Of a stretch of 64,000 nucleotides of DNA, positions 1-64,000 are shown piece after piece. Numbering within the stretch: the stretch's first letter is position 1; each line of letters begins with the position of its first letter. Made by a program: the position numbers and the translations under genes. The notes below the pieces were generated by a model that worked only from the letters and a program-made list of their open reading frames with translations, did not search any database and was not told the origin of the DNA. The stretch is from an uncultured virus (IMG/VR IMGVR_UViG_3300017917_005385) (taxonomy: Duplodnaviria > Heunggongvirae > Uroviricota > Caudoviricetes). The stretch lies in the IMG/VR virus record IMGVR_UViG_3300017917_005385; one strand, 5' to 3'.

Positions 1-231
1 ATAAACCCTTTGTCCTGGTTTTACTACTAATCCTGTTTTTGAGATTGATTGACCGTTTAATTTAATATCAGCGAGAACTGAAACGGTTAGTGGGTTAAAT
101 AATTCGATTTCGAACTCGTCTCCATCATTTAAGAAGACTTTCCCATTTTTAATTGATTTTCTCCCTTTGTCTTTAGGAGATACAATCCAAGCTCCTGGCT
201 TGGAATTGCTACTTGCAATTGTTTTTGCCAT
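1..231 (-). CDS. Conserved phage hypothetical protein, N-terminal part (runs off window)
   Basis: Not in ORF track; manual translation from ATG at 231: MAKTIASSNSKPGAWIVSPKDKGRKSIKNGKVFLNDGDEFEIELFNPLTVSVLADIKLNGQSISKTGLVVKPGQRVY, open to the window edge. Confidence 0.75.
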   Translation of the reverse strand, partial: MAKTIASSNSKPGAWIVSPKDKGRKSIKNGKVFLNDGDEFEIELFNPLTVSVLADIKLNGQSISKTGLVVKPGQRVY

Positions 232-252
232 AGTTATTCATTTTTATTTTAT

Positions 253-310
253 CCTATATCTTTGATTCATTTCTAAATCTCAAAGGCATCCTATTGATAC
301 CCGACATAAG
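253..310 (-). ncRNA. Candidate structured 5' leader (three-way junction)
   Basis: Minus strand: CUUAUGUC/GAUAUAGG closing stem, GGUAUC-AAUAG-GAUGCC hairpin, UUUGA..UCAAA hairpin; lies between promoter-like CAATATATA (338-330) and ATG 231. Confidence 0.4.
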
Positions 311-345
311 TGTAGCGAACAGCTTATATTATATATTGAAAAAGT

Positions 346-873
346 TTATGCTTGTTGTAAATTTGTTCCACAAGATGGACAAAACTTATAAGTTTCTTTA
401 TTTTCAAAACCACAATTAAAACAAAATTTAACTTCTGATTTATTTTCTATTATATTTGATTTTTTTATATGTATAAGATTGGTGTTAAGATAAATATTCT
501 CCATCTTGCCTTCAATTAATATAATAGGATTTGATGTTATTTCAAATGTCCAAGGACTTTTTATCCATCTAGTAAATACCTTTGTTTTTTTATCAATTTC
601 GTCTCTATTTTCACCATCTATTGTTATTACAAATTCGGTTATATTATTTCTTTCTACAAGTCCATCTTTTTCTAAAAGAATATTACTAATTGTTTTTATT
701 GTACTATAGATATCTTTTTTTTCTGGTACACCAGAAACAACTTGGAAAACTATTGTCCAAAGTCCGGAACCAGGTGTTGTTTCTATTAGAGTTATTTTAT
801 ACAAAACACCTGTTTCTGATTTAAAATCAATCACATTGCAGATTTCTAAAGTCCTATCTATTGTATAATTCAT
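346..873 (-). CDS. Hypothetical protein with C-terminal double zinc ribbon
   Basis: CFNC...CPSC at C-terminus; CAATATATA 4 nt upstream of ATG. Confidence 0.75.
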   Translation of the reverse strand: MNYTIDRTLEICNVIDFKSETGVLYKITLIETTPGSGLWTIVFQVVSGVPEKKDIYSTIKTISNILLEKDGLVERNNITEFVITIDGENRDEIDKKTKVFTRWIKSPWTFEITSNPIILIEGKMENIYLNTNLIHIKKSNIIENKSEVKFCFNCGFENKETYKFCPSCGTNLQQA

Positions 874-891
874 AAATTATATATTGATATT

Positions 892-923
892 TTTGTTTTT
901 TCTTAAAATTTACCTTATATTTG
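892..923 (+). promoter_or_regulatory. Bacteroidota sigma70-type (-33/-7) promoter
   Basis: TTTG (892-895)-N20-TATATTTG (916-923) matches TTTG-N19-21-TAnnTTTG. Confidence 0.7.
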
Positions 924-947
924 TATTATAAATTAAATTTAGATAAA

Positions 948-2150
948 GTGGATAAATTCGATAACTCTATATTACAAACGTTTTTAAGTCTAACTGACCG
1001 AACATATCCTTATGGTACTGAGGATGATTTGGTTGAATCTATGTTAGAACTTGGAATTTTCCCATCAGATATTCAAAAAGATAAACACGGAAACTATTTC
1101 TATAAAATTGGTGAGTCAAGAACTATTTTTGCATCACACTTAGATACAGTTTCTAAAGAACTAGCTCAGGTTATTCATACATTTGATGGTGATATTATTG
1201 GTACCGATGGTAAAACTACTTTAGGTGCTGATGATAAAGCAGGTGTTACTGTGATGTTACATTTGATTAAAAATAACATTCCAGGTCTTTATTACTTTTT
1301 TATTGGTGAAGAAGTTGGATGTATCGGTTCTGGTTTAGCATCTTCTCAATCAATCTCACAATTTAAAGGAAAATATGATAGAATTATCTCTTTTGACAGA
1401 AGAGGTACAGATTCAATTATTACATATCAATCTTCAACTAGATGTTGTTCTGATAAATTTGCTGAATCTTTAGCAAAGCAATTAAACATATCAGGTATGT
1501 CTTATAAAAAAGACGATGGTGGTGTTTATACTGACTCTGCTGAGTTTACTGATATTATTCCTGAATGTACAAACGTTTCAGTTGGTTATTACAAAGAACA
1601 CACTTTTAACGAAACTCAAGATATCAAACACCTTGAGAAATTAGCAAATGCTTGTCTTTTGGTGGATTGGGAAAATCTTCCAACTGAAAGAGATATGACT
1701 AAGAAAGAATATAAGAGTTACAACTATGGTTCTAGTTATTCTAACAAAAGATGGAGTGGTAACTCAAGTTCCGACTGGAGAAGACGTGACTATGGATATC
1801 ATGATGATTGGTATGACCAAACACCATCTACTAATTTCAAAACTTATGATGATACCGATGAGGTTGAAGACTGGGAAGTTGAATATAAAAAGTATAAAAA
1901 GACTCGTAGAAGTAATAAAAGAGGACGTGAGTTTTTTGATGCCGGTGGTGGTGATTTAATCCCATTCAAAAATTCAACTTCTGTAAATTTACCACTTGGT
2001 AAAAATCATTATGATAGTCTTATTGATAAGATTGTTAAAGATGATTTAACAAGAGTTGAGTTAGATATTATTAAAGACCAATATCTTGATATGAATACTG
2101 AGAACGATAGAGCCTTTTATGATTATTTACTTGGTAACATTATCGACTAA
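948..2150 (+). CDS. M28/M20/M42-family zinc peptidase with low-complexity C-terminal tail
   Basis: SHLDTV, LGADDKAG, GEEVG, SFDRRG, YTDS..F motifs; start moved to GTG 948 because 921 overlaps the -7 box. Confidence 0.8.
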   Translation: MDKFDNSILQTFLSLTDRTYPYGTEDDLVESMLELGIFPSDIQKDKHGNYFYKIGESRTIFASHLDTVSKELAQVIHTFDGDIIGTDGKTTLGADDKAGVTVMLHLIKNNIPGLYYFFIGEEVGCIGSGLASSQSISQFKGKYDRIISFDRRGTDSIITYQSSTRCCSDKFAESLAKQLNISGMSYKKDDGGVYTDSAEFTDIIPECTNVSVGYYKEHTFNETQDIKHLEKLANACLLVDWENLPTERDMTKKEYKSYNYGSSYSNKRWSGNSSSDWRRRDYGYHDDWYDQTPSTNFKTYDDTDEVEDWEVEYKKYKKTRRSNKRGREFFDAGGGDLIPFKNSTSVNLPLGKNHYDSLIDKIVKDDLTRVELDIIKDQYLDMNTENDRAFYDYLLGNIID

Positions 2151-2352
2151 AATCAATAATATCTGAAGACTTTATGATTTCATCAGGGGCGTTGAAAATT
2201 TTAGAATTTGGAACATTATGGCTAACTTTGTAAGAAACCTTAGAAACTTTTTCAATAATTTTTACAGGAGTAACCATGTCATTGTACCAGTATTCTACAA
2301 GAACAATGTCTCCTTCTTTATAAAAAGATTTAAACTCTAATAAAAATTTCAT
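2140..2352 (-). CDS. Small SH3/KOW-like protein with CTS-like N-terminus
   Basis: MKFLLEFKSF N-terminus; YKEGDIVLV; TAATATATA 4 nt upstream. Confidence 0.65.
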   Translation of the reverse strand: MKFLLEFKSFYKEGDIVLVEYWYNDMVTPVKIIEKVSKVSYKVSHNVPNSKIFNAPDEIIKSSDIIDFSR

Positions 2353-2368
2353 ATACTATATATTAAAT

Positions 2369-3319
2369 ATGTCAGTGCTTATTTTTGATAACGAAATGAT
2401 GAACTTTCTCTATTTTGCCCAGAGAGATTCTATAATTGCTGCTTTATTACTTCAAGGTAATGAATCGCATATAAAAGATGAAGGTAGTTATATCAAGTAT
2501 GAAAGTGATGATGTTGATGTTATTTCTTACTTACCTAGGTCAAAGTATGAAAAGGTTGAAGATCCTTGGTCAAATGGTCGAATTAAAATAAAAATAGGAA
2601 GATTTGTTAAAAAGTTTTTAACTGAGTTTTCTGAAAAAAACTTTAATGTTAATAATGTTTTAATTGAAAAGTTTGTAAATCTTTACAAATCTTATTTCTC
2701 AAGAGATTCTTCTAAGTTAAAAATTGTCGAAGGAAATGATATTCTAAAATATTATCTTGAAGATAACTATTACTCTATAAACGGTAATAGAAACGGAAGT
2801 CTTTGGAATTCTTGCATGAGACAAAGAGAAAGAAATAAATTCATGACTCTTTATGCTAAAAATCCTGACAAAGTTAAAATGTTAGTTTTTTTCTCTGATG
2901 ATGATAAAGTTAGAGCTAGAGCATTGCTTTGGTATGGTGTTAAAGAGCATAACTCAGATAAAGAGTACAACTTTATGGATAGAATTTATTTCTTTTATGA
3001 CCATGATGTTAATTTCTTTAAAGATTGGGCAAGAGAAAATGGTTTTATATCTAAATGGGATCAAACCGCTAAGAGTCAAATGTATTTTGATGATGGAATA
3101 GGTGAGCCTATTAGAAGAAGTTTATATATTACTTTAGATAATTATAACCTACAATATTATCCATATTTAGATACATTTAAGTTTTTTAACTATGATAAGG
3201 GTAGATTTTCTAATTCAGACTCTTATAACTTTGATTATATACTTACTCAAAGTAATGGTCAAACAGAAAGAGATCCTGAGCCAGAACCGGAAGAATATTA
3301 CGATGAAGATGATAATTAA
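2369..3319 (+). CDS. Phage protein of the SCM...RALLW...DRIY family (paralog of 24774-26279)
   Basis: IKIGRF, GSLWNSCMR, RARALLW, FMDRIY, YPYLDTFK shared with 24774-26279. Confidence 0.75.
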   Translation: MSVLIFDNEMMNFLYFAQRDSIIAALLLQGNESHIKDEGSYIKYESDDVDVISYLPRSKYEKVEDPWSNGRIKIKIGRFVKKFLTEFSEKNFNVNNVLIEKFVNLYKSYFSRDSSKLKIVEGNDILKYYLEDNYYSINGNRNGSLWNSCMRQRERNKFMTLYAKNPDKVKMLVFFSDDDKVRARALLWYGVKEHNSDKEYNFMDRIYFFYDHDVNFFKDWARENGFISKWDQTAKSQMYFDDGIGEPIRRSLYITLDNYNLQYYPYLDTFKFFNYDKGRFSNSDSYNFDYILTQSNGQTERDPEPEPEEYYDEDDN

Positions 3320-3346
3320 AAAAACCCACCGATTGGTGGGTTTTTT
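3318..3346. terminator. Bidirectional intrinsic terminator
   Basis: AAAAAACCCACC-GATT-GGTGGGTTTTTT between convergent genes. Confidence 0.85.
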
Positions 3347-3349
3347 ATT

Positions 3350-4105
3350 TTATATGTCTTTTTGTTCTGAACGATATTTATCGTATCTATTTGCTATTTC
3401 TACAAGGAATTTATTTCTAACAATATCTTCATTTGTAAATTCATGTAGATATAAGTCATTCATTCCTTCAACCATCTTTATAAAGTCGTTGTAACCAGAG
3501 TCTCTTTTTCTAACATCATATTGTGATGTATCGCCCATCATTACAGCTTTTGAGTCTTTACCTAAACGAGTTACCCATAACATTAATTGTTTAATAGAAG
3601 CATTCTGACACTCATCTAAAAGCATTATACAGTTATCATAAGTCGAGCCTCTCATATAAGCTAATGGTTCAAAACATATTTCTTCTGTTGAAAATAAAAA
3701 GTCAACTGTTGGCTTTCCTAATATTTTACAAAATGTTGTATAATATGATTGTTTATATGGATCAATTTTCTCAGCAATATTACCTGGAAGTGCTCCTAAA
3801 TTTTCACCACTTTCTTGAATAGGTTTTGTGATAATAATTTTTTCAATTTTTTTATCAGCTAATAAAGCCAATGCGGTGTAACAAGTTGTGTAGGTTTTTG
3901 AAGTACCGGCTGGTCCGTGAACCACTGATAAGATGTTATTTCTTATTCCTTTGTAAAGTGTTTGTTGCTTATCTGTTAGATGTACGTTTGATTTTTGAAA
4001 CTCTTCTTTAGTTAAAGAGTTTTTCTTTCTTAGATTCTTTTTGTATTCAAATTCTTGAATTCCCTCTTGAATCTGGCTGTTTAGTTCACTTTTACCTTTA
4101 CTCAT
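3350..4105 (-). CDS. phoH: PhoH-like ATPase
   Basis: HGPAGTSKT, LGALPG, PLAYMRG, LLDECQN, GDTSQ, DIVRN; start at MSKGK (4105), just downstream of CAATATATA. Confidence 0.92.
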   Translation of the reverse strand: MSKGKSELNSQIQEGIQEFEYKKNLRKKNSLTKEEFQKSNVHLTDKQQTLYKGIRNNILSVVHGPAGTSKTYTTCYTALALLADKKIEKIIITKPIQESGENLGALPGNIAEKIDPYKQSYYTTFCKILGKPTVDFLFSTEEICFEPLAYMRGSTYDNCIMLLDECQNASIKQLMLWVTRLGKDSKAVMMGDTSQYDVRKRDSGYNDFIKMVEGMNDLYLHEFTNEDIVRNKFLVEIANRYDKYRSEQKDI

Positions 4106-4206
4106 TAAAGATGATTTTTCTTTTATATATTGATATTTTTTTCCTACCCTTTTCCTTTTATAAGAGATAATATATTTTAATATATAAGTCAAATACTACT
4201 CTAAAT

Positions 4207-4425
4207 ATGAAAAAGAATGAGGATGATTTAATCTACGATTTAATTTTCTCTGAGAAGGAAAATTTTAGAATTGATATCTCTGACTATCTTTCTGACATAT
4301 ATCAATATGAAGATTTTATAGACAGAATAAAAAAAATATTAAAAAAATCTAAGGTGAAAATAATTATTAGTGAAACACTTATGAGTAGTAAAACCGTAGT
4401 TTGGGAATTAAAAGTTAAAAAATAA
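4207..4425 (+). CDS. Hypothetical protein
   Basis: 72-aa ORF after TAATATATA (4178-4186), first gene of a structural operon. Confidence 0.65.
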   Translation: MKKNEDDLIYDLIFSEKENFRIDISDYLSDIYQYEDFIDRIKKILKKSKVKIIISETLMSSKTVVWELKVKK

Positions 4426-4428
4426 TAT

Positions 4429-7400
4429 ATGTGGGTATATAACAGTGATTATAATAAATGGTTTGCAAATAATGATTCTTTAAGTAAGAATGATTTTGAC
4501 TTTCTAAAACAAGAGCTAAAGGCAACTAGATTCTACTCAAGATGTTTGAGTGGTGCTACTTATTTACCAGTTAATGACTTAACTGATATATACGATATAT
4601 TAGGTGATTATCAATCTAGAACTTGGTACATAAGTCCTGATGTTACAAACGGATCGCTATATAGTGTAACCTCTATACCATCTCAACATGCTTCACCTAT
4701 TAACAATAATAATTTAAGTGATTATTATGTTAAGTATGTTCAAGAATATGGACTTACATTAAAAAATCTATTTACGCCATATAGACTTATAAAAGACTCT
4801 GCTAAAAACTTTTATTATGTTGATGTTGCTACTACTGAGGCTATCGATCTTAGTAATATAACTAGAGTTTTTACTTTAGATGGTGTTACTTTATCAGAAG
4901 GTCATAGAGTTTTAGTTAAAGACCAAGTATCAACAGTTATTTTACTATCAACTGCTGACCCAAAGACATACTTTACTGGTAATTATACAATTGTTCAAGA
5001 TCTTGGCGCTACTATAGAATACCAATACTATAACGAAGAGAATGGTATTTATAAATTTGCTAACGGTAATCTTGTAAGAGAAACAGATTTAGACGATTAT
5101 AATCAATGTATTAGATATAGTGTTTCTGTTAAACTAGGAGATGCTAATAAAGGTAGAAATTTTCACCTTGCTAGAATGCTAGATGGTTATTTTCCAATGA
5201 CATCTTTAGGACAACCTATTGAGTTTAGAGAAAAACAAAATTGGATTCTAAGAAACAGAGTTGATTACAATAATCTATTTGAGATAAATTACTATGATAT
5301 TATAAAACATGGAACTCAATCGTATAACTACGAAGGAACAACATATACTATACCTGAAAGAACAATTTCAGTAGGTGAATTTGGTGTTATATTAAACACA
5401 CAAGAAGGTAAATCTAATATTATAAAAAACAAATACAAAGTTAATCTTAGAAGTATATCACAAACTAGTAAATATTATTGGATTTGTGGTGATGAAAATA
5501 CACTTTTAAGAGTTAGAAAACATGATTTCTTTATTGATAGAGTTTTAATTGAAAATATACCAACAACACTTCCTAATTTAATAAAAACTAATCTTAGTTC
5601 TGTGTCATTTTTTGATGACTTAAATGGCGCTGTAGTAGGTGAATTAAATACAATTCTCTATACAAAAAATGGTGGTATTGAATGGAATAGATTAGAAATT
5701 CAAGATTTCATTGACTATGACTATACTAGAGTTTTATACTCTACTAATTTTAGCTTCTTTGTTGTTGGAAAAACTGGTGTATTTATAGAATTTGTGAATA
5801 GTATTTCTGGTTGGACTGCCTATAAGAGAAGAATATCTAAAATAGAAGACGCTGTTGATGAATATTTATTAGTTGAAAATATAAACGATTTATATAAAAC
5901 AACATTATCTAATTGGTCTATTTCATATAATTATTATACTCAATCAATACAAACAGATAAAGAACTTTTATTCTTAGTAACTGATAATAATAATTTAATT
6001 GCTTATGATATAAATAATTCATTTAGTCAAGTAGGTACAGATTTTATCTACTTTGATTTTGGTCAAGATTATGGTGATATCAGAAGTATCACACAAAGAC
6101 AAGGCACAAATGATTTTTATTTCACTGCAACAGATCCAACTAGTGGTAATGATGGAATATTCTCATTTAATATTTCAAACTTTGCATATCTTGGAACAGG
6201 TAGTTCTTACTCTAATACAACAGTTGGTGTCAGTGCCTCTTATGTTTATACTGAATATCCTAATGAGATATTTGATTACAACGGCACTCAATTACTAATA
6301 TGTGGAAACAATTCACTTTTAGGATATTCTACATACTCTACTACAAACTTTAATTCATTTGATTCAACATTTGAAGATAAATTAAAGTCAAAGTTATTGA
6401 TATTAGATTATGATATTGCTTCTAAATTAAACTTTTTTACAGATGCAGGTGATTATAGATTACCTACTGCTGTAACTTTTAGTAATATATCTTTAACATC
6501 ATCTGGAAGTGGTATATTTTTTAATCCTATACAACAAGGTATAACATCTACTAACAATGGTACATATTCTGAGACAAACTGGATAGTTTATTATCAAGAC
6601 TCTCAAAAGACTTTTGAATATTATAGCTCAGCGCCTCTTGATGAGTCAACTAAAGTTTTAATATCTATGACTTTTTCATACTCATCTGTAGCTGCTTCAC
6701 TTACAGGTAGTAATACATTAATAACATCATCGGCTTCTATTATATCTAGTTTAGCACCTATGATTACATACGCTACTGCTAGTAAGTACAATGGTCAGTT
6801 TTTACCAAGTATAGCACCTATTTCAAATTCATTTAATGTTTTCTTATATGATTACTTAATGATTATTAAAGTATCGACATTATATCCTGTATCTATAGGT
6901 GATGTTATTAGATTTGAAAGTTCTGTTGTAGATGCTGATTTAATTGTTAATAAAATAGTACCATCTGGTGGAAGTAAATACATTTATATGTATAGTGATT
7001 TTAATCAAAACATTATAACTAATTTACAAAATTCTACCAACATTTTTACAATTACTAACTTAAACAAGTATTCAGATATAAATCAATTAAAATCAAGATT
7101 TAACAGTCACCCTATATCTATGGGTTATAGTATTGATTACATTGATATATTTGGTAATGTAACAACATCACCTACTAATATTTTACAAATAGGTGGTAAA
7201 TTTAACTCAGAGACGGCATATTATAATTTACAAACTGATGTAATTGTTAGTGGAAATACTCAAAGTATGGTTTACACCAATAGTTTTTTAAAGTTTGGAT
7301 ATTCTCCTACTTATAATCTTTTAGACTATTTAACAAGTATAAATGATATAAATGAAGTTAATCCTAAGTTTTATGCAACTAAAGAATATTTAGCAATGCC

Positions 7401-9594
7401 TGTTTATGAGGGATTACCTTTAGGTAGTTTAGGTACATCAACTGTTTACATTGATTATAATGGTATGACTTATTCTGGAGGTAGTTATAGCCTACCGGTT
7501 AATAAGATTCTTTTTGGTACAGATTTAAGACTTGAATGGGAAAGTATATTTGTTAACACATTTGTTGATGTTAGAATAAATGGTATTTCTCAAACTTATA
7601 CAAATGAAAGATTACTAGTACTTAATAAGTATTATGATTCTATAAGTAACTCATATGTAATTGAGTTTCATAAAAGACTTAATTTACCAGTTGGTACAAA
7701 TATTTTACTACCTGGTTGTACTTTAGATATCATATCAAGAAGATATCTACATCAAATAAGTTCGGATTTACAAGAATTAAATAATATTCAAAGAACAAAA
7801 GGTAAGTCTAACTCTTGGCAAGACAATGGTGTGTATTCTTATGAAACATATCAAAATGAATTAAACTTTAAAATACCTACAGACTCATATGCTAAGGTAT
7901 TATTATCAGATGTTGATACTATACAAAAATTATCTGCTTTAATCTATATAGATTATAAAAATGAGTTATCAATGAATATAACTAGATTGGCTAAAGAGTA
8001 TAATGTTCCGATAGTTAATACAGCAAATTATAATAATAAACTTTACATATCTTGTTCACAAAACCATGACTTGATAACAGGCGAGGGTGTTGTTTTAGAC
8101 TTTATAGGTGGGACTGGGTCATCTCAAGAATTAAATCCACAATATTCTGGTTATCATGTTATTACTAAAATAAATGAAACTGACTTTGTTACCGAAATTG
8201 ATTTTGGAGTTCTTCCTACAGTTGGATTGGATGTGGGTTTTGTAAGATATACAAAACAAGATCCTTTCCTTAATTATCAACCTGTTGATTTAATAGAACT
8301 TGGAGTAGATAAAAAAGGTAAAATGTCATTAGAGTTGTCTATTGATAATCTTAAATTAACTGATAGTGTTTATAGTTTAGTTGATGTTGATCTTGAAAAA
8401 TACAGATTTAGATTAGTAGATGGTCTTAATATAGATACTATAAACTTACAATTCTCTTGGTTACTTGAGGCAGAGGTCTCAGGTGCTATTATAGGAGTAG
8501 CTAACAATGAGTTAGTGTGGTACAAAGGTACTTGGATATTTGGTAGATGGTTTGGTGGTATTTGGCAGTCAGGCGTTTGGATGTCAGGTGATTGGTATGG
8601 TGGTACTTGGAATTCAAATATAGTGACTGATAAGAAAATATCAGTTGATGTTGATACAAAGACTGAAAATAATAGTCAATCTTTTTGGTATACAGGTAGA
8701 TGGTTTGATGGTACCTGGAACAATGGTATTTGGAACAGTGGTAGATGGTACGGTGGTACTTGGAACAACGGTGTTTGGTATAACGGTACTTGGAATGATG
8801 GTACTTGGAATAATGGAAATTTTGAAGGTGGTATTTGGGTACTTGGTACTTGGAATAGAGGAGTATTTAATTGTGATAATGATCCTGCTTACTGGTTAGA
8901 TGGTAGTTGGTTTGGTGGTGATTTTGAAAATGGTATGTGGTACAACGGTAACTGGGAACAAAAAAATGGATTATCAAGATTTGGAACTAAATCATTCAAT
9001 AGTAGAACTGCTAATTGGCAAGCTGGTGTTTGGGTTAGTGGATCATTCTATTCATTCCTAAATACAAATGACCAAGGTGTTTTAGATGTATCTGATGTTC
9101 ATAAATACTCTATATGGAAAACTGGACAATGGTTATCTGGTGAATGGTATGGAGGTATCGCTTACAATATGGACTTTAAAACAGGTACTTGGTATGGTGG
9201 TATATTAGAAGATATACAAGTTGTTGGTATAGATACCACAAACAATACATTTATATTAAATGGAATATTCAAATTCAATACAGGTGATTATATCTATATC
9301 ATAGATAATCAAGCATCGAATGCTAACTCGGTATATGGTAGTAATTTGAATCCTGGTTCATATAGAGTTTTATATCAAGTTGAAGATCCTATTAATAAGA
9401 GAACTGTTGTTTATATCGATAAACTACTAACAGGTCCTTCGGTTCCTTCTGGTACTTATACAGGATTGTATGTAGTTTCTAGATTTAAGAATTTAAATTG
9501 GAAATCAGGTATATGGACTAACGGTATATACGATACTGGTCTATGGGAAGGTGGTATCTGGTACAATGGTGTTTTCAGTGGTACTTGGGCATAA
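4429..9594 (+). CDS. Giant virion structural (tail/baseplate-type) protein with BNR/beta-propeller-like region and C-terminal GxW pentapeptide repeats
   Basis: VATTEAIDL..LDGVTL..RVLVKDQ..NGIY tail-fibre-type domain; TKNGGIEW BNR-like box; many GxWxx repeats. Confidence 0.7.
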   Translation: MWVYNSDYNKWFANNDSLSKNDFDFLKQELKATRFYSRCLSGATYLPVNDLTDIYDILGDYQSRTWYISPDVTNGSLYSVTSIPSQHASPINNNNLSDYYVKYVQEYGLTLKNLFTPYRLIKDSAKNFYYVDVATTEAIDLSNITRVFTLDGVTLSEGHRVLVKDQVSTVILLSTADPKTYFTGNYTIVQDLGATIEYQYYNEENGIYKFANGNLVRETDLDDYNQCIRYSVSVKLGDANKGRNFHLARMLDGYFPMTSLGQPIEFREKQNWILRNRVDYNNLFEINYYDIIKHGTQSYNYEGTTYTIPERTISVGEFGVILNTQEGKSNIIKNKYKVNLRSISQTSKYYWICGDENTLLRVRKHDFFIDRVLIENIPTTLPNLIKTNLSSVSFFDDLNGAVVGELNTILYTKNGGIEWNRLEIQDFIDYDYTRVLYSTNFSFFVVGKTGVFIEFVNSISGWTAYKRRISKIEDAVDEYLLVENINDLYKTTLSNWSISYNYYTQSIQTDKELLFLVTDNNNLIAYDINNSFSQVGTDFIYFDFGQDYGDIRSITQRQGTNDFYFTATDPTSGNDGIFSFNISNFAYLGTGSSYSNTTVGVSASYVYTEYPNEIFDYNGTQLLICGNNSLLGYSTYSTTNFNSFDSTFEDKLKSKLLILDYDIASKLNFFTDAGDYRLPTAVTFSNISLTSSGSGIFFNPIQQGITSTNNGTYSETNWIVYYQDSQKTFEYYSSAPLDESTKVLISMTFSYSSVAASLTGSNTLITSSASIISSLAPMITYATASKYNGQFLPSIAPISNSFNVFLYDYLMIIKVSTLYPVSIGDVIRFESSVVDADLIVNKIVPSGGSKYIYMYSDFNQNIITNLQNSTNIFTITNLNKYSDINQLKSRFNSHPISMGYSIDYIDIFGNVTTSPTNILQIGGKFNSETAYYNLQTDVIVSGNTQSMVYTNSFLKFGYSPTYNLLDYLTSINDINEVNPKFYATKEYLAMPVYEGLPLGSLGTSTVYIDYNGMTYSGGSYSLPVNKILFGTDLRLEWESIFVNTFVDVRINGISQTYTNERLLVLNKYYDSISNSYVIEFHKRLNLPVGTNILLPGCTLDIISRRYLHQISSDLQELNNIQRTKGKSNSWQDNGVYSYETYQNELNFKIPTDSYAKVLLSDVDTIQKLSALIYIDYKNELSMNITRLAKEYNVPIVNTANYNNKLYISCSQNHDLITGEGVVLDFIGGTGSSQELNPQYSGYHVITKINETDFVTEIDFGVLPTVGLDVGFVRYTKQDPFLNYQPVDLIELGVDKKGKMSLELSIDNLKLTDSVYSLVDVDLEKYRFRLVDGLNIDTINLQFSWLLEAEVSGAIIGVANNELVWYKGTWIFGRWFGGIWQSGVWMSGDWYGGTWNSNIVTDKKISVDVDTKTENNSQSFWYTGRWFDGTWNNGIWNSGRWYGGTWNNGVWYNGTWNDGTWNNGNFEGGIWVLGTWNRGVFNCDNDPAYWLDGSWFGGDFENGMWYNGNWEQKNGLSRFGTKSFNSRTANWQAGVWVSGSFYSFLNTNDQGVLDVSDVHKYSIWKTGQWLSGEWYGGIAYNMDFKTGTWYGGILEDIQVVGIDTTNNTFILNGIFKFNTGDYIYIIDNQASNANSVYGSNLNPGSYRVLYQVEDPINKRTVVYIDKLLTGPSVPSGTYTGLYVVSRFKNLNWKSGIWTNGIYDTGLWEGGIWYNGVFSGTWA

Positions 9595-9623
9595 AAATAT
9601 TATTACAATTTAATATATACAAT

Positions 9624-9989
9624 ATGATTAAAAGATATTTACAATTTATTAAAGAGGCGGATGAGCCAGTAAAAGACAATAACAAATATGTAGAGATGAG
9701 AGATGAAATTAAATCTCTTATTGAGAAAACTATTGAAAAGTCTGGTGGTGAGTTCAAATCATTTGTAGATAAATTTGTTAAATCACCTGAAGATGTTAAA
9801 ATTGAAGGTTTAATAAATGACTCAGATATATATGATTTCTATCTTAAATTTAGAAATGATATTGATGAGTTATTAAATGATATTAAATACTTTGATGAAG
9901 TTCCTAGTGAATCCAACACATTTGGATTATATGATTATATAATAAATGGAACTGAAAAGGCTATTATAGAAGCCGTTAAAATGTTATAA
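9624..9989 (+). CDS. Putative capsid-internal protein (CTS-like N-terminus)
   Basis: True start ATG 9624 MIKRYLQFIKE; TAATATATA 9611-9619. Confidence 0.7.
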   Translation: MIKRYLQFIKEADEPVKDNNKYVEMRDEIKSLIEKTIEKSGGEFKSFVDKFVKSPEDVKIEGLINDSDIYDFYLKFRNDIDELLNDIKYFDEVPSESNTFGLYDYIINGTEKAIIEAVKML

Positions 9990-10422
9990 CATTACTCTTT
10001 TTATTAGACTGTAAAACTTTAACATTATCCAATTTTGGTATTTTTAAACTTAAATCAAAATGATATAAAGTATTTAAAACTAATATTACCTCAAATTTAT
10101 TATACTCTTTTTCTATATTTAAGCAGTTTTTAATAATCTCTTCAAAAGACTTTTTATCTTTCAAAAAATTTATTGTATCAATAACTACATATGATAGTTT
10201 ATTTTGAAATAATCCACCATGGTTTAGAATTTCAAATTCAATATCTGTTAAAAATGTTCCCCTTGGAAAAGCAGTAACTTGAATGTTTTTGTTATTTAAT
10301 TCAAGTGATTTTATTCTTTTATCAAAATCTAAAGCAAAGTACAAAGTCTTTTTAGACTTGTCTATTAGACTAAGTGCTAGATTTGACTTACCAGATTTTG
10401 AATCGCCGTGAATTATTATCAT
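9976..10422 (-). CDS. Short, degenerate RecA/DnaB-fold P-loop protein
   Basis: IIIHGDSKSGKS Walker A, TLYFALD, YVVIDTINFL Walker B; only 148 aa. Confidence 0.6.
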   Translation of the reverse strand: MIIIHGDSKSGKSNLALSLIDKSKKTLYFALDFDKRIKSLELNNKNIQVTAFPRGTFLTDIEFEILNHGGLFQNKLSYVVIDTINFLKDKKSFEEIIKNCLNIEKEYNKFEVILVLNTLYHFDLSLKIPKLDNVKVLQSNKKSNVITF

Positions 10423-10862
10423 TTGTAAAATAAGTTTACAATTAAATCATATGTTTCTTTGTGTAAGAAAAAATGATTAATTATTAAATACAAATATAAT
10501 AATGATTTTGAGAAAAGAAAAGAAAATAATAAAGTTCTATGAATAATATTCCATTTTATAGGCTTTAAAAATATTTTCAGTATGTTAGCTGATATAATTA
10601 AAAATAAAAAAACATACCAACTACTTGATAATAAACCAAAAATTACCCAAACTATTTCAAATAATGATAAAATTTTATTTGATTCTGAAATAGAATATTC
10701 TTTTTTTGTTCTGTAATCTTTTTTAATTGGTTTTCTACCAACCACTTTTTCATATTTCTCTATCCACTCTTTTATAGAGTATAATTTTCCAAATTTTAAT
10801 ATTGTAGATATAGTAGACAATAGTACTAAAATACCTATTATGTAATATATATGTTCTATCAT
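10419..10862 (-). CDS. Membrane protein
   Basis: Three to four hydrophobic segments. Confidence 0.7.
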   Translation of the reverse strand: MIEHIYYIIGILVLLSTISTILKFGKLYSIKEWIEKYEKVVGRKPIKKDYRTKKEYSISESNKILSLFEIVWVIFGLLSSSWYVFLFLIISANILKIFLKPIKWNIIHRTLLFSFLFSKSLLYLYLIINHFFLHKETYDLIVNLFYK

Positions 10863-10949
10863 AGATTTTATATCTATTAATTTTTATTTGTTTCCCAAAC
10901 AGAAGATGTAAATAATTATATATAGATAATAAAATTAATTGACAACTAA

Positions 10950-13664
10950 ATGGCATCTACACCACTTTATAAGTTTTTAAAGACTAACGGAACTTCATTT
11001 TATGCTTTTCCCGGAGCGGCTGAAGATATATCAGCGGCTTATCAAAATTCAAATTATAAAATGTATTTTTCAAAGTTTGCTTTGCTAAATTTCCCAAAGC
11101 AAAATTTAAATGCAGGGACAATGTCAAATCCTATAGTTTTTGATTTTGATAATTCTTTTCAAAAGTCTGTAAATTCCACTCCTCCAGGTAATTTTAGTGA
11201 TGCTATGGTAGAGTCGTTAAGAAACTATGTTGCTAACCAAGAAGTTGTAATTAGAGAAAGTAGATTAAATAATACTAAATATTATTATGATACTAATGCT
11301 TTAGAAACTCCTACAGAAAAGATATTTTTTAAATGGGCTAAAAAGCTTAATTTAATTGATTTTGAACCAGCTATCCCAGATGACGAATATTTTAGTAATT
11401 TGGCAGAGTTTCAAAGAATCAATATAAATGATGATAAGTATTTTCCAGAATACATTTGGAAAGAAAGAGAAGTAATTGCATGGGATTCTTTATCTTTTTA
11501 TCAAAGTGGTGTTTCTGGTTTTGGTTCTAAACTAGAAATTGAATTTTCAGCAACTACTAATTTTAAAGTTGGTGATAAAGTTAGAATATTTGATGTTAGT
11601 AACTCTATAATTTATAACACAACTGGATTAATAGGTTCAGAAACAAGTGAGGGTGTTCAAACTGATATTTTAGCTGTAGTTCCACCTACACCTACTCAAG
11701 GACAAAGAATAATTGTTGATATCAATACAACTATGTCTCAAGAGTTTGAAACAACAGGTCAAGTTGAGTTAGTATATAATAGACTTGTTCAATATATTGG
11801 TGAGATTACTGGTATATCTAATGTTCAAGAAGCAAATAGAAATTATACAGAAGTACAAGCACATATTCCAGACCATACTGGAGCAACGCCTGATATTCTA
11901 TTTAGAACTATGGTTGATGTAAACTATAAACCTAATTTAACATTTCCTATATTACCTAGTCAGTATCAACCGGAAATATTAGGAGCTGAGTTATTTAGTT
12001 CACCAATTGTTAGTGACCCTATAAATTATCCAGGTTCTTATTTTGCTCAATTTGATACTCCAGACTTTACATATGAAACAGCAACTGGTGATTCTATAAG
12101 AAGAAGTGGTAGTTATTTTGGTGTTACTGGTGATATCAATAATCCAATTGTTAATAGTGATACAATAGACGGTTTAGGAGTTGATTTTAATACAAGTCAC
12201 TATGTTAAGATGAATATTTTTAATAGAGTTTTAACTAACTTTGACCAGTTTAATGCTTTAGAGGTTAATAATACACCACCTTTAGATTTTGAGTTCAACG
12301 CAATACTTTGGTATTATACTGTACAAAAAACTGATGAGTCTGGTAACTTAGTTACAAGAACAAACTTATATGGTATTTCATTTTTAGATAATCCTAATAA
12401 CAATGTTTTAGATTCTGAAAAAGGTATAAGATTTCCTGTTTATAAAAAACTAGTTTCAAACGGTCAACAAGATGGTACTTCATATGCTTTTAGTTTAAAT
12501 TTAAACTTTAATATATTAAATGATAACCCTCAACAAGCTTATAATCCAGAGGCTATTAATTCATTATTTAGTATGAATTTGTTCAATCAAGCTATGAGTA
12601 GATTATCTGCCACAAATGATAGCTTTTTGAATCTTATATCAGAACAAGGTGTTTTAAGAGACCAAGTTGATGGTTTAAGACAATTACTTTATACTCAAAC
12701 TGATATATCAACTATTAACTCTAGAATCAATTCTCTTGAAAATTTACTAAGACTGTATTCTACAAATCAAATAGTTAGTACAGATAGTATACAAGCTGTT
12801 ACAAACCCTGGAACTCCTGTTTCAATATCGTTGTATAATAGAGAAACTTCATACTCTACAATCAATAATATTAAAACAACTGATTTATACTCAGCAACTG
12901 GTATAATACCATTGAATCTTACAGTTCCTACTAATAAAAATTTCTTATTAAATATTGTAAATAATGATGAAGTTGATTTAACTTTACCTAACAATGATAG
13001 GTTAACTATTGTTTTAGATAGAGATTTAGATTACAAGCAAAGTGTTGATATATTAATATCAGGTAGTCAATTAGCTTCTCAAAATAAGAAATTAGATATT
13101 TATATTAACACATCTATACCTTCAACTACTTCAACTACTTTAACAAGCACAGAAGCTTTACTTATTGGTGATATAGATTTGCCAGTTTATTTTAACACAG
13201 TAAATTCTTTACAGAATTCTGCCTATTTATGGTCTGACTTTAAATTTGATATTGATTTTAATCAAACTATTCAATATACAACTGGTGATATTTTAGAAAT
13301 ACCTCTTTCTGCAAATACATTACTTATAAATAATTCTATAAAACCTGGTGACACTTTTAGATTAAACAATTTATTTGTCGGTACTTCATCTGTATTTGAT
13401 TTCTCAGGTCAGTATAAAGTTGATTCTGTTGTTGGCTCAACAAGCTCTTACATCCGATTAAATGTTGATAGCAACTCTGACTTTGTTGCTTATGGATCAT
13501 CAGCCTCATTGCCACTTTATATACATGGAACATCATCTACTTTACTTTCAAATTATCCATATTTTACTTTAAATAAAGGTAAAAAAGTTAAAGTAACTAG
13601 AATTAACTCTTCTGATGTATCAATTTCTGAGAAATATCAAATAGAAGTTCAGGATATAAAATAA
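10950..13664 (+). CDS. Large virion structural protein
   Basis: 904 aa, beta-rich with short coiled coil, in a structural operon. Confidence 0.6.
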   Translation: MASTPLYKFLKTNGTSFYAFPGAAEDISAAYQNSNYKMYFSKFALLNFPKQNLNAGTMSNPIVFDFDNSFQKSVNSTPPGNFSDAMVESLRNYVANQEVVIRESRLNNTKYYYDTNALETPTEKIFFKWAKKLNLIDFEPAIPDDEYFSNLAEFQRININDDKYFPEYIWKEREVIAWDSLSFYQSGVSGFGSKLEIEFSATTNFKVGDKVRIFDVSNSIIYNTTGLIGSETSEGVQTDILAVVPPTPTQGQRIIVDINTTMSQEFETTGQVELVYNRLVQYIGEITGISNVQEANRNYTEVQAHIPDHTGATPDILFRTMVDVNYKPNLTFPILPSQYQPEILGAELFSSPIVSDPINYPGSYFAQFDTPDFTYETATGDSIRRSGSYFGVTGDINNPIVNSDTIDGLGVDFNTSHYVKMNIFNRVLTNFDQFNALEVNNTPPLDFEFNAILWYYTVQKTDESGNLVTRTNLYGISFLDNPNNNVLDSEKGIRFPVYKKLVSNGQQDGTSYAFSLNLNFNILNDNPQQAYNPEAINSLFSMNLFNQAMSRLSATNDSFLNLISEQGVLRDQVDGLRQLLYTQTDISTINSRINSLENLLRLYSTNQIVSTDSIQAVTNPGTPVSISLYNRETSYSTINNIKTTDLYSATGIIPLNLTVPTNKNFLLNIVNNDEVDLTLPNNDRLTIVLDRDLDYKQSVDILISGSQLASQNKKLDIYINTSIPSTTSTTLTSTEALLIGDIDLPVYFNTVNSLQNSAYLWSDFKFDIDFNQTIQYTTGDILEIPLSANTLLINNSIKPGDTFRLNNLFVGTSSVFDFSGQYKVDSVVGSTSSYIRLNVDSNSDFVAYGSSASLPLYIHGTSSTLLSNYPYFTLNKGKKVKVTRINSSDVSISEKYQIEVQDIK

Positions 13665-13711
13665 AGTGTCTTTAGATTTTAATATATATGTTAAAATAAA
13701 AAGATACATAT

Positions 13712-14857
13712 ATGTCAGTTGCATGTTCCACTAATTTATTTGGCACTAGAAGTCAGTTTATAAAAACTAATGGAGGTGATATTGTCGCAGTTGATGGGTC
13801 TGGCGTTAGAGAAAGACTTATACTATCCGATTTAAGAATACCTTACAAACAAATATTAAAAAGTAGAGTTATACTTAAAGTAGGACAAGCAAACTATTTA
13901 CTTAATCATTTAGGACTTGGTGATAATGCCACATTTTTAGCTATTAAAGCCGTTTATGATCCTAAATCTGTTATTGAGTCTGATAATTATATAAATTGGA
14001 GTTACTATGATGATTTAACTAGAATTAATCATTTTGCTGACTTTATGGTATTAACAGGAAACTCAGCAAATAGAGTTCCTCAAATATATTTAACTAATCC
14101 AAGTACTAAATATCCTGTTTATCTTGATGTTATGGTTGCTGTTATAGATGATACTTATTCTATATTTACAGATACATTAAATCAAACAGGAACTTCTTTT
14201 GTTGGTCTAGAGTATACAGATATTCATAGTCATATTGTTGGCTCTTCAATAGTTGTAAACGATAAGAGTTCACCAGTTAGACCACTAATTTATATAAATA
14301 TTAGTGATATAAATTCTATTCAAATAAGTGGTAGAATATTAATATTAGATGACTCTAGTAGAGGATCTTTATTCTTGGAATTTTTAACTGAAAATGATGC
14401 CTATCAAGCACACTCTTTAATAAACTATGTTCTTGAAAATCCTAATGTTGATATAGACTCTTTAAGTCCAGTTAGTGATAATTTAGATCCTGTTCTTTAT
14501 TTCTATGATACTGCTGGAGCTGGTGGTGATTATATATCACTTAATGGTGCTACTTATGGTGTACCTTATGATACAAGTGAGGGTTTAACATTCTCAACAA
14601 GTATATCTTTATCTACATATGGAACATCAAGTGGTTATATTGACAAATCACAGTTAATTTATTTATTAGTTGACTATATTGAAGATAACAGAGATGGTTA
14701 TATGTATATGATGCCTTCTAATTTAATTATATCTGGTACAGCTGGAACAACTGATAAAATATTAAATGTAGGCACATATTTACTTACATTTGATTTCTCT
14801 GATATAGCACATAACTATTTAGATGGGGTTAATATTAACTTGACTATAACTAATTAA
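13712..14857 (+). CDS. Putative structural protein
   Basis: 381 aa; TAATATATA 13680-13688 upstream; precedes fibre genes. Confidence 0.6.
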   Translation: MSVACSTNLFGTRSQFIKTNGGDIVAVDGSGVRERLILSDLRIPYKQILKSRVILKVGQANYLLNHLGLGDNATFLAIKAVYDPKSVIESDNYINWSYYDDLTRINHFADFMVLTGNSANRVPQIYLTNPSTKYPVYLDVMVAVIDDTYSIFTDTLNQTGTSFVGLEYTDIHSHIVGSSIVVNDKSSPVRPLIYINISDINSIQISGRILILDDSSRGSLFLEFLTENDAYQAHSLINYVLENPNVDIDSLSPVSDNLDPVLYFYDTAGAGGDYISLNGATYGVPYDTSEGLTFSTSISLSTYGTSSGYIDKSQLIYLLVDYIEDNRDGYMYMMPSNLIISGTAGTTDKILNVGTYLLTFDFSDIAHNYLDGVNINLTITN

Positions 14858-14877
14858 AAAATATAAAAAATGAGATA

Positions 14878-16722
14878 ATGAGTTTTACTTATAATAGATT
14901 TTTAAGACCTCTAACAATATCAGATACAAGTATTCAGATATTAGATGATAGCGGTGTTGTGGTTTATACTATTAACCCATTTGCGATATCATCACCTATG
15001 ATATCAAATAATTTACTTAGATTAAATTTTAAAAATGGTAAGATAATAACAATTAACTTTTCATCAACCAATGAGGCAAAATTAGCTTTAAGTAGATTAC
15101 AAGCTCAAATTGATGAGCTTGTTAGTAGAACTCCGCTTATTATAGATAAACAAATAAAGAATTATATAGATAATCAAATTGGTGGTAATAATCAGTTATC
15201 TGAAATTTTATCAAATGGTAGAGATGTTGATTCTGTAGGTGATATAAATGATGTTGATTCAAATGCATCTGTTAATTTTAACTCAAGATCATTACATGAT
15301 GTAAATGGCTCAGAAATTTTAAATTGGTCATCTTCAAGCCAAGGTTTGATTTATTCTGATAATTATTCTTCTGGATTTATAACACAATCTTTAGTTGATA
15401 AAGGTTATGTTGATTCAGGTACCTCTTCTATCTGGTCTTACATAAGTGTAATGAGTGCTAATACAAGTGGTACAAGTGGCTCATCAGGAACATCTGGATT
15501 AGATGGATCTTCTGGTACAAGTGGTACATCAGGATCTAGTGGTACATCAGGATCTAGTGGATCATCAGGATCTAGTGGTACAAGTGGATCATCAGGATCT
15601 AGTGGTACAAGTGGATCATCAGGATCTAGTGGTACAAGTGGATCATCAGGATCTAGTGGTTCAAGTGGCTCATCAGGATCAAGTGGATCTTCTGGTACAT
15701 CAGGATCATCAGGATCAAGTGGATCATCAGGATCAAGTGGCTCATCAGGATCAAGTGGCTCATCAGGATCAAGTGGATCTTCTGGTACATCAGGATCAAG
15801 TGGTACATCGGGTCTTACTGGATCTACCGGATCTTCAGGAACATCAGGAACAAGTCCTGCCATGGGTTCTTTAAACTACAGCCAAAACAAAGGTTCAAAA
15901 GTAACTGTATTAAACGGTGCTACTGTTCCATATACTGTAATTACAACTTCTATAACTACAAATGGTGGTCCTGTTCAAGTAATTGTTAGTGGTGATGCTA
16001 ATCCAACCTCAACAGGTGGTTGGGGTAGATTGGCAATTTATAGAGATAATACAAAAGTTGGACAAGAAGTTCAATATGAGTCAAATGGTGGAAATGAGAA
16101 TAATCCTTACTGTTTGCAAGTAATAGATACACCTTCACAAGGAACTTATATTTACAGCTTAAAGGTTACAGCAATTACAGGTACTGCTGAATTTGGAGAG
16201 ACTGAAGGTCCGATTATTTCAGTTGTTGAATTACAAAATGTTATAGGTGCTACTGGTGGTAGTGGTAGTTCTGGTACATCTGGTACTACTCCTACTACAA
16301 GTTTATCTTTATCAGAGAATTTAACAGTTAATGGAACTTCTTCATTTAATGGTTTAACTGTTTTACAAGAAGTTACTGAAGTTATAAATTCAACACCTGG
16401 TGCTACGGCATCAACAATTGTTTATGATTTCTCATCTGGATCTAATTGGTATCACTCATCCGCTACTACTAACTATACTGCTAATTTTACAAATATTCCA
16501 ACAACCGATAACAGAGCAACAACTGTAACGATTGTTATAAATCAAGGAGCCACAGCTTATATACCAACTGCTGTTCAAATAGGTGGTGCTGGTCAAACAA
16601 TTAAATGGGCTGGTGGTACCGCATCAGGAACAGCAAATCAAGTTGATATAGTTGGATTTACATTTATCAGAAGTGGTGGTTCTTGGGCTCAAGTCTTAGG
16701 ACAAATAAACACTTTTGATTAA
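14878..16722 (+). CDS. Collagen-like (G-S-S/G-T-S) fibre protein
   Basis: Long Gly-X-Y repeat; C-terminal fibre-type domain (IKWAGG..DIVGF). Confidence 0.8.
   Translation: MSFTYNRFLRPLTISDTSIQILDDSGVVVYTINPFAISSPMISNNLLRLNFKNGKIITINFSSTNEAKLALSRLQAQIDELVSRTPLIIDKQIKNYIDNQIGGNNQLSEILSNGRDVDSVGDINDVDSNASVNFNSRSLHDVNGSEILNWSSSSQGLIYSDNYSSGFITQSLVDKGYVDSGTSSIWSYISVMSANTSGTSGSSGTSGLDGSSGTSGTSGSSGTSGSSGSSGSSGTSGSSGSSGTSGSSGSSGTSGSSGSSGSSGSSGSSGSSGTSGSSGSSGSSGSSGSSGSSGSSGSSGSSGTSGSSGTSGLTGSTGSSGTSGTSPAMGSLNYSQNKGSKVTVLNGATVPYTVITTSITTNGGPVQVIVSGDANPTSTGGWGRLAIYRDNTKVGQEVQYESNGGNENNPYCLQVIDTPSQGTYIYSLKVTAITGTAEFGETEGPIISVVELQNVIGATGGSGSSGTSGTTPTTSLSLSENLTVNGTSSFNGLTVLQEVTEVINSTPGATASTIVYDFSSGSNWYHSSATTNYTANFTNIPTTDNRATTVTIVINQGATAYIPTAVQIGGAGQTIKWAGGTASGTANQVDIVGFTFIRSGGSWAQVLGQINTFD
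15462..15856 (+). repeat. 9-nt-period coding repeat (GGA TCA TCA / GGT ACA AGT variants) with longer perfect units
   Basis: e.g. gtggatcatcaggatctagtggtacaa repeated in tandem; encodes (GSS/GTS)n. Confidence 0.9.
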
Positions 16723-16723
16723 T

Positions 16724-18793
16724 ATGCTAAGTAGATTGTCATCATTCTCTGGACCTTTATCACCAGCTTTTAGAATACCAATTGGTGGATTTACTACTAA
16801 TGGACTTATATTGAGATATATTATTGGTGATACTAATTCTTATAATCAAGGAACAAGTTTAACGGATCTACAGGGTAATTCTAATGGAACTTTAGTGAAT
16901 GGTTCAACTTACTCATTAAATGGATATCTTAATTTTGATGGTAGTAATGATTATTTAATGACCAACACATCACTTAATTCTAAATTATCACCAAACACCT
17001 CATCAAATATAATTTCTGTCTTTACTTGGTTTTATCCAGAAGATAATGGTGTTATTGTAACTGAACAGGGAAGTTCATCTTTAAACAGTGGGTGGCACAC
17101 ATCTATTATTGAGGTGTTATCGAGTCAGTTAAAGTTTTGTTTATGGTCAGACTTAGGAAATCCTATTGGTCATATTATAACATATTCAATTTCTCTCTAT
17201 AATTGGTACTATGTTGGATTAACATATGATGGAACAACATTAAGGGCGTATGTTAATGGTCAAATAGTAGGAACTTCTGTTTTTACTAGATCTACACCTA
17301 ATCCAACAAATGGTCTTCATTATGCTATAGCTGCTAATGATTCTACAGATTTAGACGGTCAAGTTTTTTCTGGACCTGGTGGCACTTATGCTAAAATGAA
17401 GTTTGGTGATTTTCATGTTTATAACACAGCTCTTACTCAACAACAAATTCTTAATAATTACAATTATACTAAATCCAATTATATTTATACAGGTAGTATG
17501 TCTATTTGGATTGATGCAAATGACCCTGAGAGTTTTTCAGGTGGCTTAGTTAATGATTTAAGTGGTAATAACTATAATCATACTTTAACATCAGGTGCTA
17601 CATCATCTACAGTATTTGGTTTCAAATCTTTTGATTGTTCAACTGGTGATAAAAGAATTGTAGTGAATGGCACAGGACCTACATTACCGACAACCGGATA
17701 CACATATGTTGTCTGGTCAAGACTTGTAAGTGATAATTTCTCATCATTTAGAACTTTACTTTATACAAATTCACCTAAATACACACCTATTACTATTACT
17801 AATGGAACAAATACACTGGGATATTGGGACTCATCATTTAGAACTTCTGGATATGGTCTAACATCTTCTGTTGATGTCTGGGTTCAATATGCTGTTGTTG
17901 GAGACAATTCATCACAAACATTCTATATAAACGACACACAGGTAGGAAACACAATTTCTTATGGAGCTGGTGGAACTACACACTGGGGACTAGGTGGTAA
18001 CGATACAGCTACTCAGCCTTTTGGTTATGTTGGAAATATGATGTTTTATAATAAAAAGCTAACACAGATTGAGATTAAACAAAATTATGATGCTCTTAAA
18101 AATGTCTATAAGAATGGTGATTTTGTAGTCAATAATTTAAAGCTTTATTTTAATCCTGCTAGTTATCTAAGCTATCCAAATTCTGGAACAACTGTTACTG
18201 ATTTAAGTGGAAATTCTCTAAATGGTACTTTATCAAATGTCACTTTTAATAAAACATATTTTACATTTAACGGTTCTAATTCTCAAATTGCTATTACTGA
18301 CAATGCTTTACTAGAACCGGGTTCGGGAGATTGGACTATGGAGGTTTGGATTAAACCTACATCTCTCTCAGCGGCTGGACAAGTGGTTTTAGGTAAGTTT
18401 GATCCAGGTGGTCTATCCGCTGATATATCATATGCGATTAGAATTAGTAGTAGTAATATTAGAGCGGATTTTAGTAATGGGTCTAGCGCTGTAACTACAT
18501 CTAATTATACTTTATCATTAAACACTTGGATTCACCTAACTTATGTATTTAATAATGTTTTAAATAATAATATAATAACATATATAAATGGTGCTTCATA
18601 TAGTACCACAACTCATAGCTTTGCTAGTATATTAAATACATCAGCTAATCTTTATTTAGGCTCATATAATAATGGTGAATATCCTCAGTATTTTACTGGT
18701 CAGATGGGTATAGTAAGATTATATAGTTCTGCTTTAAGTTCTTCAGATGTTTCTAAAAACTTTGAAGCTAATAGAGGTATTTACGGAATTTAA
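16724..18793 (+). CDS. Tandem LamG/concanavalin-like domain protein (putative receptor-binding or decoration protein)
   Basis: Three repeats of DLSGN..FDG..W....TYDG....YVNG..YN.AL; start ATG 16724. Confidence 0.85.
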   Translation: MLSRLSSFSGPLSPAFRIPIGGFTTNGLILRYIIGDTNSYNQGTSLTDLQGNSNGTLVNGSTYSLNGYLNFDGSNDYLMTNTSLNSKLSPNTSSNIISVFTWFYPEDNGVIVTEQGSSSLNSGWHTSIIEVLSSQLKFCLWSDLGNPIGHIITYSISLYNWYYVGLTYDGTTLRAYVNGQIVGTSVFTRSTPNPTNGLHYAIAANDSTDLDGQVFSGPGGTYAKMKFGDFHVYNTALTQQQILNNYNYTKSNYIYTGSMSIWIDANDPESFSGGLVNDLSGNNYNHTLTSGATSSTVFGFKSFDCSTGDKRIVVNGTGPTLPTTGYTYVVWSRLVSDNFSSFRTLLYTNSPKYTPITITNGTNTLGYWDSSFRTSGYGLTSSVDVWVQYAVVGDNSSQTFYINDTQVGNTISYGAGGTTHWGLGGNDTATQPFGYVGNMMFYNKKLTQIEIKQNYDALKNVYKNGDFVVNNLKLYFNPASYLSYPNSGTTVTDLSGNSLNGTLSNVTFNKTYFTFNGSNSQIAITDNALLEPGSGDWTMEVWIKPTSLSAAGQVVLGKFDPGGLSADISYAIRISSSNIRADFSNGSSAVTTSNYTLSLNTWIHLTYVFNNVLNNNIITYINGASYSTTTHSFASILNTSANLYLGSYNNGEYPQYFTGQMGIVRLYSSALSSSDVSKNFEANRGIYGI

Positions 18794-18811
18794 TAATTTA
18801 ATATATAGATT

Positions 18812-19777
18812 ATGATTAAAAGATATTTAGACTTTGTAAAAGAAGATTTTAATGGATTTCATTCACTTGGTGAGTGGATTGAATCATTGATAGATGATGA
18901 GTATGTTAGAAATATAGTAGCTCGTTATACAAAAGATTCAGATGCTTCTATTGACTTATCTAATGCTATTAATATCTTAGATGATAAGACCAAAAATGAA
19001 ATTAAATATCAAATTGATAATTACTTACAAAATGGCATTGAAGAGAAAGAACCTCAATTTTTAGTATCTACTGACATTGAGCAATTAACAGAAGCATTAG
19101 CCGATGAAATTACAATTGCTGGTAAAGGTATATTTACATCTTTCTTAAAGTCATTAACCAGTTTGGGTCAGAAAGAAAGTCAACCTTCCTTTGAAAAATG
19201 TCCAGAAGACTTCTTATTATACTATCATTATCCAAATCTTCAATCTGAAGTAGTTAAACAAATATTTTCAAGATTTAAATCACTAACAAGATATATTGAT
19301 TTAGTTGATTATCAAAAAAATGAAGTTGATTTATACTTCGGTGTTAGATGTGATGGTGAGTTTGAGTATGGACTACATTATGATAATAATCAACCAATTG
19401 GTAGATTCAAATTATCACAGTCTACAATTAAGTGGATTTGCCAATTAGATTCTAAATCAGCTTCTTCTTTAAAAAAAGAACTAGTTAATTTAACATATGC
19501 TGATATCATAACATTTGGTAAGATTAAATCAGATATGTCTTCATTTCAACCTGGTTATTTTGAAAAGAAATTATCACCAACTATAAAAGATAGAGTTATA
19601 TCTTTTGGATATTACGGTATTGGTAGATGGGATAATGGTAAATTAGACGAAGGTGAGTTTCAGAATATTAAAAATAACTTCACTACTTGGTTACTTTCTA
19701 AGAGATGGGGTAGTAAAGTTTTAATAAGTGTTAAACCAATGTCCTTTTGGGTTTATCTACACATAAAATTAAAATAA
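18812..19777 (+). CDS. Putative capsid-internal protein (CTS-like N-terminus)
   Basis: MIKRYLDFVKE; TAATATATA 18799-18807. Confidence 0.7.
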   Translation: MIKRYLDFVKEDFNGFHSLGEWIESLIDDEYVRNIVARYTKDSDASIDLSNAINILDDKTKNEIKYQIDNYLQNGIEEKEPQFLVSTDIEQLTEALADEITIAGKGIFTSFLKSLTSLGQKESQPSFEKCPEDFLLYYHYPNLQSEVVKQIFSRFKSLTRYIDLVDYQKNEVDLYFGVRCDGEFEYGLHYDNNQPIGRFKLSQSTIKWICQLDSKSASSLKKELVNLTYADIITFGKIKSDMSSFQPGYFEKKLSPTIKDRVISFGYYGIGRWDNGKLDEGEFQNIKNNFTTWLLSKRWGSKVLISVKPMSFWVYLHIKLK

Positions 19778-19779
19778 CT

Positions 19780-20241
19780 ATGAAACATTTAAAGAAATTT
19801 GAAAGTTTAGGACTTATTAAAGATTGGAATTTACTTTTATCTGATGAGGATTTCAAAAAGAATGCTGAGGAGTTTGACAGTATTGTTGAAGCTTATATTG
19901 AATATGCTCAAGAGGGTTATGAAATATCATTTGAAACTGCTTATGGTACAAGAGTAATCATTTCTTGGAATGACTATAATAGTAAAAATGAAAAGTATCA
20001 AGAATTTATACACGGTCTTGGAGCTAGAGGTTTCTTCTTTACATCAAAGATAAAATTACCTTATGATTATAGTAAACTTCAATCTCTTTTAGAAGATGTT
20101 CAAAGTTGTGTAGATAGATTAAGTGATATGGGTTGGATTTTAGTTGAATTTAAAGTTATTGGAATATCACCTGATAATAAAATAACACATAGTGAATATA
20201 ACCCGTCTCATATCAGGGTTGAACATGAATTTAAAAAGTAA
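19780..20241 (+). CDS. Putative capsid-internal protein (CTS-like N-terminus)
   Basis: True start ATG 19780 MKHLKKFES. Confidence 0.7.
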   Translation: MKHLKKFESLGLIKDWNLLLSDEDFKKNAEEFDSIVEAYIEYAQEGYEISFETAYGTRVIISWNDYNSKNEKYQEFIHGLGARGFFFTSKIKLPYDYSKLQSLLEDVQSCVDRLSDMGWILVEFKVIGISPDNKITHSEYNPSHIRVEHEFKK

Positions 20242-20251
20242 TATATACATT

Positions 20252-20563
20252 ATGAAATACTTAAAGAAATATAATGAAAACTCAGAACAACAAGATCCTA
20301 TTTTTGCTATAACAAAGATTAAGGAAAACTTTAGCAAAGAAGAGGTTCAGGAAATGCTGAATAAAGAAATTGAACAATGGACACCGGAAGAAAAAGACTT
20401 TGATTTTTATACAAGTTCTGGTAATGGCGAAGCTGAAGATGTTATTATAAATCAAATGATTTCTTGGTTTGAGAAAAAGTATTATTCTCTATCCGATGAA
20501 AACTCAGAAGAAGTTAAACAACTGATTCTAAAAGAATATGAGTTTCTAAACTTTAACTATTAA
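20252..20563 (+). CDS. Putative capsid-internal protein (CTS-like N-terminus)
   Basis: True start ATG 20252 MKYLKKYNEN; TAATATATA 20239-20247. Confidence 0.7.
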   Translation: MKYLKKYNENSEQQDPIFAITKIKENFSKEEVQEMLNKEIEQWTPEEKDFDFYTSSGNGEAEDVIINQMISWFEKKYYSLSDENSEEVKQLILKEYEFLNFNY

Positions 20564-20572
20564 ACTATAAAC

Positions 20573-20605
20573 AAAAACTTTTCTATAACAAGAAAAGTTT
20601 TTTTT
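20573..20605 (+). terminator. Hairpin/terminator overlapping a putative -10 element
   Basis: AAAAACTTTTCT-ATAACA-AGAAAAGTTTTT followed by a T run. Confidence 0.6.
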
Positions 20606-20610
20606 GTTTT

Positions 20611-21081
20611 ATGAAACAGCCAAGTAAAGAAGATTTAATAAAAAAATGGGCACCTATTTTAGGGTCTATGGGTATGACTGGTTCACAATTAGATAATTTA
20701 TCACAGTTAGCCGAAAATCAGTCTAATCAAATATTAGAAGAAGAAAATAAAACTGAAGAGTTTCCAAGTTTATTTCCAATGGCTATGAAAATCTCAGCAA
20801 AAACTATTGGAATGGATTTAGTATCCGTTCAACCAATGACTGGACCAGGTGGAATGTCTGAAGAAGAAAGAAAAAGAATTGAAGCTGAAGTTAAACAAGA
20901 GAATCGTGATTCTAAAATTGACGCTTTAGTAGAAGGAACTGAATACAATGAAAAGAAAGTAGAAGACCATCCTGATTATAGACCTGGTAGTGGCGGTCAA
21001 TTATTTTATATGGATTATACATATGGTTCCACACATAAGAAAACAAGAAGAAGTAAAAAGAAGAAAAATGGCGGTATTTAA
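20611..21081 (+). CDS. Truncated gp23-like major capsid protein fragment with inserted RxxKI tag
   Basis: LIKKWAPIL, PMAMKISAKTIGMDLVSVQPMTGP..GQLFYMDY resemble the gp23 N-terminal half; the insertion contains RDSKIDALV; only 156 aa. Confidence 0.7.
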   Translation: MKQPSKEDLIKKWAPILGSMGMTGSQLDNLSQLAENQSNQILEEENKTEEFPSLFPMAMKISAKTIGMDLVSVQPMTGPGGMSEEERKRIEAEVKQENRDSKIDALVEGTEYNEKKVEDHPDYRPGSGGQLFYMDYTYGSTHKKTRRSKKKKNGGI

Positions 21082-21253
21082 GAGTCCGGGCGTTTTTGTC
21101 AAAGAAGAAGATATAGATATTGTTTATCCAAGGTTTTCTAAAAGATATACAAGAAGGATAAAAATAGGTAAAATATTTTATATAGATGTTCCTAATATTA
21201 TTATAACTTCTACTCCAAAAGGAGGACCCACAAACTTTCCACAAATCTGGTAA
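21068..21253 (+). CDS. Chimeric microprotein: tail-sheath N-terminus + tag + terminase coupling-motif-like peptide
   Basis: Start ATG 21068: MAVFKSPGVFVKEED..RRIKIGKIF..IIITSTPKGGPTNFPQIW. Confidence 0.6.
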   Translation: MAVFKSPGVFVKEEDIDIVYPRFSKRYTRRIKIGKIFYIDVPNIIITSTPKGGPTNFPQIW

Positions 21254-21282
21254 TGAAAACATGATAGAGTAATATATACTCT

Positions 21283-21618
21283 ATGATAAATGTTTATTTG
21301 ATATGCTCCGAATTTGAAGGTAGAAGATTGTACAAGATAGGTTATACGAGAAGAGATGTTTCTAAAAGAATTAAAGAGTTGAAGACTGGTAATGGTTCAG
21401 ATCTTTACATAATAGATTCATTTAAGTCAAAATGGGGTACTAAAATAGAGGCTCAGTTACATAGAACATTTAAAAGTAAAAAAGTCAACGGTGAGTGGTT
21501 TGATTTAACAGATGATGATGTTAAATCATTTATGGATAAATGTAAGTCTACTCACGATGTATTAGAAATTATAACAAACAATAATACCTACTATATGGAG
21601 ACTGGACGTTTATTTTAA
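21283..21618 (+). CDS. GIY-YIG family nuclease (T5orf172/MUG113-like)
   Basis: VYLI..YKIGYT..RIKELKTGN..E..LH..GEWF. Confidence 0.85.
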   Translation: MINVYLICSEFEGRRLYKIGYTRRDVSKRIKELKTGNGSDLYIIDSFKSKWGTKIEAQLHRTFKSKKVNGEWFDLTDDDVKSFMDKCKSTHDVLEIITNNNTYYMETGRLF

Positions 21619-21663
21619 ACTAAAAACATCATTTAATATATAAATAAAAAATATTTTTCAAAT

Positions 21664-21933
21664 ATGAGTTCAATGAAAGAAATGGCAATTAGAGAGTATA
21701 TCACTAAAGTTGATTTTAAAAATAGTGATTGGAAACTTTCTCAATTAAAAGAAGATATGAGAAAATTTTTAGGTGAAGAGCCTGGAGTTGATGTCATTTA
21801 CAAAAAAGATGTTATGGTTAATGAATTTACAGGTGAATCTAAAGAGTTTTTAGATATTGATAAAATACAAATAGTATTTACAGATACTGATGATAAATTT
21901 AAAAAGATAGAATTCATTTTAGGTGATATTTAA
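21664..21933 (+). CDS. Hypothetical protein
   Basis: 89-aa ORF with promoter-like elements upstream. Confidence 0.65.
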   Translation: MSSMKEMAIREYITKVDFKNSDWKLSQLKEDMRKFLGEEPGVDVIYKKDVMVNEFTGESKEFLDIDKIQIVFTDTDDKFKKIEFILGDI

Positions 21934-21935
21934 TT

Positions 21936-22295
21936 ATGGAAAAAACTAAAATAATAGCTGATATTGTAGACTATCTTGGTAAATACGAAGATGGTATATT
22001 AGTTCTATTGTCTGTTAATTATAATGATATTAGTTTCACAGAAGGAACTTTATATTACTCTGATAAAATGTTGGCTTTAACAGTTGACGAATCAATTGAA
22101 AATGAAATAGGAAGTCCCATTGAACTTTGGGATGGTTATAGAGAATTACTTGAATCTATACTTAAAAGAGTTGTACCATACAATGAAATTATCAACAGAA
22201 TGGATGAGATAAATTTATCTCAATATGATATTTCTAAAATAGAATCTAAAGAAGCTGAGGACATAGATGACTCAGATATTCAAATTTCAGAATAA
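21936..22295 (+). CDS. Acidic hypothetical protein
   Basis: 119-aa ORF, tight operon spacing. Confidence 0.65.
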   Translation: MEKTKIIADIVDYLGKYEDGILVLLSVNYNDISFTEGTLYYSDKMLALTVDESIENEIGSPIELWDGYRELLESILKRVVPYNEIINRMDEINLSQYDISKIESKEAEDIDDSDIQISE

Positions 22296-22341
22296 ACCAA
22301 ACACAGATTATTTGATATAATAAAAAAATAATCTATGTTTA

Positions 22342-24090
22342 ATGCTTATTAGTGAATTAGGAATTAGAGGATTCAAATCTTATGGAAATAACGAACAAAT
22401 CTTAAAATTAAATACTGAAAAAGGAGAATTAATTCTTCTTGTTGGAAATAACGGAGCTGGTAAATCTTCTTTGTTAGATTCCTTCGATTACACACTTTAT
22501 GGTAAAGTTAGAGGTCGTAAAAAGAAATGGGCTACTTTATCAACACTACCAAATAGAATTAACGGTGAACTACTTAATAGAATTAAATTCAATTCTTTAG
22601 GTACTGAAGTAGAAGTTAAAAGAGGTATTTCACCTTCTGTTTTGGAACTTATTGAAAATGGAGTTCCAAATGAAAGAGCCGGTAAAGGAAATATTGACGA
22701 AAAGATTGAAAAGTATATCGGTATGGATATCGAGACTTTTAAATCATTTATTTCAATGTCTATTAACGACTTTAAAAACTTCATCTCACTTTCAAATGAA
22801 GAAAAACAATTACTTCTTGATAAATTATTTAACCTTGAGGTTATCAATATTTTAAATAGTATCTTAAAAGATATTGCTAAGAATAATAAAACCAAAGCCG
22901 CTTCTTTTGATGCTGAAATTAGAACCTTAGATGACTCTATTGCCTCTATTCAAAGGTCTATTGATAAAGCTATTGAAAGACAAAAAGAAGAAGCCAGACT
23001 GGCTTTAGAACGTGAAAAAGAAGATATTCAATCTGAGATTGATAGAATCACAAATGAGATGAATTCCAGAAAAGATGATTATAAGTCTTTGAAGGAAAAA
23101 ATGGATAAAATAAAAGAAAAAGATTCTGAATTAGTTGAAGAGTTAGATAAAGAGAAAAGACAACTCATCAACTGTCAAAATGATATTAAGAATGTTCAAA
23201 GAGAGTTAGACTTATATGATTCTGGTAAATGTCCAACTTGTAAAACAGATTTTGATTCGGTTCACTTTGCTAATTTAAGAACAGCTTTAGAAGAAAAAAA
23301 ATTAGGCTTTGAAAATATTAAAGCTGAGATTGAAGCTAATGTTACTAAAGTAAGAGAAAGACAAACTAAGTTAAAATCTTTATCAGAAACTACAACAACA
23401 GCTTTTAATGATTTAAGTTATTTGTTGAAAAATTATAAATCAGAGATTGATAAATTAACTCAAAAGAAAGCTACTCAAACAGTTCCTGTTAATACTACAC
23501 CTTCAGTTAACATTCAAGAGTTTCAAGATACAATTGAAGAGCTTAAAGAAAAGAAAGTAGTTAGTACTGATAAAATTACTGAATGTAAAGAAAAAGAACT
23601 TTATTATAAAGAGTTGAATAGAATCTTTGGTGAAGATGGTGTTAAGAAGTCAATTATTGCTGGTATTATCAAGCCAATTAATCACTTTATTGCTGAGAAT
23701 ATTAAAAAGATGGGATTGCCATTTGAGGTAAAACTAGACGAGACTTTTACGGCAGAGATTAAACAATTAGGTTCTCAAATTGAACACGATTCTTTATCAA
23801 CTGGTGAAACTAAGAAAGTAAACATTAGTATCTTAATTGCTTACTTGAAATTGATTAGAACTAAACGACATATCAATATTTTGTTCTTAGACGAGGTTTT
23901 TTCATCGATAGATATCGAAGGTATAGATTCTATTTTGACACTCTTAAAATCGTTTGCAAACGATTACAACATTAATATTTTTGTTGTTCACCATGCTATT
24001 TTGAATCAAGAGATGTTTGATAGAATATTGAAGATTAATAAAGAAGTATTCTCATCAATTGAAGAAGTTAATTTAGACTATGGATCTTGA
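22342..24090 (+). CDS. gp46/SbcC/Rad50-like SMC ATPase (recombination nuclease subunit)
   Basis: GFKSY, GNNGAGKS, coiled coil with CPTC zinc hook, LSTGE signature, LFLDEVF, H-loop. Confidence 0.92.
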   Translation: MLISELGIRGFKSYGNNEQILKLNTEKGELILLVGNNGAGKSSLLDSFDYTLYGKVRGRKKKWATLSTLPNRINGELLNRIKFNSLGTEVEVKRGISPSVLELIENGVPNERAGKGNIDEKIEKYIGMDIETFKSFISMSINDFKNFISLSNEEKQLLLDKLFNLEVINILNSILKDIAKNNKTKAASFDAEIRTLDDSIASIQRSIDKAIERQKEEARLALEREKEDIQSEIDRITNEMNSRKDDYKSLKEKMDKIKEKDSELVEELDKEKRQLINCQNDIKNVQRELDLYDSGKCPTCKTDFDSVHFANLRTALEEKKLGFENIKAEIEANVTKVRERQTKLKSLSETTTTAFNDLSYLLKNYKSEIDKLTQKKATQTVPVNTTPSVNIQEFQDTIEELKEKKVVSTDKITECKEKELYYKELNRIFGEDGVKKSIIAGIIKPINHFIAENIKKMGLPFEVKLDETFTAEIKQLGSQIEHDSLSTGETKKVNISILIAYLKLIRTKRHINILFLDEVFSSIDIEGIDSILTLLKSFANDYNINIFVVHHAILNQEMFDRILKINKEVFSSIEEVNLDYGS

Positions 24091-24370
24091 TAATTTAATA
24101 ATTGAGTATTTGAATCTGAGATTAGAAAAGGTTAGGTCTGTTAAAAGGCAAAGTTGGCAAGTAGCTGCAGAGATTAGAGATAAAGAGCGCCTGAAATCAA
24201 AAGAAATATGGCAAATCTTAGCTCCAGGTGGTGAGTTTGTTGATTGGAATACTTGTGATAAAATCATAGATGATTATTGCTTACAAGTTTATAATTGTAG
24301 TACATATGATTATTCACTTTGTGTAAAATCTATAGAAAGAGTGAAAAAGTTAAGAGAGCTAGGTATATGA
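24080..24370 (+). CDS. UVR-domain-like microprotein with C-terminal tag
   Basis: KVRSVKRQSWQVAAEIRDKER resembles the UvrB/ClpC UVR motif; ends RVKKLRELGI. Confidence 0.65.
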   Translation: MDLDNLIIEYLNLRLEKVRSVKRQSWQVAAEIRDKERLKSKEIWQILAPGGEFVDWNTCDKIIDDYCLQVYNCSTYDYSLCVKSIERVKKLRELGI

Positions 24371-24777
24371 TTTTAATTATAGATGAAAAGATTATTGGAG
24401 AAGTAAACAAGGTTTTATTAACATCAACACTTGGTGATAATTATGTTACAGTTATTGTTAGTTGTGATGATAGTAAAAAATTTTTCCTTGATTGGTTAGA
24501 TTTTTATTCTAAACAACCTGCTAATGTATTTGATGAAAAAACACTCATTATATATGATGAAGTTTATGATAACTTAATAACAATATATGACTCTTATATT
24601 AAAGAGATTTTGAAATCTTATACAGATTGGTTTGGTAAAAAATTTGATAACATGTTTGAAATACATGTTGGTTACAAAGACTTTGAAGAAAAAAAACCCA
24701 GAGGTGAATCTGAGTTTTATAAAAATATCTATAAATCTTATTTAAGAGATAAAAAAATCAATCAAATCATAAATTAA
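24367..24777 (+). CDS. Hypothetical protein with C-terminal tag
   Basis: Start ATG 24367 (ATGA overlap); ends RDKKINQIIN. Confidence 0.65.
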   Translation: MILIIDEKIIGEVNKVLLTSTLGDNYVTVIVSCDDSKKFFLDWLDFYSKQPANVFDEKTLIIYDEVYDNLITIYDSYIKEILKSYTDWFGKKFDNMFEIHVGYKDFEEKKPRGESEFYKNIYKSYLRDKKINQIIN

Positions 24778-26279
24778 CATTCGTTACAAGAGTAATCGCC
24801 TCGACCATCGCAGCTTGAACATTCAACATCACCGTTTCCTCTACACTCACCACAAGTGACATTACCAGAACCTCCACATTCACCACATTCAATTTCATTT
24901 CCTTCTTCGTCTTCACCTAGATTACCAGATCCATCACATTCACCACATTGAACATTACCATCACCACCACACTCGTTGCAGGAATGTTCACCACTACCAT
25001 AACAGTCACTACACTCTTGTCTACCAGAACCTCCACAATATTCACAAGTACCAATGTGACCACCCCCAGTATCTTCTAGTGTAAGACCTCCATTATCTAT
25101 GTTTGATAATATACCATTTCCTTCTTGAAAGTACTTTAATGTATCTAAGTAAGGATAGTTACTGTAGTATTTCTTAGTAAGAGTAACTTTTAAATTCAAA
25201 TCAGCCGTAGATCCATCCGGTGCAATTGTTCTTCCACTATCAGTACTACTGTTGTGAAATTTTACATACCAACCATTTTCTTTAGCGAAGTCTCTATATA
25301 ATTGAACATCTGAATCGTTTATAGTATAGATTCTATCTAAGAATTTTTTACCATCATCTAACGTCCATAATAATGCTCTTCCTACAATTTTTTCATCGTC
25401 ATCTTGAGATTTGAAAATTACTAGACTAACTTGTTCTGGATTTTCTGTGTAAATTTCTAACCAAGATTCGCGAGCACTAGCCATACAAGAAGAACCTAAA
25501 GTTCCTCTTCTTTCATAGTATGTATTACTATTATACCAATAATGAATATCACTACCTTTAACAACATGAAAGTAAGAAAACTTATCATTCAATTTATCGA
25601 TAGTTGCTTTGAAAAGATTAACAAATGCTTCATAATCTTTATCTTGAACATCTGTAACACCAGCCGCTCTTAATATTGCTCTAGCTCCTCTGCCAACTTT
25701 AATATCTTGTCTGTTTTTCGACCAAACTTCTCTCATTAAAGCAGATACTGAGTCAATTAGTCTTAGTTTATCTTGATTGTAAACACCTTGTCCTATTTCA
25801 ACTCCTTCTTTATCTGTACCTTGACCACCTTTCCATTTAATCCAAAAGTATGTTTTACCTGATGATTCAGATGTTACTTTAGCAACCACTTCACCTATAT
25901 CTCTTGAGTTAGGTTTGTATGGTTCAGAACCTTCTTCATAAGTATAACCTAATTTACCAAAAATACTATTATTTGAGTCTTTATGTTTTAACCAACCACC
26001 ACCTGATCCTGTAAATCTATATTCTTCTTTAACTTGACCTAATATTTCTTGTGCCTTTCTATCGGGAATAAAATTTAAACTATCATTTTTATCCAATGTT
26101 ATATCAAAATAATTTGACTGAACTGGAACATCTTTGTTTTCAATTTCAAGTAATTTTTTAGCTATTGGATTTTCAATCTTAGCTAATGCTCTTCTTAATT
26201 TTTCTGAATAAACTACATTAGACTCTAACAAAAGATACTCTAGTGATTCGTTTATAAAATTGGAATATTTCTTAATCAT
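24774..26279 (-). CDS. SCM...RALLW...DRIY family protein with CTS-like N-terminus and DnaJ-type CxxCxGxG repeats
   Basis: MIKKYSNFINES; GTLGSSCM, GRALLW, FLDRIY, YPYLDTLK; about 7 CxxCxGxG repeats. Confidence 0.75.
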   Translation of the reverse strand: MIKKYSNFINESLEYLLLESNVVYSEKLRRALAKIENPIAKKLLEIENKDVPVQSNYFDITLDKNDSLNFIPDRKAQEILGQVKEEYRFTGSGGGWLKHKDSNNSIFGKLGYTYEEGSEPYKPNSRDIGEVVAKVTSESSGKTYFWIKWKGGQGTDKEGVEIGQGVYNQDKLRLIDSVSALMREVWSKNRQDIKVGRGARAILRAAGVTDVQDKDYEAFVNLFKATIDKLNDKFSYFHVVKGSDIHYWYNSNTYYERRGTLGSSCMASARESWLEIYTENPEQVSLVIFKSQDDDEKIVGRALLWTLDDGKKFLDRIYTINDSDVQLYRDFAKENGWYVKFHNSSTDSGRTIAPDGSTADLNLKVTLTKKYYSNYPYLDTLKYFQEGNGILSNIDNGGLTLEDTGGGHIGTCEYCGGSGRQECSDCYGSGEHSCNECGGDGNVQCGECDGSGNLGEDEEGNEIECGECGGSGNVTCGECRGNGDVECSSCDGRGDYSCNEC

Positions 26280-26309
26280 TTCAACTATGTTATATTTTAC
26301 GGATATAAG

Positions 26310-26326
26310 TATATATTAAATATATA
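26310..26326. promoter_or_regulatory. Back-to-back late-type promoters
   Basis: TAATATATA on minus (26318-26310) and AATATATA on plus (26319-26326) between divergent genes. Confidence 0.6.
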
Positions 26327-26350
26327 AAGTACAAAAAACAATTTATTATT

Positions 26351-26542
26351 ATGCTAGTAGTTAAAGTTGAAGGAAATATGACAATTGAAAAAGCTCTTAA
26401 AACACTTAAAAGAAAGTGGGACAAAACAAAATCTATGAAAGAGCTTAGAGAAAGAAAAGAGTTCAAAAAGAGATCAGTTAAAAGACGTGATGAAATCACT
26501 AGAGCCGCTTATATTCAGAAGAAATATAGAAATAATGATTAA
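26351..26542 (+). CDS. rpsU: Ribosomal protein bS21 (phage-encoded)
   Basis: IEKALKTLKRK..ELRERKEFKKRSVKRR..AAYIQ; 63 aa, basic; Tyr at position 54. Confidence 0.88.
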   Translation: MLVVKVEGNMTIEKALKTLKRKWDKTKSMKELRERKEFKKRSVKRRDEITRAAYIQKKYRNND

Positions 26543-26831
26543 AAAACTGCTTAGTTTATTTCCTAATCAAACTAATAAAACATATGACTTAGGGAAATTA
26601 CAAAAATCTGGTTTTATAAAAAATTTAGATGATTTATCTGCTTGTCCAAATTGTAAAAGTAAAGATATAATTTGGGAGTTCTTTATACCAACAGATGGTT
26701 CTAAAACAACTCAAGATAGTTTATCTATTTGTAGAGATTGTGGTTACAATGATAAAAGAGGTGCATTTGAAGAAACAAATAAAGCCATTTTTAGACAACA
26801 AAAAATTAATCAAATATTAGATGGGATTTAA
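26535..26831 (+). CDS. Zinc-ribbon microprotein with C-terminal tag
   Basis: Start ATG 26535; CPNC..CRDC; ends RQQKINQILDGI. Confidence 0.65.
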   Translation: MIKKLLSLFPNQTNKTYDLGKLQKSGFIKNLDDLSACPNCKSKDIIWEFFIPTDGSKTTQDSLSICRDCGYNDKRGAFEETNKAIFRQQKINQILDGI

Positions 26832-27036
26832 TAAAAGATTTATCAGTCGTAAAAATTTAGAAATAATAGCTGAACAAGGTTTAGATAGTTTGATTAATTA
26901 TATAATTAAACCGGATGCTCTTATAATAGAGTCTGATGGTATTTCAGAAAAAGTTTGTGATATTGTAGGTAATACAAAAGATAAAAAAGAAATTAAGAAA
27001 AAATTAAAAGAAATAGGATTCTATGAATTTGAATAA
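26821..27036 (+). CDS. Hypothetical protein
   Basis: 71-aa ORF (MGFNKRFIS), overlapping both neighbours. Confidence 0.65.
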   Translation: MGFNKRFISRKNLEIIAEQGLDSLINYIIKPDALIIESDGISEKVCDIVGNTKDKKEIKKKLKEIGFYEFE

Positions 27037-27733
27037 AAACTACTATAGTATTCTTGGTGTTAAAAATACCGATGATGAAAAGACTATTAAAAAAGCTTAT
27101 TATAAATTATCATTCACTAACCACCCTGATAAAGGTGGTGATGCTATTCTTTTTAGTGAGATGACAGAAGCATACGATATTCTTTGTAGTGATAATAGAA
27201 AAGACTATGATTTAAAAAGTAAATTTGGAAATAACTATAACGAATATTTTGAATTATTTGATGTAAATATTGATTTTGATTTTGATAAAGAAAAGTCAAA
27301 TTTTGAAAAGTTTAAAAAATATGAAGTTAATGATATATATGTAACCATTGATGACAATTTTAATGGTTCATTAGAATATGAGAGATGGGTAAAATGTAAA
27401 ACTTGTGATGGTACTGGAAAAGACTTATCTGCAAAAATTGTTATTAAAGATAATGATGGTAATATTTTAAGAACTTTTGATGCTGATGATGGATGTGATT
27501 TTTGTGAGGGCTCTGGTAAAGACTATAAAGGAGAAACTTGTAATTTTTGTCAAGGAGCTGGCAAAGTAGGACTAACACCATGTAAAAAGTGCAACGGTGA
27601 AAAAAGAATATTAGGTAAACAAAAATTATCTGGAATTAAGCTAACAGGTGATGAGACTAAAATAGAATCAATGGGTAACTGTTCTAAAGATGTTGTAGGA
27701 ATGGTTGGATCTCTTATTCTAAAGAGAGGTTAA
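27023..27733 (+). CDS. dnaJ: DnaJ-like co-chaperone (J domain + zinc finger, truncated C-terminus)
   Basis: YYSILGV..HPDKGG; four CxxCxGxG-type repeats. Confidence 0.88.
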   Translation: MNLNKNYYSILGVKNTDDEKTIKKAYYKLSFTNHPDKGGDAILFSEMTEAYDILCSDNRKDYDLKSKFGNNYNEYFELFDVNIDFDFDKEKSNFEKFKKYEVNDIYVTIDDNFNGSLEYERWVKCKTCDGTGKDLSAKIVIKDNDGNILRTFDADDGCDFCEGSGKDYKGETCNFCQGAGKVGLTPCKKCNGEKRILGKQKLSGIKLTGDETKIESMGNCSKDVVGMVGSLILKRG

Positions 27734-28624
27734 TTCTAAAAATCTAGGAATTAAATTTTCAAATCCTCTTTTTTTACAATTTTCAATTATATAATTTAAG
27801 AACCATTTAACATACTTTTCGTTATAAGTATCTGTATTTTTTCTTAAAAAAACCTTATCGTATCCAATATGATATATATGATTATATGAATTTTGCCAAT
27901 TCCATAAACCATCAACTTCTTCTGATTTATTCCAGCCTTTACCTGTATTAAAAGTACTTAGTAAAGTTTTCTGATTAACATTCATATCTATTGCTAGTTC
28001 TGCTAAGAATCTTTGTTCAATAAAATAAACACTATACTTATTTAAGTTTTTGTTTTCAACTGAACACTTTTTCATCCAATTTATACCTATATTGGTATAT
28101 TTATCTTTCAAATCTTTATTATTTAGATATACAAGACTTGCATTAAGTGGCATGTTTTTCCAATTTGAATCATAGTTTATTTCATAGTCAGATATTATAA
28201 TATCACTGTCCGTGTAACAGGATAATGATAAATCTTCTTTATATGATGTTACTAAATCATAATTAAATATATTCCAATCAGATATACTATCCCATATAAG
28301 AATATCACAATCAATAAATAAAAAAGGATTATTTAACTCTTTATAAACTCTTAGTTTAGAATTAGACCAAAATATAGATTTATTTATACCAATATCACTT
28401 TTTAACAAGTCTGTATTTATTTCAGACCATGAATCTGATATATTATATTTATTTAATAACTCTAGTATTTTATCATCAGTGTAAAATATTAACGGTGTAT
28501 TAGGATTTTTAATTTTCCATATATTAGCATTTAGCCACATTAATGCTAATTCATAACTTGTTAATTGCTGTGGATATGAATCTTTTGTATAAGGTACACT
28601 TTCTAGAACTTGAATTCCTATCAT
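27719..28624 (-). CDS. Putative GT-A-fold glycosyltransferase (DUF6734-like)
   Basis: FYTD, WSNSKLRVY, PFLFIDCDIL (DxD), NAS, EQ, HIG. Confidence 0.6.
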   Translation of the reverse strand: MIGIQVLESVPYTKDSYPQQLTSYELALMWLNANIWKIKNPNTPLIFYTDDKILELLNKYNISDSWSEINTDLLKSDIGINKSIFWSNSKLRVYKELNNPFLFIDCDILIWDSISDWNIFNYDLVTSYKEDLSLSCYTDSDIIISDYEINYDSNWKNMPLNASLVYLNNKDLKDKYTNIGINWMKKCSVENKNLNKYSVYFIEQRFLAELAIDMNVNQKTLLSTFNTGKGWNKSEEVDGLWNWQNSYNHIYHIGYDKVFLRKNTDTYNEKYVKWFLNYIIENCKKRGFENLIPRFLELTSL

Positions 28625-28654
28625 TTAATTTTTATTAATAAATAATAAAAATGT

Positions 28655-31600
28655 TTAAGATTTTTCAAATTTAACATCTAAATTTGTATAATCAACCCAG
28701 TAGAATCCATCTTTAATTGATAAAGAATTTTCAAATTTAGTTCCTAACAATTCTTGTGCAATAACACCTCTAAATCTATTTTTGTTATTAACATAATTCC
28801 ACTCATAGATATTTATACCCATTAGACTTAATCCAACTTTCACAATATTTTCTTTCAATCTTATATCAGAGAAGCCGCCACTTCCTACAGTTTCATTTGA
28901 GAAAAGAAAGTTAGTGTTATTTGTCTCATATAAAGCTGTATTACCAACACCAGCACCTACACCACCTACGCCTAATCCAACACCACTAACTACGGTATTA
29001 GAATTTTGTGTACTTATACTGTCAAGGCCGATAGATATATTATTTATAAAACTAAAGTTTTCATTACTATAATCAATAAATGGCGATATACCCTGGAATG
29101 GAACTTGAACTCCTTTATTTATATTATCTTCTGTGAAATATTGGAAGAAAGGAATCATATCAACTTCATAAAAATGTAAGTTATCTATGTAATACTCATT
29201 TTTAGTAGTAGTATTAGAACTTAAACCTTGGAAATTCATTGATAAGTTTCTCTTATTATAAAAATATTCCATTTTTTTCTTCTTATTAGTTGTTAAGTGA
29301 TTTACGTTTTTATAAACTGGTAAATATGTAGCATCTGTTCTAAAGCTAAAAGTGAGTCCGGATAGACTTATACTTCTATATGTATAGTTTAAATTATCAA
29401 AATGTATAAATGGTGTATAAATAACTGCAAACTTTTTAGTAACATCAGTGTAAAGTGATGTGTTATTAGTAGAGTATGTAACTAGATCAAACTCTACTTT
29501 TGTGTATCTTAATTTTTTTATTTCCTCATTTGTTCTATTATTTACATCATCTGCAGGATTAGGAACTATATCTAATATACCACCTCTACTCATTGATGTT
29601 ACTTTTAATAGATTTCCTGTATCTTCTTCAGAGTTTGATGATACTCTCGAAAAATCTATAAATGTTGGAGAAACACTTGAGTATGTCCAACCTTGATTTA
29701 AAAATACATCACTATTAAAAGTAGATACAACTCCTGAGGTTAGTCCATAAAATGCAGTAAATACACCACCAAAATCATCTTCAAACAGACCAGCATCACC
29801 TATATAATCATCAAATATTTTATATTTTGTTCCTAATTTATATTTTCTTATAGTTGTTGAAAAACTATCTCTGAATGTTGATGAACTTTCAAGTACATCA
29901 TTTGTTACATAACCATATAGGTTATTTTCAGAATAACTTCTCTTTGAAACAGAGTTTAATACACTTTGAGGTTTCCCTATATTAGTTGCAGAGGTATTAT
30001 CAAATACCACATCTAACCAAGAATTGTAAACAAATACAGCATTACTTTCAGCAGATACATTAGATGTTACTTTTGAAATGTTATTTGATTTGAAATCTAT
30101 ATTTTGTATTAAACCTTTTGATAGATTAACTGTTATTTGACCACCTTCATTTAAACTATCGCTACCCCAATCTTGATCTATTACTATTTGATACGGATTC
30201 ACAACCTGTGTTACAATATGTTCACCATCATATTGTGGATTTACATCTTTGTCAGTCTTGTCAATAATTATCACATCACCAACAGATAAACCGTGAGGTA
30301 CACTATTTGTTCCAAATTGCAAACCAACAGAACCTGAACTGAATATAGTATCTACAAATGGTGGTACTGTATATTTTTGAGAATAGAAATGTCCACCATC
30401 AAATACACCATCTATCCAATGTGAGTTATACATTTCAGTTATCAAAGGATATCCTTTAAATAAACCGTAATTCCAAATACCTTTAAAGTATCCATTTAAG
30501 AAACCACCAGATAACCAAACATTTTTTGTAACATATATTCTGTGATTATCAGAGTCTCTTTCAATTCTTCTTAAAGGAAAATTATTATCAAACTCAACAA
30601 TAATACTATTTGTTGTTTTATTTATTATAGTGTAATATCCTTTTATAAGCTTTCTATCCTCATTAATATCTATTGATACTATATTAGAAATTGAAACATT
30701 ATCTCCGATATTGAATTTAGACACAGACGATTCTGGTCCAATAATTTGAACTCTCCATCTTTTAGATTTATTATAGTTAAAGAATAATGAAACATTTGTA
30801 AATTCATACATATTATCATCTACTCTCCATCCTGTATTCCAAACACCATTTTCCCATATACCTGCTTTAAATGAACCATTTCCCATTTTTGAGTATATTT
30901 TACTAATACCTGGATTGTATAATGATGCGGTTGCATTTATAGTATTACCTGTTCCAACTAAAGTCGAGTATGCTACATTTGATAGACCGGTCGCTATTGA
31001 ATATGTTGGTGCGTTACTCATAACATATTGTCTATTGTTTCCAGGATGGTATCCACCTTCTATTTTTATATTAGATAAATATATAGAAGAATATGTAGGA
31101 CTTGAAGATGTAGCACCAGCGAATCCACCAACAAATAATATGTATTTATTTCCTCTTAGACCATAAAATGCATGAGATATAGAAGAAGTCAGAGATGTAG
31201 CACCAGTTGATGAAACACTTTGTGTTAATGTCGCTAGTAACGTAGCACCAGTTGGTGGTGTGTATACTCCAGATTGCAAAGCTACCCAGTCCGGATCAGA
31301 TAAAACAGGTGCGTTTGATGTGTATATTCTCAATGGAAAGTTTCCATTATTTTGATAACCAAAAGAAATATTATAGTATGTATAAGGTATGAATTTATAT
31401 AAACCATTATTCAACCTATACCCTATTCTTGATGCTTTAGCACCGTTTGGACCACCAACAGGAAAATAACCTCTTACACTAGCACTAGCACTAGTTGAAG
31501 GTGTTCCATAAACATAATCATACCAGTAGTATTTATCTGAGTTTTTGTCATAATACCAACCAAGTGAATTTTTAACACTGGGTAATAACTCTGTTCCAGT

Positions 31601-32035
31601 TTCTTTGTAGTATGAAAAACCTAATATATTAAAATCTAATTCATTTAGTTTAAAATCTGTTATACCTCTAATTCCACTAAATGTTCCATTAGCTTTGAAT
31701 GTTGCTCTATTAGTTGATACTAAGTTTGTAGTTGGTGTTGAGTAGTGAAAAAAACTTTGAGTTCCCAATCCAGATGGTACTGTGTTTGTAGATGTCATTC
31801 CTCTTGTATAACTCAACTCATCTGCCCAAGCTGGTGAAACAGAAAAAGATGCCGCATTTGCATACAAACCAACCGTATTAGTTACTATTTGATACGTTTT
31901 ATTTGTTGAATAAGTATAAGAACCCGCATTATTATAAAGAGTGTAAATACCACCTACTATTGTACGAGTAGTATCTAATTGTAGCCTGTTTGGTGAGGCT
32001 GTTAGTTTCCAATGATTATATCCTGACAGAGGCAT
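28655..32035 (-). CDS. Tail fibre/structural protein with C-terminal intramolecular chaperone (peptidase S74-like)
   Basis: SDIRLKENI..GINIYEWNY..GVIAQEL..VDY; GxW repeats. Confidence 0.8.
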   Translation of the reverse strand: MPLSGYNHWKLTASPNRLQLDTTRTIVGGIYTLYNNAGSYTYSTNKTYQIVTNTVGLYANAASFSVSPAWADELSYTRGMTSTNTVPSGLGTQSFFHYSTPTTNLVSTNRATFKANGTFSGIRGITDFKLNELDFNILGFSYYKETGTELLPSVKNSLGWYYDKNSDKYYWYDYVYGTPSTSASASVRGYFPVGGPNGAKASRIGYRLNNGLYKFIPYTYYNISFGYQNNGNFPLRIYTSNAPVLSDPDWVALQSGVYTPPTGATLLATLTQSVSSTGATSLTSSISHAFYGLRGNKYILFVGGFAGATSSSPTYSSIYLSNIKIEGGYHPGNNRQYVMSNAPTYSIATGLSNVAYSTLVGTGNTINATASLYNPGISKIYSKMGNGSFKAGIWENGVWNTGWRVDDNMYEFTNVSLFFNYNKSKRWRVQIIGPESSVSKFNIGDNVSISNIVSIDINEDRKLIKGYYTIINKTTNSIIVEFDNNFPLRRIERDSDNHRIYVTKNVWLSGGFLNGYFKGIWNYGLFKGYPLITEMYNSHWIDGVFDGGHFYSQKYTVPPFVDTIFSSGSVGLQFGTNSVPHGLSVGDVIIIDKTDKDVNPQYDGEHIVTQVVNPYQIVIDQDWGSDSLNEGGQITVNLSKGLIQNIDFKSNNISKVTSNVSAESNAVFVYNSWLDVVFDNTSATNIGKPQSVLNSVSKRSYSENNLYGYVTNDVLESSSTFRDSFSTTIRKYKLGTKYKIFDDYIGDAGLFEDDFGGVFTAFYGLTSGVVSTFNSDVFLNQGWTYSSVSPTFIDFSRVSSNSEEDTGNLLKVTSMSRGGILDIVPNPADDVNNRTNEEIKKLRYTKVEFDLVTYSTNNTSLYTDVTKKFAVIYTPFIHFDNLNYTYRSISLSGLTFSFRTDATYLPVYKNVNHLTTNKKKKMEYFYNKRNLSMNFQGLSSNTTTKNEYYIDNLHFYEVDMIPFFQYFTEDNINKGVQVPFQGISPFIDYSNENFSFINNISIGLDSISTQNSNTVVSGVGLGVGGVGAGVGNTALYETNNTNFLFSNETVGSGGFSDIRLKENIVKVGLSLMGINIYEWNYVNNKNRFRGVIAQELLGTKFENSLSIKDGFYWVDYTNLDVKFEKS

Positions 32036-32092
32036 CTACTTTTTTATTTTTTATTTTATATTTTATATATTTATAATTTCGTTTTACTACCT

Positions 32093-35000
32093 TTAAGCTT
32101 CTTCTACCGCTTCAAGACCTGGGTCTATAAGAGCTTCTCCAGCAACATAAGAGTATGGATTAAATCCAGAAGATGACCATCCGTTTGTGCTTTGTGAGTT
32201 AGTTGGTATAACCTCAGCTACTGCTGACTTTATAGTAGTTTCTTCACCACCAGGAACTAAGAATATATTCCAAATATGACATGAAGAAGTACCACTCCAA
32301 GACATACCTCTTTTTAAGATACTATAAACATAGTCACTGTCTACAATACCATCAAATTCAAATGATGATCCATACCAGTTACCGTTTCTCCATTTACCAT
32401 TTTCCCAGAATACGTTAAATGCATTCATATATGATGCTATTCCGTTTTCCCATATCATACCAGTTGCCGTACCTATAATAAAATTGCCATTTTTCCATCT
32501 TGAGATATAGAAATCACTTTGTTCAAGATCTCCATTTTGCCAATAACAAGTATTATCATTTATATTAAATGATTGAGTTGGTGATCCATTTCTTCTAACA
32601 TAAGGATTAAACGAACTACTTATAAATTTACCTCTTTCGAATGCACCATCTAACCAAACAGAACTATTCATTTCACCACTTGTGTGACTAAATGTACCTG
32701 ATAACCAAAGAGCATTTGTAAATTTAGCTTTTTTAGGTGGTAAGTTAATCTTTTCTAAGGTGTTAGCTTTTACAATTTTTGTAAAAAACTTTTTATCTTT
32801 AATAAATTTATCCTTTGTATTTGTAAACATACCACTTCTCCACTTGCCCCAATAAGAATAAGTATATGAGTCTACAAATGTATTAGCATTAGCACAAGTT
32901 AATCCTGAAACTGGATTTCCTCCACTTCCTTGAAACTCACCATATAAGAAAACACCATTATTCCAAACTCTTCCCTTGAATATACCTCCGTTAAAGTCAC
33001 CTGTGTACCATATTGAATTAGTTAAGCCATTTGCATTTCCAAATTCACCACCATTAAATGTTCCATTTTCCCAGCCATAATCAACTTGATTTGTGCTATC
33101 ACTAATAGACCAACCATATGATGATAAGAATTTACCACCATTGAATATACCATTTTTCCATTTAGCATTTGTTATAAATTGACCACCATTAAATGTTCCA
33201 TTTTCCCATATTGATGAGTGTGATAGTCCTTGATTTATATCAGAACCAAATAAACCATTTAAGAATAATCCATCTTTCCAAACTATACTTTGTGTTATAT
33301 AACCTGAAGGACTTTGATTAATATCAACTGAGTAAATTGTTGCATTCTCTACTGTTGCATAACTTATTGTGCCGTTATAGAAGTGTGTATCAGTGGATGA
33401 TATTTGATTACTACCAATTATACCATTTGAGTAAATACCATCATACCATTTAGAATAGTAGAATCTACCGTTAGAAAAAGTTCCTGATTCCCAATCTGAT
33501 TTGAAAAACTCACCATTTAAGAATCTACCATTTTGCCAAGAATTTCTATTATTAGGTAATGTTCCTTTTCTGTAGTAAGAGTTTATATTTTCAGAATAGT
33601 AGAAAGGATTTGATGTGGTAGCCGAGCCGTTAAATGTTCTTGAATTATAGAATGTACCACCGTCAAAAATACCATCAATCCATCTAGTATCTCTAATCGT
33701 ACCTTTGCTAAATGTTGGACCATTCCATATAGAATTCTGAACTATACCTGAGTTCCAAGAGTCAGATCCTGTTACAAAGAAAGAATTTAAATATGTAGCA
33801 TTTGATAAAATATTACCGTTATTTGAGAATATAGAATCAGATACTACTAGATTTCTTATTTTTTCTAAATTGTTAAAATCTTTATCAAAGTAATCGTAAT
33901 CTAAATTTTGAATTATAGAGTTACTGAAATAAGTTCTTCTTAAAAATCCAGATTTTACATTTGATTTACTTATTTTTAATTTCTTTATATGACCATATCT
34001 ATTCTCAGCTTTATCTGTATAAAAATAACCATTTGAAGCAGATAAACTTATTATCTGGCTATATGTTCCAACTTCTTGTAATTTATAAACACCATTTGTG
34101 TTAGATATAACCTTATAAGTATCAGGTATTCTATACAAATTCACACCATCATTAAAATCAACAGAATCTAAGAATACAATATCTCCAACCTTGAATAGAC
34201 TGGATTCTTTATAGTTAACATCATATGATGTAGTTGCTGTTAAATATAGATTTGAATCTATAGATAAACTATAACTACCACCTGTTGTAAAAGGAACAGT
34301 TATATTATTATCGTTGTTTAATTCAATATGTGTTCCACCGTTCCAATCTGAATTTTCTATTAAGCCACTATCAAAGTCAGAATCAACTATAAATGCTTTT
34401 GATATATCAATTATATTAGAAACAGAATATGTAAAAGTAGAAGAATTATAATTAAAGTCTATGTTTTCACTAGTTATTAAAGAAGATGTATCAAATCTAC
34501 TTACCCAAATATCTAAAGAATAGTGTGTACTATTAGGATTTTCAACATTTATTTTAGTATAAGTTCTTACTCCATTAATTCCAAAAGATCCAGTTGCTGA
34601 ATTAAATTTATATTTATTATCTTCTGGTGTAGACAAGAAAGCTGAATATTCATAACCTCTTTTACCTATTGGATTTAATCCAAAATTCTCTTCAGTATAT
34701 TCTGTCCAAGAACCAATTTTGAATTTTTTATCAAAAAAGTTAATAACATCTTTTGATAGATTATTTATTTTAAGACCCTTTAGATAAAAAACATCACCTG
34801 TTCTAAGTCTTTCATATCCAGTTTTATCAATATAAAACTTGAATACTTTTTGATCTATACTATTTGATGAACTAAATGTAAATCCATTAAGTATTGTCTC
34901 AGATGCAGTTAATTCATCATAAGCGTGTATCTTTATAAGATTATCACTATTATAACTTGAATTTTTAAAAACAGAACTATTAAAGTATGAATTAATTGAT

Positions 35001-36445
35001 TTTGTCTTTTCAAATTTAGAATTATTTGATTTTGTATTTTTTAACTCTGACTCTTTTAGATAAGAGTGATTAAATACACAGTCATTAAAAAATGCTTTAT
35101 TTATTTTATTCACATATGGTACATTATATCCTAAAATCTCATTCTCAACAACTGAAAATGTTGCTGTAGATTGAGTTCCAAATTGAGTTCTATAAAAAGA
35201 TCCATTCTCAATAATGGATTGTTCAATTATTGAGTCATTAATAAAATTATAACCTCTACCAGCATTATTAGGTGAATTTACTTTTTGATATGGTAATCCA
35301 AACTCATCAAAGCTTGAAAAGAAACTTTGAGATGCTGTATACAAAGTGTTAAAAGTTCCTTTTTTCCATATTGTATTTATCATCGCACCAACGTTCCAAG
35401 TTGATTCCTCACCATGCCAGTTAATTCTAGTTTTATATTGACCATATAATCCTCCATTCCAAACTCCTCTGAAATTACCATCTCTAAAATTACCTTTAGC
35501 TATGTATGGTCTGAAGTAGTTAACATCTACAACCCATTCTGAAAAAACAGGACCTACATACCACTTATAAACATATCCTTCTTTATACTCTTTACCAAAA
35601 TGAGTAAAACTACCATTCATTATCTTAATTCTATCTACATTTGAATATGTAGGTGATAAAGCATACGAGTATGTTCCTGAATCAAAATATGTTGTTATGT
35701 TAGTCCAACTACCTGAGTTATCTCTTACATAGAATCCTGGTGTACCAGATACACCATTGTTTAACCCCCAGCCTTGTACTCCTGAATAGTTGTTATCTAT
35801 GTAAGCGATATTATTTTGATAATATCCAAATTTATATTCAAATAATCCACCTCTTGTTGTAATTGCTCTATTTGCTTGTAGAAATTCTTCCTCATTTCTG
35901 ATATAAAAAATCTTTATAAAGTCATCATCTTTTGATGATGTATAAGGAGAAACACCAGTATAATCAATATCTAATACAATTTTACAGTTATCTACTAAAA
36001 GTATTTTATAACCATCTCTTCCTTTTTTATATTTATTTTTCTCTATTAATAAGTCACTATCATAAGAACCATTAACTATAAATACTCTATCACCTACTTT
36101 TAATTCAGTGTTTACTTCAGTGTAAAATAATGTTTTAGTAAAACCTTTTATTACATAAGGCTCAACCCAATTTAATAATCTACAACTGAATGTTTTGTCT
36201 GTACTTTGAATTAAACCTGCTAGTGGATCAAAACCAACTAACTTTATATCCATTCCTAATCCATCAAGTTCGGCTTTTGTTATTAGTAAAGGCTTAGTTG
36301 CTAACTTATTATTAATAAGTTTAATACTACTATTCGTTAATGTAGGTACATTACTAATAGGCTCACTATATTGTGGTGTATTTTTTTCTAAAGGTATATT
36401 AAATATTTTTTTTCTAATATTTGAATCAATAGATTGAGTAGCCAT
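32093..36445 (-). CDS. Giant structural protein with GxF/GxW pentapeptide repeats
   Basis: Repeated WENGTFNGG-type units; TAATATATA 36477-36469 upstream. Confidence 0.7.
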   Translation of the reverse strand: MATQSIDSNIRKKIFNIPLEKNTPQYSEPISNVPTLTNSSIKLINNKLATKPLLITKAELDGLGMDIKLVGFDPLAGLIQSTDKTFSCRLLNWVEPYVIKGFTKTLFYTEVNTELKVGDRVFIVNGSYDSDLLIEKNKYKKGRDGYKILLVDNCKIVLDIDYTGVSPYTSSKDDDFIKIFYIRNEEEFLQANRAITTRGGLFEYKFGYYQNNIAYIDNNYSGVQGWGLNNGVSGTPGFYVRDNSGSWTNITTYFDSGTYSYALSPTYSNVDRIKIMNGSFTHFGKEYKEGYVYKWYVGPVFSEWVVDVNYFRPYIAKGNFRDGNFRGVWNGGLYGQYKTRINWHGEESTWNVGAMINTIWKKGTFNTLYTASQSFFSSFDEFGLPYQKVNSPNNAGRGYNFINDSIIEQSIIENGSFYRTQFGTQSTATFSVVENEILGYNVPYVNKINKAFFNDCVFNHSYLKESELKNTKSNNSKFEKTKSINSYFNSSVFKNSSYNSDNLIKIHAYDELTASETILNGFTFSSSNSIDQKVFKFYIDKTGYERLRTGDVFYLKGLKINNLSKDVINFFDKKFKIGSWTEYTEENFGLNPIGKRGYEYSAFLSTPEDNKYKFNSATGSFGINGVRTYTKINVENPNSTHYSLDIWVSRFDTSSLITSENIDFNYNSSTFTYSVSNIIDISKAFIVDSDFDSGLIENSDWNGGTHIELNNDNNITVPFTTGGSYSLSIDSNLYLTATTSYDVNYKESSLFKVGDIVFLDSVDFNDGVNLYRIPDTYKVISNTNGVYKLQEVGTYSQIISLSASNGYFYTDKAENRYGHIKKLKISKSNVKSGFLRRTYFSNSIIQNLDYDYFDKDFNNLEKIRNLVVSDSIFSNNGNILSNATYLNSFFVTGSDSWNSGIVQNSIWNGPTFSKGTIRDTRWIDGIFDGGTFYNSRTFNGSATTSNPFYYSENINSYYRKGTLPNNRNSWQNGRFLNGEFFKSDWESGTFSNGRFYYSKWYDGIYSNGIIGSNQISSTDTHFYNGTISYATVENATIYSVDINQSPSGYITQSIVWKDGLFLNGLFGSDINQGLSHSSIWENGTFNGGQFITNAKWKNGIFNGGKFLSSYGWSISDSTNQVDYGWENGTFNGGEFGNANGLTNSIWYTGDFNGGIFKGRVWNNGVFLYGEFQGSGGNPVSGLTCANANTFVDSYTYSYWGKWRSGMFTNTKDKFIKDKKFFTKIVKANTLEKINLPPKKAKFTNALWLSGTFSHTSGEMNSSVWLDGAFERGKFISSSFNPYVRRNGSPTQSFNINDNTCYWQNGDLEQSDFYISRWKNGNFIIGTATGMIWENGIASYMNAFNVFWENGKWRNGNWYGSSFEFDGIVDSDYVYSILKRGMSWSGTSSCHIWNIFLVPGGEETTIKSAVAEVIPTNSQSTNGWSSSGFNPYSYVAGEALIDPGLEAVEEA

Positions 36446-36492
36446 TTAAATTAGTAAAGTATTTTATGTATATATTATTTATTAAAGGTTTC

Positions 36493-36523
36493 TTTGATAT
36501 TAAACTTTGATTATTTATATTTG
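36493..36523 (+). promoter_or_regulatory. Bacteroidota sigma70-type promoter
   Basis: TTTG-N19-TATATTTG. Confidence 0.75.
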
Positions 36524-36532
36524 TAAAATATT

Positions 36533-37249
36533 ATGGATAAAAAGAAAGTTTTGATTTTTACTGGTGCTGGAGTATCTGCTGAAAGTGGGGTTGCTACTTT
36601 TAGAACAGGTGATGATGGTCTTTGGTATAATCATAAAGTAGAAGATGTTGCAACCCCTGATGGTTGGCGTAGAGATAAAGAAAAAGTTCTTAATTTCTAC
36701 AATATGAGACGTGCTCAATTAAAAGATGTTGAGCCAAATCTGGCACATAAAATTATAGCTGAATTAGAAAAAGATTTTGATGTTGCTGTTGTTACTCAAA
36801 ACGTAGATAATTTACACGAAAGAGCAGGTTCAACAAACGTTATTCATTTACATGGTGAATTAACAAAAGTTCGTTCAACATTAGATCCTTCATTGGTTTA
36901 TGATTGGACTGAAGATTGTAACTTAGGTGATAAATGCGAGAAAGGTTCTCAATTAAGACCTCATATTGTTTGGTTTGGTGAAAATTTAGATGAAAAAAAT
37001 ACCGACTTAGCTACAGAAGTTGCTATGGATTGTGATTTTTGTGTAATTGTTGGTACTTCAATGCAAGTAGCTCCAGCTAATCAAATTCCATTCTTAACAA
37101 AAAGTAATACTCTTATCTATATTATTGATCCATCTGATATGGATTTTTATATCGATAAACAAAGAAAACCATTTTTAAATCATATTAAAGATGTTGCTTC
37201 TGTTGGTATGGAAAAAGTAAGAAAAGATTTATTAGAAATTATTAAATAA
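36533..37249 (+). CDS. cobB: NAD-dependent protein deacylase (sirtuin, CobB-like)
   Basis: FTGAGVSAESGVATFR, TQNVDNLHERAG, HLHG, LRPHIVWFGE, VGTS. Confidence 0.93.
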   Translation: MDKKKVLIFTGAGVSAESGVATFRTGDDGLWYNHKVEDVATPDGWRRDKEKVLNFYNMRRAQLKDVEPNLAHKIIAELEKDFDVAVVTQNVDNLHERAGSTNVIHLHGELTKVRSTLDPSLVYDWTEDCNLGDKCEKGSQLRPHIVWFGENLDEKNTDLATEVAMDCDFCVIVGTSMQVAPANQIPFLTKSNTLIYIIDPSDMDFYIDKQRKPFLNHIKDVASVGMEKVRKDLLEIIK

Positions 37250-37252
37250 AAT

Positions 37253-37483
37253 ATGAAAAAAGAATATTACAACGAATTATTCGGTGGTAAAAAATACGGT
37301 GACTATATGGTTTATGGTTTAGATAAATCAGAATCTAAATATGAGGATTTAATAAATCTATTTGGTGATTACTATAACTCAGATACCTTTCAAGAAGAAT
37401 CAGAAGAACAAAAGGCTATTCGTGAAGCTAAAGAAAAAGCTGAAAAAAGAAATAATAAGATTGACCAAATTTTAGGAGAATAA
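37253..37483 (+). CDS. Microprotein with C-terminal tag
   Basis: Ends KRNNKIDQILGE. Confidence 0.7.
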   Translation: MKKEYYNELFGGKKYGDYMVYGLDKSESKYEDLINLFGDYYNSDTFQEESEEQKAIREAKEKAEKRNNKIDQILGE

Positions 37484-38043
37484 TGTCACAGATATCAATT
37501 TTTGATTGGCTTACGGCTTTACTAATAGTCTTGCCTTTATTTGGATTGTTTATATCAATTCCAAGTTTTGTATCTATGTATAAACTTGGATTCAAAGCTT
37601 ATAGACAACAATTGAGACTTTTAAAGATTATGATTAGAAAAGTATCAACAGGTTATAAAATTACACATAATCAGTTATATACATACACTGGTATGAGTAG
37701 TGGACCTCAAACTGTAACTAAATCAGAAACTAGCCACTTCTTTCCAATTTTTGTTGATAAAGAGCATTTATTAATTTTAACAAAGAAAGAAGGCCCTTTC
37801 AATACTCTTTATATTCAATACTCTGAACATAAAAATGATCAATGGTCAAATGATAATGTTGAAATAAAAACATCAAGTTGTTTACTTACTCAACTTCTTA
37901 ATGATAGATTTCAGAAAAAAGTTGATAATCTTATGAAAGAATCTATTCAACTTGATGATGTTAAAAATCTAAATGATTTACTAAATAGTCAAATAACTTC
38001 TATCAAAAGAGAAGAAGTATTAAACTCTATATTAAATGGATAA
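37483..38043 (+). CDS. Membrane-anchored protein with C-terminal tag
   Basis: N-terminal TM; ends KREEVLNSILNG. Confidence 0.7.
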   Translation: MSQISIFDWLTALLIVLPLFGLFISIPSFVSMYKLGFKAYRQQLRLLKIMIRKVSTGYKITHNQLYTYTGMSSGPQTVTKSETSHFFPIFVDKEHLLILTKKEGPFNTLYIQYSEHKNDQWSNDNVEIKTSSCLLTQLLNDRFQKKVDNLMKESIQLDDVKNLNDLLNSQITSIKREEVLNSILNG

Positions 38044-38200
38044 GAAAGATATTATTATAGTTGACCATATTAGTATGATAAGTTCTACTAAAGTGGATGA
38101 AAGTTTATTAGAAAAACTTAACATTCGTGTAAAGAATATTCGCAAGTATAGAGGTAGGATTGAAAGACGAAAAGAAAAAATAAAAAGAATTTATGAATAA
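38036..38200 (+). CDS. 54-aa microprotein: helicase Walker-B-like peptide + tag (not in ORF track)
   Basis: MDKKDIIIVDHISMISSTKVDESLLEKLNIRVKNIRKYRGRIERRKEKIKRIYE; overlaps each neighbour by 8 nt. Confidence 0.65.
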   Translation: MDKKDIIIVDHISMISSTKVDESLLEKLNIRVKNIRKYRGRIERRKEKIKRIYE

Positions 38201-38384
38201 TAGAGACGTTATTGATATCTTTGGACAGTTACTTAATAGTAATAAAGAAATTATGATGTTGAAAGCTAGACAAACTGGTAAGTCAAATGTTGCCTCACAT
38301 TTAATGGATTGGAAAAAACTATATGATAAACATGAAAGAGTAAGATTAAGAAAAGAAACCATAAAACGACTTTTTAATATATAA
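38193..38384 (+). CDS. Microprotein: terminase Walker-A-like peptide + tag
   Basis: IMMLKARQTGKS; ends RKETIKRLFNI. Confidence 0.65.
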   Translation: MNNRDVIDIFGQLLNSNKEIMMLKARQTGKSNVASHLMDWKKLYDKHERVRLRKETIKRLFNI

Positions 38385-38399
38385 TCTTAACAAAAAGAA

Positions 38400-38966
38400 A
38401 TGAATATTATGAATTTACAAGAATTATTGAATAAATGGAGTATTAAATGTGATGTTAATACATTACTTGCTATGTGGAACGAATCTCACAGAGCATATCA
38501 CACTCTAACTCACTTAAATGATTTAATTGACCAAATCAATGAGAATAAATCAAAATATTCTGAAAAAGAATATGAGAAACTAATCATCGCTTCTCTTTTT
38601 CATGATTGTGTTTATGACCCAATGAAAAATGATAATGAGGAAAAATCAGCTGAGTTCTTTGAGTCTTGTTGCGTTGATAAAAATAATTCAGATGTTCAAG
38701 AAATTAAACAAATAATTCTTGATACAAAAACACATGAATCTACTACACCACTTTCTGAATCATTCAACTACTATGATATGAGTATTGTTGAGAGAGATTT
38801 TGACCAATTATTGGAGTGGGAAAATGGTATTCACGAAGAATATAAAGTATATGGTGATGCTTATAAAGAAGGTAGATTAAAATTCCTAGAATCTCTTTTG
38901 GATAAATATCCACATAATACTGATAATTTGATTAAATTAATTGATTGGGTAAAAAATAACTATTAA
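38400..38966 (+). CDS. HD-superfamily metal-dependent hydrolase
   Basis: HRAYHTLTHL, LFHDCVYDP, DNEEKSA, TKTH. Confidence 0.85.
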   Translation: MNIMNLQELLNKWSIKCDVNTLLAMWNESHRAYHTLTHLNDLIDQINENKSKYSEKEYEKLIIASLFHDCVYDPMKNDNEEKSAEFFESCCVDKNNSDVQEIKQIILDTKTHESTTPLSESFNYYDMSIVERDFDQLLEWENGIHEEYKVYGDAYKEGRLKFLESLLDKYPHNTDNLIKLIDWVKNNY

Positions 38967-38967
38967 A

Positions 38968-39435
38968 ATGAAAGAATATGGTATCTTATATGCTAAGGTT
39001 GTTTTTCCAAGAACTCATAAATTGGAATGGCTAGCTCATTGTCATTTAACTAATATACTACCAAAAGATTTACAAACCGAAATACGAAGATTATCTAATG
39101 ATATTAATCAGAAATGGAAAGATTCAATTGTAATACCTATGGACAATTCCATTATGCCTGGTTGCACAACTGAACCGGAAGTAATTGAAGAGGTTGCTAA
39201 TGATATTTACAAAGGAATGTTAGATATTTTTAAAAGACTATCTGGTGATGAAAATTGTATCAGATTAGTTTACGGTACTGGTGAGTTAGATGAAGAACAT
39301 ATAAAAACAGTTGTATCAACACATGAGATTGGTTCTTTTCCAATAATGGTTAAAATTGGTCACTTTTTAGATTATGGTGAATCCGGTAAGAGTTACGGTA
39401 GATTCACTTACGAACCAGGTATATTTAAAGTATAA
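38968..39435 (+). CDS. Hypothetical protein
   Basis: 155-aa ORF ending at a terminator. Confidence 0.65.
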   Translation: MKEYGILYAKVVFPRTHKLEWLAHCHLTNILPKDLQTEIRRLSNDINQKWKDSIVIPMDNSIMPGCTTEPEVIEEVANDIYKGMLDIFKRLSGDENCIRLVYGTGELDEEHIKTVVSTHEIGSFPIMVKIGHFLDYGESGKSYGRFTYEPGIFKV

Positions 39436-39459
39436 AAACCTCTCAATGAGAGGTTTTTT
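39434..39459. terminator. Bidirectional intrinsic terminator
   Basis: AAAAACCTCTC-AAT-GAGAGGTTTTT between convergent genes. Confidence 0.85.
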
Positions 39460-39461
39460 AA

Positions 39462-39731
39462 TTAGTTAGACCAGTTAGGATTAGCTATGATTAGTTTACC
39501 ACGTTCAACTCTAGGAATTTCTCCTAAATCTTGATTATCAGCATACTCAATATCTTCATCATAGAATTTTTTACCATTGAACATAATATAATTAGCTTCA
39601 TCTTTACCTCTATGTGAAAAACCTTGACCTCTTAATGAGTCATGAGCAGCATCAGAAACCTTATCTCCTGATAACCAAGAAAATAAACCTTCCTTTACTG
39701 AAAAACTTTCAAATTTTTTAATGTGTTTCAT
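39462..39731 (-). CDS. Putative capsid-internal protein (CTS-like N-terminus)
   Basis: MKHIKKFESF; TAATATATA 39763-39755. Confidence 0.7.
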   Translation of the reverse strand: MKHIKKFESFSVKEGLFSWLSGDKVSDAAHDSLRGQGFSHRGKDEANYIMFNGKKFYDEDIEYADNQDLGEIPRVERGKLIIANPNWSN

Positions 39732-39760
39732 GTTAGTATTATTTTTTATTAATGTATATA

Positions 39761-40483
39761 TTAATAATTCATAATCAAAAATTCAGTTCCCATTATTGTC
39801 ATTCTAGAGTCAAACTTACAATTAGAGTAAAGATCCTCAATTCCATCAAAATAGTAATAACTTAAAAGAAACTTACCTTTAATATTATTTAATACATTTG
39901 CTAATTCTTTGTGAGTTTCTTTTCCAAAATCGTGATTAATATAATATTCTTCTTTGCCAAAGTATGGTGGATCCACATAAAAAAATGCAGATTCTGAATC
40001 ATATTTACTAATTACTTCTTTATAATCTAGATTCTCAATAGATGTTATCTTTTCTAAATGGTATTTATATGCCTGATACTTCATTTTGAAAATCTTAAAT
40101 TCAGTATCACCTCTCCAAGAATCTTTTCCTATTTCATATGGTGATGAGCAACAAAGTATAACTAACCAATAAAGCGAAATTAAAAACTCATCTTTTTCTT
40201 TTAACAAACTTTTTAAGCAAAATTTATAGTAATTTTCATCTACTTTAGTTTCATTAACAAGATTAATGAATTCGGTATTATTCAGATTTTTAAATAAAAT
40301 ATGATTTAGATAGTTTTTATCATTATAGATAAAATTTATATTCTTGAACTTAGTAAAATCAAGTGCAAAAAAAACACCAAACATTCCACCGAATGGTTCT
40401 ACATAAGTAGAAATATCCTTTGGAATATTTGGCGTGATAAAATTAGCGAATTTAGATTTTTCTCCTAGATAGGGTATTAACAT
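39761..40483 (-). CDS. dam: Dam-like (D12 class) DNA adenine methyltransferase
   Basis: PYLGEK, YVEPFGG, YND, FYVDPPY. Confidence 0.85.
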   Translation of the reverse strand: MLIPYLGEKSKFANFITPNIPKDISTYVEPFGGMFGVFFALDFTKFKNINFIYNDKNYLNHILFKNLNNTEFINLVNETKVDENYYKFCLKSLLKEKDEFLISLYWLVILCCSSPYEIGKDSWRGDTEFKIFKMKYQAYKYHLEKITSIENLDYKEVISKYDSESAFFYVDPPYFGKEEYYINHDFGKETHKELANVLNNIKGKFLLSYYYFDGIEDLYSNCKFDSRMTIMGTEFLIMNY

Positions 40484-40492
40484 CTAAATTGA

Positions 40493-40735
40493 TTAATTTT
40501 TTGACTTCACAGATTTTTTAATTTCTTTGTGAAGTTGTTTGAAGATGGATTTAACTTTTCCAAACTTCATTTCACCGCTGATAGCAGACATATAAGCAGA
40601 TTCTAATCTAGCCATTCTTTCTTGAATTGGTGAATTAGTTACTTCAGTCTTATTTTCAGCTTTTTTTCTTCTTGTAGTAGTAGTTTTAGCCGCTGTTGAC
40701 ATTTTCTCTACTTTGTTTTTGTTTGTTGTTGACAT
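40493..40735 (-). CDS. Small basic hypothetical protein
   Basis: 80 aa, K/T-rich; AAAC-N18-TATAA upstream. Confidence 0.6.
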   Translation of the reverse strand: MSTTNKNKVEKMSTAAKTTTTRRKKAENKTEVTNSPIQERMARLESAYMSAISGEMKFGKVKSIFKQLHKEIKKSVKSKN

Positions 40736-40786
40736 AAAAATTATTATTGTAGGTATTATACAATTGAAATAATAATTTGTTTATTA

Positions 40787-41896
40787 TTATTTTTTAAATT
40801 CTTTTTTGTCATTAGAAATATAGAAATTATCAAAGTTGTAGTATTTTTCATACACCTCTTTAACTTTTTTCATATTAACCTCATCTAAAATGTCATACAC
40901 AGACCAACCTTTAGGATTGATATATTGATTAACATTTTTATATCTTAGAATTTCATCTTTTTCCATTCTTACTTTATAGTAGTCTTTTACAAGATTAAAT
41001 CTGTCTTTAGTCAGATACTTTTCAGGTTTTGTAATAACTTCTTTTACTGAATCAACAACAGCATTAAAGTTCTTGTTAGATGTTTGAGTAGCAATAGTGT
41101 TGATACCTTGTTCATTCATTCTACTTTGATAACAATGAACATAGTATACTAAACCTTTCTTTTCACGAATATCTTGATAAAGAGGTGACATCAAACCAAG
41201 TGATAACATAGCATTAATGTAATGAACATAAGCAAAATCTTCTTCAATAACTGGTGAAAGAATAGCAATAGACGTTTTATCTTTGAAATCATTATTTAAT
41301 TCTAATGGAACTTTATGGTCACCAAAAGCTATATTTTTAACAATTTTTCTTTCTGCAAAGTCTAAAGAATTATTTTTATACTTTTTATTTTTTGAAACAT
41401 TGATAATTTTTGTTGGCTTAGCATATTGAAGTTCAAAGAAGTTAAGACAATCCATGAACTTCATAGACTCTAAATCTTGTTTTAATCCAATTGGATCGTA
41501 ATCTCCAAATAGTTTACGACTAAGATTTAACATATGTGACTGTGATTGGTCATTGAAACAATCCATATATTCTTCAAGAACAATATTTCTTTCATTTTCA
41601 AACTGTTCTTTAGTAACATTGAATTCACCAAGTAAGTCCATAAACTCACCTTTCCACTTATTTACTTTTTCATCAAGTCCTGTTAAATAAAAAACGATTT
41701 CGTTATTTGAAGTGTAGGCATTCCAGTCAATACCATCTCTATCAAAATCTTCTTGAAGATGATCAAAGTTTTTACACATTAAATGTTCCATTAAATGGCT
41801 AATGCCATACCAACCTTTTTTCTCAAGGTTTGTTGAACCTTCATAAACTACATAAAAACCAGAAAGGTCTGTTTGAGATTTTAAATTTACTATCAT
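40787..41896 (-). CDS. M16 (insulinase-family) zinc peptidase
   Basis: GISHLMEH (HxxEH), NAYTS, ENERNIVLEE, IREKKGLVY. Confidence 0.9.
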   Translation of the reverse strand: MIVNLKSQTDLSGFYVVYEGSTNLEKKGWYGISHLMEHLMCKNFDHLQEDFDRDGIDWNAYTSNNEIVFYLTGLDEKVNKWKGEFMDLLGEFNVTKEQFENERNIVLEEYMDCFNDQSQSHMLNLSRKLFGDYDPIGLKQDLESMKFMDCLNFFELQYAKPTKIINVSKNKKYKNNSLDFAERKIVKNIAFGDHKVPLELNNDFKDKTSIAILSPVIEEDFAYVHYINAMLSLGLMSPLYQDIREKKGLVYYVHCYQSRMNEQGINTIATQTSNKNFNAVVDSVKEVITKPEKYLTKDRFNLVKDYYKVRMEKDEILRYKNVNQYINPKGWSVYDILDEVNMKKVKEVYEKYYNFDNFYISNDKKEFKK

Positions 41897-41946
41897 TTAT
41901 ATACACTTTTATTTAGTGTTATATATTTAATAAATAAGAATGTTTA

Positions 41947-42876
41947 TTACTTATTAATGTCAAATTGAGACCAAATGATAAGATCACCATCTATATATTG
42001 TGTCTCGGTAGGAATCCACTTTAAGTAAGCAATGAATCTAGAAGATATTTCTTCACCGGTAATCTTAGTTCCAAATTTTGAATTTATTTTATCAGCAATA
42101 CCTTGACAGAAAATAATTAATCTATCCTCTTCAACTACTGAAAATTCATTAATTGTTACAAATTGTTCAATATAGCTTTGTACAACTTTATTATAGTTTG
42201 CGGTTGTTGGATTATCTGTTAAGTTTTTAGTAATTATCTCTGACCAATTTTCCTTTAAATCATCTTGTAAATAAGTAAGAGCTACCTCATAATACTTCTC
42301 CATTAGACCAGGAATCTCATTGATATAAAGTTGACCATAAGGTGTTTGATGATATCCGTATTTATATCTAATTATAATCTCATCATCTTCATCAAAGTTA
42401 GCCCAACCATCACCACCAAGAGCAATTTGATTTTTATCAAGTCCTAATTTATCAGCAGTGAAGTAAAGATAAATATCACAATAACCATTTTTACTATCTA
42501 ATCTTGTTGACTTATACCACTCAAAGAAATCTTTACCAACTATTTTATTTGCTTCTTCTGAAAAAATAAGTTTAATCATTTCAAAAGACCAACCTTTTTT
42601 TGTTTCAAGTTCAGATTGCATATTTTTATAATCATGCTCAGGATTAGCATTTGCTCTTTTACAAAGATCTGAAAAATAACCTGTGTATTCATCTGAAGTT
42701 AATTCATCTATATCTTCAGTAAAAGTATCTCTTAACTCATTGATATCTTTTGAATTATTATCATCAATCATCTTTTTAACATCTGACTCTGTAATAACAA
42801 TAAGATTCTTGTCTAAGTCAAAAACCTGAACTGATTCTTTAATAAAATCACTGTACTTCTTCAGCTTGTTCTTCAT
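41947..42876 (-). CDS. Putative capsid-internal protein (CTS-like N-terminus)
   Basis: MKNKLKKYSDFIKES. Confidence 0.7.
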   Translation of the reverse strand: MKNKLKKYSDFIKESVQVFDLDKNLIVITESDVKKMIDDNNSKDINELRDTFTEDIDELTSDEYTGYFSDLCKRANANPEHDYKNMQSELETKKGWSFEMIKLIFSEEANKIVGKDFFEWYKSTRLDSKNGYCDIYLYFTADKLGLDKNQIALGGDGWANFDEDDEIIIRYKYGYHQTPYGQLYINEIPGLMEKYYEVALTYLQDDLKENWSEIITKNLTDNPTTANYNKVVQSYIEQFVTINEFSVVEEDRLIIFCQGIADKINSKFGTKITGEEISSRFIAYLKWIPTETQYIDGDLIIWSQFDINK

Positions 42877-42994
42877 TTAACTCTTTTTTGATTTCTTCTT
42901 TTTCCTCTTTTAATTCAGGAATATAGTTTATCCATTCTTCATCCATATAACCAATGTCGCTGTTGTTGCAATATGCAAATGGCTTATTTTTCAT
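42848..42994 (-). CDS. 48-aa acidic microprotein (not in ORF track)
   Basis: MKNKPFAYCNNSDIGYMDEEWINYIPELKEEKEEIKKELNEEQAEEVQ; TAATATATA 5 nt upstream. Confidence 0.5.
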   Translation of the reverse strand: MKNKPFAYCNNSDIGYMDEEWINYIPELKEEKEEIKKELNEEQAEEVQ

Positions 42995-43005
42995 AAAAGT
43001 ATATA

Positions 43006-43989
43006 TTAATAAAAATTTCTATTTTTTAAGTAGTTTAAAAAATTAAACGACTCATCTTCATAAGTTTTTAATATTTCTTTTGTTATATGTATTTCTAAAA
43101 GATCATCAAGGTATTTATTTTTTTGAAAATAATGTTCAGCTGGATCTTTTGCGATTTTACTTATAAGTGTTTTAGTCGGAATGCTATTCATTTCAAAGAA
43201 TTCTTTGAGAATAGCAGAACTTCTTAGACCAACTTCATCTTTGTCTGAAAAAATAACAATACTGCTGGGTTTCTTTTTTAGTAATTGATAAAGTTGAACT
43301 CCTGACCACATAGCACTTGAACAACTAACTGAATTTTTACTTAGATTTGAAAGTGCCATTGTATCGAAAATACCTTCAGTTATCCAAATTTCTTTATTCT
43401 CACTTATCTGATTTAATCCCCATACTGGAATATCTGGACAAGCTAATGAATACTTTAATGTTCTTGTTGAACCATTACTTTCAATTCCTATTTTTCTAAC
43501 TGCGCAATTTACTAATCTATTATTCTCATCAAATAATGGTATAACTATACCACCATTTTCTACCTTATCTTCTAATACTCTACTCAAAACAGGATGTACA
43601 CTAGCACCAATTATCTTTAATTGTTCTTTATCCTTAAAGTTTGACAATCCTAAAATATCCCAATTAAGTATTGTTTTTTCACCTAGACCTCTTTTTTCTA
43701 AATAATTATATTCTTCTTGACTAAGCATTCCAGAATTTTCTATGAAAAAATCAGTTAAGCTATCAATATCCTTTTTATGAATGATAACATCTTCCTCATT
43801 TACATTTAACTCATTTACATTTATTTCAACCATTCTATCATCATCCGACCAATTAGACTTACATTCTTTTAATTGATTTTCGATCCTAACTAAAGTAATA
43901 GGATTTAACTCTGGTAGAAAATTTGAAACAACGCCTTTAACAGATCGGTTATTGTATAAAATAAATCCGAGTTCTTCTTGAGTGTACAT
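43006..43989 (-). CDS. DnaG-like primase catalytic core (TOPRIM) without evident zinc-binding domain
   Basis: YLEKRGL, IVIPLFD, KY, WITEGIFD, FSDKDEVG, KDPAE. Confidence 0.75.
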   Translation of the reverse strand: MYTQEELGFILYNNRSVKGVVSNFLPELNPITLVRIENQLKECKSNWSDDDRMVEINVNELNVNEEDVIIHKKDIDSLTDFFIENSGMLSQEEYNYLEKRGLGEKTILNWDILGLSNFKDKEQLKIIGASVHPVLSRVLEDKVENGGIVIPLFDENNRLVNCAVRKIGIESNGSTRTLKYSLACPDIPVWGLNQISENKEIWITEGIFDTMALSNLSKNSVSCSSAMWSGVQLYQLLKKKPSSIVIFSDKDEVGLRSSAILKEFFEMNSIPTKTLISKIAKDPAEHYFQKNKYLDDLLEIHITKEILKTYEDESFNFLNYLKNRNFY

Positions 43990-44013
43990 AATTTATATAT
44001 TTAGAAAAATTAG

Positions 44014-44044
44014 TTGTCGAATTGAAATATATTTTCTATATTTG
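44014..44044 (+). promoter_or_regulatory. Bacteroidota sigma70-type promoter
   Basis: TTG-N20-TATATTTG. Confidence 0.65.
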
Positions 44045-44066
44045 TAGAAATAATATATTCAAATAA

Positions 44067-44705
44067 ATGATAAAAGTTGGTCTCTCAGGTAATAGATATT
44101 CAGGAAAAGATGAAGTTTGTAATCAATTCCGCAGGATTTCTATTCCTGTATTTGAAGCTGATGTAGTTTTAAGATTTATTATACATCATAATTTTGAAGT
44201 AAATAAAGAAATTAAATCTAGATTGAGTGAATTGTATGGTACATATGAAACTTATATTTCACCAGAGTTTGCAAAATCAAAAGAAGAAATTGACATTATT
44301 ATACAATGTGCTCAAGATGAATTATTCAGAGCATATGAACAATTCTCAATAAAAAATAAATCATCAATTTATACAATATTTAATTCATCTATACTTTATG
44401 AAACTAAATGGAATAAAGTTATGAATTATAATATCTCTGTCTTTGCTCCAAAGATTACAAGAATGGAGAGATTTCAAGAACTTACTAAAAAGAAAGTATC
44501 AGATATTGCTTTCTTATTAAGAAATGAAATTGATGATTTAGATAAGAACAAAATGGCTAACTTTGTATTACATAGTTATAGCGGCAGAGACGTAAAAAGA
44601 CAAGTTCATGAAATAGACCAGTTTGTGATAGATTCATATCTTAGAATGGAACAAACAGACAAATTAACTCCAGATGGTAAAGGTATAATTTTAACACATT
44701 TTTAA
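44067..44705 (+). CDS. coaE: Dephospho-CoA kinase-like P-loop kinase (divergent)
   Basis: MIKVGLSGNRYSGK..IPVFEAD..ILYE..K.KMANFV. Confidence 0.65.
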   Translation: MIKVGLSGNRYSGKDEVCNQFRRISIPVFEADVVLRFIIHHNFEVNKEIKSRLSELYGTYETYISPEFAKSKEEIDIIIQCAQDELFRAYEQFSIKNKSSIYTIFNSSILYETKWNKVMNYNISVFAPKITRMERFQELTKKKVSDIAFLLRNEIDDLDKNKMANFVLHSYSGRDVKRQVHEIDQFVIDSYLRMEQTDKLTPDGKGIILTHF

Positions 44706-45148
44706 TGAAAAATAAAATTAGAATTAAGTTAGTTTCACCAACTTCCAATAAGTTAGCATTTGTTAAACTTATTAAAGATTGTAGTGATATGGGTTTGAAA
44801 GAGGCAAAAGATATTTGTGACTTTTTACATGCGAATCCTGGTGTTGTTAAAGAATTCGAAACTAGAAAAGTTGACTCTAATGGTAATCATATAGACTTTA
44901 GAAAAAAGTTTGCTAATGATATCAAAAGTATTGATGGTAAATTTATTGTAAATGGTGGTTCTCAATGGGAGAGAGATGTAAAAATGCTAAAGCTTGGTAT
45001 TGGTGACACATCTGACTATTGTGAGGTTATCAAAGAAAATATTTTAAATAGTTTGGATAATTCAGAAGAGCTACTTAACTTTGTACTCTCGAAACTTTCT
45101 AAAAAAGAATTAGAAGAAGTTTTTAATAAAATCAATATAGAATTATAA
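44705..45148 (+). CDS. Ribosomal protein bL12 CTD-like domain + internal tag
   Basis: IKLVSPTSNKLAFVKLIKDCSDMGLKEAKDICD matches the L7/L12 GLKEAK signature; RDVKMLKLGI. Confidence 0.7.
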   Translation: MKNKIRIKLVSPTSNKLAFVKLIKDCSDMGLKEAKDICDFLHANPGVVKEFETRKVDSNGNHIDFRKKFANDIKSIDGKFIVNGGSQWERDVKMLKLGIGDTSDYCEVIKENILNSLDNSEELLNFVLSKLSKKELEEVFNKINIEL

Positions 45149-45544
45149 ATGGCAAACGCTTGGATACATTCAAAATCTTCTGCTCGTAAATACGGAGGAG
45201 AACCAGAAGATTATCTTAATATTCATATAAAAATGGATTGTTCAAAGGCTTATGTTGCTGATAACAGACACAGAGCATTAACACACACTAATTTTTGGAT
45301 TCATGAGGTAATGATACCTATTTTTGGTTATACAATGACCAATTCGGCTGGAAGAGTCGTATCTGTCAAAGATATTTGTGAACAACACATACTTGAAGAC
45401 TTTGGTATGAAGTTTATTCCTACCGCACAAGATTACATTGAAAACATGGAATTTAAAGACTGGATGCAAAATGGTATCAAAGGACATCCAACATCCTTTG
45501 ACAAACTAGCAGAAAAAGGTAATATTAAAGTAAATTTAGACTAA
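45149..45544 (+). CDS. DUF6915-like protein
   Basis: HSKSSARKYGG..DY..IH..D.SK..HRALTH..EQHILED. Confidence 0.7.
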   Translation: MANAWIHSKSSARKYGGEPEDYLNIHIKMDCSKAYVADNRHRALTHTNFWIHEVMIPIFGYTMTNSAGRVVSVKDICEQHILEDFGMKFIPTAQDYIENMEFKDWMQNGIKGHPTSFDKLAEKGNIKVNLD

Positions 45545-45547
45545 TAT

Positions 45548-46273
45548 ATGATAGTAGTTTGTAAAAGACCAACTAAAAGACTTGTCAAAGGAGTTCAATA
45601 TGAAGTCGTTAACTTATGGAATTCCGGTAATAATCAAAGATGGCAAGAAGGAAAAGTTCAAATATTAGGAATTGGAACATTCATAGTTGATAACTTCACT
45701 GATGTCAATGGAAATCCTCTTCCGAAGACAGATATTATTACTCCTCTTCAACCGCTTCAAACATTAAAATTTGAAGATTTGAAAAAAGGTGATATTTTAG
45801 TTTGTACATCAGATAGTTATAAAACCTTGGGTAAGGGTTGCATGTATCAAATTGAAATATTAAACCAAAAATCTAGTCAGAGAATAGGTTGGAATAAACA
45901 ACCCTATACACACACTGAACAAAAAATTAAATTTGTTGGTATACCTCGTACAATTAAATTTAGTAGTTGGAGGTTTAGAAAACTCACACCACAAGAATCT
46001 CGTGAGATTTCTTTAAATTCTGTTTTACATGGTGAAGAACCTGTAATTGTAAAATCAAAAGATATTCGTAAGATTGAAATGGCTGCTAACAAAGAGTTAG
46101 AATTAATGACAGCTCTTTCAAAATCAATAATTGATCCTAATAGACATCACCTATCTATTTTAGATTGGGCTTGTCAGAAATCAGGTGATAATCTTGGTAT
46201 TAATACTGAAGACTATTCATCAATGATGAATATGAGTCTAAAAGATATTCTTGAAAAAATCGAAACAAAATAA
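45548..46273 (+). CDS. Tandem SH3-like domain protein with internal tag
   Basis: Two VC....L.KG..Y.[VI] units; REISLNSVLHG. Confidence 0.6.
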   Translation: MIVVCKRPTKRLVKGVQYEVVNLWNSGNNQRWQEGKVQILGIGTFIVDNFTDVNGNPLPKTDIITPLQPLQTLKFEDLKKGDILVCTSDSYKTLGKGCMYQIEILNQKSSQRIGWNKQPYTHTEQKIKFVGIPRTIKFSSWRFRKLTPQESREISLNSVLHGEEPVIVKSKDIRKIEMAANKELELMTALSKSIIDPNRHHLSILDWACQKSGDNLGINTEDYSSMMNMSLKDILEKIETK

Positions 46274-46295
46274 AAATAAATTATATACAATAACT

Positions 46296-46784
46296 ATGAC
46301 AAATGACAAGTTCGCAGTTTTGAAAGAAAAACAAGCAGAAATTGAAAAACTGAAAAAAGAAATGTTAGAAGCGTCTAACAAGATTTTTACAGACCTCACA
46401 AAAACAATTTTTGAAGATCATCCTAAGGTTGAATCTTTTGGATGGACACAGTATACTCCATATTTTAATGATGGTGACACATGTACGTTCTCTGCACACA
46501 CAGACTATATTTATTTAAATGGAGAAAGTGTAGATGAGGCTAAATGGTTAAGTCCTGTTAATGTTAAAACTTGGGGTACTTGGAACCGTGAAAAAAGAGT
46601 TTATGAAGGACGAGAAGAAGTTCCTAATCTGGATTACGATAAAGAATTAGCTGATGCGGTTGAAGAGATTAAAGAGTTTCTTCATCACTTTGATAATGAC
46701 TTTTTCTTATCCCAATTTGGAGACCACGCTGAGGTAACAATAACAAGAGAAGGTGTTGATATTAATGAATGTGAACACGATTAA
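46296..46784 (+). CDS. Conserved phage hypothetical protein
   Basis: WTQYTPYFNDGD..FGDH; start ATG 46296. Confidence 0.7.
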   Translation: MTNDKFAVLKEKQAEIEKLKKEMLEASNKIFTDLTKTIFEDHPKVESFGWTQYTPYFNDGDTCTFSAHTDYIYLNGESVDEAKWLSPVNVKTWGTWNREKRVYEGREEVPNLDYDKELADAVEEIKEFLHHFDNDFFLSQFGDHAEVTITREGVDINECEHD

Positions 46785-46834
46785 TAAGTAACAATTAAAA
46801 TAGTAAATAATAAATTAAATTAAAAAAAAAGAAA

Positions 46835-48748
46835 ATGAGTAACATTTTAGATTTTATGTCAAATTATTGGTGGATTGGTGTAATCCTCCTTTGTGTAGTA
46901 ATGTATCGATTCATTCTACGAGTATTCTTCGGTCTTGTGATTGTACCAGAAGATAAAATTGGTTTAGTAACCAAAAAGTTTGTTCTTTGGGGTGAAAACA
47001 TGGAGTTAACAGGTGACCGAATCATCGCAACTAAAGGTGAAGCTGGTTATCAAGCAGAAACACTATCACCTGGTTTACATTGGTTTATGTGGCCTTGGCA
47101 GTATTCAGTGGATATGCAATCATTCATTGTTATCCCTGAGGGTCATATTGGTCTAGTATCTGCTAAAGATGGTTCTGTTCCAAAAACAGGTCGAATCTTG
47201 GGTCGTAGTGTTGAGTGTGAAAACTTCCAAGATGCAATGGCTTTCTTAAACAACGGTGGTCAAAAAGGTAGACAAGCCGCATTTATTCCAAATGGTGTTT
47301 ATAAGATTAATACACACTTATTTGAAGTATCTGCTGTTAAACAGGCAACTATTCAAGAGAATATGGTTGGTATTGTTACTACTCTTGATGGTGAGCCACT
47401 TGAGAATGGACAAATTGCTGGTAAAAACGTAGAGGCTCATAACAACTTCCAAAACTTTGACCAATTCTTAGAGTCTGGTGGTAACCGTGGTCTACAACAA
47501 CAAGTTATCTTGGCTGGTTCTTATAACTTAAACCCTTGGGCTGTTCAAGTTGAAGAAGTTCAAATGACTGAAATTCCTATTGGTCACGTTGGTGTTGTTA
47601 TTTCTTATGTTGGTGAAGATGGTGTTGACGTAACTGGTGCTAACTTCAAACACGGTAACTTAGTTGGTAAAGGACAAAAAGGTGTTTGGGCTGAGCCGCT
47701 TGGACCTGGTAAATACCCTGTTAATAAATACACTAACAGAGTTGAGTTAGTTCCAACTACTAACCTTGTATTGAATTGGGCATCTGCTCGTACAGAGTCT
47801 CACAACTTAGATAAGAACTTGAATACAATCACAGTTCGTTCTAAAGATGGTTTCCCATTCAACTTAGACGTGTCTCAAATTATTCACATTCCAATGACAG
47901 AAGCACCAAAAGTAATCGCTCGATTTGGTAATATGAATAACCTTGTATCTCAAGTACTTGAGCCTACAATTGGTAACTACTTCCGTAACTCAGCTCAAGA
48001 CTCTGATGTTATTGCTTTCTTAACAACTCGTAAAGAACGTCAAGACTCAGCAAAACAACATATCTCTAAAGTATTAGATGAATATAACGTTTATGCTGTT
48101 GATACTTTGATTGGTGATATTGTTCCACCACAAGAGTTGATGAAAACTTTGACTGACCGTAAAATTGCTCAAGAGCAAGAGGTGACTTTTGAAACTCAAA
48201 AGAAAGCCGCTATGTCACGTCAAACATACGAGAAAGAGACAGCTATTGCTGATATGCAAGCAGAGGTTGTTAAAGCTGACCAAGGTGTTCAAATTGCTGA
48301 AAGACACGCTGACGCTTCTGTTAAGAAAGCAACTGGTGATGCTCGTTCAGTTAAAATTAACGCTGAAGCACAAGCAGAAGCTACCAAGTTGAAAGCTGAA
48401 GCAGATGCTACAAGAACATCACTTATTGGTAATGCTGAGGCTGAAGCTATCCTTTCTAAGGGTAAATCTACAGCAGAAGCTTACAAACTAGCCGTTGAGG
48501 CGATGGGTAAAGAAAACTTTACAACATTTAAGGTTACCGAAGAGATTGGTAAGAACGGTGTGAAAATCATGCCTGACTTGTTAATCAATGGAGGTGGACA
48601 AAGCGGGAACGGTGCAATAGATGGATTATTGGGAGTTCAAATTCTTAATATGATGGGAAACCAAGTTAAGACTTTGAACGACACAACAGTGAAGTCGGTA
48701 GAAAATTCTGATGAGCCTGTTGAAGACTCTAAAAAGAGTAAGAAGTAA
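46835..48748 (+). CDS. SPFH/flotillin-like membrane protein
   Basis: N-terminal TM, repeated L.PG units, VRSKDGF SPFH core, AEA-rich coiled coil. Confidence 0.9.
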   Translation: MSNILDFMSNYWWIGVILLCVVMYRFILRVFFGLVIVPEDKIGLVTKKFVLWGENMELTGDRIIATKGEAGYQAETLSPGLHWFMWPWQYSVDMQSFIVIPEGHIGLVSAKDGSVPKTGRILGRSVECENFQDAMAFLNNGGQKGRQAAFIPNGVYKINTHLFEVSAVKQATIQENMVGIVTTLDGEPLENGQIAGKNVEAHNNFQNFDQFLESGGNRGLQQQVILAGSYNLNPWAVQVEEVQMTEIPIGHVGVVISYVGEDGVDVTGANFKHGNLVGKGQKGVWAEPLGPGKYPVNKYTNRVELVPTTNLVLNWASARTESHNLDKNLNTITVRSKDGFPFNLDVSQIIHIPMTEAPKVIARFGNMNNLVSQVLEPTIGNYFRNSAQDSDVIAFLTTRKERQDSAKQHISKVLDEYNVYAVDTLIGDIVPPQELMKTLTDRKIAQEQEVTFETQKKAAMSRQTYEKETAIADMQAEVVKADQGVQIAERHADASVKKATGDARSVKINAEAQAEATKLKAEADATRTSLIGNAEAEAILSKGKSTAEAYKLAVEAMGKENFTTFKVTEEIGKNGVKIMPDLLINGGGQSGNGAIDGLLGVQILNMMGNQVKTLNDTTVKSVENSDEPVEDSKKSKK

Positions 48749-48762
48749 TCTTCATACTATTC

Positions 48763-48796
48763 AAAAACCCTCTGATTAATTTCAGAGGGTTTTTTT
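48763..48796 (+). terminator. Intrinsic terminator
   Basis: AAAAACCCTCTGA-TTAATT-TCAGAGGGTTTTT. Confidence 0.85.
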
Positions 48797-48825
48797 ATTT
48801 TAAAATATTTGTGTATATTTGCCTT

Positions 48826-49065
48826 ATGTCAAGAACTCAAAAAGGTGATATATTGATTTGCTCAACAAATAAGCTTTATGGAATGAAGCAGCTATTAGTT
48901 GTTGGTGAACAATATAAAGTTGTTGATATATATGAAATGACTGAAAAGAAAATAGTTGATGTGATTCGTGTAAATACAAACGAAAGGCTAGGTCTATTTG
49001 ATGATAGACATTTTATACCAATAGATGTTTGGCGAGAATTTCAACTAAGAAAGATATTAGAATAA
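48826..49065 (+). CDS. SH3-like microprotein with C-terminal tag
   Basis: Start ATG 48826, 4 nt after TATATTTG; KGDILIC..L.VG.QYKV; ends REFQLRKILE. Confidence 0.65.
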   Translation: MSRTQKGDILICSTNKLYGMKQLLVVGEQYKVVDIYEMTEKKIVDVIRVNTNERLGLFDDRHFIPIDVWREFQLRKILE

Positions 49066-49577
49066 TGTTAAAAGGTAAAGACATATTTACATTTGTAAGA
49101 TTTGGTGGTCTTGATTTGAAGAATCAAAAAGGATTCTCTCAAAATCCAGAGACTTATCATCAACCACCTGCAACTCGTGGTTTTTATGCTATGCCTAAAA
49201 TTGCTCAAGAGTTCTTTCTTATTGGTTCTTTAGATTCTACTCAACCTGGAACTTTTGCTAAAAAGACTGAAGATCCTAACTATCAAAAAAATAAACTTCG
49301 TCAAATTCGTAAAGAGTTTAGAAAAACAGATGGTGAAATCTGGCATCATCTTGAAGAATATACTGATATAAAAGATGTTCTTCAAAGACATGGTTCTTGG
49401 GTTAAAACTGATATCAAAACTTGGGCTAAAGCCTTTTCTAAAATGTCTACTATTATGAGATATGGTAGAGCCAAATATGATTTAGATTATGGTATCAATC
49501 AACATGGTGATGGTAAAGGAGTTGTTGGTTGGTACTCTAAAGACCACTGTGAAGTTTTCTTTGATGAAAAAGTGTAA
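49065..49577 (+). CDS. Hypothetical protein
   Basis: Start ATG 49065 (TAATG overlap); FVRFGGL, HQPPATRGFYAMP, DHCEVF. Confidence 0.65.
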   Translation: MLKGKDIFTFVRFGGLDLKNQKGFSQNPETYHQPPATRGFYAMPKIAQEFFLIGSLDSTQPGTFAKKTEDPNYQKNKLRQIRKEFRKTDGEIWHHLEEYTDIKDVLQRHGSWVKTDIKTWAKAFSKMSTIMRYGRAKYDLDYGINQHGDGKGVVGWYSKDHCEVFFDEKV

Positions 49578-49579
49578 TT

Positions 49580-50323
49580 ATGTATAACAAGATATATGAC
49601 TTTTGTAAAGTAAGAAACCTTGGTAGTGTTTATTCTAATACAGATGAGCCTACACCAAGGGTTAAATTCATTACTGATTTATTAGAGTCAGAAGGAATTG
49701 ACTATGAATTAGATATTTTTAAGTCAAGAAATATTTCTTGTTACAACATTATCATGAAAGGCAATTCAACTAAAATGGTTGTTGCTCATCACGATATTAG
49801 TAATCCTAATATTGATAATGCTAATGATAACTCAGCTTCTGTTATCAATGCTATTATGATTAAGAAGTTATTACCAGAAACTAATGTTGTTCTATTAGAT
49901 GGTGAGGAATGTGGTGGACTTGGTTCTCAAAGATGTTCAGAACAAATTAATGAAGGATATTTCGGTAAAATTGATTGGGTTCTTAATTTAGAACTAACAG
50001 GTAAGGGTGGTAAATACTTCTTTATTGGTAACTATCCAGGTGTTTTATCAAATCATATTAAATCAATTTTTGATTGTCCTATTACAAATACTCCTTTTAA
50101 CGATTCTGTTACTTTTAGAAAGAATGGAATTGACTCTTGTGTTATTAATCCTATTCCACCTTTAAATGAGGGTAAAACATCTTGTGTTAAATGGGATGAT
50201 AATACTTATTTAGATTACTCAATGCTATATAATTGTCATTCTAAAAAGGATTCTATTGATACAATAGACATTCTTGATATGAAAGAGTTTGTAGAAGATG
50301 TTGTGTTAAAAATTCTAGCATAA
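49580..50323 (+). CDS. M28-family zinc peptidase-like protein
   Basis: VAHHD, ANDNSAS, DGEECGGLGS, LNLE, HSKKD. Confidence 0.85.
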   Translation: MYNKIYDFCKVRNLGSVYSNTDEPTPRVKFITDLLESEGIDYELDIFKSRNISCYNIIMKGNSTKMVVAHHDISNPNIDNANDNSASVINAIMIKKLLPETNVVLLDGEECGGLGSQRCSEQINEGYFGKIDWVLNLELTGKGGKYFFIGNYPGVLSNHIKSIFDCPITNTPFNDSVTFRKNGIDSCVINPIPPLNEGKTSCVKWDDNTYLDYSMLYNCHSKKDSIDTIDILDMKEFVEDVVLKILA

Positions 50324-50363
50324 AAAATTAATATATACTGATATAAAAAATTCAGTTTTATTA

Positions 50364-50825
50364 ATGAAACATTTACAAAAATTTGAGGCATTTAGAAATC
50401 CCTACATTGATAGAAGAGTTCCTTCTAAGCCTAAAGAAATAGCTTATCTAAAAGAACCTGTTGAAATCAGAATTGATGTTGAGAAAATAACACACGCTGG
50501 TGATAGACAGTGGAGACACGGTCTTGATGAGAAAATAACAGATGAAGATATTATTGATACAATTGAATTAGCAATTGAAGAATTAACAATTGCACTAATG
50601 CAAGATAAATTTAACATCACTCAATTAGAGGATGATTATCCGACTAAAGGTGTAAGAGCTGGTCAACCAAACAGATTTGTAATTAGAAATAAAACAAATG
50701 ACTTAAATGTTGTTTGTCAGTTGACACCAGGTGATAATGAATTTAAATTAACTGTAATCACAGTTATGAAAAAGCCAGATTTTAGAGCATACTCTGGTCA
50801 ATATGTAATTGAAGTAAAATCATGA
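50364..50825 (+). CDS. CTS-bearing protein with RelE/BECR-like RNase signature
   Basis: MKHLQKFEAF; THAGDRQWRH..LTVITVM; TAATATATA 50329-50337. Confidence 0.55.
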   Translation: MKHLQKFEAFRNPYIDRRVPSKPKEIAYLKEPVEIRIDVEKITHAGDRQWRHGLDEKITDEDIIDTIELAIEELTIALMQDKFNITQLEDDYPTKGVRAGQPNRFVIRNKTNDLNVVCQLTPGDNEFKLTVITVMKKPDFRAYSGQYVIEVKS

Positions 50826-51301
50826 AACACTTAAATAGATTTAATGAAAGTTGGACACCTGATGAAAGTCGTCTAATGAAGGATTTTACAGAATCTGATA
50901 AAAAATTCTTTGATGAAGTATTTGCTGAGTTTATTGATTTAGGTGCCAAATCCGAATTATATGAGAGTAAAGTGACTCACTTTGAAGGTCGTGGTGGTTC
51001 TGGTAGATACGAACAAATGGTTAAAAGATATAGAATATATGTGGATTTAGCAAATATGGCTTCTAAAGGTAGATCAATTGGTAGTAGATTAGTTGACTTG
51101 GTTAGATATACAGAATCTTTGAATGAGTTATTATTAGAGTTGTACTCTTGTATTAGTAAGATTAAAGAAGAAGAAGATTATAAGTATGTTGGTACACACA
51201 GTTATAGTAATAAAAATTCAAAAGTTAAGTTAAATCATGAAGGATATGATGAAAGTGAAGTACCTGATAGATTTAATATCGTATTAGAATTATATAAATA
51301 A
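50822..51301 (+). CDS. Putative capsid-internal protein (CTS-like N-terminus)
   Basis: MKHLNRFNES. Confidence 0.7.
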   Translation: MKHLNRFNESWTPDESRLMKDFTESDKKFFDEVFAEFIDLGAKSELYESKVTHFEGRGGSGRYEQMVKRYRIYVDLANMASKGRSIGSRLVDLVRYTESLNELLLELYSCISKIKEEEDYKYVGTHSYSNKNSKVKLNHEGYDESEVPDRFNIVLELYK

Positions 51302-51330
51302 AAAAACCTCAGATTTCTCTGAGGTTTTTT
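51301..51330. terminator. Bidirectional intrinsic terminator
   Basis: AAAAAACCTCAGA-TTTC-TCTGAGGTTTTTT between convergent genes. Confidence 0.85.
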
Positions 51331-51347
51331 CTTTCTGTAAAAATCTA

Positions 51348-52445
51348 TTAACCAACGGTCAAGAAGATTTTACGGGACATTCTATCCACTGAAAGAACTT
51401 TCACTTTGATATCTTGTCCTTGTGAGAACCTTTTACCAAGTTTTTCCATTTCTGAAGTGTGGATAAGACCAACAGTTTCGTCATCAAGGTTCACTAAAGT
51501 GCCAAATGCTTTGGTGTCTTTAACAGTACCTTCAATGATTTGACCATTTTTAATTGTGTCCCACAGGGTCTCTCTCAAGATTTGAGTAAGGATAATTTTA
51601 TCCTTAATAACCTCTTTAATGTAGAATTCAATTTGGAATCCTGGTGAGATTGAAGATAACTTCTCAGCCCAGTCTGGATTAACATTTGCTTTATGGATCA
51701 TTCCAGTTAAGCACTCATTGAACTCAACAAAGACACCAAATGGAGTTGTACCGGTAACGTGACCACTGTACACTTTGTTGTACTCCAATTCCTTAATTGC
51801 TTCAGGAATTAAAGTTTGAAGATACTTACGTCTTGAAACGATATAAGTTCCTTCGTTTTGGGCATAAGATTCAATCATAACATTGAATGTTTGTCCAACA
51901 ATTGAGTTAGGATCGTGAAGCTTGTTAATACCAGCAAGTGTATTTGGCATAAAGCCTGGTAATGTTACACCACCGTGTGTTAACTCAACATCATAGCCAG
52001 CTGGGTTAAGACTCTTAACCGTAACCATTACTGATTGACCTTCTTCTAAGGATTTTAAGTTAGCGTGTGCTCTTGACTCATATAGAGAAGAAACACTTCC
52101 TTTAATCATAAAATTATCTTGATTAATATCAGTGATTAATACATCAATTAAGTCACCTAAATTAAGGTTCTTGAAGTACTTAGATTCACTAACTCTATCC
52201 TCTATTCTAACGTCATCTTTGTATCCTGGTACACTAAATATAAATTGGCCTGCTGACTTACCAACATATTTAGCAGATACAACTTGACCTTTCTCAGGGA
52301 TTGCAATTTCATCAAGGTTATAAAGCTTTAGCATTTCTTGATACTCTTTTGTGTTTTTGTTTCGAGTACCTTTTTTTGAAAATTTAACTTCTTCAAAGAC
52401 GTCCATTAAATCTTCATTACCGATTGTGTTTTTTATCATATTCAT
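51348..52445 (-). CDS. rpsA: Ribosomal protein bS1-like protein (about four S1 domains)
   Basis: PGFMP, IVSRR, G.VTG..PFGVFV..GMIH, FGTLV..GLIHTSE..KVKVLSVD..KIFL. Confidence 0.8.
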   Translation of the reverse strand: MNMIKNTIGNEDLMDVFEEVKFSKKGTRNKNTKEYQEMLKLYNLDEIAIPEKGQVVSAKYVGKSAGQFIFSVPGYKDDVRIEDRVSESKYFKNLNLGDLIDVLITDINQDNFMIKGSVSSLYESRAHANLKSLEEGQSVMVTVKSLNPAGYDVELTHGGVTLPGFMPNTLAGINKLHDPNSIVGQTFNVMIESYAQNEGTYIVSRRKYLQTLIPEAIKELEYNKVYSGHVTGTTPFGVFVEFNECLTGMIHKANVNPDWAEKLSSISPGFQIEFYIKEVIKDKIILTQILRETLWDTIKNGQIIEGTVKDTKAFGTLVNLDDETVGLIHTSEMEKLGKRFSQGQDIKVKVLSVDRMSRKIFLTVG

Positions 52446-52502
52446 ATTTTTTACAAGTTACAAGTTAGTATATTGATTACATGTTTAATTGTTTAGATAA
52501 TA

Positions 52503-52916
52503 TTAAAAATTTCTTTTGATATTATTTCTAGTCATATAATCTCGAACTCTTGCTGCCTCTTCATACTTTTCTTTTTTGATTAGGTCATCAAGCTTACTAT
52601 TAAGTTCTTTAGTTATTTCTTCTATATTTTTTTCTTTTGAAAGTTGTTTTATATCATCAATAAATGAATTATAGAAGTTTTCCATTTGTGATATATCCAT
52701 AAAATAAACTGGAACAGGCATAGGTAACATCTTTTGTTCAGATGATTTATCCTCTTCTAATTCTTTTAGTTTATCACTATTTTTGATTTTTTTAATAAAA
52801 TCTTCAGTTAATGCAGAATTCTCAACTAAATACTTAGCCAAGTGATAAGGTCTGTTTTTAAACATTTTTAAAAGTATTACTAAACTACGATATAATTCCT
52901 CATTTTCCATATTCAT
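52503..52916 (-). CDS. UVR-domain protein
   Basis: C-terminal LIKKEKYEEAARVRD. Confidence 0.7.
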   Translation of the reverse strand: MNMENEELYRSLVILLKMFKNRPYHLAKYLVENSALTEDFIKKIKNSDKLKELEEDKSSEQKMLPMPVPVYFMDISQMENFYNSFIDDIKQLSKEKNIEEITKELNSKLDDLIKKEKYEEAARVRDYMTRNNIKRNF

Positions 52917-52940
52917 TTTATATGATTATGGTTAACTTGT

Positions 52941-53630
52941 TTAGATCTTTTCAAATAAAATGCTAAAATAATAATCAAAGTTATATGAACTTGATGGTTT
53001 TTCCTGAGTGAATAAAACCTTTATCTCTGATTCATCATAAGATAAATCAACTTGTCTTTTTTTCAATAGATTAGAATCTGATATTATTGTAGAATTCCAA
53101 TTATTTTTATATCTTAAAACATTCTGACTTCTTAAATCTGTGTAAGATACATACATATCTAGTCTACTAAATTTATATCTATTTAATACATTTTTATCAA
53201 CGTACTCTCTTATTGCAGTATTTATGTCATTTGTTTTTGTTAAAGAATTACTTATTCCTTCAAATGTTCTATATCTTTTAAGAGTTGAAAATAAATAATC
53301 AGTTAATATATTTTTGACGTTAATATTTAATATCCACTTTGTATTGGTTTCTCTTTGAGAATCAAATTGAGAATCATCAATACTCAAATTGTGATTAAGT
53401 TTCATATTATCTGATGCTGAATAAACCATTGTTTGTAAAGATGATTCTGCTGCTAAATCAATTTGTTCACCATTACTTCTTTGATAATAGATAATATTTT
53501 GATTAGATATGTAAACATTATCTTCTACATCAAGCATTTTAGAACCAAAGAAATTACTTTCCTCTACCATATTAAAAGTACCATATATTGGTGTGTTGTT
53601 GTATTCTGGTGATATATAACTTCTTCTCAT
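52941..53630 (-). CDS. Putative structural protein
   Basis: Coupled to the large upstream structural genes. Confidence 0.55.
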   Translation of the reverse strand: MRRSYISPEYNNTPIYGTFNMVEESNFFGSKMLDVEDNVYISNQNIIYYQRSNGEQIDLAAESSLQTMVYSASDNMKLNHNLSIDDSQFDSQRETNTKWILNINVKNILTDYLFSTLKRYRTFEGISNSLTKTNDINTAIREYVDKNVLNRYKFSRLDMYVSYTDLRSQNVLRYKNNWNSTIISDSNLLKKRQVDLSYDESEIKVLFTQEKPSSSYNFDYYFSILFEKI

Positions 53631-56600
53631 TATAGATTTATATTTTTTATAGCATCTTGTATTCCTATATTTACAATATTCTTTATAATAGCTTGGTCTG
53701 ACTCAAACTTTAAAGTATTTTCAACTTTATTAGATGTTAAATAATGATAATAATTATCCCAAGTTGACTTAAATATAAAAGTATCTACAGTCGTATATCC
53801 AAACTCATCTATCATTGGATAAATTGATTTTAAATCTTTAACATTGTATAATTTAAGTATACTTTCTTTATGATTAACTTTTCTTATTTTTCTTTCTTTG
53901 ATTAAACCAAAATTTGTTAATGTTGTATCAAACTTGTAGTTACTTTCTATTACATTATAATTTGAATCAATTTTAGGAGATTCAAATAAATCTATTGAGT
54001 AGAAAATAGGCATATAAAAACCGCTAAACCTATAGATAATATCATCTGTTATATTAACAGCACCACTGTAGTTTATAGTAGGTTTAGGTGTATCTTTATT
54101 AGATGTTATATCTGCCGCAATAGGTACATTATTATAATAATTCAAATTGTCTAAATTATTATTTATAGATTTTAATACTTTAGTTGGCTTCAAATCTTTT
54201 GGAGTTTCTAATGGTTTATAATTAATTGAATTATACTTCATTACAACTTCATCCGGTGTTTCACATGTTATAAAATAAGGAAGTCCTTCTATATTATTAT
54301 AGTTGTACTTTTTAATTGTTCCGTCCTCATTTATTATTATGTAGTTAACATAATCAGTAAATCCGTTCTTACTTGATAAATCATTTATAGATTGAATGAA
54401 ATTATAAGCTGTTAGTTTAGAATTTAACTCATTGTATAAAATATCTCTATCCGATTCAGATAAATTACCAATTGTATTATCAGCAATATCTATATTTATG
54501 AGTATATTTTTCCATTTTTTATTAATATAAATATTTATACCATTTTGTAACGTTGATTTTGATGTGTTACTATTTATCATATAATATGAGTTGTTCATCT
54601 CTATTATAGGATTTGTAGATTGATTATAAATAATTGAAGTGTCCGGCACAAGAGAATAAACTCTAATCCAGTCAGATGAAACACCTGGCTCATTTCCAGT
54701 AGACGAACCAGAAGGTATACTTTGATATACTATATCTTCATGTACTACATAAGTAGAACTAGCATAAGATAAACTTGGATTCCAAATTTGAATCTCTGAC
54801 CATTTTTTACTAACTGATTGTGTTGCTACCCAATAATATTGACCAACATTATCAAATACATCTTTTTTATCTAAAGAACTTCTAAATGCATTATAAACTT
54901 TTGAAACATTATAAGGCATTTGATAATCAGGTCGGTGATTATTGCTTGATGTCATAGACATATAATATTGACCTTTAAATAGAACAACACTACCTAATGA
55001 ATAACCAGTTGAATCAGAAGTTACAGGGTTCCATAAATCATCTGTTCCACCTGTATAATAATAGTAGTCTCCATTATTATAAATCACATCTCCATTTTGA
55101 CCAACTCCATTACCTGGGTAAGTACCAGTAGGATTCCAAAATATAGAATTAAACCCTGGTGTATAAACAGTCCAACCAGTTTGATTATATGGTGCTGATA
55201 TTGCATTTTTTATTAAACTATACTCTTTTATCGGATTTGTTGTTATAGATATAATTGAAGATTGGTATAAAATATCATCTTTAACAACTATATCACCTGG
55301 TTGATAAGTTTTATCCATCTTCCAATCATCAAATATAGTCCAACTCATTAGATTCTGAGATTGAGTAAGTGAGCCAAAATTATCACCAGATGGTGAATCA
55401 ATAACAGCCCAATCATTATCTGATAGAAGAATTGAGAATTTATATCCATCAAAACTATTTGATGTTTTTAAGTTAAATACTTCTACTTTTCCAGTCTCAT
55501 CTTTTCTAGCATTCTCAATATCATAAATTAAAAACTTTAATCCCCTAAATAATGTTATATTAGGTATAGATTTATCACCTTTATTAAATAGTGAATATTT
55601 TTTTGAATTTTTCTTTATTTTATAGTTATCAAAGATAGAATTCATTTCAAAGAAATGAGAAAAGTAATCAAAGATATATGTAGCAGATGATGTAGCAGAT
55701 GATGAATAAGTTCCTAAATTTAAATATTTATTTAACTCAAATTTAAATGATGTGTCTATTCCAGACTTATTTTGTTTTTCAACATGTAAACTATGGTGTA
55801 CATAAGAATATGTAGATGAGTTTATAGTATAGAAGTAGTCTAAATTTCTTTCTATTCTTTTAGGATTAGGATCAAACGGATTAGTAGTTCTATTGTAATC
55901 TTCAAATAACAAAGAGTTATTAAGTAAATAAGGTACATCATTAGCTGATATAGAGTTTTGAAATCCCCATCTACAATACACATCATTCTTTCTCCATATC
56001 TCTGATAAATCACCATTATCTATTTTAAATGTTTCATAATTTGCTGTATACTCAGATGATACTGGTATATTAATAACTTCTCCTTTATATACAAAATCAT
56101 CATAGTTTCTAGGAATTGATTTACTAGAAAGATCAATCATATACATTTTACTTTCATCTGTTTCTGTAAGATCATACTTTTTCTCATATTCAAATTTTGA
56201 ATATTCAGTATCTACTATTCTAGTATCAAAATCTTTTATATCAGTGAATTTTAACTTATAGATATTAAACTTTTTTGGTGGATTATTAGCATCAACAATA
56301 AAGCTAACTTTTTTAGTATAACTAGGATCTGATTTATTTACAAAATAAGTATAATCATTCTCATTAATTTTAAATGAATAGTCACTGTTTATTCTAATTC
56401 TAGTTGTTTCAGTAACTACACCATTTACTAATTCTGGTCCTTTCTCTCTTACTAAATTATGAAAAACACCATCTATTTCAATTAACCAAACATCAGCGGT
56501 GTCCCAATCTGAGATTTCATAATTAGTGTTATCATACTTTAATAATCTATTAGGATAAGTTGTTTCATCACCTATCAATCCAGTGTTTTTATTTAACATT

Positions 56601-57742
56601 GATTGTTTTCCAGATAAATTAATATCTGATATTATTCTATACTTAGTGACTTTTTTAGTAGAATACTCTTGTGAAATAACCTGACCACTTTTAATTGGTT
56701 GTAAAACTGAAGGTATTTCTTCAACAAATTTTTCAACTTTATAATACTCACTATTATATTCGACATAATATATCTTATGATCAAGAAAGCCTTCCATAAA
56801 AGGATCTTCACTTGTTGGTGATTGTAATATATTACCATCTAAAATAACAACATCATTTTTAAGAAATGGTGTTATGTAAGGTGATATACTTGTTACTTTA
56901 ACCATATCATCTATATAAAACCCGTAGTATCTATTTATTGACCATTTTCTAAGTGTATCTGAGTTTGCTGGTGTATCATCAAAAAGAAAAGACATGTTTA
57001 GTATATTTGGAAAGACAATTTTATTATTTTTGTATCCATCAAATATAAATCTCTCAAACTCAAATATTTCTTTTTCTTCTCTATATACAGATTCTAAGAA
57101 CATAGATTTGCTAGTATAACCACCTGTTTCATAATCAATACCATTCCATTTAGAAAACTCTAAATTGTCAAAACTCATCTCAAATGGTGTTAAAGGAAAA
57201 AAAGAGTTACTACTAAAGTTTGTATCAAGCCACTCACCTAAAACTGACTTTTTTGTCAAATCAAAAATCTTAACAGTTTTAAGGTTGTTTAATATTTTTG
57301 ATTTAAAGTTTTCTTTTTTAACCTCATCAACTCCAGGCCCATCAACTCTAAATATTATAAAGTTTTTTGGTAATCCTAATGTTGATATGTATAATGGTGC
57401 AAAATATTCAAACTCTTCTTTATAGTTTTTATTGTTAATAATATTTCTAGCACCATATTGATATATCTCGTCATATTGTAAAGAGTAGTCTTTACTAGAA
57501 GAGTCAACATCTTTTTCATATTTTATAAAAAATGCAGTTTCAGATGGAAGTTTATCATAGAAATAAGGAATCAACTCATCATAATAATTATTCTTAATAA
57601 AAGAAACTTTCTTAAACTTTGAGTTTGAGAGTTCTTCTTTAGACTCAATGCTATTAAGTGATAGATTATAATTACTATCTACCATTACTTTAACATTTGT
57701 TGTTAATCCTACATTAGTTCTTAATATTGCAAAACTTTTCAC
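53630..57742 (-). CDS. Giant putative structural protein with carbohydrate-binding-like W..Y..GD.V repeats
   Basis: GTG start; WKMDKTYQPGDIV, YSLGSVVLFKG, WNPSLSYASSTYV. Confidence 0.6.
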   Translation of the reverse strand: MKSFAILRTNVGLTTNVKVMVDSNYNLSLNSIESKEELSNSKFKKVSFIKNNYYDELIPYFYDKLPSETAFFIKYEKDVDSSSKDYSLQYDEIYQYGARNIINNKNYKEEFEYFAPLYISTLGLPKNFIIFRVDGPGVDEVKKENFKSKILNNLKTVKIFDLTKKSVLGEWLDTNFSSNSFFPLTPFEMSFDNLEFSKWNGIDYETGGYTSKSMFLESVYREEKEIFEFERFIFDGYKNNKIVFPNILNMSFLFDDTPANSDTLRKWSINRYYGFYIDDMVKVTSISPYITPFLKNDVVILDGNILQSPTSEDPFMEGFLDHKIYYVEYNSEYYKVEKFVEEIPSVLQPIKSGQVISQEYSTKKVTKYRIISDINLSGKQSMLNKNTGLIGDETTYPNRLLKYDNTNYEISDWDTADVWLIEIDGVFHNLVREKGPELVNGVVTETTRIRINSDYSFKINENDYTYFVNKSDPSYTKKVSFIVDANNPPKKFNIYKLKFTDIKDFDTRIVDTEYSKFEYEKKYDLTETDESKMYMIDLSSKSIPRNYDDFVYKGEVINIPVSSEYTANYETFKIDNGDLSEIWRKNDVYCRWGFQNSISANDVPYLLNNSLLFEDYNRTTNPFDPNPKRIERNLDYFYTINSSTYSYVHHSLHVEKQNKSGIDTSFKFELNKYLNLGTYSSSATSSATYIFDYFSHFFEMNSIFDNYKIKKNSKKYSLFNKGDKSIPNITLFRGLKFLIYDIENARKDETGKVEVFNLKTSNSFDGYKFSILLSDNDWAVIDSPSGDNFGSLTQSQNLMSWTIFDDWKMDKTYQPGDIVVKDDILYQSSIISITTNPIKEYSLIKNAISAPYNQTGWTVYTPGFNSIFWNPTGTYPGNGVGQNGDVIYNNGDYYYYTGGTDDLWNPVTSDSTGYSLGSVVLFKGQYYMSMTSSNNHRPDYQMPYNVSKVYNAFRSSLDKKDVFDNVGQYYWVATQSVSKKWSEIQIWNPSLSYASSTYVVHEDIVYQSIPSGSSTGNEPGVSSDWIRVYSLVPDTSIIYNQSTNPIIEMNNSYYMINSNTSKSTLQNGINIYINKKWKNILINIDIADNTIGNLSESDRDILYNELNSKLTAYNFIQSINDLSSKNGFTDYVNYIIINEDGTIKKYNYNNIEGLPYFITCETPDEVVMKYNSINYKPLETPKDLKPTKVLKSINNNLDNLNYYNNVPIAADITSNKDTPKPTINYSGAVNITDDIIYRFSGFYMPIFYSIDLFESPKIDSNYNVIESNYKFDTTLTNFGLIKERKIRKVNHKESILKLYNVKDLKSIYPMIDEFGYTTVDTFIFKSTWDNYYHYLTSNKVENTLKFESDQAIIKNIVNIGIQDAIKNINL

Positions 57743-57756
57743 CTAATAAAATTATT

Positions 57757-60700
57757 TTATCTTACAGAAACATTTATAGCCTGTGTAGCCTTTTTAACTA
57801 TTACTTTACTTCTATTTATGTTAAATTTAATACTAAAAGTAAACGGTCTATTTTCAGCTTCATTTTCTAAGAAAAACTTAACTTTCTTAATATGCTTAAC
57901 AGTTTGTTTACTTGAGTTTAAGTTTACATATTTATAGTTTAATCCATTTTGATTAATATCAAGTGAATTTAATTTAAAGTAAATATTAATAGGTATAATA
58001 ATTGAATTATTATCACCAGTATTAACTGTTTTAACCTTTTCTGAATTTGTTTCTACTATAGTTTCTAAGTTAGGAACAACAGGATGAATAGTTGTTAATA
58101 ATTTAGAAGTTGAAGAGACAGATGGATTTGTATCTACCCATTTCGAAGGATCTAATAAAGATTTATTGTTACCAACAAATGATAATATAGAAGATTCATT
58201 AAATCCAACATTATACTCACTAGAGGATAATACATTTGTTATTGAGTTAGAAACATTTGTTGTAAATAAATTACCAATATTCTCTGATAGTTTAGTAACA
58301 CTTGTTTCTAAAACAGAATCGTAGTTAACCATCCAGATAAATTGATTATCTAATTGGCTTCTAGTTTGACCACTTGTATCTGATGTTATTAACTCATCCT
58401 GGTCATTAACCCAGAAAGTTTGTGGTGCCGCTGTATTATAGTAGCTAGGATTTTGTAAATATGTTCTATTTGATAATAATCCTAATGCAGAACTTGTTGA
58501 TTTATTTCTAATCTTAACAACAAAATCTTTTATAACATAGATATTGTTAGCATATACTCTACCTGTTGGTATTCCTGCTCCACTGTAAGAGTCTAAATAA
58601 TCTTCACATTCAACATTGAATGTTGTTTCACTTCCATTAGATATAACAAACTCTTGGTTATTTCTAAGAATAACAACTTCAAGTTCACCTTTAACTCTTT
58701 TAATTCTTTCTTCTAGTGATGATATTCTATCTTGAAGACTCTTTAAATATGTAAATAAATCTAAGGCTACACCGTTTTCATCTTTGAAACCTGATAATAT
58801 CTTATCACTATCATGATGATATGTTAAATTATTAACAACTACTGTATCAGATAAGTGATCATCTAAACCTTTAGCTGATAGCTCTTGGTTCATTTTAATC
58901 TTTAAATCTTCTGATGTTGCTTCTTTTAATATGAAATCACTTTCATTTAATACATTATTTAAATCATCCGGAAACTCAACTGTTAAAATCTCAGACCAGT
59001 CTGATTCAGTAGGTGACTCAGGCCAACCAACTTCAGAAATTGATTTAATTCTTATTTCTATTTTTTCATTTGCTTGAATACTAAGATCTAATTGGTTTAT
59101 ATTTGGTGTATCAGCGTTTTCAATATCTTCAATTTCCCAAGTATATTCACCATTTGCTGGATTATAGTTTCTTTTTCTAGCATCTGTCTTAAACTCATTC
59201 CAATTAGAGAATGCAGCTTTTGATTGTGTGTTATCAACTGTAAATGTTTCTACAGGTGGCTCAGCACCATCTTTAGATACATATCTATATTGAACTCTAA
59301 ATTGAACAATTTCTTGTGGTCTAGTTCCTCTTGTAATAACAGGTGATGGAATAGTCCAGAAACCTCTAACTCTAAACTTAGGTTCTACTTTTGTTTTAGG
59401 GTTATTAGATAATGTTAATATTTCTTGTGTAGTTGTTGCTAATAACTTACTTCTACTATCTTTTTTTCTAATAAGTTCTTCTATTTCAAGAGCTACTTGT
59501 TTTTTCTCTGCTTCAGATTTAAATTTAACAAATTTAGATTTAGCATTTTTATCAACTATAGCATCTTGTATTTGTTGAACCTCTGATTTTAAAGTTAACT
59601 GATAGTTATGCTTTTGTTTAATTAAATTAGAATCTGGTGTATCTGTTAAGTGTCTATTTATCTGAACAACTTTGAAATTATCTAAATTTAATGTTGGTGA
59701 TATTGGTGTACCTGATAGTGAATTAGGTGTTTTCTTAGCAACTAAATCCTTTAATACTGTACCATAGTCATATACATAGTCTGTATAGAATTGTTCCATA
59801 GTAAGACCATTTTGAGGAGCTGTTGAATCTAATGTTAAGTCATTAGACCAAAAACCAGTACCTAAACTCCAGTTTCTAGCTAACAAGTGATTATCAGCAT
59901 TAATTGGTTTAACAAATATCACGTTTCTTTCATTATAGCCAATACTAATTTTAACTGTCTTATTGTAAATAACAGGTGAATATATTTTAAGACTTCCTAA
60001 AGCAACAGGTATAGGTTCCATTCCTTCAACTCTTTCAAGTCTAACTCTTGGTCTGGATTCAGCAGTAGAAACTTCAATAACTTTATACCTTGTAGAAGTT
60101 TTTTCTGAATTAACAATAACCTCACTATCAATAGATAATTGAGCTGTTTCATTTGTTGACCTAACTAAATAAGTTAATGTGTCTAGTACATACCAAAGTT
60201 TTCTATTGATTCTATCTTCTTGTATTTCTAAAACACTAAACTGACCATCATATAATAAATCATGTGGATCTAAATCAAATACCTCTTCATCAAATTTTGG
60301 ATTAGTTGGATCAATAACACCGGGTGTTGTTGTATGCCAGTTTTCAAAATCTGTTATTAAAATACTAGAGTTACCTCTAAATAAAGTGTTAAAACTATTT
60401 AATGCAGATTGACCTAAATTAGTCAATGCACCAGAAGCATCTTTAGCAAAATCAACAATATACCTTCTAGATTGAATTTTTCTAACATTATTTTCTACTT
60501 TGCCTGTTAAATCTAACTCAACTGATATTATTGGACTCATTAAACCATCAAAGAACCAATTGTTTACAGCCTTAAATTTATTTATAGTTCCTAATGCTCC
60601 GACCGCACTTGGTTCTCTGTTTAAGTCAACTGTGATTATCTTTTTATACTTGTTTTGATTTGAGGTTGCTATCATAGCACCTGCTGCATCAATACTGTAT

Positions 60701-60924
60701 AAAGAATTAATATTATTATTTAATCTATCAATTTCACCTTTTAGTGAGTTGAAAGAAGGTATTGCGAATGTTCTTAGAACACCGTTTTCATCATATACTC
60801 TTATATTTACTGAGTTGTCTTGTGTAGTAGCAAGTGAATTAATTTGACTTAGAATTTCTATAATATTTTTATTAGAAGAAATTACCTGGTCTGCTACTGT
60901 CGGAAATGAACTTTGAATAGGCAT
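57757..60924 (-). CDS. Large putative structural protein (coiled coil + FN3-like segment)
   Basis: 1055 aa; TAATATATA 60957-60949 upstream. Confidence 0.6.
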   Translation of the reverse strand: MPIQSSFPTVADQVISSNKNIIEILSQINSLATTQDNSVNIRVYDENGVLRTFAIPSFNSLKGEIDRLNNNINSLYSIDAAGAMIATSNQNKYKKIITVDLNREPSAVGALGTINKFKAVNNWFFDGLMSPIISVELDLTGKVENNVRKIQSRRYIVDFAKDASGALTNLGQSALNSFNTLFRGNSSILITDFENWHTTTPGVIDPTNPKFDEEVFDLDPHDLLYDGQFSVLEIQEDRINRKLWYVLDTLTYLVRSTNETAQLSIDSEVIVNSEKTSTRYKVIEVSTAESRPRVRLERVEGMEPIPVALGSLKIYSPVIYNKTVKISIGYNERNVIFVKPINADNHLLARNWSLGTGFWSNDLTLDSTAPQNGLTMEQFYTDYVYDYGTVLKDLVAKKTPNSLSGTPISPTLNLDNFKVVQINRHLTDTPDSNLIKQKHNYQLTLKSEVQQIQDAIVDKNAKSKFVKFKSEAEKKQVALEIEELIRKKDSRSKLLATTTQEILTLSNNPKTKVEPKFRVRGFWTIPSPVITRGTRPQEIVQFRVQYRYVSKDGAEPPVETFTVDNTQSKAAFSNWNEFKTDARKRNYNPANGEYTWEIEDIENADTPNINQLDLSIQANEKIEIRIKSISEVGWPESPTESDWSEILTVEFPDDLNNVLNESDFILKEATSEDLKIKMNQELSAKGLDDHLSDTVVVNNLTYHHDSDKILSGFKDENGVALDLFTYLKSLQDRISSLEERIKRVKGELEVVILRNNQEFVISNGSETTFNVECEDYLDSYSGAGIPTGRVYANNIYVIKDFVVKIRNKSTSSALGLLSNRTYLQNPSYYNTAAPQTFWVNDQDELITSDTSGQTRSQLDNQFIWMVNYDSVLETSVTKLSENIGNLFTTNVSNSITNVLSSSEYNVGFNESSILSFVGNNKSLLDPSKWVDTNPSVSSTSKLLTTIHPVVPNLETIVETNSEKVKTVNTGDNNSIIIPINIYFKLNSLDINQNGLNYKYVNLNSSKQTVKHIKKVKFFLENEAENRPFTFSIKFNINRSKVIVKKATQAINVSVR

Positions 60925-60979
60925 GTTTTTAATCTGTTGATTTTTTATTATATATTAAATTCTACTCATTTCTTTAATA

Positions 60980-61010
60980 TTTGTTTTTAGTAAATTATTT
61001 CTTATATTTG
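60980..61010 (+). promoter_or_regulatory. Bacteroidota sigma70-type promoter
   Basis: TTTG-N19-TATATTTG, ATG 4 nt downstream. Confidence 0.75.
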
Positions 61011-61014
61011 CTAC

Positions 61015-61254
61015 ATGATGAAAATTTATAAGATTACATTTAACGATGGTGGTTGGCATAGTGGTTCACTACCCAGTATAACAATAGTTGCTAAGTCTAG
61101 TGATGATGCAAAAGAAAAAGCATTATCTGAAAATCCAAGATATAAGCAAGGATATGATGTTTGGGTTTCTGAGTTCAAGATTGAGGGTTATGTAATTGAG
61201 GTGTATGACGAGAAGACATACAATCGTGATAAAAATATTGAAAAAATTCTTTAA
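61015..61254 (+). CDS. Microprotein with C-terminal tag
   Basis: Ends NRDKNIEKIL. Confidence 0.7.
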   Translation: MMKIYKITFNDGGWHSGSLPSITIVAKSSDDAKEKALSENPRYKQGYDVWVSEFKIEGYVIEVYDEKTYNRDKNIEKIL

Positions 61255-61281
61255 TTAGTAAAAATTGATTATCTTTGTAAA

Positions 61282-63105
61282 ATGATTGAACAACTAAAAG
61301 CGCAAATTATTAAGGCGAATGATGCCTATAGATTGGGTGAACCAATTATATCAGATGCTAAATACGACCAATTGGTTGAGGAATTAGCACTATTATCTCC
61401 AAATGATGAGCTATTAACCAAAGTCGGTCACGTTGTAGCAGACGAATCTCGTAAAAGTAAACTTCCTATTGAGATGGCTTCAATGAATAAGATTAAGTCA
61501 ATGGAAGATGTTGAAGATTGGTGCCGTCTTAAAGGTATTTCTAAGTCTGAATATGTAGTTATTACACCAAAATTTGATGGTCTCTCATTATGTGTTAATG
61601 AGACTACATCAGAGGCTTGGACTCGTGGTGATGGTGAGTATGGTCAAAAATCAAGCGAACATTATTCTTTGATTCAAAATCATCTTAATTTAGATGAACA
61701 ATCATTTTCTTTTACTTATGGTGAGGTAATGATGCCTAAGCAGGTATTTGTTGATAAATATTCAGCAGACTTTGCTAATCCTCGTAACTTAGTGGCTGGT
61801 CTTTTGAATTCAAAAGAACCTAGTCAATCTTTGAAAGATTGTCAATATATTAAATATGGTGCAATCTGTAATAAGAACTTTTCAACTAAACAAGAATTAT
61901 TAAACGAACTTAATATTGGTCAGAGTGTTAAAGTTCAATATCATATCTGTAAACTATCTGACCTTGATGAAGATTTACTAATTCAATTGTTTCATCAGTA
62001 CTCAACTGATTATGAAATCGATGGATTAATTATAGAGTTAAATGATCTTAGTTTACAAAAGCAATTAGGTCGTGAAACTTCATCTAATAACCCTTGCTAT
62101 GCAAGAGCATTCAAACATCCAAGTTTTGAACAGTCCGCTGAAACTGAAATCATCGGTATTTCTTGGAATATTTCTAAGCAAGGCTATCTAAAACCAACAC
62201 TACATATTAACCCTGTTCGTTTAGATGGTGTTACTGTGTCTAATGTAACTGGTAACAATGCTCGTTTTGTAAAAGACCTAGGAATTGGAGTTGGTGCAAA
62301 AGTTGTAGTAAAGAGAAGTGGTATGGTTATTCCCATTATTGCTGATGTTATTACACCTGTTGAGTTTCAAATGCCTAACGTTGATAATATCGACTGGAAT
62401 GAGAATGGTGTTGAGTTAGTAACTCTTGTTGAAACTGACGACCAAAAACTTAAAAAGATTGTTGCCTTCTTTGAAATCCTAGAAGCAGACAATGTGTCAG
62501 AAGGCGTTATCACTCAACTTTGGGAAGCTGGTCACAAAACAATCAAAGATATTCTTAATCTTAAAAAAGAAGATTTAGAAAAGATTGACCGTTTTGGAAA
62601 ACGTAAAGCCGAAATCGTCTATAACTCAATTCAAAAATCTATTACTGGTGTTCAACTTTCTAAAGTTCAACACGCTACCGGTATCTTTAAAGGTCTTGGT
62701 AGTAAGAAACTGGCTTTACTTGAACATTTCACAACTAAACCAAGTTTAGACCAAGTGATGTCTATTGAGGGATTTGCTGAAGTTTCTGCTAAATCATATA
62801 TTGATAGTTATGATGTGTACTTTGACTTTGTTAAAGACTTACCAATCACTATTGAAGAAAAAGTAAAAGCTGTTGCTGTTGGAACCGACCTAGAAGGTAA
62901 ACAATTTGTATTCACCGGTGTTCGTAGAGCTGACTTGGAATCAGTTATCGAATCTCGTGGTGGTAAGATTGGTTCTGGTGTTAGTAAAAATACAACACAC
63001 CTTGTGATGAAATCTGTTGGTTCTGGCTCTTCTAAAGAAAAGAAAGCAATTGAATTAGGAGTTGAAGTTATTACTGTTGAACAATTAGAAAATTTATTAG
63101 CATAA
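61282..63105 (+). CDS. ligA: NAD-dependent DNA ligase
   Basis: ISDAKYD, KFDGLS, TRGDG, NPRN, IDG, OB and HhH regions, C-terminal BRCT; TATCTTTG 61270-61277 upstream. Confidence 0.95.
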   Translation: MIEQLKAQIIKANDAYRLGEPIISDAKYDQLVEELALLSPNDELLTKVGHVVADESRKSKLPIEMASMNKIKSMEDVEDWCRLKGISKSEYVVITPKFDGLSLCVNETTSEAWTRGDGEYGQKSSEHYSLIQNHLNLDEQSFSFTYGEVMMPKQVFVDKYSADFANPRNLVAGLLNSKEPSQSLKDCQYIKYGAICNKNFSTKQELLNELNIGQSVKVQYHICKLSDLDEDLLIQLFHQYSTDYEIDGLIIELNDLSLQKQLGRETSSNNPCYARAFKHPSFEQSAETEIIGISWNISKQGYLKPTLHINPVRLDGVTVSNVTGNNARFVKDLGIGVGAKVVVKRSGMVIPIIADVITPVEFQMPNVDNIDWNENGVELVTLVETDDQKLKKIVAFFEILEADNVSEGVITQLWEAGHKTIKDILNLKKEDLEKIDRFGKRKAEIVYNSIQKSITGVQLSKVQHATGIFKGLGSKKLALLEHFTTKPSLDQVMSIEGFAEVSAKSYIDSYDVYFDFVKDLPITIEEKVKAVAVGTDLEGKQFVFTGVRRADLESVIESRGGKIGSGVSKNTTHLVMKSVGSGSSKEKKAIELGVEVITVEQLENLLA

Positions 63106-63108
63106 TTT

Positions 63109-63450
63109 ATGTCACTAATACATCATTTAGGAAAAGCGGAGACCTCTCAAGAAGGCGTGAATGATTTAGTAAAAGATTTAGAAACTTGTGTACAAACACT
63201 TGAGAATATCAATAGTATTCTAAAAGGTTCAAAATCAAGTGGAAGATCATATGTAGAAACTGAAGTCAATAAAAAAATTGAAGATGGTATATTAGATTCA
63301 ATTCATAATGCTAATAATCACCAATTAAGTGTTATATTAAATGGTGGCTATAGATTCAGATTTTATACTGAATTGAATAATAAAGAAACATTAAGAAACG
63401 AAATACAAAAAAGATTAAGAGATAACAAATTAAAAGAATTAGGACTATGA
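63109..63450 (+). CDS. Hypothetical protein with C-terminal tag
   Basis: Ends LRDNKLKELGL. Confidence 0.7.
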   Translation: MSLIHHLGKAETSQEGVNDLVKDLETCVQTLENINSILKGSKSSGRSYVETEVNKKIEDGILDSIHNANNHQLSVILNGGYRFRFYTELNNKETLRNEIQKRLRDNKLKELGL

Positions 63451-63830
63451 TATTTTTAGGAATTTTAATAGGATTTATTTTAGGTCTTCCAATTGGATTT
63501 ATTAAGTGGAAGAAAAAACAAGAACCTGTTGTTGAGAAATATACAAGACGAGGTTTATTAGGTAAAGAATTTAGCGTAACTGATGGTATAACCGGTAGAA
63601 AAAGCACAGTTGAGTGTAACTTTGAAATTGGTGAATTAGAATCAACAGATACTCTTTCAAAAATTGAAGTAATATTTGTTAAATCAAATCAATCTGAATA
63701 TAACACAGACTCTAATAAAAAGAGATTGATTGATATGATTGACAATACTTGGGTTAACTCCAAGGATATTATGTGGATTACAACTACGGCTGATGTTAGA
63801 AACAAAAAAATAGACCAAGTTTTAAATTAA
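63447..63830 (+). CDS. Membrane-anchored protein with C-terminal tag
   Basis: N-terminal TM; ends VRNKKIDQVLN. Confidence 0.7.
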   Translation: MIFLGILIGFILGLPIGFIKWKKKQEPVVEKYTRRGLLGKEFSVTDGITGRKSTVECNFEIGELESTDTLSKIEVIFVKSNQSEYNTDSNKKRLIDMIDNTWVNSKDIMWITTTADVRNKKIDQVLN

Positions 63831-63831
63831 T

Positions 63832-64000
63832 ATGGACAAACAAAAACTAGATAATATATTTAGTTATCTACCACCCTCACTTGATAAGGTTAAAGATAAA
63901 CTATATGAGAATGGTGATGAAGTTGGTCTTAAAACTGGTTATGAGCCTTATATTCAACACACACCAGAAGTGGTAGAAGAAGTACAGGCGACATTTATAG
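63832..64000 (+). CDS. Hypothetical protein, N-terminal part (runs off window)
   Basis: ATG 63832 MDKQKLDNIFSYLPPSLDK..., open to the window edge. Confidence 0.6.
   Translation, partial: MDKQKLDNIFSYLPPSLDKVKDKLYENGDEVGLKTGYEPYIQHTPEVVEEVQATFI

Follow-up and report, generated by a model that had tools for sequence, protein, structure and literature searches.

The window (the whole 64,000-nucleotide stretch of DNA that we analyzed) belongs to a Mahaphage-type megaphage, and 11 genes on its + strand encode proteins with the C-terminal tag R-[DNE]-x-K-[LI]-x-x-[IL]-[LG]. These carriers, about 1 in 6 genes of the fragment, are small and otherwise unrelated proteins with a common two-turn helix at the end. 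We consider it somewhat probable (roughly 55%) that the tag is a portable helix that docks or addresses the proteins of an early accessory proteome, with one common reader. We infer that a single reader exists, and our best guess is that a shared hub (a protease, chaperone, scaffold, or compartment) lies behind the tag. We found no paper on the tag in the literature.

The tag in the window

The consensus is about 13 residues long, [KLIV]-x-x-[IL]-R-[DNE]-x-K-[LI]-[NDK]-x-[IL]-[LG], with 0–4 residues between it and the stop codon. We scored the 11 tails with a 14-residue PSSM trained on the relative LR756502 alone. The carriers are:

24080..24370, +, 96 aa, tag RVKKLRELGI at nt 24338-24367 (strict match, PSSM 14.4)
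24367..24777, +, 136 aa, tag RDKKINQIIN at nt 24745-24774 (PSSM 24.7)
26490..26831, +, 113 aa, zinc-ribbon-like body, tag RQQKINQILDGI at nt 26793-26828 (strict match, PSSM 17.8)
37253..37483, +, 76 aa, tag RNNKIDQILGE at nt 37448-37480 (strict match, PSSM 26.5)
37483..38043, +, 186 aa, N-terminal hydrophobic segment, tag REEVLNSILNG at nt 38008-38040 (PSSM 14.1)
38036..38200, +, weak carrier, 54 aa, tail RKEKIKRIYE at nt 38168-38197 (PSSM 6.1, P about 0.002)
38193..38384, +, weak carrier, 63 aa, tail RKETIKRLFNI at nt 38349-38381 (PSSM 6.2)
48826..49065, +, 79 aa, tag REFQLRKILE at nt 49033-49062 (PSSM 10.6)
61015..61254, +, 79 aa, tag RDKNIEKIL at nt 61225-61251 (PSSM 11.3)
63109..63450, +, 113 aa, tag RDNKLKELGL at nt 63418-63447 (strict match, PSSM 16.4)
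63447..63830, +, 127 aa, tag RNKKIDQVLN at nt 63798-63827 (PSSM 21.0)

Chance is excluded as the origin of the tag. Among the 63 called genes in the window (20,320 aa), the strict motif of the initial annotation, R..K[IL]..[IL][LG], has four matches, each no more than 3 aa from the C-terminus, and 0 internal matches, while 2000 residue shuffles gave means of 0.004 C-terminal and 0.19 internal matches. The 11 tails have PSSM scores of 6.1–26.5, and nine of them exceed 7.6, the 99.9th percentile for C-termini after shuffling; the other two, from the 38036 and 38193 genes, are at 6.1–6.2 (P about 0.002). Across the tag, R is found in 158/160 cases, D/N/E at +1 in 146/160, and K at +3 in 119/160. 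The +1 position is outside the search motif, so the D, N, or E found there in 68 of the 75 strict matches is an independent signal. As first described, the tag is missing from full-length enzymes, large virion proteins, and CTS-like proteins, both in the window and in LR756502.

The stop of the 24080 gene overlaps the start codon region of the following gene; its product has no Pfam or PHROGs match and a marginal UVR likeness (BLASTP E 0.014 to a ClpC-like UVR segment of a phage). The 24367 carrier lacks a coupled downstream gene because the next gene is convergent. Matches of the 26490 carrier to zinc-ribbon and TackOD1 families are weak and under the cut-off. The 37253 gene is the first of four carriers in a row downstream of a Sir2 gene, and a gene for an NAD-dependent ligase is upstream of the 63109 carrier. 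The LR756502 orthologue of the 48826 carrier has a canonical end, RDSKLNEILK. The 63447 carrier has an N-terminal hydrophobic helix, a beta-rich domain, and then the tag, which is kept in 120/120 of its homologues among the matches listed.

Internal copies and the bait model

About 15 instances of the motif had been claimed. The 11 C-terminal ones are true ORF ends on the + strand, but two of the four non-terminal ones are not significant. Three of these genes, with the fourth instance described below, are:

20611..21081, +, truncated paralogue of the N-terminal ~150 residues of the major capsid protein (Gp23 / phrog_138 profile matches)
44705..45148, +, protein with a bL12 C-terminal-domain-like segment (PF00542, 27.3 bits versus a cut-off of 25.9)
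45548..46273, +, 241-aa protein with internal tag-like REISLNSVL (PSSM 9.7, moderate)

The 20611 product is 52% identical to its LR756502 orthologue and 28% identical to the 571-aa capsid protein; it has an inserted internal tag-like segment, RDSKIDALV, with a strong score (PSSM 19.1), and no C-terminal tag. In the 45548 protein, the body of the 48826 gene product occurs twice, followed by REISLNSVL and then an extra domain of ~75 aa. In the 44705 gene, RDVKMLKLGI is internal and not significant (PSSM 2.6). RRIKIGKIF is not significant either (PSSM 4.9); it comes from an overlapping frame with a GTG start (20990-21253), which is probably not a gene.

The initial annotation viewed the carriers as variable baits with a constant docking tag: snippets of capsid, terminase, sheath, and helicase that soak up immune sensors or competitors' proteins, with the tag routing them to a hub. 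A variable body with a constant terminal tag is indeed what we see, on more than 100 proteins per genome, but the bait or decoy half of the idea did not survive. Of the six proposed snippets of conserved machines, terminase, sheath, and helicase are unmatched in any carrier by Pfam or PHROGs, even at Pfam E ≤ 1, and UVR is marginal. The 11 C-terminal carriers have no profile match to terminase, sheath, helicase, or capsid at that relaxed threshold, and 128/133 carriers in LR756502 have no Pfam match at E ≤ 1e-3. Profile support is confined to the conserved truncated capsid paralogue and the bL12-like protein, which do exist as the bait model would have it, but neither of these genuine fragments has a C-terminal tag. 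Nothing ties the tag to Avs- or CapRel-type sensing. The bait model is largely refuted for the C-terminal carriers, and overall we consider it very improbable.

The tag in related megaphages

The tag is real, then, although the machine snippets mostly fail, and its scale is far beyond 15 instances. Using crude gene calls (the longest ATG ORF, at least 45 aa), we found it on 133 of 959 genes in the complete relative LR756502 and on 105 of 924 genes in the complete relative LR745206; Mahaphage-clade megaphages of 634–642 kb have more than 100 tagged proteins each. The carriers in LR756502 are on both strands, so the restriction to the + strand is a property of the window only. The 735-kb LR756501 has a variant tag, R-T-x-L-I-D-x-x-L, in 9 of 538 genes in 400 kb (versus 0.22 in shuffles), with 5 more in a row in a separate 41-kb stretch, for a total of 14 in the 441 kb examined. 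We did not find the tag in 41-kb samples of LR756500 and Lak-B2.

Carrier bodies are diverse and fast-evolving

With the tag removed, the 133 bodies from LR756502 form 127 clusters with blastp or 124 with phmmer, and in iterative HMM searches with 11 seeds, family size stayed at 1–2. Just five of the 133 match Pfam (E ≤ 1e-3): riboflavin kinase, zinc ribbons, DUFs, and BtpA, with no virion or packaging families among them. Tagged bodies include riboflavin kinase, zinc ribbons, membrane-anchored proteins, and SH3-like bodies. No genes evolve faster or are more dispensable than the carriers, yet the tag is above threshold in 33 of 39 orthologues of carriers, and across the 39 orthologue pairs, identity is 61% in the tag core versus 39% in the body (Wilcoxon 1e-6). 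The ...LGI and ...IL flavors of the tag swap between orthologues, stop-loss fusions turn the tag internal, and internal or even N-terminal copies are kept in orthologues. The tag is modular.

It could be that there is no common receptor, and that the tag is an intrinsic capping, solubilizing, or self-association helix, or else the last conserved part of one hyper-diverged family. SH3-like N-terminal hallmarks are found in 18/133 carriers versus 13/576 small non-carriers; a subfamily may thus have a fold in common, and the dense tandem arrays of carriers suggest duplication. However, the bodies differ in length (50–300 aa), domain type, and membrane anchoring, and the near-invariant R, the D/N/E at +1, and the K at +3 argue for specific recognition over generic amphipathicity. 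By helical-wheel reasoning, the R and K are in the middle of the hydrophobic face. Also, AlphaFold2 modeled the tag helix of the 63447 carrier (residues 114-126) less confidently than the preceding domain (pLDDT of about 67 versus about 90). We consider this explanation unlikely.

The most probable mode of action is docking: the tag that these megaphages add to more than 100 mutually unrelated, fast-changing small ORFans would be one short linear motif. The R, the K, and three aliphatic residues would share one helical face that is read by a common partner, and this partner would tie a large and quickly changing accessory proteome to one hub.

Selection acts on the peptide

Arginine in the tag is encoded with codon usage like that of the whole genome (p 0.17). 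I and L replace each other, and each position draws on several synonymous codons (AGA/AGG/CGT for R; ATA/ATT/TTA/CTA for I or L). Because the codons vary, the tag is selected as a peptide. Some nucleotide-level selection is superimposed: third-position A reaches 55% in the last 10 codons versus 33% in carrier bodies, and the excess persists without a coupled downstream gene (50% in carriers versus 38% in non-carriers).

If the DNA were what matters, the tag might be an A-rich unstructured region for translation (re-)initiation of the closely coupled gene downstream, or a junction for cassette recombination, with the peptide as a by-product. A same-strand gene within 10 nt downstream is more common for carriers (75% versus 53%), the A-ending codons AAA, TTA, ATA, and GGA are enriched in the tag, and starts are seldom preceded by G, which suggests that translation is Shine-Dalgarno-poor. 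But 50 of the 133 carriers have no coupled downstream gene, and their tags are just as good (PSSM 20.8 versus 21.8). The residues are kept even where codons differ synonymously or in their first base, the tag is always in frame despite the variable distance to the stop, and the DNA pattern had 0 matches when read backwards as a control. A nucleotide signal is thus very unlikely as the main explanation.

Carriers avoid the late-type promoter

As read from promoter-like motifs, the carriers appear to be a distinct temporal class, in non-late (early or middle) operons. The late-type motif TTAATATATA, which precedes capsid, tail-fibre, and virion genes, is upstream of 1/133 carriers in LR756502, of 34/60 genes for the late-class proteins that bear a separate N-terminal T4-CTS-like tag, and of 166/761 other genes (Fisher 9e-14). 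Where a promoter fits, the counts are 1/34 carriers, 23/27 N-tag genes, and 113/353 others. Similarly, 129/133 carriers are in 61 operons without the late-type motif at the head; a TAnnTTTG box is found at 20/61 of these heads versus 12/126 late heads. In the window, the late-type motif is at 0/11 carriers versus 18/64 genes overall. The late-type promoter motif of the 38400 gene sits inside the final codons of the 38193 gene.

These results bear on whether the tag might load proteins into the capsid or virion, like scaffold or cargo-loading peptides. The phage's head genes are T4-like, and there is a precedent in the cargo-loading C-terminal helices of encapsulins and of the P22 scaffolding protein. 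But the carriers avoid the promoter that precedes virion genes, and the N-terminal T4-CTS-like tag never co-occurs with the C-terminal tag (0 genes in LR756502 versus 8.3 expected), so we judge virion loading to be extremely improbable.

Candidate readers of the tag

The phage encodes its own proteostasis genes: Hsp70, a DnaJ-like protein, a ClpC-like unfoldase, and 2–3 ClpP genes, all non-late. This co-expressed set is our tentative candidate for the reader. The tag might bring in a chaperone, serve as a degron, or anchor an adaptor. One member of the set, which shares an operon with the 26490 carrier and may be a reader of the tag, is encoded in the window:

27023..27733, +, DnaJ-like protein with a J domain and a CXXCXGXG zinc finger (profile match)

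Inner D/N/E residues, as in the tag, are not known as a feature of classical DnaK-binding peptides. The ClpC-like protein has a V-G-F loop, which we take to be of the ClpP-docking type, and it lacks the usual N-domain that could read the tag. The ClpC-like gene, first identified in LR756502, is present in the three other tag-bearing genomes searched (LR745206, LR756504, and LR756501) and absent from LR756500 and Lak-B2, the two without the tag in their samples, but these six related genomes represent one or two independent events. Lak-B2 does encode Hsp70.

More specifically, the tag could be a degron or timer, with an AAA+ protease (the phage's ClpC-like protein and ClpP, or the host's) clearing early host-takeover proteins over the course of infection. 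This would be a special case of the docking model. The C-terminal location, the non-late class, the phage's unfoldase and ClpP genes, and the rapid evolution and dispensability of the carriers all fit. On the other hand, pore-read degrons typically need the alpha-carboxylate, and the 0–6 residue spacing and the retention of internal and N-terminal copies are a poor fit to this. Furthermore, no timer is obvious, since the Clp genes also belong to the non-late class, and LR756501 retains the variant tag and the ClpC-like gene without ClpP. We doubt that the tag is a degron.

Comparison with known systems

The capsid targeting sequence (CTS) of phage T4 resembles the tag in being a short terminal peptide common to unrelated phage proteins, for which it acts as an address. 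It is N-terminal and directs just a few late proteins (internal proteins IPI-III and Alt) to the capsid, with a prohead-protease site directly after it. In contrast, the tag is C-terminal, has no protease-site pattern, and is on 11–14% of genes, which are non-late.

In encapsulin cargo peptides and the coat-binding helix of P22 scaffolding protein, a basic C-terminal segment docks cargo to an HK97-fold shell. The tag is also a short C-terminal helix with basic residues, but its carriers are non-late and distinct from the N-tag set, which resembles capsid cargo.

T4 gp43, gp55, and gp33 have C-terminal tails, hydrophobic and acidic, that bind the sliding clamp; this epitope is interchangeable and works when made internal by fusion (PMC2988020). 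As the tag would, this short C-terminal epitope docks different proteins to one hub, but it is on DNA polymerase and late transcription factors, whereas the tag is basic and aliphatic and is on ORFans. The DNA polymerase of LR756502 has its own hydrophobic-acidic tail instead of the tag, which rules out the tag as a clamp-binding motif.

Short C-terminal peptides also link substrates or adaptors to AAA+ unfoldase-proteases, as with ssrA-type tags and the ClpX-binding tail of SspB. The tag resembles these in being C-terminal, in a phage that also encodes a ClpC-like unfoldase and ClpP. Unlike them, it has no fixed distance to the carboxylate and has internal and N-terminal copies, and the ClpC-like protein lacks the N-domain.

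Finally, PEXEL and RxLR motifs of eukaryotic pathogen effectors are N-terminal, follow a signal peptide, and serve in export. The tag implies no export machinery or signal peptide, but as in those effectors, where hundreds of proteins of a single parasite genome share the motif, one short motif is spread over a large, fast-evolving set of unrelated small proteins.

A conserved C-terminal helix in the window

Eleven genes in the window encode proteins that end in a variant of the helix R-[DNE]-x-K-[LI]-x-x-[IL]-[LG], which we call the tag; the genes and proteins that end in it are carriers. The initial annotation had listed these C-terminal instances, and all 11 are genuine ends of ORFs on the + strand.

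Carriers in the window, by start position
24080 (+), carrier
24367 (+), carrier
26490 (+), carrier
37253 (+), carrier
37483 (+), carrier
38036 (+), carrier
38193 (+), carrier
48826 (+), carrier
61015 (+), carrier
63109 (+), carrier
63447 (+), carrier

The motif had been expected to exceed composition-matched chance, and it does. The strict form (R..K[IL]..[IL][LG]) has 4 matches among the 63 called genes of the window, all at most 3 residues from the C-terminus, with no internal match; the mean number of C-terminal matches in 2000 residue shuffles of the window proteins was 0.004. We also scored the 11 tails with a PSSM trained solely on the related genome LR756502, and compared them to a threshold of 7.6 (the 99.9th percentile for shuffled C-termini). 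The scores ranged from 6.1 to 26.5 and nine tails were above the threshold, while the tails of 38036 and 38193 are marginal (P about 0.002). Among four instances that had been reported away from C-termini, the one at 20611 is strongly tag-like and the one at 45548 is moderately so, but those at 44705 and 21068 (RRIKIGKIF) are not significant.

The initial annotation interpreted the carriers as a library of baits or decoys with a constant docking tag. The combination of a variable body and a shared tag is real and proteome-wide, but the bait-library reading is not supported. The proposed likenesses of carriers to terminase, sheath, and helicase have no profile support in Pfam or PHROGs. More broadly, decoys for immune sensors (mimics of Avs or CapRel triggers) should have bodies that resemble such phage proteins, and we found no capsid, terminase, or portal homology in the 11 carriers (Pfam, E ≤ 1; PHROGs, E ≤ 1e-3) or in the 133 carriers of LR756502 (Pfam, E ≤ 1e-3). 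The supposed UVR bait at 24080 is marginal (BLASTP E = 0.014 to the UVR segment of a ClpC-like protein), and this protein has no PDB sequence match at E ≤ 0.5. As for the bL12 snippet at 44705, its match to the C-terminal domain is slightly over the Pfam cut-off, but its "tag" does not stand out from chance. The capsid snippet at 20611 is a true capsid paralogue, but its tag-like segment is inserted rather than C-terminal. This truncated paralogue corresponds to the N-terminal ~150 residues of the major capsid protein (28% identity to the 571-aa capsid protein) and is conserved, with 52% identity to its orthologue in LR756502. The cut-down protein (20611-21081, 156 aa) comprises the propeptide and the first conserved segment.

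The tag recurs in related megaphages

The window has a G+C content of 29%, dense coding, and T4-like head genes (Gp23 / phrog_138). We compared its SbcC/gp46-like protein to those of other megaphage records: it is 78% identical to the version in LR756502 (642 kb), 73% identical in LR745206 (635 kb), 43.5% identical in LR756504 (636 kb), ~30% identical in LR756500 and LR756501, and 27% identical in Lak phages. At the DNA level, the only match for the window in the phage collection was LR756502 (75%). In the Mahaphage clade, records of the LR756502/LR745206/LR756504 type have the largest genomes, and their predicted hosts are Bacteroidetes (PMC7162821).

Across the whole LR756502 genome, crude gene calling (the longest ATG ORF, at least 45 aa) gave 959 genes. 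There are 75 strict-motif matches no more than 4 residues from a C-terminus and 24 at other positions, of which 11 are 5-8 residues away from it. The search leaves position +1 free, yet 68 of the 75 have D, N, or E there. We then built an iterated 14-residue PSSM, with a threshold of about one match per shuffled proteome. This gave 160 sites, and 133 of the 959 genes have a site within 6 residues of the end. The motif most often stops 1 residue before the C-terminus (70 of 160 matches); distances of 0, 2, 3, 4, 5, and 6 residues account for 9, 22, 11, 7, 8, and 6 matches, and the other 27 are more than 6 residues away.

The consensus is [KLIV]-x-x-[IL]-R-[DNE]-x-K-[LI]-[NDK]-x-[IL]-[LG], with R (158/160) and K (119/160) nearly fixed. 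It comes in two flavours: ...K-L-x-x-L-G-I-stop, and ...K-I-x-x-I-L followed by 0-4 residues and the stop. Carriers are short (median 111 aa, versus 147 aa for all genes). They occur throughout LR756502 but are densest in two divergent arrays at the ends of the record, and make up 28 of the 49 genes in the last 25 kb. Because many sub-threshold members of these arrays resemble degenerate tags, the figure of 14% is conservative.

In LR745206, 105 of 924 genes are carriers. The DNA pattern of the ...LGI-stop flavour has 23 matches in LR756502, 6 in LR745206, one in the window, and none in LR756504, LR756500, LR756501, or Lak-B2; read backwards as a control, it gave no matches. LR756504 has tails of the type R-x-x-K-I-x-x-L-L. 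LR756501 has a variant, [KR]-R-T-x-L-I-D-x-[MIV]-L, at locus L021 (17794-19752) and at nine other sites in its first 400 kb (9 of 538 genes, versus 0.22 in shuffles); in one 41-kb stretch, it is found five times in a row. In this clade, D/N at position +1 is replaced by T, and K at +3 by L; these two positions should co-vary with the putative reader of the tag. We saw no tag in 41-kb samples of LR756500 and Lak-B2. Full-text literature searches, together with passages of PMC7824862 and PMC7162821, revealed no published description of the tag.

We also noticed that LR756502 has matches to family-B DNA polymerase in two adjacent frames at 119-122 kb (L003 20483-21907 and upstream; L014, L016). 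One of these matches contains one TAG and one TAA stop codon. Because of the stops and the two frames, the gene must be split or interrupted. There is a weaker second match at 255 kb.

Carriers have unrelated, fast-evolving bodies

After removing the tags, the 133 bodies formed 127 clusters with blastp (E ≤ 1e-3) or 124 clusters with phmmer (E ≤ 0.01), and the largest had 4 members. SH3-like N-terminal hallmarks are present in 18 of the 133 carriers versus 13 of 576 small non-carriers, and iterative HMM searches seeded with 11 of the SH3-like carriers still gave families of 1-2. As none of these comparisons gave a family of more than 4, we rejected a single paralogous family.

Only 5 of the 133 carriers have any Pfam match (E ≤ 1e-3): riboflavin kinase, DUF6011, DUF2158, a zinc ribbon, and a weak BtpA. 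Among the 11 window carriers, there is no PHROGs match, and even at E ≤ 1 their Pfam matches are limited to sub-threshold zinc ribbons in the 26490 gene. The helix-extended-helix profiles SAP, HeH, and Rho_N are absent from 12 window proteins (the carriers and the 45548 protein; Pfam, E ≤ 1) and from the 133 LR756502 carriers (E ≤ 1e-3); unlike that fold, carriers stop where the second helix would start.

Carriers turn over quickly. LR756502 has orthologues of just 3 of the 11 carriers in the window (37-49% identity), each with the tag retained. Between LR756502 and LR745206, 28% of carriers (36/129) have reciprocal best matches, versus 39% (220/559) of other proteins of 50-220 aa; the median identity is 40.7% for carriers, 52.7% for the other 50-220-aa proteins, and 60.2% for larger proteins. 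Yet across 39 orthologous pairs of carriers, identity is 61% in the tag core and 39% in the body (Wilcoxon P = 1.1e-6). The orthologous partner is over the PSSM threshold in 33 of these 39 pairs, with scores of 13.7-15.1 in the remaining six. A tag of one flavour can have an orthologue of the other. For the 63447 protein, we found 292 metagenomic homologues, and the tag is kept in 120 of 120 among the matches listed.

Internal copies of the tag are also conserved in orthologues, and can arise by fusion. A 336-aa ORF in LR745206 (571551-572561, - strand) joins a carrier to a gene that stands alone in LR756502, where the counterparts are:
523012-523494, counterpart of the fusion
524020-524679, counterpart of the fusion, the stand-alone gene

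We considered whether a receptor domain might be fused after the internal tags (a "Rosetta stone"), but the post-tag segments match only their own orthologues, apart from one stop-loss fusion to the gene downstream.

Selection acts chiefly on the peptide

Conserved positions of the tag use several synonymous codons, and the arginine codons follow genome-wide usage (P = 0.17). Also, I and L (ATA/ATT versus TTA/CTA/CTT) swap at tag positions. On the grounds of this codon diversity, and of 50 of the 133 carriers that lack a coupled downstream gene but have equally good tags, we rejected a purely DNA-level motif.

The tag codons are, however, markedly shifted towards A-ending ones: A is at the third position in 55% of the last 10 codons of carriers versus 33% in their bodies (41% versus 36% for non-carriers). 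Without a coupled downstream gene, the values are 50% for carriers and 38% for non-carriers. A same-strand gene lies within 10 nt downstream of 75% of carriers versus 53% of non-carriers. As an explanation for the tag, we rejected a translational-coupling signal, for which there is association only. We conclude that selection is chiefly on the peptide, plus a superimposed preference for A-rich 3' ends.

LR756502 genes overall have more third-position A in their last 10 codons, especially if the next gene is within 10 nt, and G is rare in the 20 nt upstream of starts. These two features would fit a mode of translation initiation that relies on A-rich sequence and makes little use of Shine-Dalgarno sites.

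Carriers rarely have the late-type promoter motif

Another terminal peptide, similar to M-K-[HY]-[LI]-K-x-[YF]-[KE]-x-F-E-[SN], starts 60 of the 959 LR756502 genes (versus 0.55 in shuffles). This N-tag looks like a capsid-loading and protease-site peptide, similar to the T4 capsid targeting sequence (CTS) with its [LI]-x-E protease site. No gene has both the N-tag and the C-terminal tag (8.3 expected). In the window, the form M-K-H-[LI]-[KQN]-[KR]-F-[EN]-[SA]-[FLW] is found on otherwise differing proteins.

The two classes also differ in a promoter-like motif, TTAATATATA (the late-type word), which is found 12-38 nt before the start codon of 201 of 954 LR756502 genes. The genes behind it include capsid, tail-fibre, and virion genes, as well as PhoH and a primase-like gene. 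We regard the word as the probable late (or phage-specific) promoter of the phage; from a position of -12, it would yield transcripts with almost no leader.

N-tags (by sequence motif) and examples of the late-type word in the window
19780-20241 (+), N-tag
39462-39731 (-), N-tag
50364-50825 (+), N-tag
50822-51301 (+), N-tag
18812 (+), looser form of the N-tag
24774-26279 (-), looser form of the N-tag
41947-42876 (-), looser form of the N-tag
2140-2352 (-), looser form of the N-tag
upstream of 13712, late-type word
upstream of 28655-32035 (-), late-type word
upstream of 32093-36445 (-), late-type word
upstream of 57757-60924 (-), late-type word

The late-type word precedes 34 of the 60 N-tag genes and 166 of 761 others, but just 1 of the 133 carriers (Fisher P = 9e-14). 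Where a promoter has room, the counts are 23/27, 113/353, and 1/34, respectively. Almost all carriers (129/133) are in 61 operons whose heads lack the word. Instead, TAnnTTTG, the -7 box of Bacteroidetes housekeeping promoters, is present at 20 of these 61 heads; the frequency is lower at late-motif heads (12/126, P = 1.5e-4) and in random windows (8%). In the window, the late-type word is present at 18 of 64 genes and at none of the 11 carriers, which share operons with SbcC-like, Sir2, and NAD-ligase genes. By these promoter-like motifs, the carriers would belong to the early or middle gene classes.

Non-late operons that contain carriers also encode a small protein with a segment like the bL12 C-terminal domain (44705-45148), a 637-aa SPFH/Band-7 protein (46835-48748), and a Sir2-family protein (36533-37249). 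A T5orf172/MUG113 (GIY-YIG-like) endonuclease ORF (21283-21618) adjoins the capsid paralogue and has its own late-type word. At 38349-38400, the late-type word of the 38400 gene is formed by the 3' end of the weak carrier 38193-38384 (final codons ...L-F-N-I-stop); this overlap may be why the 38193 tail departs from the consensus.

A proposed docking helix and its candidate readers

The best-supported reading of these sequence patterns is that the tag serves the early accessory proteome as a portable helix for docking or addressing, recognized by a putative reader. The predicted structure of the 63447 protein (AlphaFold2, 121 aligned sequences) has a beta-rich domain with a pLDDT of about 90 and ends in a helix that contains the tag (residues 114-126, pLDDT about 67). 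The lower confidence would fit a helix that is not fixed on the core. The domain of this protein, the sole carrier that we compared by structure, has no match to PDB folds at E ≤ 0.001.

Proteostasis proteins are candidate readers. LR756502 encodes Hsp70, three ClpP-like proteins (two full and one shorter), and a 707-aa ClpC-like unfoldase, which has a UVR-containing middle domain, a V-G-F loop, and ~45 disordered N-terminal residues instead of a Clp_N domain. The window has a DnaJ-like protein.

Proteostasis loci
L009 40544-42667, LR756502
L010 44282-46165, LR756502
L002 8607-9281, LR756502
L003 12095-12763, LR756502
27023-27733, DnaJ-like protein, window

These proteostasis genes all lie outside late-motif operons, so we rejected late clearance of carriers by a late-expressed Clp system. 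The ClpC-like gene is also in LR745206, LR756504, and LR756501, and is absent from LR756500 and Lak-B2. This distribution parallels that of the tag in the samples examined, and is weak evidence from phylogenetically non-independent genomes. ClpP is absent from LR756501, and Hsp70 is present in Lak-B2, where its match is split across two frames.

A broader reading, to which we give a probability of just 0.15 or so, is a two-label code. The late, N-terminal, CTS-like label (~6% of proteins) would be capsid-bound, while the early C-terminal helix would tie 11-14% of proteins to one phage-encoded proteostasis hub, with about a fifth of the proteome sorted. The two labels would be mutually exclusive, and the carriers would be a rapidly renewed library of unrelated binders. 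The hub might be the ClpC-like unfoldase without an N-domain plus ClpP, or an Hsp70/DnaJ pair. Carriers might then be exchangeable adaptors that pass host targets to the hub, as a viral library for targeted degradation. Alternatively, they might be clients, with their folding or lifetime under central control by the phage.

Selection keeps one helix on more than 100 unrelated, quickly replaced ORFans per genome, in the largest known phages. We know of no other phage whose short terminal address peptides are on more than a handful of proteins, such as the T4 CTS or clamp-binding tails. The tag offers a handle on the "dark matter" of huge phages: it predicts that an ORFan belongs to the early accessory class, and one pull-down with the tag could name the hub for a seventh of the proteome. 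Should the tag turn out to be portable, it would serve as a ready-made peptide for targeting. In combination, the tag, the N-tag, and the promoter motif make much of an uncultivated megaphage's proteome classifiable by sequence alone.

Comparison with known systems

In T4, the ligands of the sliding clamp are the hydrophobic-acidic C-termini of the polymerase and late factors (PMC2988020). The C-terminal polymerase ORF of LR756502 (PF00136) ends in ...SVVMDIFGGSGF, which is a hydrophobic-acidic tail without the tag. We therefore rejected a clamp-binding motif, with the polymerase as the only protein compared. Also, the T4 clamp motif is hydrophobic and acidic, whereas the tag has a near-invariant R and a K.

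The T4 CTS is N-terminal and is followed by the prohead-protease site [LI]-x-E. In contrast, 133 of 160 tag sites are within 6 residues of the C-terminus, and the tag has E at +6 in only 31 of 160 sites. The protease-site feature fits the N-tag instead, which often ends in ...I-F-E-[SN]. The CTS is on late, head-associated proteins, and by the motif upstream, this would also suit the N-tag genes but not the carriers.

C-terminal degrons that are read by a pore, such as ssrA, are in a fixed register to the free alpha-carboxylate. The distance from the tag to the end varies from 0 to more than 6 residues, and internal copies are conserved. Finally, a membrane-targeting helix of the MinD/FtsA type, which is amphipathic and C-terminal and does not require specific residue identities, is another candidate. 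The tag is amphipathic and C-terminal, but R, D/N/E, and K are conserved in it, which points to specific recognition.

Follow-up and report, generated by a model that had tools for sequence, protein, structure and literature searches.

A 156-aa protein encoded by a giant uncultured tailed phage corresponds to the first quarter of the phage's own major capsid protein (MCP), of which it is a separate paralogue kept by selection, a conclusion that is well supported. It has the propeptide helices, N-arm helix and first beta-hairpin but no capsid body, and a tagged helical module of ~49 residues has been inserted. We call this product the mini-capsid protein; it is unable to build a shell. The leading reading of its function, drawn from sequence comparison, is competitive mimicry of the MCP N-arm, which would act either on head assembly or on a host factor.

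The gene lies in a 64,000-nt stretch of caudovirus DNA (IMG/VR record IMGVR_UViG_3300017917_005385; hereafter the window), which has a G+C content of 29% and 64 gene calls (Table 1). The window's only nucleotide-level relatives in the phage collection were three uncultured phage records of 634,780, 642,428 and 636,363 bp, with 71-73% identity. Replication in Bacteroidetes is predicted for the Mahaphage clade in the accessible text of PMC7162821.

Table 1. Coordinates in the window of the mini-capsid gene, its segments, the neighbouring cassette elements and the ORFs with a C-terminal tag.
Feature	Position	Strand	Description
Mini-capsid gene	20611..21081	+	ATG-started, 156 aa, stop codon included (ORF listing and raw sequence)
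S1, residues 6-43	20626..20739	+	Copy of MCP propeptide helices (KKWAPIL...), ending in I-L-E; aligns with T4 gp23 ~10-40
S3a, residues 51-79, FPSLFPMAMKISAKTIGMDLVSVQPMTGP	20761..20847	+	Copy of MCP N-arm helix and first strand; corresponds to the Pfam Gp23 match
Inserted module, residues 80-128	20848..20994	+	Helix, tag, then EGTEYNEKKVEDHPDY; absent from true MCPs and T4 gp23
Tag NRDSKIDALV, residues 98-107	20902..20931	+	Profile matches at C-termini of other window ORFs
S3b, residues 129-139, GQLFYMDYTYG	20995..21027	+	Copy of MCP second hairpin strand; aligns with MCP LLYIDFRYDD and T4 QVFALRAVYG
Basic tail, residues 141-156	21031..21078	+	Read from sequence
Hairpin/dyad	20573..20602	+	12-bp arms, loop within TATAACAA; then a T-run ending 5 nt before the ATG
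Overlapping small ORF, 61 aa	21068..21253	+	MAVFKSPGVFVKEEDID...RRIKIGKIF...; ATG inside the mini-capsid gene, 14-nt overlap
Tagged ORF	24319..24777		End ...LRDKKINQIIN
Tagged ORF	26487..26831		End ...RQQKINQILDGI
Tagged ORF	37253..37483		End ...KRNNKIDQILGE
Tagged ORF	63447..63830		End ...VRNKKIDQVLN

Resemblance to the major capsid protein

The preliminary description of this DNA had pointed to three gp23-like stretches, and all of them are present: KWAPIL at residues 12-17, MKISAKTIGMDLVSVQPMTGP at residues 59-79 and GQLFYMDY at residues 129-136. RDSKIDALV (residues 99-107) sits in the gap between two capsid-like blocks. That gap had been put at about 45 residues; from VQPMTGP to GQLFY we counted 49, NRDSKIDALV included. 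The stop after 156 aa and the basic tail, also described at that stage, are read directly from the sequence: nine of the 12 residues at positions 141-152 (THKKTRRSKKKK) are K or R.

The gp23 likeness of the protein is beyond chance. A profile match to gp23, on which the preliminary description had made its reading depend, was obtained with Pfam, with PHROG and with a lineage-specific profile. Pfam PF07068 (Gp23) aligned positions 6-44 of 376 to residues 52-90 (E 9.7e-5); the score of 22.4 bits is below the curated cut-off of 24.4 bits, so the protein as a whole does not rank as a Gp23 member. On the same scale T4 gp23 scores 404.5 bits and the 560-aa MCP of the relative LR745206.1 scores 93.9 bits, and the LR745206.1 orthologue of the mini-capsid protein had no Pfam match at E ≤ 0.01. 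The PHROG for the major head protein, phrog_138, covered residues 6-82 (E 3.2e-6). A tblastn search with the mini-capsid protein against 50,697 phage records matched the N-termini of many annotated gp23 genes, with weak E-values. Searching IMG/VR returned distant N-terminal matches of ~26-30% identity, none of which matched the relative's MCP at E < 1e-5, and these were set aside. The family profile had no match at E ≤ 1 among PDB sequences, and the nearest ESM Atlas clusters, short fragments annotated as Gp23, reached 0.77-0.79, which is too low to count.

Comparison with the lineage's own MCPs was more specific. A profile built from the first 140 residues of 38 lineage MCPs matched the mini-capsid ORF alone among the 64 window gene calls (E 7.6e-17), with two strong stretches: profile positions 8-40 on residues 3-49, and 90-116 on residues 48-82 (E 1.2e-8). 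Direct alignment to the relative's MCP, which had been proposed as a check, placed residues 6-79 on MCP 8-113 (E 5.4e-10) and revealed paralogy to the MCP N-terminus. When the whole 560-aa MCP was searched by tblastn against the window, one place was significant (20626-21018, MCP 8-143, E 2e-8); the next matches had E-values of 5.3 and 8.0. The window thus holds no other MCP remnant, and no frameshifted remainder of an MCP.

Adding T4 gp23 (from NC_000866) to the alignment gave an element-by-element correspondence. The KW-P-L/I-L helix fell on T4 residues 12-17, the N-arm block on ~93-118 with the P of VQPM at P116, and GQLFYMDYTY on QVFALRAVY, whose Y is residue 131. The N-terminal helix and the N-arm/V-Q-P-M block typical of the Gp23 family are therefore both present, in the same order as in T4 (KW-P-L/I-L helix, N-arm helix, V-Q-P-M strand, G-x-L/V-F strand), and the HK97-fold body (I, P and A domains; PF07068 ~45-376) is missing. 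From this correspondence and the end at T4-equivalent ~131, the protein represents the first quarter of a capsid protein; judged by its sequence, it copies a gp23-type MCP over the N-terminal ~130 residues. The earlier view that this is not a true MCP is borne out, since it ends before the I-domain linker and the entire HK97-fold body. The two hairpin segments adjoin each other in the true MCPs of the relatives and in T4 gp23 (VAVKPSPGPKIDLLYIDF and GVQPMNSPTGQVFALR), as had been stated for gp23-type capsids, and the 49 residues between them in the mini-capsid protein are thus a real insert. It differs from T4 gp23, then, in being a separate 156-aa gene product with no capsid body and with a tagged insert between the hairpin strands. 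It also falls below the Pfam cut-off and lacks the Gly/Ala-rich stretch that the lineage MCP has between propeptide and N-arm.

The protein belongs to a large family of similar length. A word-indexed search recovered 680 proteins of 85-273 aa at E ≤ 0.01, the best 120 of which were 148-191 aa long. An exhaustive search of representatives at 50% identity recovered 261 at E ≤ 1e-3 and 130 at E ≤ 1e-10; the best 150 of the 261 were all 58-188 aa. Longer or fused forms were absent among 478 candidates, which is weak evidence. Intact orthologues of 157 and 165 aa occur in the relatives LR745206.1 and LR756502.1, with ~51% identity and the same gene order. The intact, conserved homologues that the preliminary description had suggested looking for are therefore plentiful. 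Nei-Gojobori dN/dS between the window gene and its counterparts in loci L057-L061 was 0.17-0.25 at an unsaturated dS of ~0.55-0.61: the mini-capsid gene is under purifying selection. Its rate of change also exceeds that of the MCP: identity is ~51% between the window and the relatives, versus 76% for the MCPs of the two relatives. A frameshifted MCP or pseudogene, the possibility that had been named against the preliminary reading, was rejected on the dN/dS values and on the lack of an MCP remainder downstream or elsewhere in the window.

Conservation within the family is concentrated in the capsid-like blocks and the insert. S3a is the most conserved block, with the N-arm helix and first strand following the consensus LLPIAMKIAAQTIGxDLVSVxPM. 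The insert follows SxEExxRIxxEVKxENRDxKIDS..EY.E...EDHPDY, N98 and R99 of the tag being nearly invariant, and the second strand follows G.LFY.DY.YG, in which Y133, D135 and Y138 are invariant or nearly so. The linker past the first two helices and the C-terminal tail are variable. Among 77 representatives with all three core elements, the net charge of the tail was at least +4 in 14, -3 or lower in nine and between these values in 54; the basic tail is not a family-wide feature. A 110-aa form, found in metagenome loci L062 and L063, begins just before the N-arm helix and has no propeptide-like S1.

Sites for the T4 prohead protease (gp21) fit (L/I)-x-E, and true MCPs of the lineage have an invariant I-N-E after the second helix. 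At this place [ILF]-x-E occurs in 28 of the 56 representatives with both flanking landmarks, compared with 16.5 +/- 2.9 (maximum 25) in 500 shuffles. The window protein has I-L-E at residues 41-43, a likeness at motif level.

AlphaFold2 modelling of the mini-capsid protein from 41 sequences gave a low-confidence model with no compact fold (mean pLDDT 63.7, pTM 0.29), and a model of the lineage MCP was unusable (mean pLDDT 46.5). Helices were predicted at residues 6-19, 25-41, 55-67 and 84-108, the last of which, in the insert, was the best-predicted part (pLDDT 74-86). Helices that form no compact fold when modelled alone would fit a protein that folds on a partner.

The inserted module and a tag shared across the lineage

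We searched for the tag as R-[DN]-x-K-[IL]-[DN]-x-[IL]-[IL] (consensus R-D-x-K-I-D-x-I-L) in the whole LR745206.1 genome (635 kb), for which 956 crude gene calls were made locus by locus, ORFs across 20-kb cuts being lost. The tag lay in the last 14 residues of 77 of these calls, compared with 0.9 predicted from the internal rate (26 internal matches). Four of the 64 window gene calls likewise carry it at the C-terminus (Table 1). Its codons differ between copies, which indicates selection as a peptide; the alternative of a DNA repeat was rejected on the same grounds. The tagged LR745206.1 proteins are small (median 105 aa), and 0 of 77 had a Pfam match at E ≤ 1e-3.

The shared unit is larger than the nine-residue motif. 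Positions ~84-112 of the mini-capsid family profile gave weak matches to many LR745206.1 proteins, placed precisely at the C-terminal end of each; the counterpart of the insert is therefore the entire terminal helix. The preliminary description was right to speak of a tag in this sense. A 124-aa LR745206.1 protein contains the insert module with no capsid-like part (phmmer E 1e-3; family profile E 4.3e-5). In the mini-capsid protein the motif lies on a predicted helix (NRDSKIDALV, residues 98-107, in helix 84-108), as in a tag, but internally, 49 residues from the end rather than at the extreme C-terminus. By these matches the insert is the lineage's proteome-wide tag. In seven of 43 fully read family members (P0122, P0123, P0139, P0163, P0264, P0265 and P0270) it is instead placed N-terminal to V-x-P-M, which leaves the hairpin unbroken, as it is in real MCPs. 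The insert is thus modular in behaviour, able to occupy more than one site.

The tag poses a separate problem: one 635-kb genome has it on 77 of its 956 crude calls, none of which belongs to a known family. Two further LR745206.1 proteins, of 166 and 84 aa, copy MCP ~39-86, with [ILF]-x-E before the copied part and a basic stretch after it.

A cassette in two genomic contexts

The mini-capsid gene is preceded by a hairpin and overlapped at its 3' end by a small ORF (Table 1). The hairpin has an RNA folding energy of -11.8 kcal/mol (z -3.1) and is kept 5' of the gene in both genomic contexts described below; in distant relatives its arms differ in sequence yet are complementary, around a constant TATAA centre. 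The dyad was also considered as a general repeated regulatory site and rejected: five matches occur in the window compared with 2.2 expected, and five of 100 shuffles reach five.

The small ORF is 69-85% identical across five loci (L060-L064). Its counterpart in L059, which belongs to the other context (MGNKYVSPGVYIRDVDSS...NYRRIKKILRIF), overlaps the mini-capsid gene too. When the small-ORF family's first 30 columns were made into a profile and run against the 956 LR745206.1 calls, the best match was residues 5-26 of the sheath candidate (E 0.014), a 1295-aa protein that starts MAIQIGKYKRPGIFIEEFDQS and matches Pfam Phage_sheath_1 at E 4.1e-5, below the cut-off. The remainder of the small ORF, RYTRRIKIGKIF, is tag-like and matches tagged proteins. 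The evidence for a sheath-like N-terminus is thus modest and comes from this short profile. As a recognisable sheath fragment the 61-aa ORF was rejected, having no Pfam, PHROG or tblastn match. The LR745206.1 gene at the same position encodes 84 aa and keeps the tag-like part but has no PG-x-F start.

In eight of 13 loci (L001, L002, L060-L063, L065 and L066) a T5orf172/MUG113 gene follows the mini-capsid gene and, where the contig reaches, is itself followed by small conserved genes and a gp46/SbcC-like gene. A small acidic protein is encoded 5' of the mini-capsid gene in L001, L002, L060-L063 and also in L064, whose contig ends before the T5orf172 position. Further 5', a conserved 321-aa protein is encoded in L001, L002 and L061-L064; the L060 locus starts too late to include it. 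The capsid-like LISVKPM at the C-terminus of the 321-aa protein was rejected as a capsid segment, since neither the MCP nor the family profile matches it. The second context is that of L057-L059, whose mini-capsid genes are 82-84% identical; in L059 the gene stands behind epimerase-like and glycosyltransferase-like genes, as assigned from ORF translations. The hairpin, the mini-capsid gene and the putative sheath-like small ORF stay together as a cassette in both contexts.

This cassette is distant from the genes for head formation. In LR745206.1 and LR756502.1 the true MCPs (560 and 571 aa) are encoded ~90 kb from the mini-capsid gene, which lies outside the head morphogenesis module in both genomes. 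Upstream of each MCP gene are an acidic scaffold-like gene and a weak Peptidase_S77 match (20-23 bits, below the 27-bit cut-off). The claim that the gene sits outside any head-gene module accordingly holds with respect to the real MCP, but the genes just upstream of it in the window match virion and tail-fibre PHROGs.

A similar qualification applies to the proposed non-late promoter. No 7-mer is more enriched than ATATATA within 70 nt upstream of LR745206.1 genes, where it occurs in 240 of 943 regions (8.6-fold); it precedes the MCP gene in both relatives and the sheath gene in LR745206.1. In + strand intergenic DNA of the window between 9 and 26 kb, ATATATA occurs before the genes at 10950, 13712, 18812, 21283 and 21664 and was not found before the mini-capsid gene. 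Directly 5' of that gene we found the conserved hairpin and T-run and no promoter-like motif, and the nearest same-strand ATATATA is at 18801, from which transcription could read through into the mini-capsid gene. The proposed non-late promoter is loosely supported at best. Tagged genes in LR745206.1 are preceded by ATATATA less often than untagged genes (5/75 versus 235/867). Among the untagged genes the motif precedes 133 of 583 that encode up to 200 aa and 102 of 284 that are longer.

Candidate functions

If the MCP arm is indeed mimicked, the largest known phages would be deploying small-scale versions of the arms by which their own capsid and sheath proteins polymerise, coupled to a peptide tag found across the proteome. 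Phage biology has no description of such a layer of control, whether it would govern virion assembly or the host's sensing of structural proteins. Full-text literature searches on capsid mimics or truncated capsid paralogues of jumbo, huge or mega-phages, and on a C-terminal motif common to many proteins, returned no description of the mini-capsid family in the text they covered. The idea is directly testable because the family is large and its elements are short and defined.

Our first, tentative choice among the readings is that the mini-capsid protein may be a competitive stand-in of the microprotein type: it would take the place of the MCP arm on assembly partners encoded by the phage itself, and the sheath-like ORF would be its counterpart. 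MicroProteins are small dominant-negative paralogues that keep only an interaction domain, as described in eukaryotic transcription-factor families. The logic would be the same, a truncated paralogue competing for the full-length protein's partner, although we know of no capsid example and the literature searches turned up none. The mini-capsid protein would occupy the docking site of the MCP arm on the scaffold core or on neighbouring MCP subunits, and head assembly would be held back or steered by that occupation. The overlapping small ORF could do likewise through its copy of the sheath N-terminus, and the tag helix might connect both mimics to whatever handles the other tagged proteins.

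Several observations favour this reading. The copied segments are the ones conserved in the family, while linker and tail vary. Paralogy to the MCP N-terminus, purifying selection, hundreds of intact homologues and a cassette kept in two contexts are all as expected of it. The protein also ends at T4 ~131, just before the first I-domain linker at gp23 residues 132-160 (PMC9546572). The accessible text of the same source reports that residues 1-65 of T4 gp23 are cleaved off and residues 66-105 are flexible. There, the N-terminal part is described as probably lying inside the unexpanded head in touch with the scaffolding core, and after expansion it makes N-arm and N-fist contacts within and between capsomers; the N-terminal mutations A66D, A94V and G97S alter head length (PMC9546572). 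By analogy, the parts copied in the mini-capsid protein would be those that touch the scaffold and later neighbouring subunits. A capsid-protein N-terminal region as an assembly-directing element is also familiar from the delta domain of HK97/T5-type phages (PMC9546572, in its accessible text). That domain, however, is fused to its capsid protein, whereas the mini-capsid protein is separate and exists beside a normal MCP and a separate acidic scaffold-like gene.

Other observations fit a stand-in for the arm less well. The natural 110-aa variants (L062 and L063) dispense with S1. The gene lies ~90 kb from the head genes, occurs in a second context and changes faster than the MCP, features that are more typical of accessory genes than of assembly factors. 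The ATATATA motif of the MCP and sheath genes is absent, the tagged gene set as a whole is depleted of it, and the tag itself is left unexplained.

A possible reading that is nearly as likely as the stand-in is that the mimic is directed at the host. The mini-capsid protein would then be a decoy that blocks or diverts a host factor recognising the conserved N-terminal region of gp23-type capsid proteins. That factor could be a sensor of the immune system or, by analogy with Gol/Lit in T4, EF-Tu, and the sheath-like ORF would do so for a sheath sensor. S3a aligns to T4 gp23 ~93-118, in the Gol region, whose coordinates in gp23 we take to be 93-122. The Gol determinant is described in the accessible text of PMC3014915 as a 29-residue stretch in the first quarter of gp23, called its most conserved part; Gol binds domains II/III of EF-Tu, and the interaction is more stable with ~100 residues (PMC3014915). 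A host-directed decoy would be a better fit to the mobility of the cassette across two contexts and to its divergence, faster than that of the MCP, both of them traits of accessory genes. It would also better suit the plastic architecture of the family (permuted inserts, N-terminal truncations, variable tails) and its kinship with the tagged "dark" proteins, the tag being common to small proteins of no known family (Pfam 0/77). The lack of an MCP-type ATATATA upstream and the depletion of that motif in the tagged set point the same way. Set against a decoy is that we know of no capsid sensor of this kind in the predicted Bacteroidetes hosts, and that a sensor should be triggered, not silenced, by a mimic that is faithful.

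It is doubtful that the mini-capsid protein is instead a packaged prohead or internal protein, whose MCP-like N-terminus would target it to the capsid, where a T4-type protease would cut after I-L-E43 and the basic tail would bind DNA in the head. The enrichment of [ILF]-x-E at the position of the MCP I-N-E (28/56 versus 16.5 expected) and the weak Peptidase_S77 match just 5' of the scaffold and MCP genes in both relatives are what this reading predicts. So are the natural 110-aa variants, which equal the predicted cleaved form, the 166- and 84-aa LR745206.1 proteins, in which MCP ~39-86 stands behind [ILF]-x-E and ahead of a basic stretch, and the basic tail in the window's clade. T4 capsid-targeting sequences, however, are 10-20 residues long and not known to be related to gp23, whereas the N-terminus here copies the MCP itself. 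The T4 prohead core and internal proteins (IPI-III, Alt, gp67, gp68) are small proteins whose N-terminal part could route them into the prohead for a protease cut (PMC5694885, accessible text); the mini-capsid protein is likewise small, and an I-L-E motif falls at its MCP-equivalent site. T4 gp21 trims N-terminal propeptides from head proteins (PMC5694885, PMC9546572, likewise). The T4 genes 67 and 68, however, lie within the head module between 20 and 21 (NC_000866), while the mini-capsid gene is distant from the head genes and lacks the MCP-type upstream motif. A head would have no use for a sheath-like partner, only 14 of the 77 representatives have the basic tail, and variants that lack the supposed targeting part persist.

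About as improbable is a scheme of "bait plus address" adaptors. In it, the copied arm of the mini-capsid protein or of the sheath-like ORF would catch its natural partner, a phage subunit or lattice or a host protein, and the tag helix would hand the complex to a receptor that serves the ~8% of the proteome tagged at the C-terminus. Such a scheme would imply that the phage encodes a system for addressing proteins, be it to load cargo, to localise proteins or to remove them, and that mimics of structural proteins are its adaptors.

The remaining reading, that a duplicated capsid gene has left a fragment in decay or that the ORF is mis-called and functionless, has very little probability left. 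That only the 5' quarter of the MCP is covered and that a T5orf172/MUG113 gene adjoins could suggest it, as could the T4 ORFs alt.-1 and alt.-2, annotated as partial duplicates, old in origin, of the start of a virion protein gene (NC_000866). Yet it is contradicted by intact ORFs of ~150-157 aa in hundreds of clusters at identities down to ~32%, by a dN/dS of 0.17-0.25 at unsaturated dS, by conservation of the insert together with both flanks, and by the tblastn search of the MCP against the window. The T4 ORFs, small like the mini-capsid gene, differ from it in adjoining their parent gene, in not being known to be widely conserved and in having no inserted module.

Tag-terminated small proteins

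The lineage's peptide tag, in the form R-[DNQ]-x-K-I-[DN]-Q-[IV]-[IL], terminates 4 of the 64 window gene calls where 0.04 would be expected, with 1-3 extra residues between tag and stop in these four ORFs. The product of one of them (26487..26831) looks, from weak Pfam matches alone, like a zinc-ribbon protein. In the relative LR745206.1, whose entire record was covered (loci L010-L029 and L032-L043), the last 14 residues hold the tag in 77 of 956 crude gene calls. These tagged proteins have a median length of 105 aa, and a Pfam search of all 77 gave no matches. Their genes are spread over the full length of the record, the highest counts per 50-kb bin occurring at both ends (12/100 and 11/84 calls), and an upstream ATATATA is rarer among them (5/75).

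Features in the window and in related loci
Feature	Location	Strand	Observation
T5orf172/MUG113-domain gene	window 21283..21618	+	PF13455, E 4.7e-21
321-aa protein	window 18812..19777	+	63-77% identity, kept upstream of cassette
Tag-ended ORF	window 24319..24777	+	C-terminal motif
Tag-ended ORF	window 26487..26831	+	C-terminal motif
Tag-ended ORF	window 37253..37483	+	C-terminal motif
Tag-ended ORF	window 63447..63830	+	C-terminal motif
Weaker tag-ended candidate	window 37483..38043	+	C-terminal motif
Weaker tag-ended candidate	window 61015..61254	+	C-terminal motif
124-aa protein	L016, LR745206.1 129206..129580	-	insert module common with mini-capsid family
166-aa protein	L039:14784-15284 = LR745206.1 554784..555284	-	MCP N-terminal profile, E 2.4e-12
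84-aa protein	L014:13266-13520 = LR745206.1 93266..93520	+	MCP N-terminal profile, E 2.7e-4
Shortened mini-capsid gene, 110 aa	L062:1299-1631		start just before N-arm helix
Shortened mini-capsid gene, 110 aa	L063:3063-3395		start just before N-arm helix

Mini-capsid variants and other small proteins with shared segments

Both 110-aa mini-capsid genes, natural forms shortened at the N-terminus, sit behind the same upstream hairpin as the full-length gene; in L064 the match covers residues 52-142 only. The LR756502.1 orthologue (L002:3980-4477, 165 aa) is without the basic tail and ends in ...IDEDKLKRII, which resembles a second tag.

The 124-aa LR745206.1 protein matches the mini-capsid family profile (E 4.3e-5) with the module order helix, RESKIDSIL, SEYKE, and has no capsid-like segment. 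The 166- and 84-aa proteins copy GMGAV..AQP..LAG.T.G...GSGD (MCP residues ~39-86), a different piece from that copied by the mini-capsid. Each carries an [ILF]-x-E motif before the copy and a basic stretch after it; one possibility is that both are internal head proteins that undergo processing.

Cassette neighbours and the upstream motif

In the main context the cassette (hairpin, mini-capsid gene and overlapping sheath-like ORF) is directly followed by the T5orf172/MUG113 gene; in the L059 context it is not. The 321-aa protein had no family match; its C-terminal end, ...KVLISVKPMSFWVYLHIKLK, has a hairpin-like look, and kinship of this end with the MCP was rejected after profile tests showed no link.

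The motif (T)AATATATA, probably the main promoter element of the phage, occurs in the window at 10918, 13682, 18801, 21272 and 21636 (+), 11-32 nt ahead of the start codon and at two sites just 11 nt from the ATG. The identical 7-mer is enriched 8.6-fold upstream of LR745206.1 genes; it precedes the MCP gene in both relatives and the sheath gene in LR745206.1.

Follow-up and report, generated by a model that had tools for sequence, protein, structure and literature searches.

Why does a phage encode a protein of only 61 residues that begins like a tail sheath, ends like a large terminase, carries a basic helix between these two parts, and is encoded in overlap with a likeness of the major capsid protein? 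The question is raised by ORF2, which extends from ATG to TAA at 21068..21253 on the + strand of the window, i.e., the whole stretch of 64,000 nucleotides analyzed here from an uncultured virus of the Caudoviricetes (IMGVR_UViG_3300017917_005385). An earlier note on this DNA had described the 61-aa ORF as a chimera and a supposed two-epitope decoy, and the coordinates, the strand, and the sequence quoted there are all reproduced by our analysis. Its judgment that gene decay is a poor explanation also holds, because ORF2 belongs to a conserved family of small proteins (~58-61 aa) that is, as judged from its substitutions, under purifying selection, dN/dS being 0.28-0.77 and below 1 in 10/10 pairs. 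More than 160 relatives are present in databases, there are 116 homologs of nearly the same length at 68-100% identity, and 103 of 162 family members share the same C-terminal end, [IM]W followed by the stop. When the family profile is run against 1.8 billion representatives, 49 matches are obtained at E ≤ 1e-3, 48 of them proteins of 32-104 aa and none of them a sheath or a terminase. Pfam gives no match for ORF2 even at E 10, single family members do not match the sheath and terminase models of Pfam and PHROG at that threshold either, the ESM Atlas yields no usable match, and our literature search, conducted mainly at the level of listings and abstracts, encountered no description in print of a gene like ORF2.

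The make-up of ORF2 was analyzed by running sub-profiles of the family over all 957 ORFs of the related 642-kb phage LR756502.1; the sheath, capsid protein, and terminase serving as references are those of relatives and stand in for the window's own. With the profile of residues 1-20 (21068..21127, + strand; ..KSPGVFVKE.DI.IV), the real sheath of LR756502.1 takes rank 1/957 (13.1 bits, E 0.003, at its residues 6-23) and the runner-up reaches only 6.0 bits, which bears out the likeness to the sheath N-terminal motif noticed before. In pairwise BLASTP comparisons, the window ORF2 attains only E 0.017 with sheath as well as with terminase, and within one genome ORF2 and sheath align at E 7e-4 (residues 3-58 versus 4-47). 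Short queries made from the arm give no matches in the PDB. The signature xPG[VI] is kept in 151/162 family members, and the arm is missing from the cassette of LR745206.1. That the arm represents a generic consensus instead of the phage's own sheath is ruled out, since it scores 13.0-13.1 bits on three sheaths of its own clade versus -2.0 bits on two sheaths of the cyanophage type.

The whole of ORF2 is colinear with the sheath N-terminus. In hhalign comparisons, the ORF2 family matches sheath residues 1-47 with 89% and E 2e-6 over 47 columns, and its long-form relatives match with 95.7% and E 8e-9 over 63 columns, reaching into the GP.N.P...FG region. Residues 41-61 align in register with sheath residues 33-47, and the sheath-type GP.N.P turn is retained in the window ORF2. 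Three single-protein scans for loci of the long-form relatives were made, of which two were empty and one gave a chance INNYDDFE match deep in cyanophage-type sheaths. Recent gene conversion with real sheath or terminase genes was considered and rejected, nucleotide similarity never extending beyond ~70% over 40 nt. ORF2 is thus very probably a conserved and, by prediction, translated mini-protein of an uncultured huge-phage clade, derived from the N-terminal ~50 residues of the phage's own tail sheath. It may be read as a paralog of the sheath N-terminus into which a tag-like helix has been inserted and whose first core strand now spells a terminase motif.

This last part, residues 41-61 (21188..21250, + strand), comprises a strand and a turn, IIITSTPKGGPTNFPQIW, located at the first core strand of the sheath and spelling motif III of terminases. 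With the corresponding profile, the boundaries of which were taken from the hypothesis of the earlier note, the large terminase of LR756502.1 (residues 236-248, ..KIIITSTPNGMN..) occupies rank 1/957 with 13.1 bits and E 0.005; it comes first among 199,302 positions and the runner-up has 7.0 bits. None of 40 shuffled proteomes reaches 13.1 bits, their maxima being 11.5 bits for the arm profile and 12.1 bits for the strand profile. On the sheath's own strand the profile scores -1.6 bits, and IITSTP is retained in 115/162 family members. The resemblance of the C-terminal half to terminase motif III had been seen before and withstands this test, and at the level of sequence the three-part likeness of ORF2 is statistically reproducible.

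The same figures speak against a reading that we consider rather unlikely, namely that ORF2 is a plain tagged fragment of sheath whose terminase likeness is due to chance or to structural convergence of a β-strand and a turn and would be functionally meaningless. However, that reading gains from several other comparisons. In hhalign, the terminase is matched with only 6.9% by the ORF2 family and 2.1% by the long forms, and the motif III strand hhhh-T-S/T-T-P-x-G is accordingly present in ORF2 as a string match only. A search of the PDB with the whole-family profile places T4 gp17 residues 281-298 on top, although with a non-significant E of 0.28, and the search of 1.8 billion representatives described above retrieved no terminase. 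Furthermore, the homolog in LR756502.1 has IVGMSYG in place of the terminase-like spelling, and among the 162 members the turn is of the sheath type GP.N.P in 57 and of the terminase type G.N.F in 4. Pure chance had been favored as the source of the likeness on the basis of the hhalign scores, but as a firm claim it was dropped after the proteome-wide rank test.

Could a sheath gene have acquired, next to its 5' end, a piece of a terminase gene encoding motif III, perhaps as the footprint of homing by the neighboring MUG113 gene, with the product being kept thereafter? Such a true recombinant origin would be in line with the first rank of the terminase for residues 41-61 and with T4 gp17 as top match in the PDB. 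Two relatives, P0124 (..STPNGLNNF..) and P0146 (..IIITSTPVGQNTFY..), come closer still to the T4 spelling, and the long form P0153 possesses the terminase-like strand plus a separate sheath-like segment, VPVGPVNKP..FG. However, the likeness spans only 13-18 residues, the strand occupies the very position of the sheath's own strand, and the variants found in the family, VIGVSKKG, VLTSKTSKKG, IITSLSKSG, IITSTEKG, and IITSTPKG, form a graded series in the order that we give them. No trace is seen at the DNA level, the codons of the terminase-like heptad IITSTP.G differing from those that the respective genomes use in their terminase genes. We regard a recombinant origin as improbable. Because ORF2 is colinear with the sheath, keeps the GP.N.P turn, and uses other codons for the heptad than the terminase gene, it does not seem to consist of fused gene pieces. 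What persists of the chimera proposed earlier is the three-part make-up of sheath arm, tag-like helix, and terminase-like strand; its origin by fusion of two gene pieces does not.

Between arm and strand, residues 22-40 (SKRYTRRIKIGKIF; 21131..21187, + strand) include a basic helix that amounts to an insert of 12 residues with respect to the sheath, which shows a gap at this place both with hhalign and with BLASTP. Conservation within the family is highest here, R29 being present in 98% and K25, K32, I33, and I36 in 96%. RRIKIGKIF, which had been pointed out between the two motifs, also conforms to R-x-x-K-[IL]-x-x-[ILV]-[LIF], the skeleton of the C-terminal tags in the window, and this skeleton is kept in 154/162 members. 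Such tags occur in 8/65 ORFs of the window and in 135/957 ORFs of LR756502.1 (12-14%). When the sub-profile of residues 22-40 is run over LR756502.1, 5 of the 6 top matches fall on the C-termini of small ORFs. A matrix derived from the 135 tags of this relative gives the ORF2 helix 6.0 bits, a level that shuffled proteins also attain (maximum 8.5 ± 3.1). In the AF2 model of ORF2 (mean pLDDT 59), helix 25-36 is the best-scored stretch and the arm is predicted with low confidence to form strands at 3-6 and 9-14.

A much stronger copy of the tag is found in the gene just upstream. ORF1 (20611..21081, + strand) encodes 156 aa and is a paralog of residues ~1-130 of the major capsid protein according to BLASTP, Pfam, and PHROG. 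Its matches to a relative's real capsid protein have E values of 8e-15 and 1e-14, those to Pfam Gp23 and PHROG 138 'major head protein' E 1e-4 and 3e-6, and 679 homologs are present in databases. Alignments with capsid proteins reveal a helical insert of ~45 aa (20851..20994, + strand) that contains an internal copy of the tag, NRDSKIDALVEG (20902-20937, + strand). With 18.6 bits on the tag matrix, this copy ranks 6 among 19,699 positions and is the best internal site of the window. Across 45 sequences, N98, R99, D100, and I103 do not vary. In the AF2 model (mean pLDDT 61), a helix is predicted at 84-108 and the inserted helix is best scored; as modeled, neither ORF1 nor ORF2 appears to be a globular fold. 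On Pfam Gp23, the ORF1 capsid segment reaches 23.0 bits and the real capsid protein of the relative 12.6 bits, and two other ORF1 homologs have no Gp23 match. The idea that the motifs are generic consensus versions, rejected above for the arm, holds for one measurement only, this Gp23 score of ORF1.

The stop of ORF1 and the start of ORF2 overlap by 14 nt (21068..21081, + strand), from which we infer translational coupling. Comparison of seven loci at the DNA level (the window, L010-L013, LR756502.1, and LR745206.1) shows the ORF1-ORF2 pair in 7/7, the overlap ranging from 14 to 26 nt in L010-L013 and consisting of the 4 nt ATGA in the other two, LR756502.1 and LR745206.1. The coupling of ORF2 to a capsid look-alike, also claimed earlier, is thus a constant feature of these loci. 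A frameshift fusion of both ORFs seems improbable, since it would require a +1 shift and the ATGA and other short overlaps fit simple coupling. A terminator-like hairpin with a T-run (20574..20606, + strand) ends 5 nt upstream of the ORF1 ATG; folding is predicted in each of the 6 loci tested, with energies from -7.7 to -14.3 kcal/mol, and in LR756502.1 the sequence of the stem is a different one. Between the ORF2 stop and the ATG of the following gene lies the palindrome AGAGTAATATATACTCT (21266..21282), which is kept in 4/5 close loci and is similar to a motif, TATATATAC, that precedes the real genes for sheath and capsid protein in relatives. No matches were obtained when the window was scanned for Rfam families and tRNAs. 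The cassette is surrounded by small accessory and recombination genes and is situated outside the structural module.

The gene following the palindrome (21283..21618, + strand) codes for a MUG113/T5orf172 protein of the GIY-YIG type (111 aa, Pfam E 5e-21), whose PHROG matches include 'homing endonuclease' at E 6e-5. This weak match in an adjoining nuclease gene is a further point in favor of the recombinant origin discussed above. However, patchy presence and a shifting position of the nuclease, as expected for a homing cassette, are not observed; MUG113 is the next gene downstream of ORF2 in 7/7 loci, and its synonymous divergence is like that of the flanks and not like that of the cassette. 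In addition, T5orf172 proteins have been proposed to function in recombination, as far as an excerpt of Iyer et al. (PMC7824862) indicates, which also counts against that origin.

With regard to its evolution, the cassette differs from its neighbors. The dN/dS range of ORF2 given above compares with 0.05-0.29 for MUG113 and a 103-aa gene, and by this comparison the cassette proteins evolve faster than those of the neighbors. In the flanks, no two loci are closer than the window and L011 (86% aa identity), and in the cassette no two are more distant (63%); the cassette tree, as reconstructed from these sequences, disagrees with that of the flanks. Single parts of the cassette are variable, as illustrated by LR745206.1 without the arm and LR756502.1 without the terminase-like spelling. 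Where residues are identical, pairs use the same codon at a rate of 0.80-0.81 in the cassette versus 0.56-0.70 in six flanking genes, although the rate expected from codon usage is equal for both (0.53-0.58). An antisense ORF (20912-21262) was rejected as the source of these conserved synonymous sites because ORF1 shows just as large an excess where the antisense ORF does not reach.

The low synonymous divergence could reflect a constraint at the nucleotide level, the DNA or RNA being kept as an expression leader, a structured RNA, or a stretch of recombination homology, with the peptide motifs as by-products. The unusual synonymous conservation, which is even along ORF1, and the conserved hairpin and palindrome that bracket the cassette would suit this possibility. 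However, LR756502.1 keeps architecture, start, frame, and length at 36% identity, the most conserved columns are amino acid motifs with varying codons, and the window has no Rfam match. Also, dS of ORF2 differs from pair to pair (0.17-0.91), a spread better accounted for by lateral exchange than by a uniform constraint. A role of the nucleic acid as such therefore seems very unlikely to us.

What, then, might the two proteins do? Capsid and sheath proteins both self-polymerize and are produced in very large numbers. One might think of ORF1 and ORF2 as modulators of assembly, the arm docking on the handshake platform of free sheath and ORF1 on free capsid protein, so that these would be capped or escorted and kept from polymerizing until the templates (baseplate, tube, or portal) are in place, or so that polymer ends would be marked; the terminase spelling would be incidental. 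The tendency to self-polymerize favors such a role, as do the constant pairing and overlap of the two genes and the arm being most like the sheath of its own clade. In solved tails, according to the part of PMC10457771 accessible to us, the N-terminal arm of the sheath is a 'handshake' strand that knits subunits together. Nevertheless, the cassette lies outside the structural module, its dN/dS exceeds that of the neighbors, its history is discordant with theirs, LR745206.1 lacks the arm, and the terminase match at E 0.005 would be left unexplained. Moreover, the very large numbers of capsid and sheath molecules argue against a one-to-one escort. We consider a role in assembly unlikely.

The evolutionary pattern of the cassette points to a role in conflict, as an anti-defense decoy or mimic, over housekeeping assembly. 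Taken as a whole, the best explanation seems to be that the sheath-derived, tagged ORF2 and ORF1 are motif-display baits, which we propose tentatively and at somewhat less than an even chance. ORF1, with its strong internal copy of the same tag, and ORF2 would be made together and would act as baits, not as folded copies of their parent proteins. They might expose linear segments that are accessible in capsid, sheath, and terminase only before folding or assembly, and might bind whatever reads those segments, be it a host sensor or protease, a chaperone, or assembly intermediates, while the helix would tie the bait complex to a putative reader of the clade's tag. This mechanism, with its leaning toward anti-defense, is deduced from sequence and can be called possible, if on balance doubtful. 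It has to be weighed against the report, in the portion of 10.64898/2026.01.04.697583 available to us, that Avs sensors recognize 'the conserved core folds', known sensors of phage hallmark proteins thus reading folds and not short strands; the tail sheath figures there only as a possible future target. ORF2 is a 61-aa piece without ATPase and nuclease folds, and a true mimic of the trigger might switch a sensor on instead of blocking it. More speculative, and quite unlikely in our estimate, is a two-gene 'hallmark mimic' cassette that would show capsid, sheath, and terminase segments of unassembled molecules on tagged mini-proteins, pre-empting host sensors or poisoning the assembly of rival phages, with the helix passing the captured partner to the tag reader; such a cassette would be traded laterally and evolve fast, and selection would have driven the strand to the terminase spelling.

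If ORF1 and ORF2 act as mimics, no phage counter-measure before them would have been assembled from short segments of hallmark proteins of the phage itself, and their parts would indicate which features of nascent capsid, sheath, and terminase are recognized by hosts or rival phages. If they act as escorts in assembly, they would illustrate the means by which premature polymerization is avoided in very large heads and tails. Either way, the two families offer two abundant and well-defined handles on an unexplained address tag.

Among known systems, decoys exist for sensors of capsid or terminase. Phage proteins that block immune sensors by imitating a trigger or competing with it are, like ORF1 and ORF2, small, fast-evolving, and laterally exchanged, and they imitate hallmark phage proteins of the kind that such sensors read, but in our case linear pieces and not folds would be imitated. 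A literature search for phage decoys of capsid or terminase sensors found nothing relevant, returning one unrelated work on a sponge protein. With tail sheaths (T4 gp18 type and the ~1300-aa sheaths of the clade), ORF2 shares the arm motif x-PG-V/I-hydrophobic-x-E-x-D-x-S at the very start. However, it has only 61 aa, lacks the C-terminal domain that accepts the handshake as well as a Pfam sheath domain, whereas the real sheaths of relatives carry PF04984, and possesses after the arm the 12-residue basic helix that is absent from sheaths. Motif III of large terminases is the 'coupling motif' of the T4 literature. In comparison with large terminases (T4 gp17; Pfam Terminase_6N and 6C), IIITSTPKG..NF.QIW of ORF2 resembles T4 KIIITTTPNGLNHFYDIW and also KIIITSTPNGMNLF of the clade terminase, with which 8/9 positions are identical, although ORF2 has neither the Walker motifs nor the ATPase fold nor the nuclease domain of terminases and no Pfam terminase match. 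The megaphage C-terminal address tag, of which our search found no account in print, has its skeleton R-x-x-K-[IL]-x-x-[ILV]-[LIF] and its helix in common with ORF2. This tag is normally C-terminal, whereas the copies in ORF2 and ORF1 are internal and end 24 and 49 residues, respectively, before the C-terminus; the ORF2 version is more basic and weak on the tag matrix, whereas the ORF1 copy is strong.

The 61-aa ORF2 (21068-21253, plus strand), which overlaps by 14 nt the stop of the 156-aa capsid-like ORF1 (20611-21081, plus strand), is a real, conserved gene. A word-indexed search returned 116 homologs of 46-83 aa with 68-100% identity, on contigs of up to 630 kb, and dN/dS is 0.28-0.77 in all ten pairs drawn from five close loci, which bears out the conservation on which the earlier note had made its reading depend. 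When the ORF2 profile was run against 1.8 billion representatives, 48 of the 49 matches at E<=1e-3 were proteins of 32-104 aa; the exception, of 3294 aa, was repetitive, and neither sheaths nor terminases were among the matches. Within 162 family sequences (that of the window and 161 database proteins), the PG[VI] motif of the arm occurs in 151, the central R..K[IL]..[ILV][FLY] skeleton in 154, IITSTP in 115, and a C-terminal [IM]W in 103, conservation being highest in the central helix (R29, 98%).

The sheath, capsid protein, and terminase used for comparison are those of relatives and stand in for the window's own. Real sheaths of this clade have about 1300 aa and 778 database relatives at E<=1e-3; among the 120 relatives listed, identity across the first 100 residues is 84-99%. 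Their N-terminus consists of an arm, a short linker, and a strand with a turn (..NMVIGVSKKGPVNTP..), followed by ..DL.SIFG. Profile-profile alignment of the whole ORF2 family with 91 distinct sheath N-termini (89%, E 2.4e-6, 47 columns) pairs ORF2 residues 1-58 with sheath residues 1-47, leaving a single 12-residue gap in the sheath that faces the basic helix. For sixteen long-form relatives (maximum 104 aa) the match covers sheath residues 1-63 (95.7%, E 8.4e-9, 38% identity), including GP.N.P...F...FG, and in one genome ORF2 matches the sheath of the same genome over its full length (E 7e-4). On these alignments, the ORF2 family is a paralog of the sheath N-terminus, cut off directly after the turn in the subfamily of the window. 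In the 635-kb phage LR745206.1, the PGV arm has been lost from the homolog (L056:1971-2225), in which the basic helix and a tail like that of the sheath (..FVIPIGDMKDKP..IKKFK) persist.

Sub-profiles of the family for the arm (residues 1-20), the middle (22-40), and the strand with its turn (41-61), with boundaries drawn from the hypothesis under test, were ranked against the 957 ORFs (199,302 residues) of the huge phage LR756502.1, in whose ORF2 homolog the terminase-like spelling is absent. The arm profile places the real sheath first (residues 6-23, 13.1 bits, E 0.003; runner-up 6.0 bits) and the strand profile the large terminase (residues 236-248, 13.1 bits, E 0.005; runner-up 7.0 bits), so that both likenesses claimed by the earlier note, to the sheath N-terminus and to terminase motif III, are recovered. 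E-values are approximate for such short profiles, and shuffles agree with them: maxima in 40 shuffled proteomes were 11.5 (arm), 12.1 (strand), and 8.9 bits (middle), none of the 40 attaining 13.1. The strand profile gives -1.6 bits when set against the strand of the sheath itself. Chance could be suspected from the hhalign comparison with terminase (6.9% for the family, 2.1% for the long forms) and from the PDB match (E 0.28), but the first rank and the 0 of 40 shuffles speak against it, and the terminase likeness of the strand is apparently not noise. As the homologs of LR745206.1 (arm) and LR756502.1 (terminase spelling) show, parts of ORF2 are gained and lost between phages.

The fusion of sheath and terminase gene pieces proposed earlier is not supported, since ORF2 is colinear with sheath residues 1-47 and its IITSTP.G codons are unlike those of the terminase genes of the same genomes. 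Neither codons, length of the likeness, turn type, nor the strand series gives any sign of a spliced-in terminase piece. The simplest reading is that the sheath strand evolved in place, perhaps under selection, toward the terminase spelling, because, besides the different codons, the likeness spans only 13-18 residues, the turn is of the sheath type (GP.N.P) in 57 of 162 members and of the terminase type in 4, and strand spellings form a graded series from one to the other. An old insertion or duplication is a conceivable alternative, as long forms such as P0153, a member of the family, carry a terminase-like strand plus a separate sheath-like strand.

Five of the six top matches of the middle profile lie at C-terminal ends of small ORFs, where the tag helix of small megaphage proteins resides. 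The pattern R-x-x-[KRQN]-[IL]-x-x-[ILV]-[LIFGV], built from terminal tags and ORF2 but not from ORF1, occurs at 10 sites in 65 non-overlapping window ORFs (1.7 expected from shuffles), and only the sites in ORF1 and ORF2 are internal. The other eight end within 3 residues of the C-terminus (24341-24370, 24748-24777, 26796-26831, 37451-37483, 49036-49065, 61225-61254, 63421-63450, and 63801-63830; R-x-x-K-[IL]-x-x-[ILV]-[LIG]), are helix-like, and differ in their codons. LR756502.1 carries a C-terminal tag on 135 of 957 ORFs (0.7 expected) and an internal one on 47 (about 18 expected), so internal tags are not unique to ORF1 and ORF2. On a matrix made from those 135 tags, the ORF1 site scores 18.6 bits, ranking 6 among 19,699 positions as the best internal site; the ORF2 site scores 6.0 bits (rank 18), inside the shuffled range. 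AF2 models, of low confidence otherwise (mean pLDDT 59 for ORF2 and 61 for ORF1), give both inserts as helices and score these stretches best.

ORF1 itself matches Pfam Gp23 and PHROG 138 and has 679 homologs of near length. Its counterpart in the real capsid protein of LR756502.1, which has 571 aa, is the stretch from residue 8 to about 130 (E 8e-15); the ORF1 of that phage gives E 1e-14 against the same protein. The ORF1 of the window is a cut-down capsid protein, with an insert of about 45 residues whose core, NRD.KID..[IV]EG, is nearly invariant. As a lead only, the VQPM region kept in ORF1 is presumably the counterpart of the piece of T4 capsid protein by which, together with EF-Tu, Lit protease is activated.

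The window is AT-rich (GC about 29%) and encodes a T4-like gene set (PhoH, an SbcC-like gp46 homolog, primase, NAD ligase, Sir2, and tail-fibre-like proteins) besides numerous ORFs with no assigned function. Its sole DNA match among GenBank phages is LR756502.1 (642 kb, uncultured; 74.5% over the gp46-like gene). According to PMC9723777, that record comes from a freshwater lake and belongs with the largest megaphages, those above 630 kb. The order 103-aa gene, ORF1, ORF2, MUG113/T5orf172 gene (21283-21618, plus strand), 90-aa gene, and ~118-aa gene is found in all four IMG/VR loci returned; LR756502.1 has the same order with additional ORFs between some genes, and LR745206.1 shows it as far as the 90-aa gene, in a stretch that ends short of the position of the gp46-like gene. 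That gene follows, directly or past additional ORFs, in 6 of 7 loci. In the close locus L011 (7331-11109) it is split just past the P-loop (..GAGKS) and continues after ..SHN|SSLLDSF, with about 3.5 kb of other ORFs between the halves, which looks like an intein or other inserted element. Since ORF1, ORF2, and MUG113 stand together in 7 of 7 loci, window included, the nuclease-like MUG113 gene is fixed in place and not visibly mobile. Iyer et al. (PMC7824862) propose that the T5orf172 family has a role in recombination.

A terminator-like hairpin with a T-run (20574-20606) ends 5 nt 5' of the ORF1 ATG and is kept in all six loci folded, the stem of LR756502.1 differing in sequence from the others. 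In relatives (L003, L008, L019, and L020), real sheath, capsid, and terminase genes are preceded at a distance of about 30 nt by a TATATATA(C/G)-type motif, which in the window (21266-21282 and 18796-18808) is found within 2-5 nt of the start codons of MUG113 and a 321-aa gene, suggesting a possible promoter with leaderless starts at these two genes. Many unrelated window ORFs open with a similar motif, MK.LKKF/Y.. or MIK+Y..F..E (19780, 20252, 50364, 50822, and 18812 on the plus strand; 39731, 42876, and 26279 on the minus strand). Two genes close to each other might supply tagged proteins with partners of the chaperone type: one codes for 501 aa containing an extended series of CxxCxGxG zinc-finger repeats (24774-26279, minus strand), the other for a separate DnaJ-domain protein (27023-27733, plus strand).

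Synonymous sites of ORF1 and ORF2 (20611-21253) are about twice as conserved as those of six flanking genes. In five genomes, a small sample for codon and divergence comparisons, identical-residue pairs share the same codon at 0.81 in ORF1 and 0.80 in ORF2 versus 0.56-0.70 in the flanking genes, the expectation from codon usage being equal for both. Between the window and L010, another close locus, dS is 0.17 for ORF2 and above 1 for both measured neighbours of the cassette (upstream the 103-aa gene, downstream MUG113). An antisense ORF as the cause is ruled out, as codon conservation is even along ORF1. The relationships among the five phages differ between cassette and flanks: no pair is closer in the flanks than the window and L011 (86% amino acid identity), and none is farther apart in the cassette (63%). 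This pattern, with a codon conservation uneven from pair to pair, fits lateral exchange of the cassette together with fast protein change, a combination typical of conflict genes; a constraint at the nucleotide level could also lie behind the codon conservation.

With ancestry, architecture, pairing, and conservation of ORF1 and ORF2 established, both proteins may be envisaged to act via exposed linear segments plus the tag helix. We tentatively favour a role as bait or mimic in a conflict, though with considerable doubt, because the pair sits outside the structural module, shows the evolutionary pattern described, gains and loses its parts as modules, and carries an otherwise unexplained terminase spelling; a role as assembly escort or cap seems somewhat less likely. 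The decoy idea as first framed has against it that Avs sensors, according to passages of a preprint (10.64898/2026.01.04.697583), envelop whole folds, and a sensor for the tail sheath appears in those passages as a conjecture only.

Follow-up and report, generated by a model that had tools for sequence, protein, structure and literature searches.

A conserved 63-residue phage microprotein with a terminase-like Walker A motif and a shared C-terminal tag

The gene and its operon

The window analysed here is the first 64 kb (64,000 nucleotides) of a 150-kb record of a giant lake phage; the record is 52% complete. The features discussed are collected in Table 1. The gene of interest encodes a 63-aa microprotein, which contains IMMLKARQTGKS and ends in RKETIKRLFNI. 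It belongs to an operon headed by a Sir2-family (sirtuin) gene, and its start is overlapped by the stop of the 54-aa gene before it. The initial annotation described the ORF as a terminase P-loop motif and a tag with no remaining ATPase domain. This description is correct: the motif occurs once in the contig, no ATPase remainder follows the ORF, and the next gene encodes an HD-type phosphohydrolase.

Table 1. Features of the window (positions counted from its first nucleotide)
Feature	Position	Strand	Remarks
Tagged major-capsid N-terminal fragment	20611..21081	+	PF07068 E=1e-4, profile 6-44; phrog_138 E=3e-6
Tagged microprotein	21068..21253	+	Tail-sheath N-terminal segment, tag and terminase motif III strand IIITSTPKG (likenesses, see text)
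TATATTTG promoter element, Bacteroidota-type	36516..36523	+	17 nt upstream of sirtuin start
Sir2-family gene, operon head	36533..37249	+	PF02146 E=7e-44
Two tagged ORFs, 76 and 186 aa	37253..38043	+	Same operon as the 63-aa gene
54-aa tagged microprotein	38036..38200	+	DnaB-like Walker B strand DIIIVDH
84-aa ORF	38108-38362	opposite to 63-aa gene	Treated as a shadow ORF
63-aa microprotein gene	38193..38384	+	ATG start; terminase-like helix, first strand, P-loop and helix, then basic C-terminal tag
KARQTGKS Walker A-like motif	38262..38285	+	Residues 24-31 of the 63-aa protein
Basic helical tag	38337..38381	+	Residues 49-63; core RKETIKRLF
AATATATA promoter-like motif	38376..38383	+	Covers the last codons and stop of the 63-aa gene
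HD-type phosphohydrolase	38400..38966	+	phrog_19425 E=1e-19

When all six frames of the whole 150-kb contig are read, the pattern [AS]RQxGK[ST] is found only in this ORF; its chance expectation in the proteome is 0.0035 and there were 0 matches in 200 shuffles. The KARQxGKS pattern is not diagnostic by itself, as all eight exact nucleotide-pattern matches in viral contigs lie in unrelated ORFs. A sequence search retrieved 143 homologues of the 63-aa protein (34-111 aa) and a profile search 327; the single longer homologue is a read-through into the next small ORF. K24, R26, Q27, G29 and W40 are invariant in all 120 aligned homologues, in which position 30, the Walker lysine, is K in 91, R in 28 and G in one. 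We calculated dN/dS for 42 unique coding sequences (56 loci, less five that had no match or were open-ended or truncated, plus the window). The ratio is lowest over residues 24-31 (0.16), followed by the tag (0.24), and is about 0.5 in the rest of the protein; Ser31 is kept through both TCN and AGT codons.

These results confirm a real, conserved gene in which the motif and the tag are under the strongest selection in the family. They also support conservation of the KARQTGKS motif by selection at the protein level, so the possibility raised in the initial annotation, that the motif might not be conserved among homologous microproteins, does not hold. A chance ORF is excluded by the dN/dS values and by the shuffle test of the motif. 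A guide acting at the DNA level is excluded because synonymous change is free over the motif. The motif persists in distant members of 45-50 aa that lack the N-terminal helix, and its distance from the tag varies between 26 and 31 residues. The AlphaFold2 model of the 63-aa protein has two helices and no strand (pTM 0.38); it is confident over the tag helix only (pLDDT >90), the N-terminal half being of low confidence. One locus (L054:2-385) holds a tandem duplicate, with two successive Walker A microproteins of which the first ends in the tag variant of the neighbouring gene; this suggests module swapping at the tag.

The gene order is conserved. A tagged Walker-B-like ORF precedes the 63-aa gene in 40 of 52 readable loci and the HD gene follows it in 48 of 50; LR745206 (a 635-kb record) has the same order of Walker-B-like ORF, 63-aa gene and HD gene, and the 63-aa gene is syntenic across related megaphages of 476-635 kb. 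The 54-aa protein aligns with the Walker B strand of a helicase-like protein of G001 (a 476-kb relative, 97% complete) at a score not above shuffles, and the ESM Atlas returned no family for it.

The element TATATTTG is of a type, TAnnTTTG, that we take to be the Bacteroidota promoter consensus, and in all 23 readable loci TAnnTTTG lies no more than 60 nt from the sirtuin start. In G001 this host-type promoter is found in 18 of 44 tagged operons compared with 48 of 253 untagged ones (p=0.003). The phage motif AATATATA shows the converse distribution (4/44 tagged against 98/253 untagged operons; p=6e-5). Because the operon of the 63-aa gene has a host-type promoter, it is likely to be expressed early. 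AATATATA is a strong motif of the clade, found genome-wide 12-14 or about 28-33 nt upstream of starts; of the 143 TAATATATA sites in G001, 114 are followed by an ORF within 60 nt. The clade shows no enrichment of Shine-Dalgarno motifs. We infer that AATATATA may be a late promoter, and the copy at the end of the 63-aa gene likely drives the HD gene downstream. This copy lies over the stop of the 63-aa gene in 53 of 55 loci; owing to the overlap, the final codons (F-N-I-stop) show no synonymous change, and their invariance need not be protein-level.

With 6 of the 64 parts of the GTDB collection searched, 77 of the best 80 matches to the sirtuin name Bacteroidota taxa; the host group is probably Bacteroidota. 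The accessible parts of PMC7162821 and PMC9723777 place the five genomes of more than 634 kb in a Mahaphage clade with predicted Bacteroidetes hosts.

Likeness to the large terminase

The 63-aa protein presents a helix, a hydrophobic strand, RQxGK and a helix in the same order as the Walker A region of the G001 terminase and of T4 gp17. This helix-strand-RQxGK[ST]-helix order is common to it and the T4 gp17-type large terminases (PF03237 Terminase_6N; phrog_2; PDB 2o0h). It corresponds to about 45 residues of a 714-aa enzyme and, unlike the enzyme, carries a tag. By alignment with T4 gp17, it holds the first core strand of the terminase ATPase.

Terminase PHROGs are the top match for 8 of 27 distant members (E 0.0012-0.19) and for the orthologue in G002, a further relative (columns 256-323, E=1.1e-4 per genome), while the ESM Atlas places the 63-aa family with Terminase_6N and GpA_ATPase clusters at 0.92-0.93. 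The match of the window protein to phrog_2 is weak (E=0.045) and out of register, covering profile columns 158-189, whereas the true terminase segment matches the Walker A columns, 264-314. A Pfam search of the window protein gave no match at E<=0.1, nor did a PHROG search of the G001 orthologue at E<=1. The family profile retrieved 38 of 1.84 billion proteins, none of them a full-length terminase, and PDB sequence searches with this profile and three fragments gave nothing relevant. The evidence for a terminase origin is cumulative, each piece being weak, and we describe the protein as terminase-like.

Little of the enzyme is kept. The Q motif, Walker B, motif III and the nuclease are absent, and the stop codon is conserved. 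The catalytic Walker lysine, expected to be invariant in a large terminase, is not so in this family: it was counted in the 171 of 177 short members that fit a motif pattern in which K/N, R and G were fixed by construction, and is K in 128 (including the window copy), R in 30 and A, M, Y, G or S in 13. Since the Q motif, Walker B and nuclease are absent and the Walker lysine is often replaced, the 63-aa protein is, judged by its sequence, non-enzymatic and no ATPase. Replacement of the lysine in 43 of 171 members, together with the variable spacing between motif and tag, means that the family preserves neither catalysis nor a rigid fold.

The clade has a terminase of its own. In G001 an intact 714-aa enzyme, 78% identical to those of LR756502 and LR745206, is encoded about 140 kb from the 63-aa orthologue; the part of the genome covered by the window's contig contains no intact terminase. 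In the best 80 of 605 loci the Walker A of the clade terminase is ASRQVGKT without exception, and the 63-aa motif differs from it in the K at -2 and in the terminal S. Two foreign terminases have K at -2, a cyanophage enzyme has RQTGKS and three others share the downstream W; three of six hand-picked foreign segments outscore the cognate segment against the peptide. That the motif combines features of foreign terminases is suggestive only, being drawn from these six hand-picked cases. On these comparisons, the 63-aa protein is not a recent copy of the phage's own terminase. A split or frameshifted terminase is excluded: the HD gene adjoins, and the intact enzyme lies elsewhere in G001. AlphaFold2 models the ATPase domain of the clade terminase with a pLDDT of 36, and a complex prediction of peptide and domain scored 0.00, which gives no verdict either way.

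The tag and the tagged set

The end of the 63-aa protein fits R-x-x-K/T-[IL]-x-x-[IL]-[LGF], the pattern used for membership, and represents an F-ending subtype of the tag R-x-x-K-[IL]-x-x-[IL]-[LGF]. The latter is found at the end of 95 of the 681 ORFs of G001, against a mean of 1.2 in shuffles, and of 16 of 203 ORFs in the 150-kb contig; it is internal in some proteins. The basic F-ending subtype ends 14 G001 ORFs. These tags are more basic than the common form (net +4.2 against +1.0) and slightly more amphipathic, and to us they recall MinD-type membrane-targeting helices. Larger tagged proteins also occur (for example, a capsid paralogue of 258 aa that matches Gp23 at E=4e-6, and a weakly AAA-like protein whose P-loop is degenerate). 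A literature search, with most subscription papers outside its reach, found neither the tag nor tagged fragments of core genes described.

Pfam searches of 9 of the 14 F-type tagged G001 ORFs gave four matches to Gp23, at profile positions 132-172, 162-194, 222-260 and 308-347. With the capsid fragment of the window (6-44), tagged ORFs tile the T4-type capsid profile in five separate stretches. The T4-type capsid PHROG (E<=0.006) is matched by 3 of the 14 F-type tagged ORFs, compared with a capsid or terminase match in none of 117 other small ORFs (p=0.001); 58 of these have the other tag type and 59 no tag pattern, and four of the 117 were judged by their best five families. The tagged capsid-like ORFs of G001 (L008-L031) are at 73347, 108806, 165780, 297490, 338665, 75553 and 69912; five are short and tile Gp23, and two of about 250 aa resemble partial paralogues (69912 by eye). 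Local alignments of tagged fragments with 249 G001 proteins are mostly at shuffle level, and a capsid C-terminal fragment is the only one to score above shuffles (57 against a maximum of 49).

The microprotein at 21068 had been proposed as a second terminase epitope, from motif III. Its ORF is real. Among 249 proteins, one half of its G001 orthologue scores best against a sheath-like protein of 1296 aa and the other against the terminase, in both cases with scores at or close to those of shuffles. By eye, and on our own assumption, other tagged fragments resemble a helicase Walker B strand, a family-B polymerase motif and a gp32 motif; none of these three likenesses passed a statistical test. 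The polymerase-motif fragment has no Pfam or PHROG match, and its motif is absent from all long G001 ORFs. A 508-aa family-B polymerase ORF (G001:84859-86385) stops just before the fingers motif, and a motif search found no second half in G001; the tagged 56-aa ORF at G001 127466 presumably resembles the missing motif. One upstream ORF of 68 aa (L084) combines a gp32-like motif, a Walker-B-like strand and the tag in a single microprotein. Small RecA/DnaB-like ORFs are present in the window (9976-10422, minus strand) and in G001 (77568, 82093 and 211890). Those of G001 are tagged, with a P-loop lacking or degenerate, and the group could possibly represent whole-fold decoys. Taken at the level of sequence, these data place the 63-aa protein in a set of tagged microproteins that cover stretches of core proteins.

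Candidate roles

Much is now known about the bacterial sensors of core phage proteins. The initial annotation held that Avs sensors recognize active-site features of the terminase, and the accessible text of PMC13601566 bears this out for SeAvs3, which contacts active-site residues and bound ATP. According to the same text, Avs2 buries 2833 A2 of the folded terminase ATPase with a bridging ATP (the accessible part of an Avs2 preprint, 10.64898/2026.08.25.746987, agrees on the bridging), and its non-terminase binders all have a 4-6-stranded sheet. In the portion of PMC13581612 available, an interface that envelops the target fold is described for 12 of the 14 Avs families studied; these are contrasted with the short-motif sensors Lit and CapRel, which set a precedent for capsid sensing through short motifs. 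Upx is modelled, in the accessible part of PMC13601566, as threading the unfolded terminase strands b1, b4, b5 and b6, possibly of nascent chains; its binding is described there as sequence-independent and the tested homologue comes from the FCB group, which is also the inferred host group here. We infer that b1 is the Walker A strand. Upx would be a proposed target of the 63-aa peptide rather than a relative.

The 63-aa protein is neither a terminase nor a known anti-Avs protein. The explanation we favour, tentatively, is that it may act as an early linear-epitope decoy for a host sensor that reads unfolded or nascent terminase and resembles Upx more than Avs. The peptide would be made early, before the real packaging motor, and would expose a terminase segment that is normally buried. 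It would occupy the sensor without activating it, and the tag might dock to a common partner or to the membrane. The tagged fragments are conserved segments, buried in the terminase case, which points to a reader of unfolded chains. In favour of such a decoy, the motif and the tag are the most selected parts while neither catalysis nor fold rigidity is preserved; the motif is non-cognate, the capsid is tiled, and in tagged operons the host-type promoter is enriched and the phage motif depleted. By analogy, the strand threading of Upx and the short-motif recognition by Lit and CapRel are consistent with it. Against it, Upx binding is itself modelled and sequence-independent, yet side chains (K, R, Q, G and S) are what is most conserved; the peptide supplies at most one of the four strands threaded by Upx, and the AlphaFold2 model consists of two helices without a strand. 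Action on competing phages would suit a motif unlike that of the phage's own terminase equally well, a free epitope could activate the sensor instead of blocking it, and the G001 orthologue has no PHROG match while the family profile finds no full-length terminase. A broader form, which we consider possible although on the unlikely side, is a tagged peptide library of the tailed-phage core proteome, made early against all sensors of unfolded or nascent core proteins. Such a library would tile the capsid and copy buried terminase, helicase, polymerase and SSB motifs in a pan-phage consensus, and would saturate sensors or route them to a common sink through the tag; the 63-aa gene would be its terminase Walker A member.

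Known systems resemble this arrangement in part. T4 vs.8, Ksap1 and Ksap2 are small or truncated terminase-ATPase-like proteins, proposed as possible anti-defence proteins by their authors (PMC13601566, PMC11564622, accessible text); they retain a whole sheet-containing fold and activate Avs2, whereas the 63-aa peptide has one strand and a tag. The Gol peptide of T4 gp23, sensed through the Lit protease (PMC3014915, accessible part), illustrates that a defence system needs no more than a short conserved segment of a core protein for recognition; Gol lies inside a functional capsid protein and triggers defence, whereas here each segment has a tagged gene of its own. Gpi of Vibrio PLE satellites is a small protein acting on phage packaging, but its abstract presents a dedicated TerL-binding inhibitor and makes no mention of a terminase fragment (10.1101/2024.04.22.590561). 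A literature search found no anti-Upx peptide, no phage report of stand-alone core-protein fragments answering sensors and no named counterpart of the tagged set.

Several other explanations account for part of the data. The motif might capture a host sensor or chaperone which the tag then delivers to a protease, the membrane or a hub, making the peptide an active adaptor. One tag on 95 of 681 ORFs with unrelated N-terminal parts, its confidently predicted helix and the selection on it argue for this, as does the presence in these phages of a ClpC/A-like ATPase and a ClpS-like gene; we nevertheless regard it as unlikely, since no hub was identified, the tag is internal in some proteins and the Clp link is one of co-occurrence only. 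Disturbance of the folding or assembly of co-infecting T4-like phages by the tagged fragments, with the 63-aa protein poisoning a foreign motor, is rather more doubtful. The resemblance of the motif to foreign terminases rather than that of the clade and its likely early expression are consistent with such a weapon, and a terminase inhibitor, Gpi, exists in a phage satellite (10.1101/2024.04.22.590561, abstract). However, alignment with T4 gp17 puts the copied segment in the ATP pocket and core sheet, off any known subunit interface; one short segment would be a weak dominant-negative, and the foreign comparison covers six hand-picked terminases. Inhibition of the phage's own motor, which the initial annotation had offered as an alternative, fits poorly because the motif is non-cognate and the promoter host-type. 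It is decidedly unlikely that the gene is a relic, an old terminase piece captured before a tag and a promoter and kept for these while the motif has no function. The overlap of the stop with AATATATA, the relaxed dN/dS outside motif and tag and the weak terminase similarity would suit a relic, but the motif is the most constrained part, its Ser31 is preserved through TCN and AGT codons, and it survives in short members that have lost the N-terminal helix.

The Walker A segment of the terminase is buried in the ATPase core. The peptide keeps Walker A residues and SeAvs3 contacts the active site and ATP (PMC13601566, accessible text), so that a competitive decoy for the TPR sensor of Avs1-3, the role first proposed, has some appeal; we nevertheless consider it very unlikely. 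Avs2 binds the folded ATPase, with its roughly 2830 A2 interface and bridging ATP, and its other binders all have a sheet (PMC13601566, same limits), and most Avs families envelop a fold (PMC13581612, portion available). The peptide, modelled as two helices with no sheet (its N-terminal half at low confidence), offers one strand, and in many family members the lysine that binds ATP is missing. Published Avs sensors enclose folded domains, a surface that the peptide cannot rebuild, which makes an anti-Avs role a poor fit. Least probable of all is a minimal nucleotide- or phosphate-binding peptide, possibly paired with the adjacent Walker-B-like one. The two genes overlap and are adjacent in 40 of 52 loci and in LR745206, and K, R, G and S abound in the motif; against this, 13 of 171 members have A, M, Y, G or S in place of the Walker lysine, the Walker B-like strand is helicase-like rather than terminase-like, and both tags are basic.

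If the fragments are decoys, each would mark an epitope read by the host and could serve as bait for unknown Bacteroidota sensors, and the set would test a question posed in the accessible text of PMC13601566, namely whether sensors read terminase while its chain is nascent or unfolded. Even without a decoy role, a tag on about one-seventh of the genes of a half-megabase phage, with core fragments under selection, needs explanation. Candidate partners of the tag include a ClpC/A-like ATPase seemingly without an N-domain (G000:120871-123009), a ClpS-like gene beside the terminase (L004:3492-3776), both labels being presumptive and drawn from sequence, and small UVR-like ORFs in the window (24080-24370 and 52503-52916), one of them tagged. 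At the other end of the protein, many ORFs start with MK[HY][LI]K.F (window 19780, 39731, 50364 and 50822, and many in G000), a peptide that we take to resemble the capsid-targeting sequences of T4 internal proteins.
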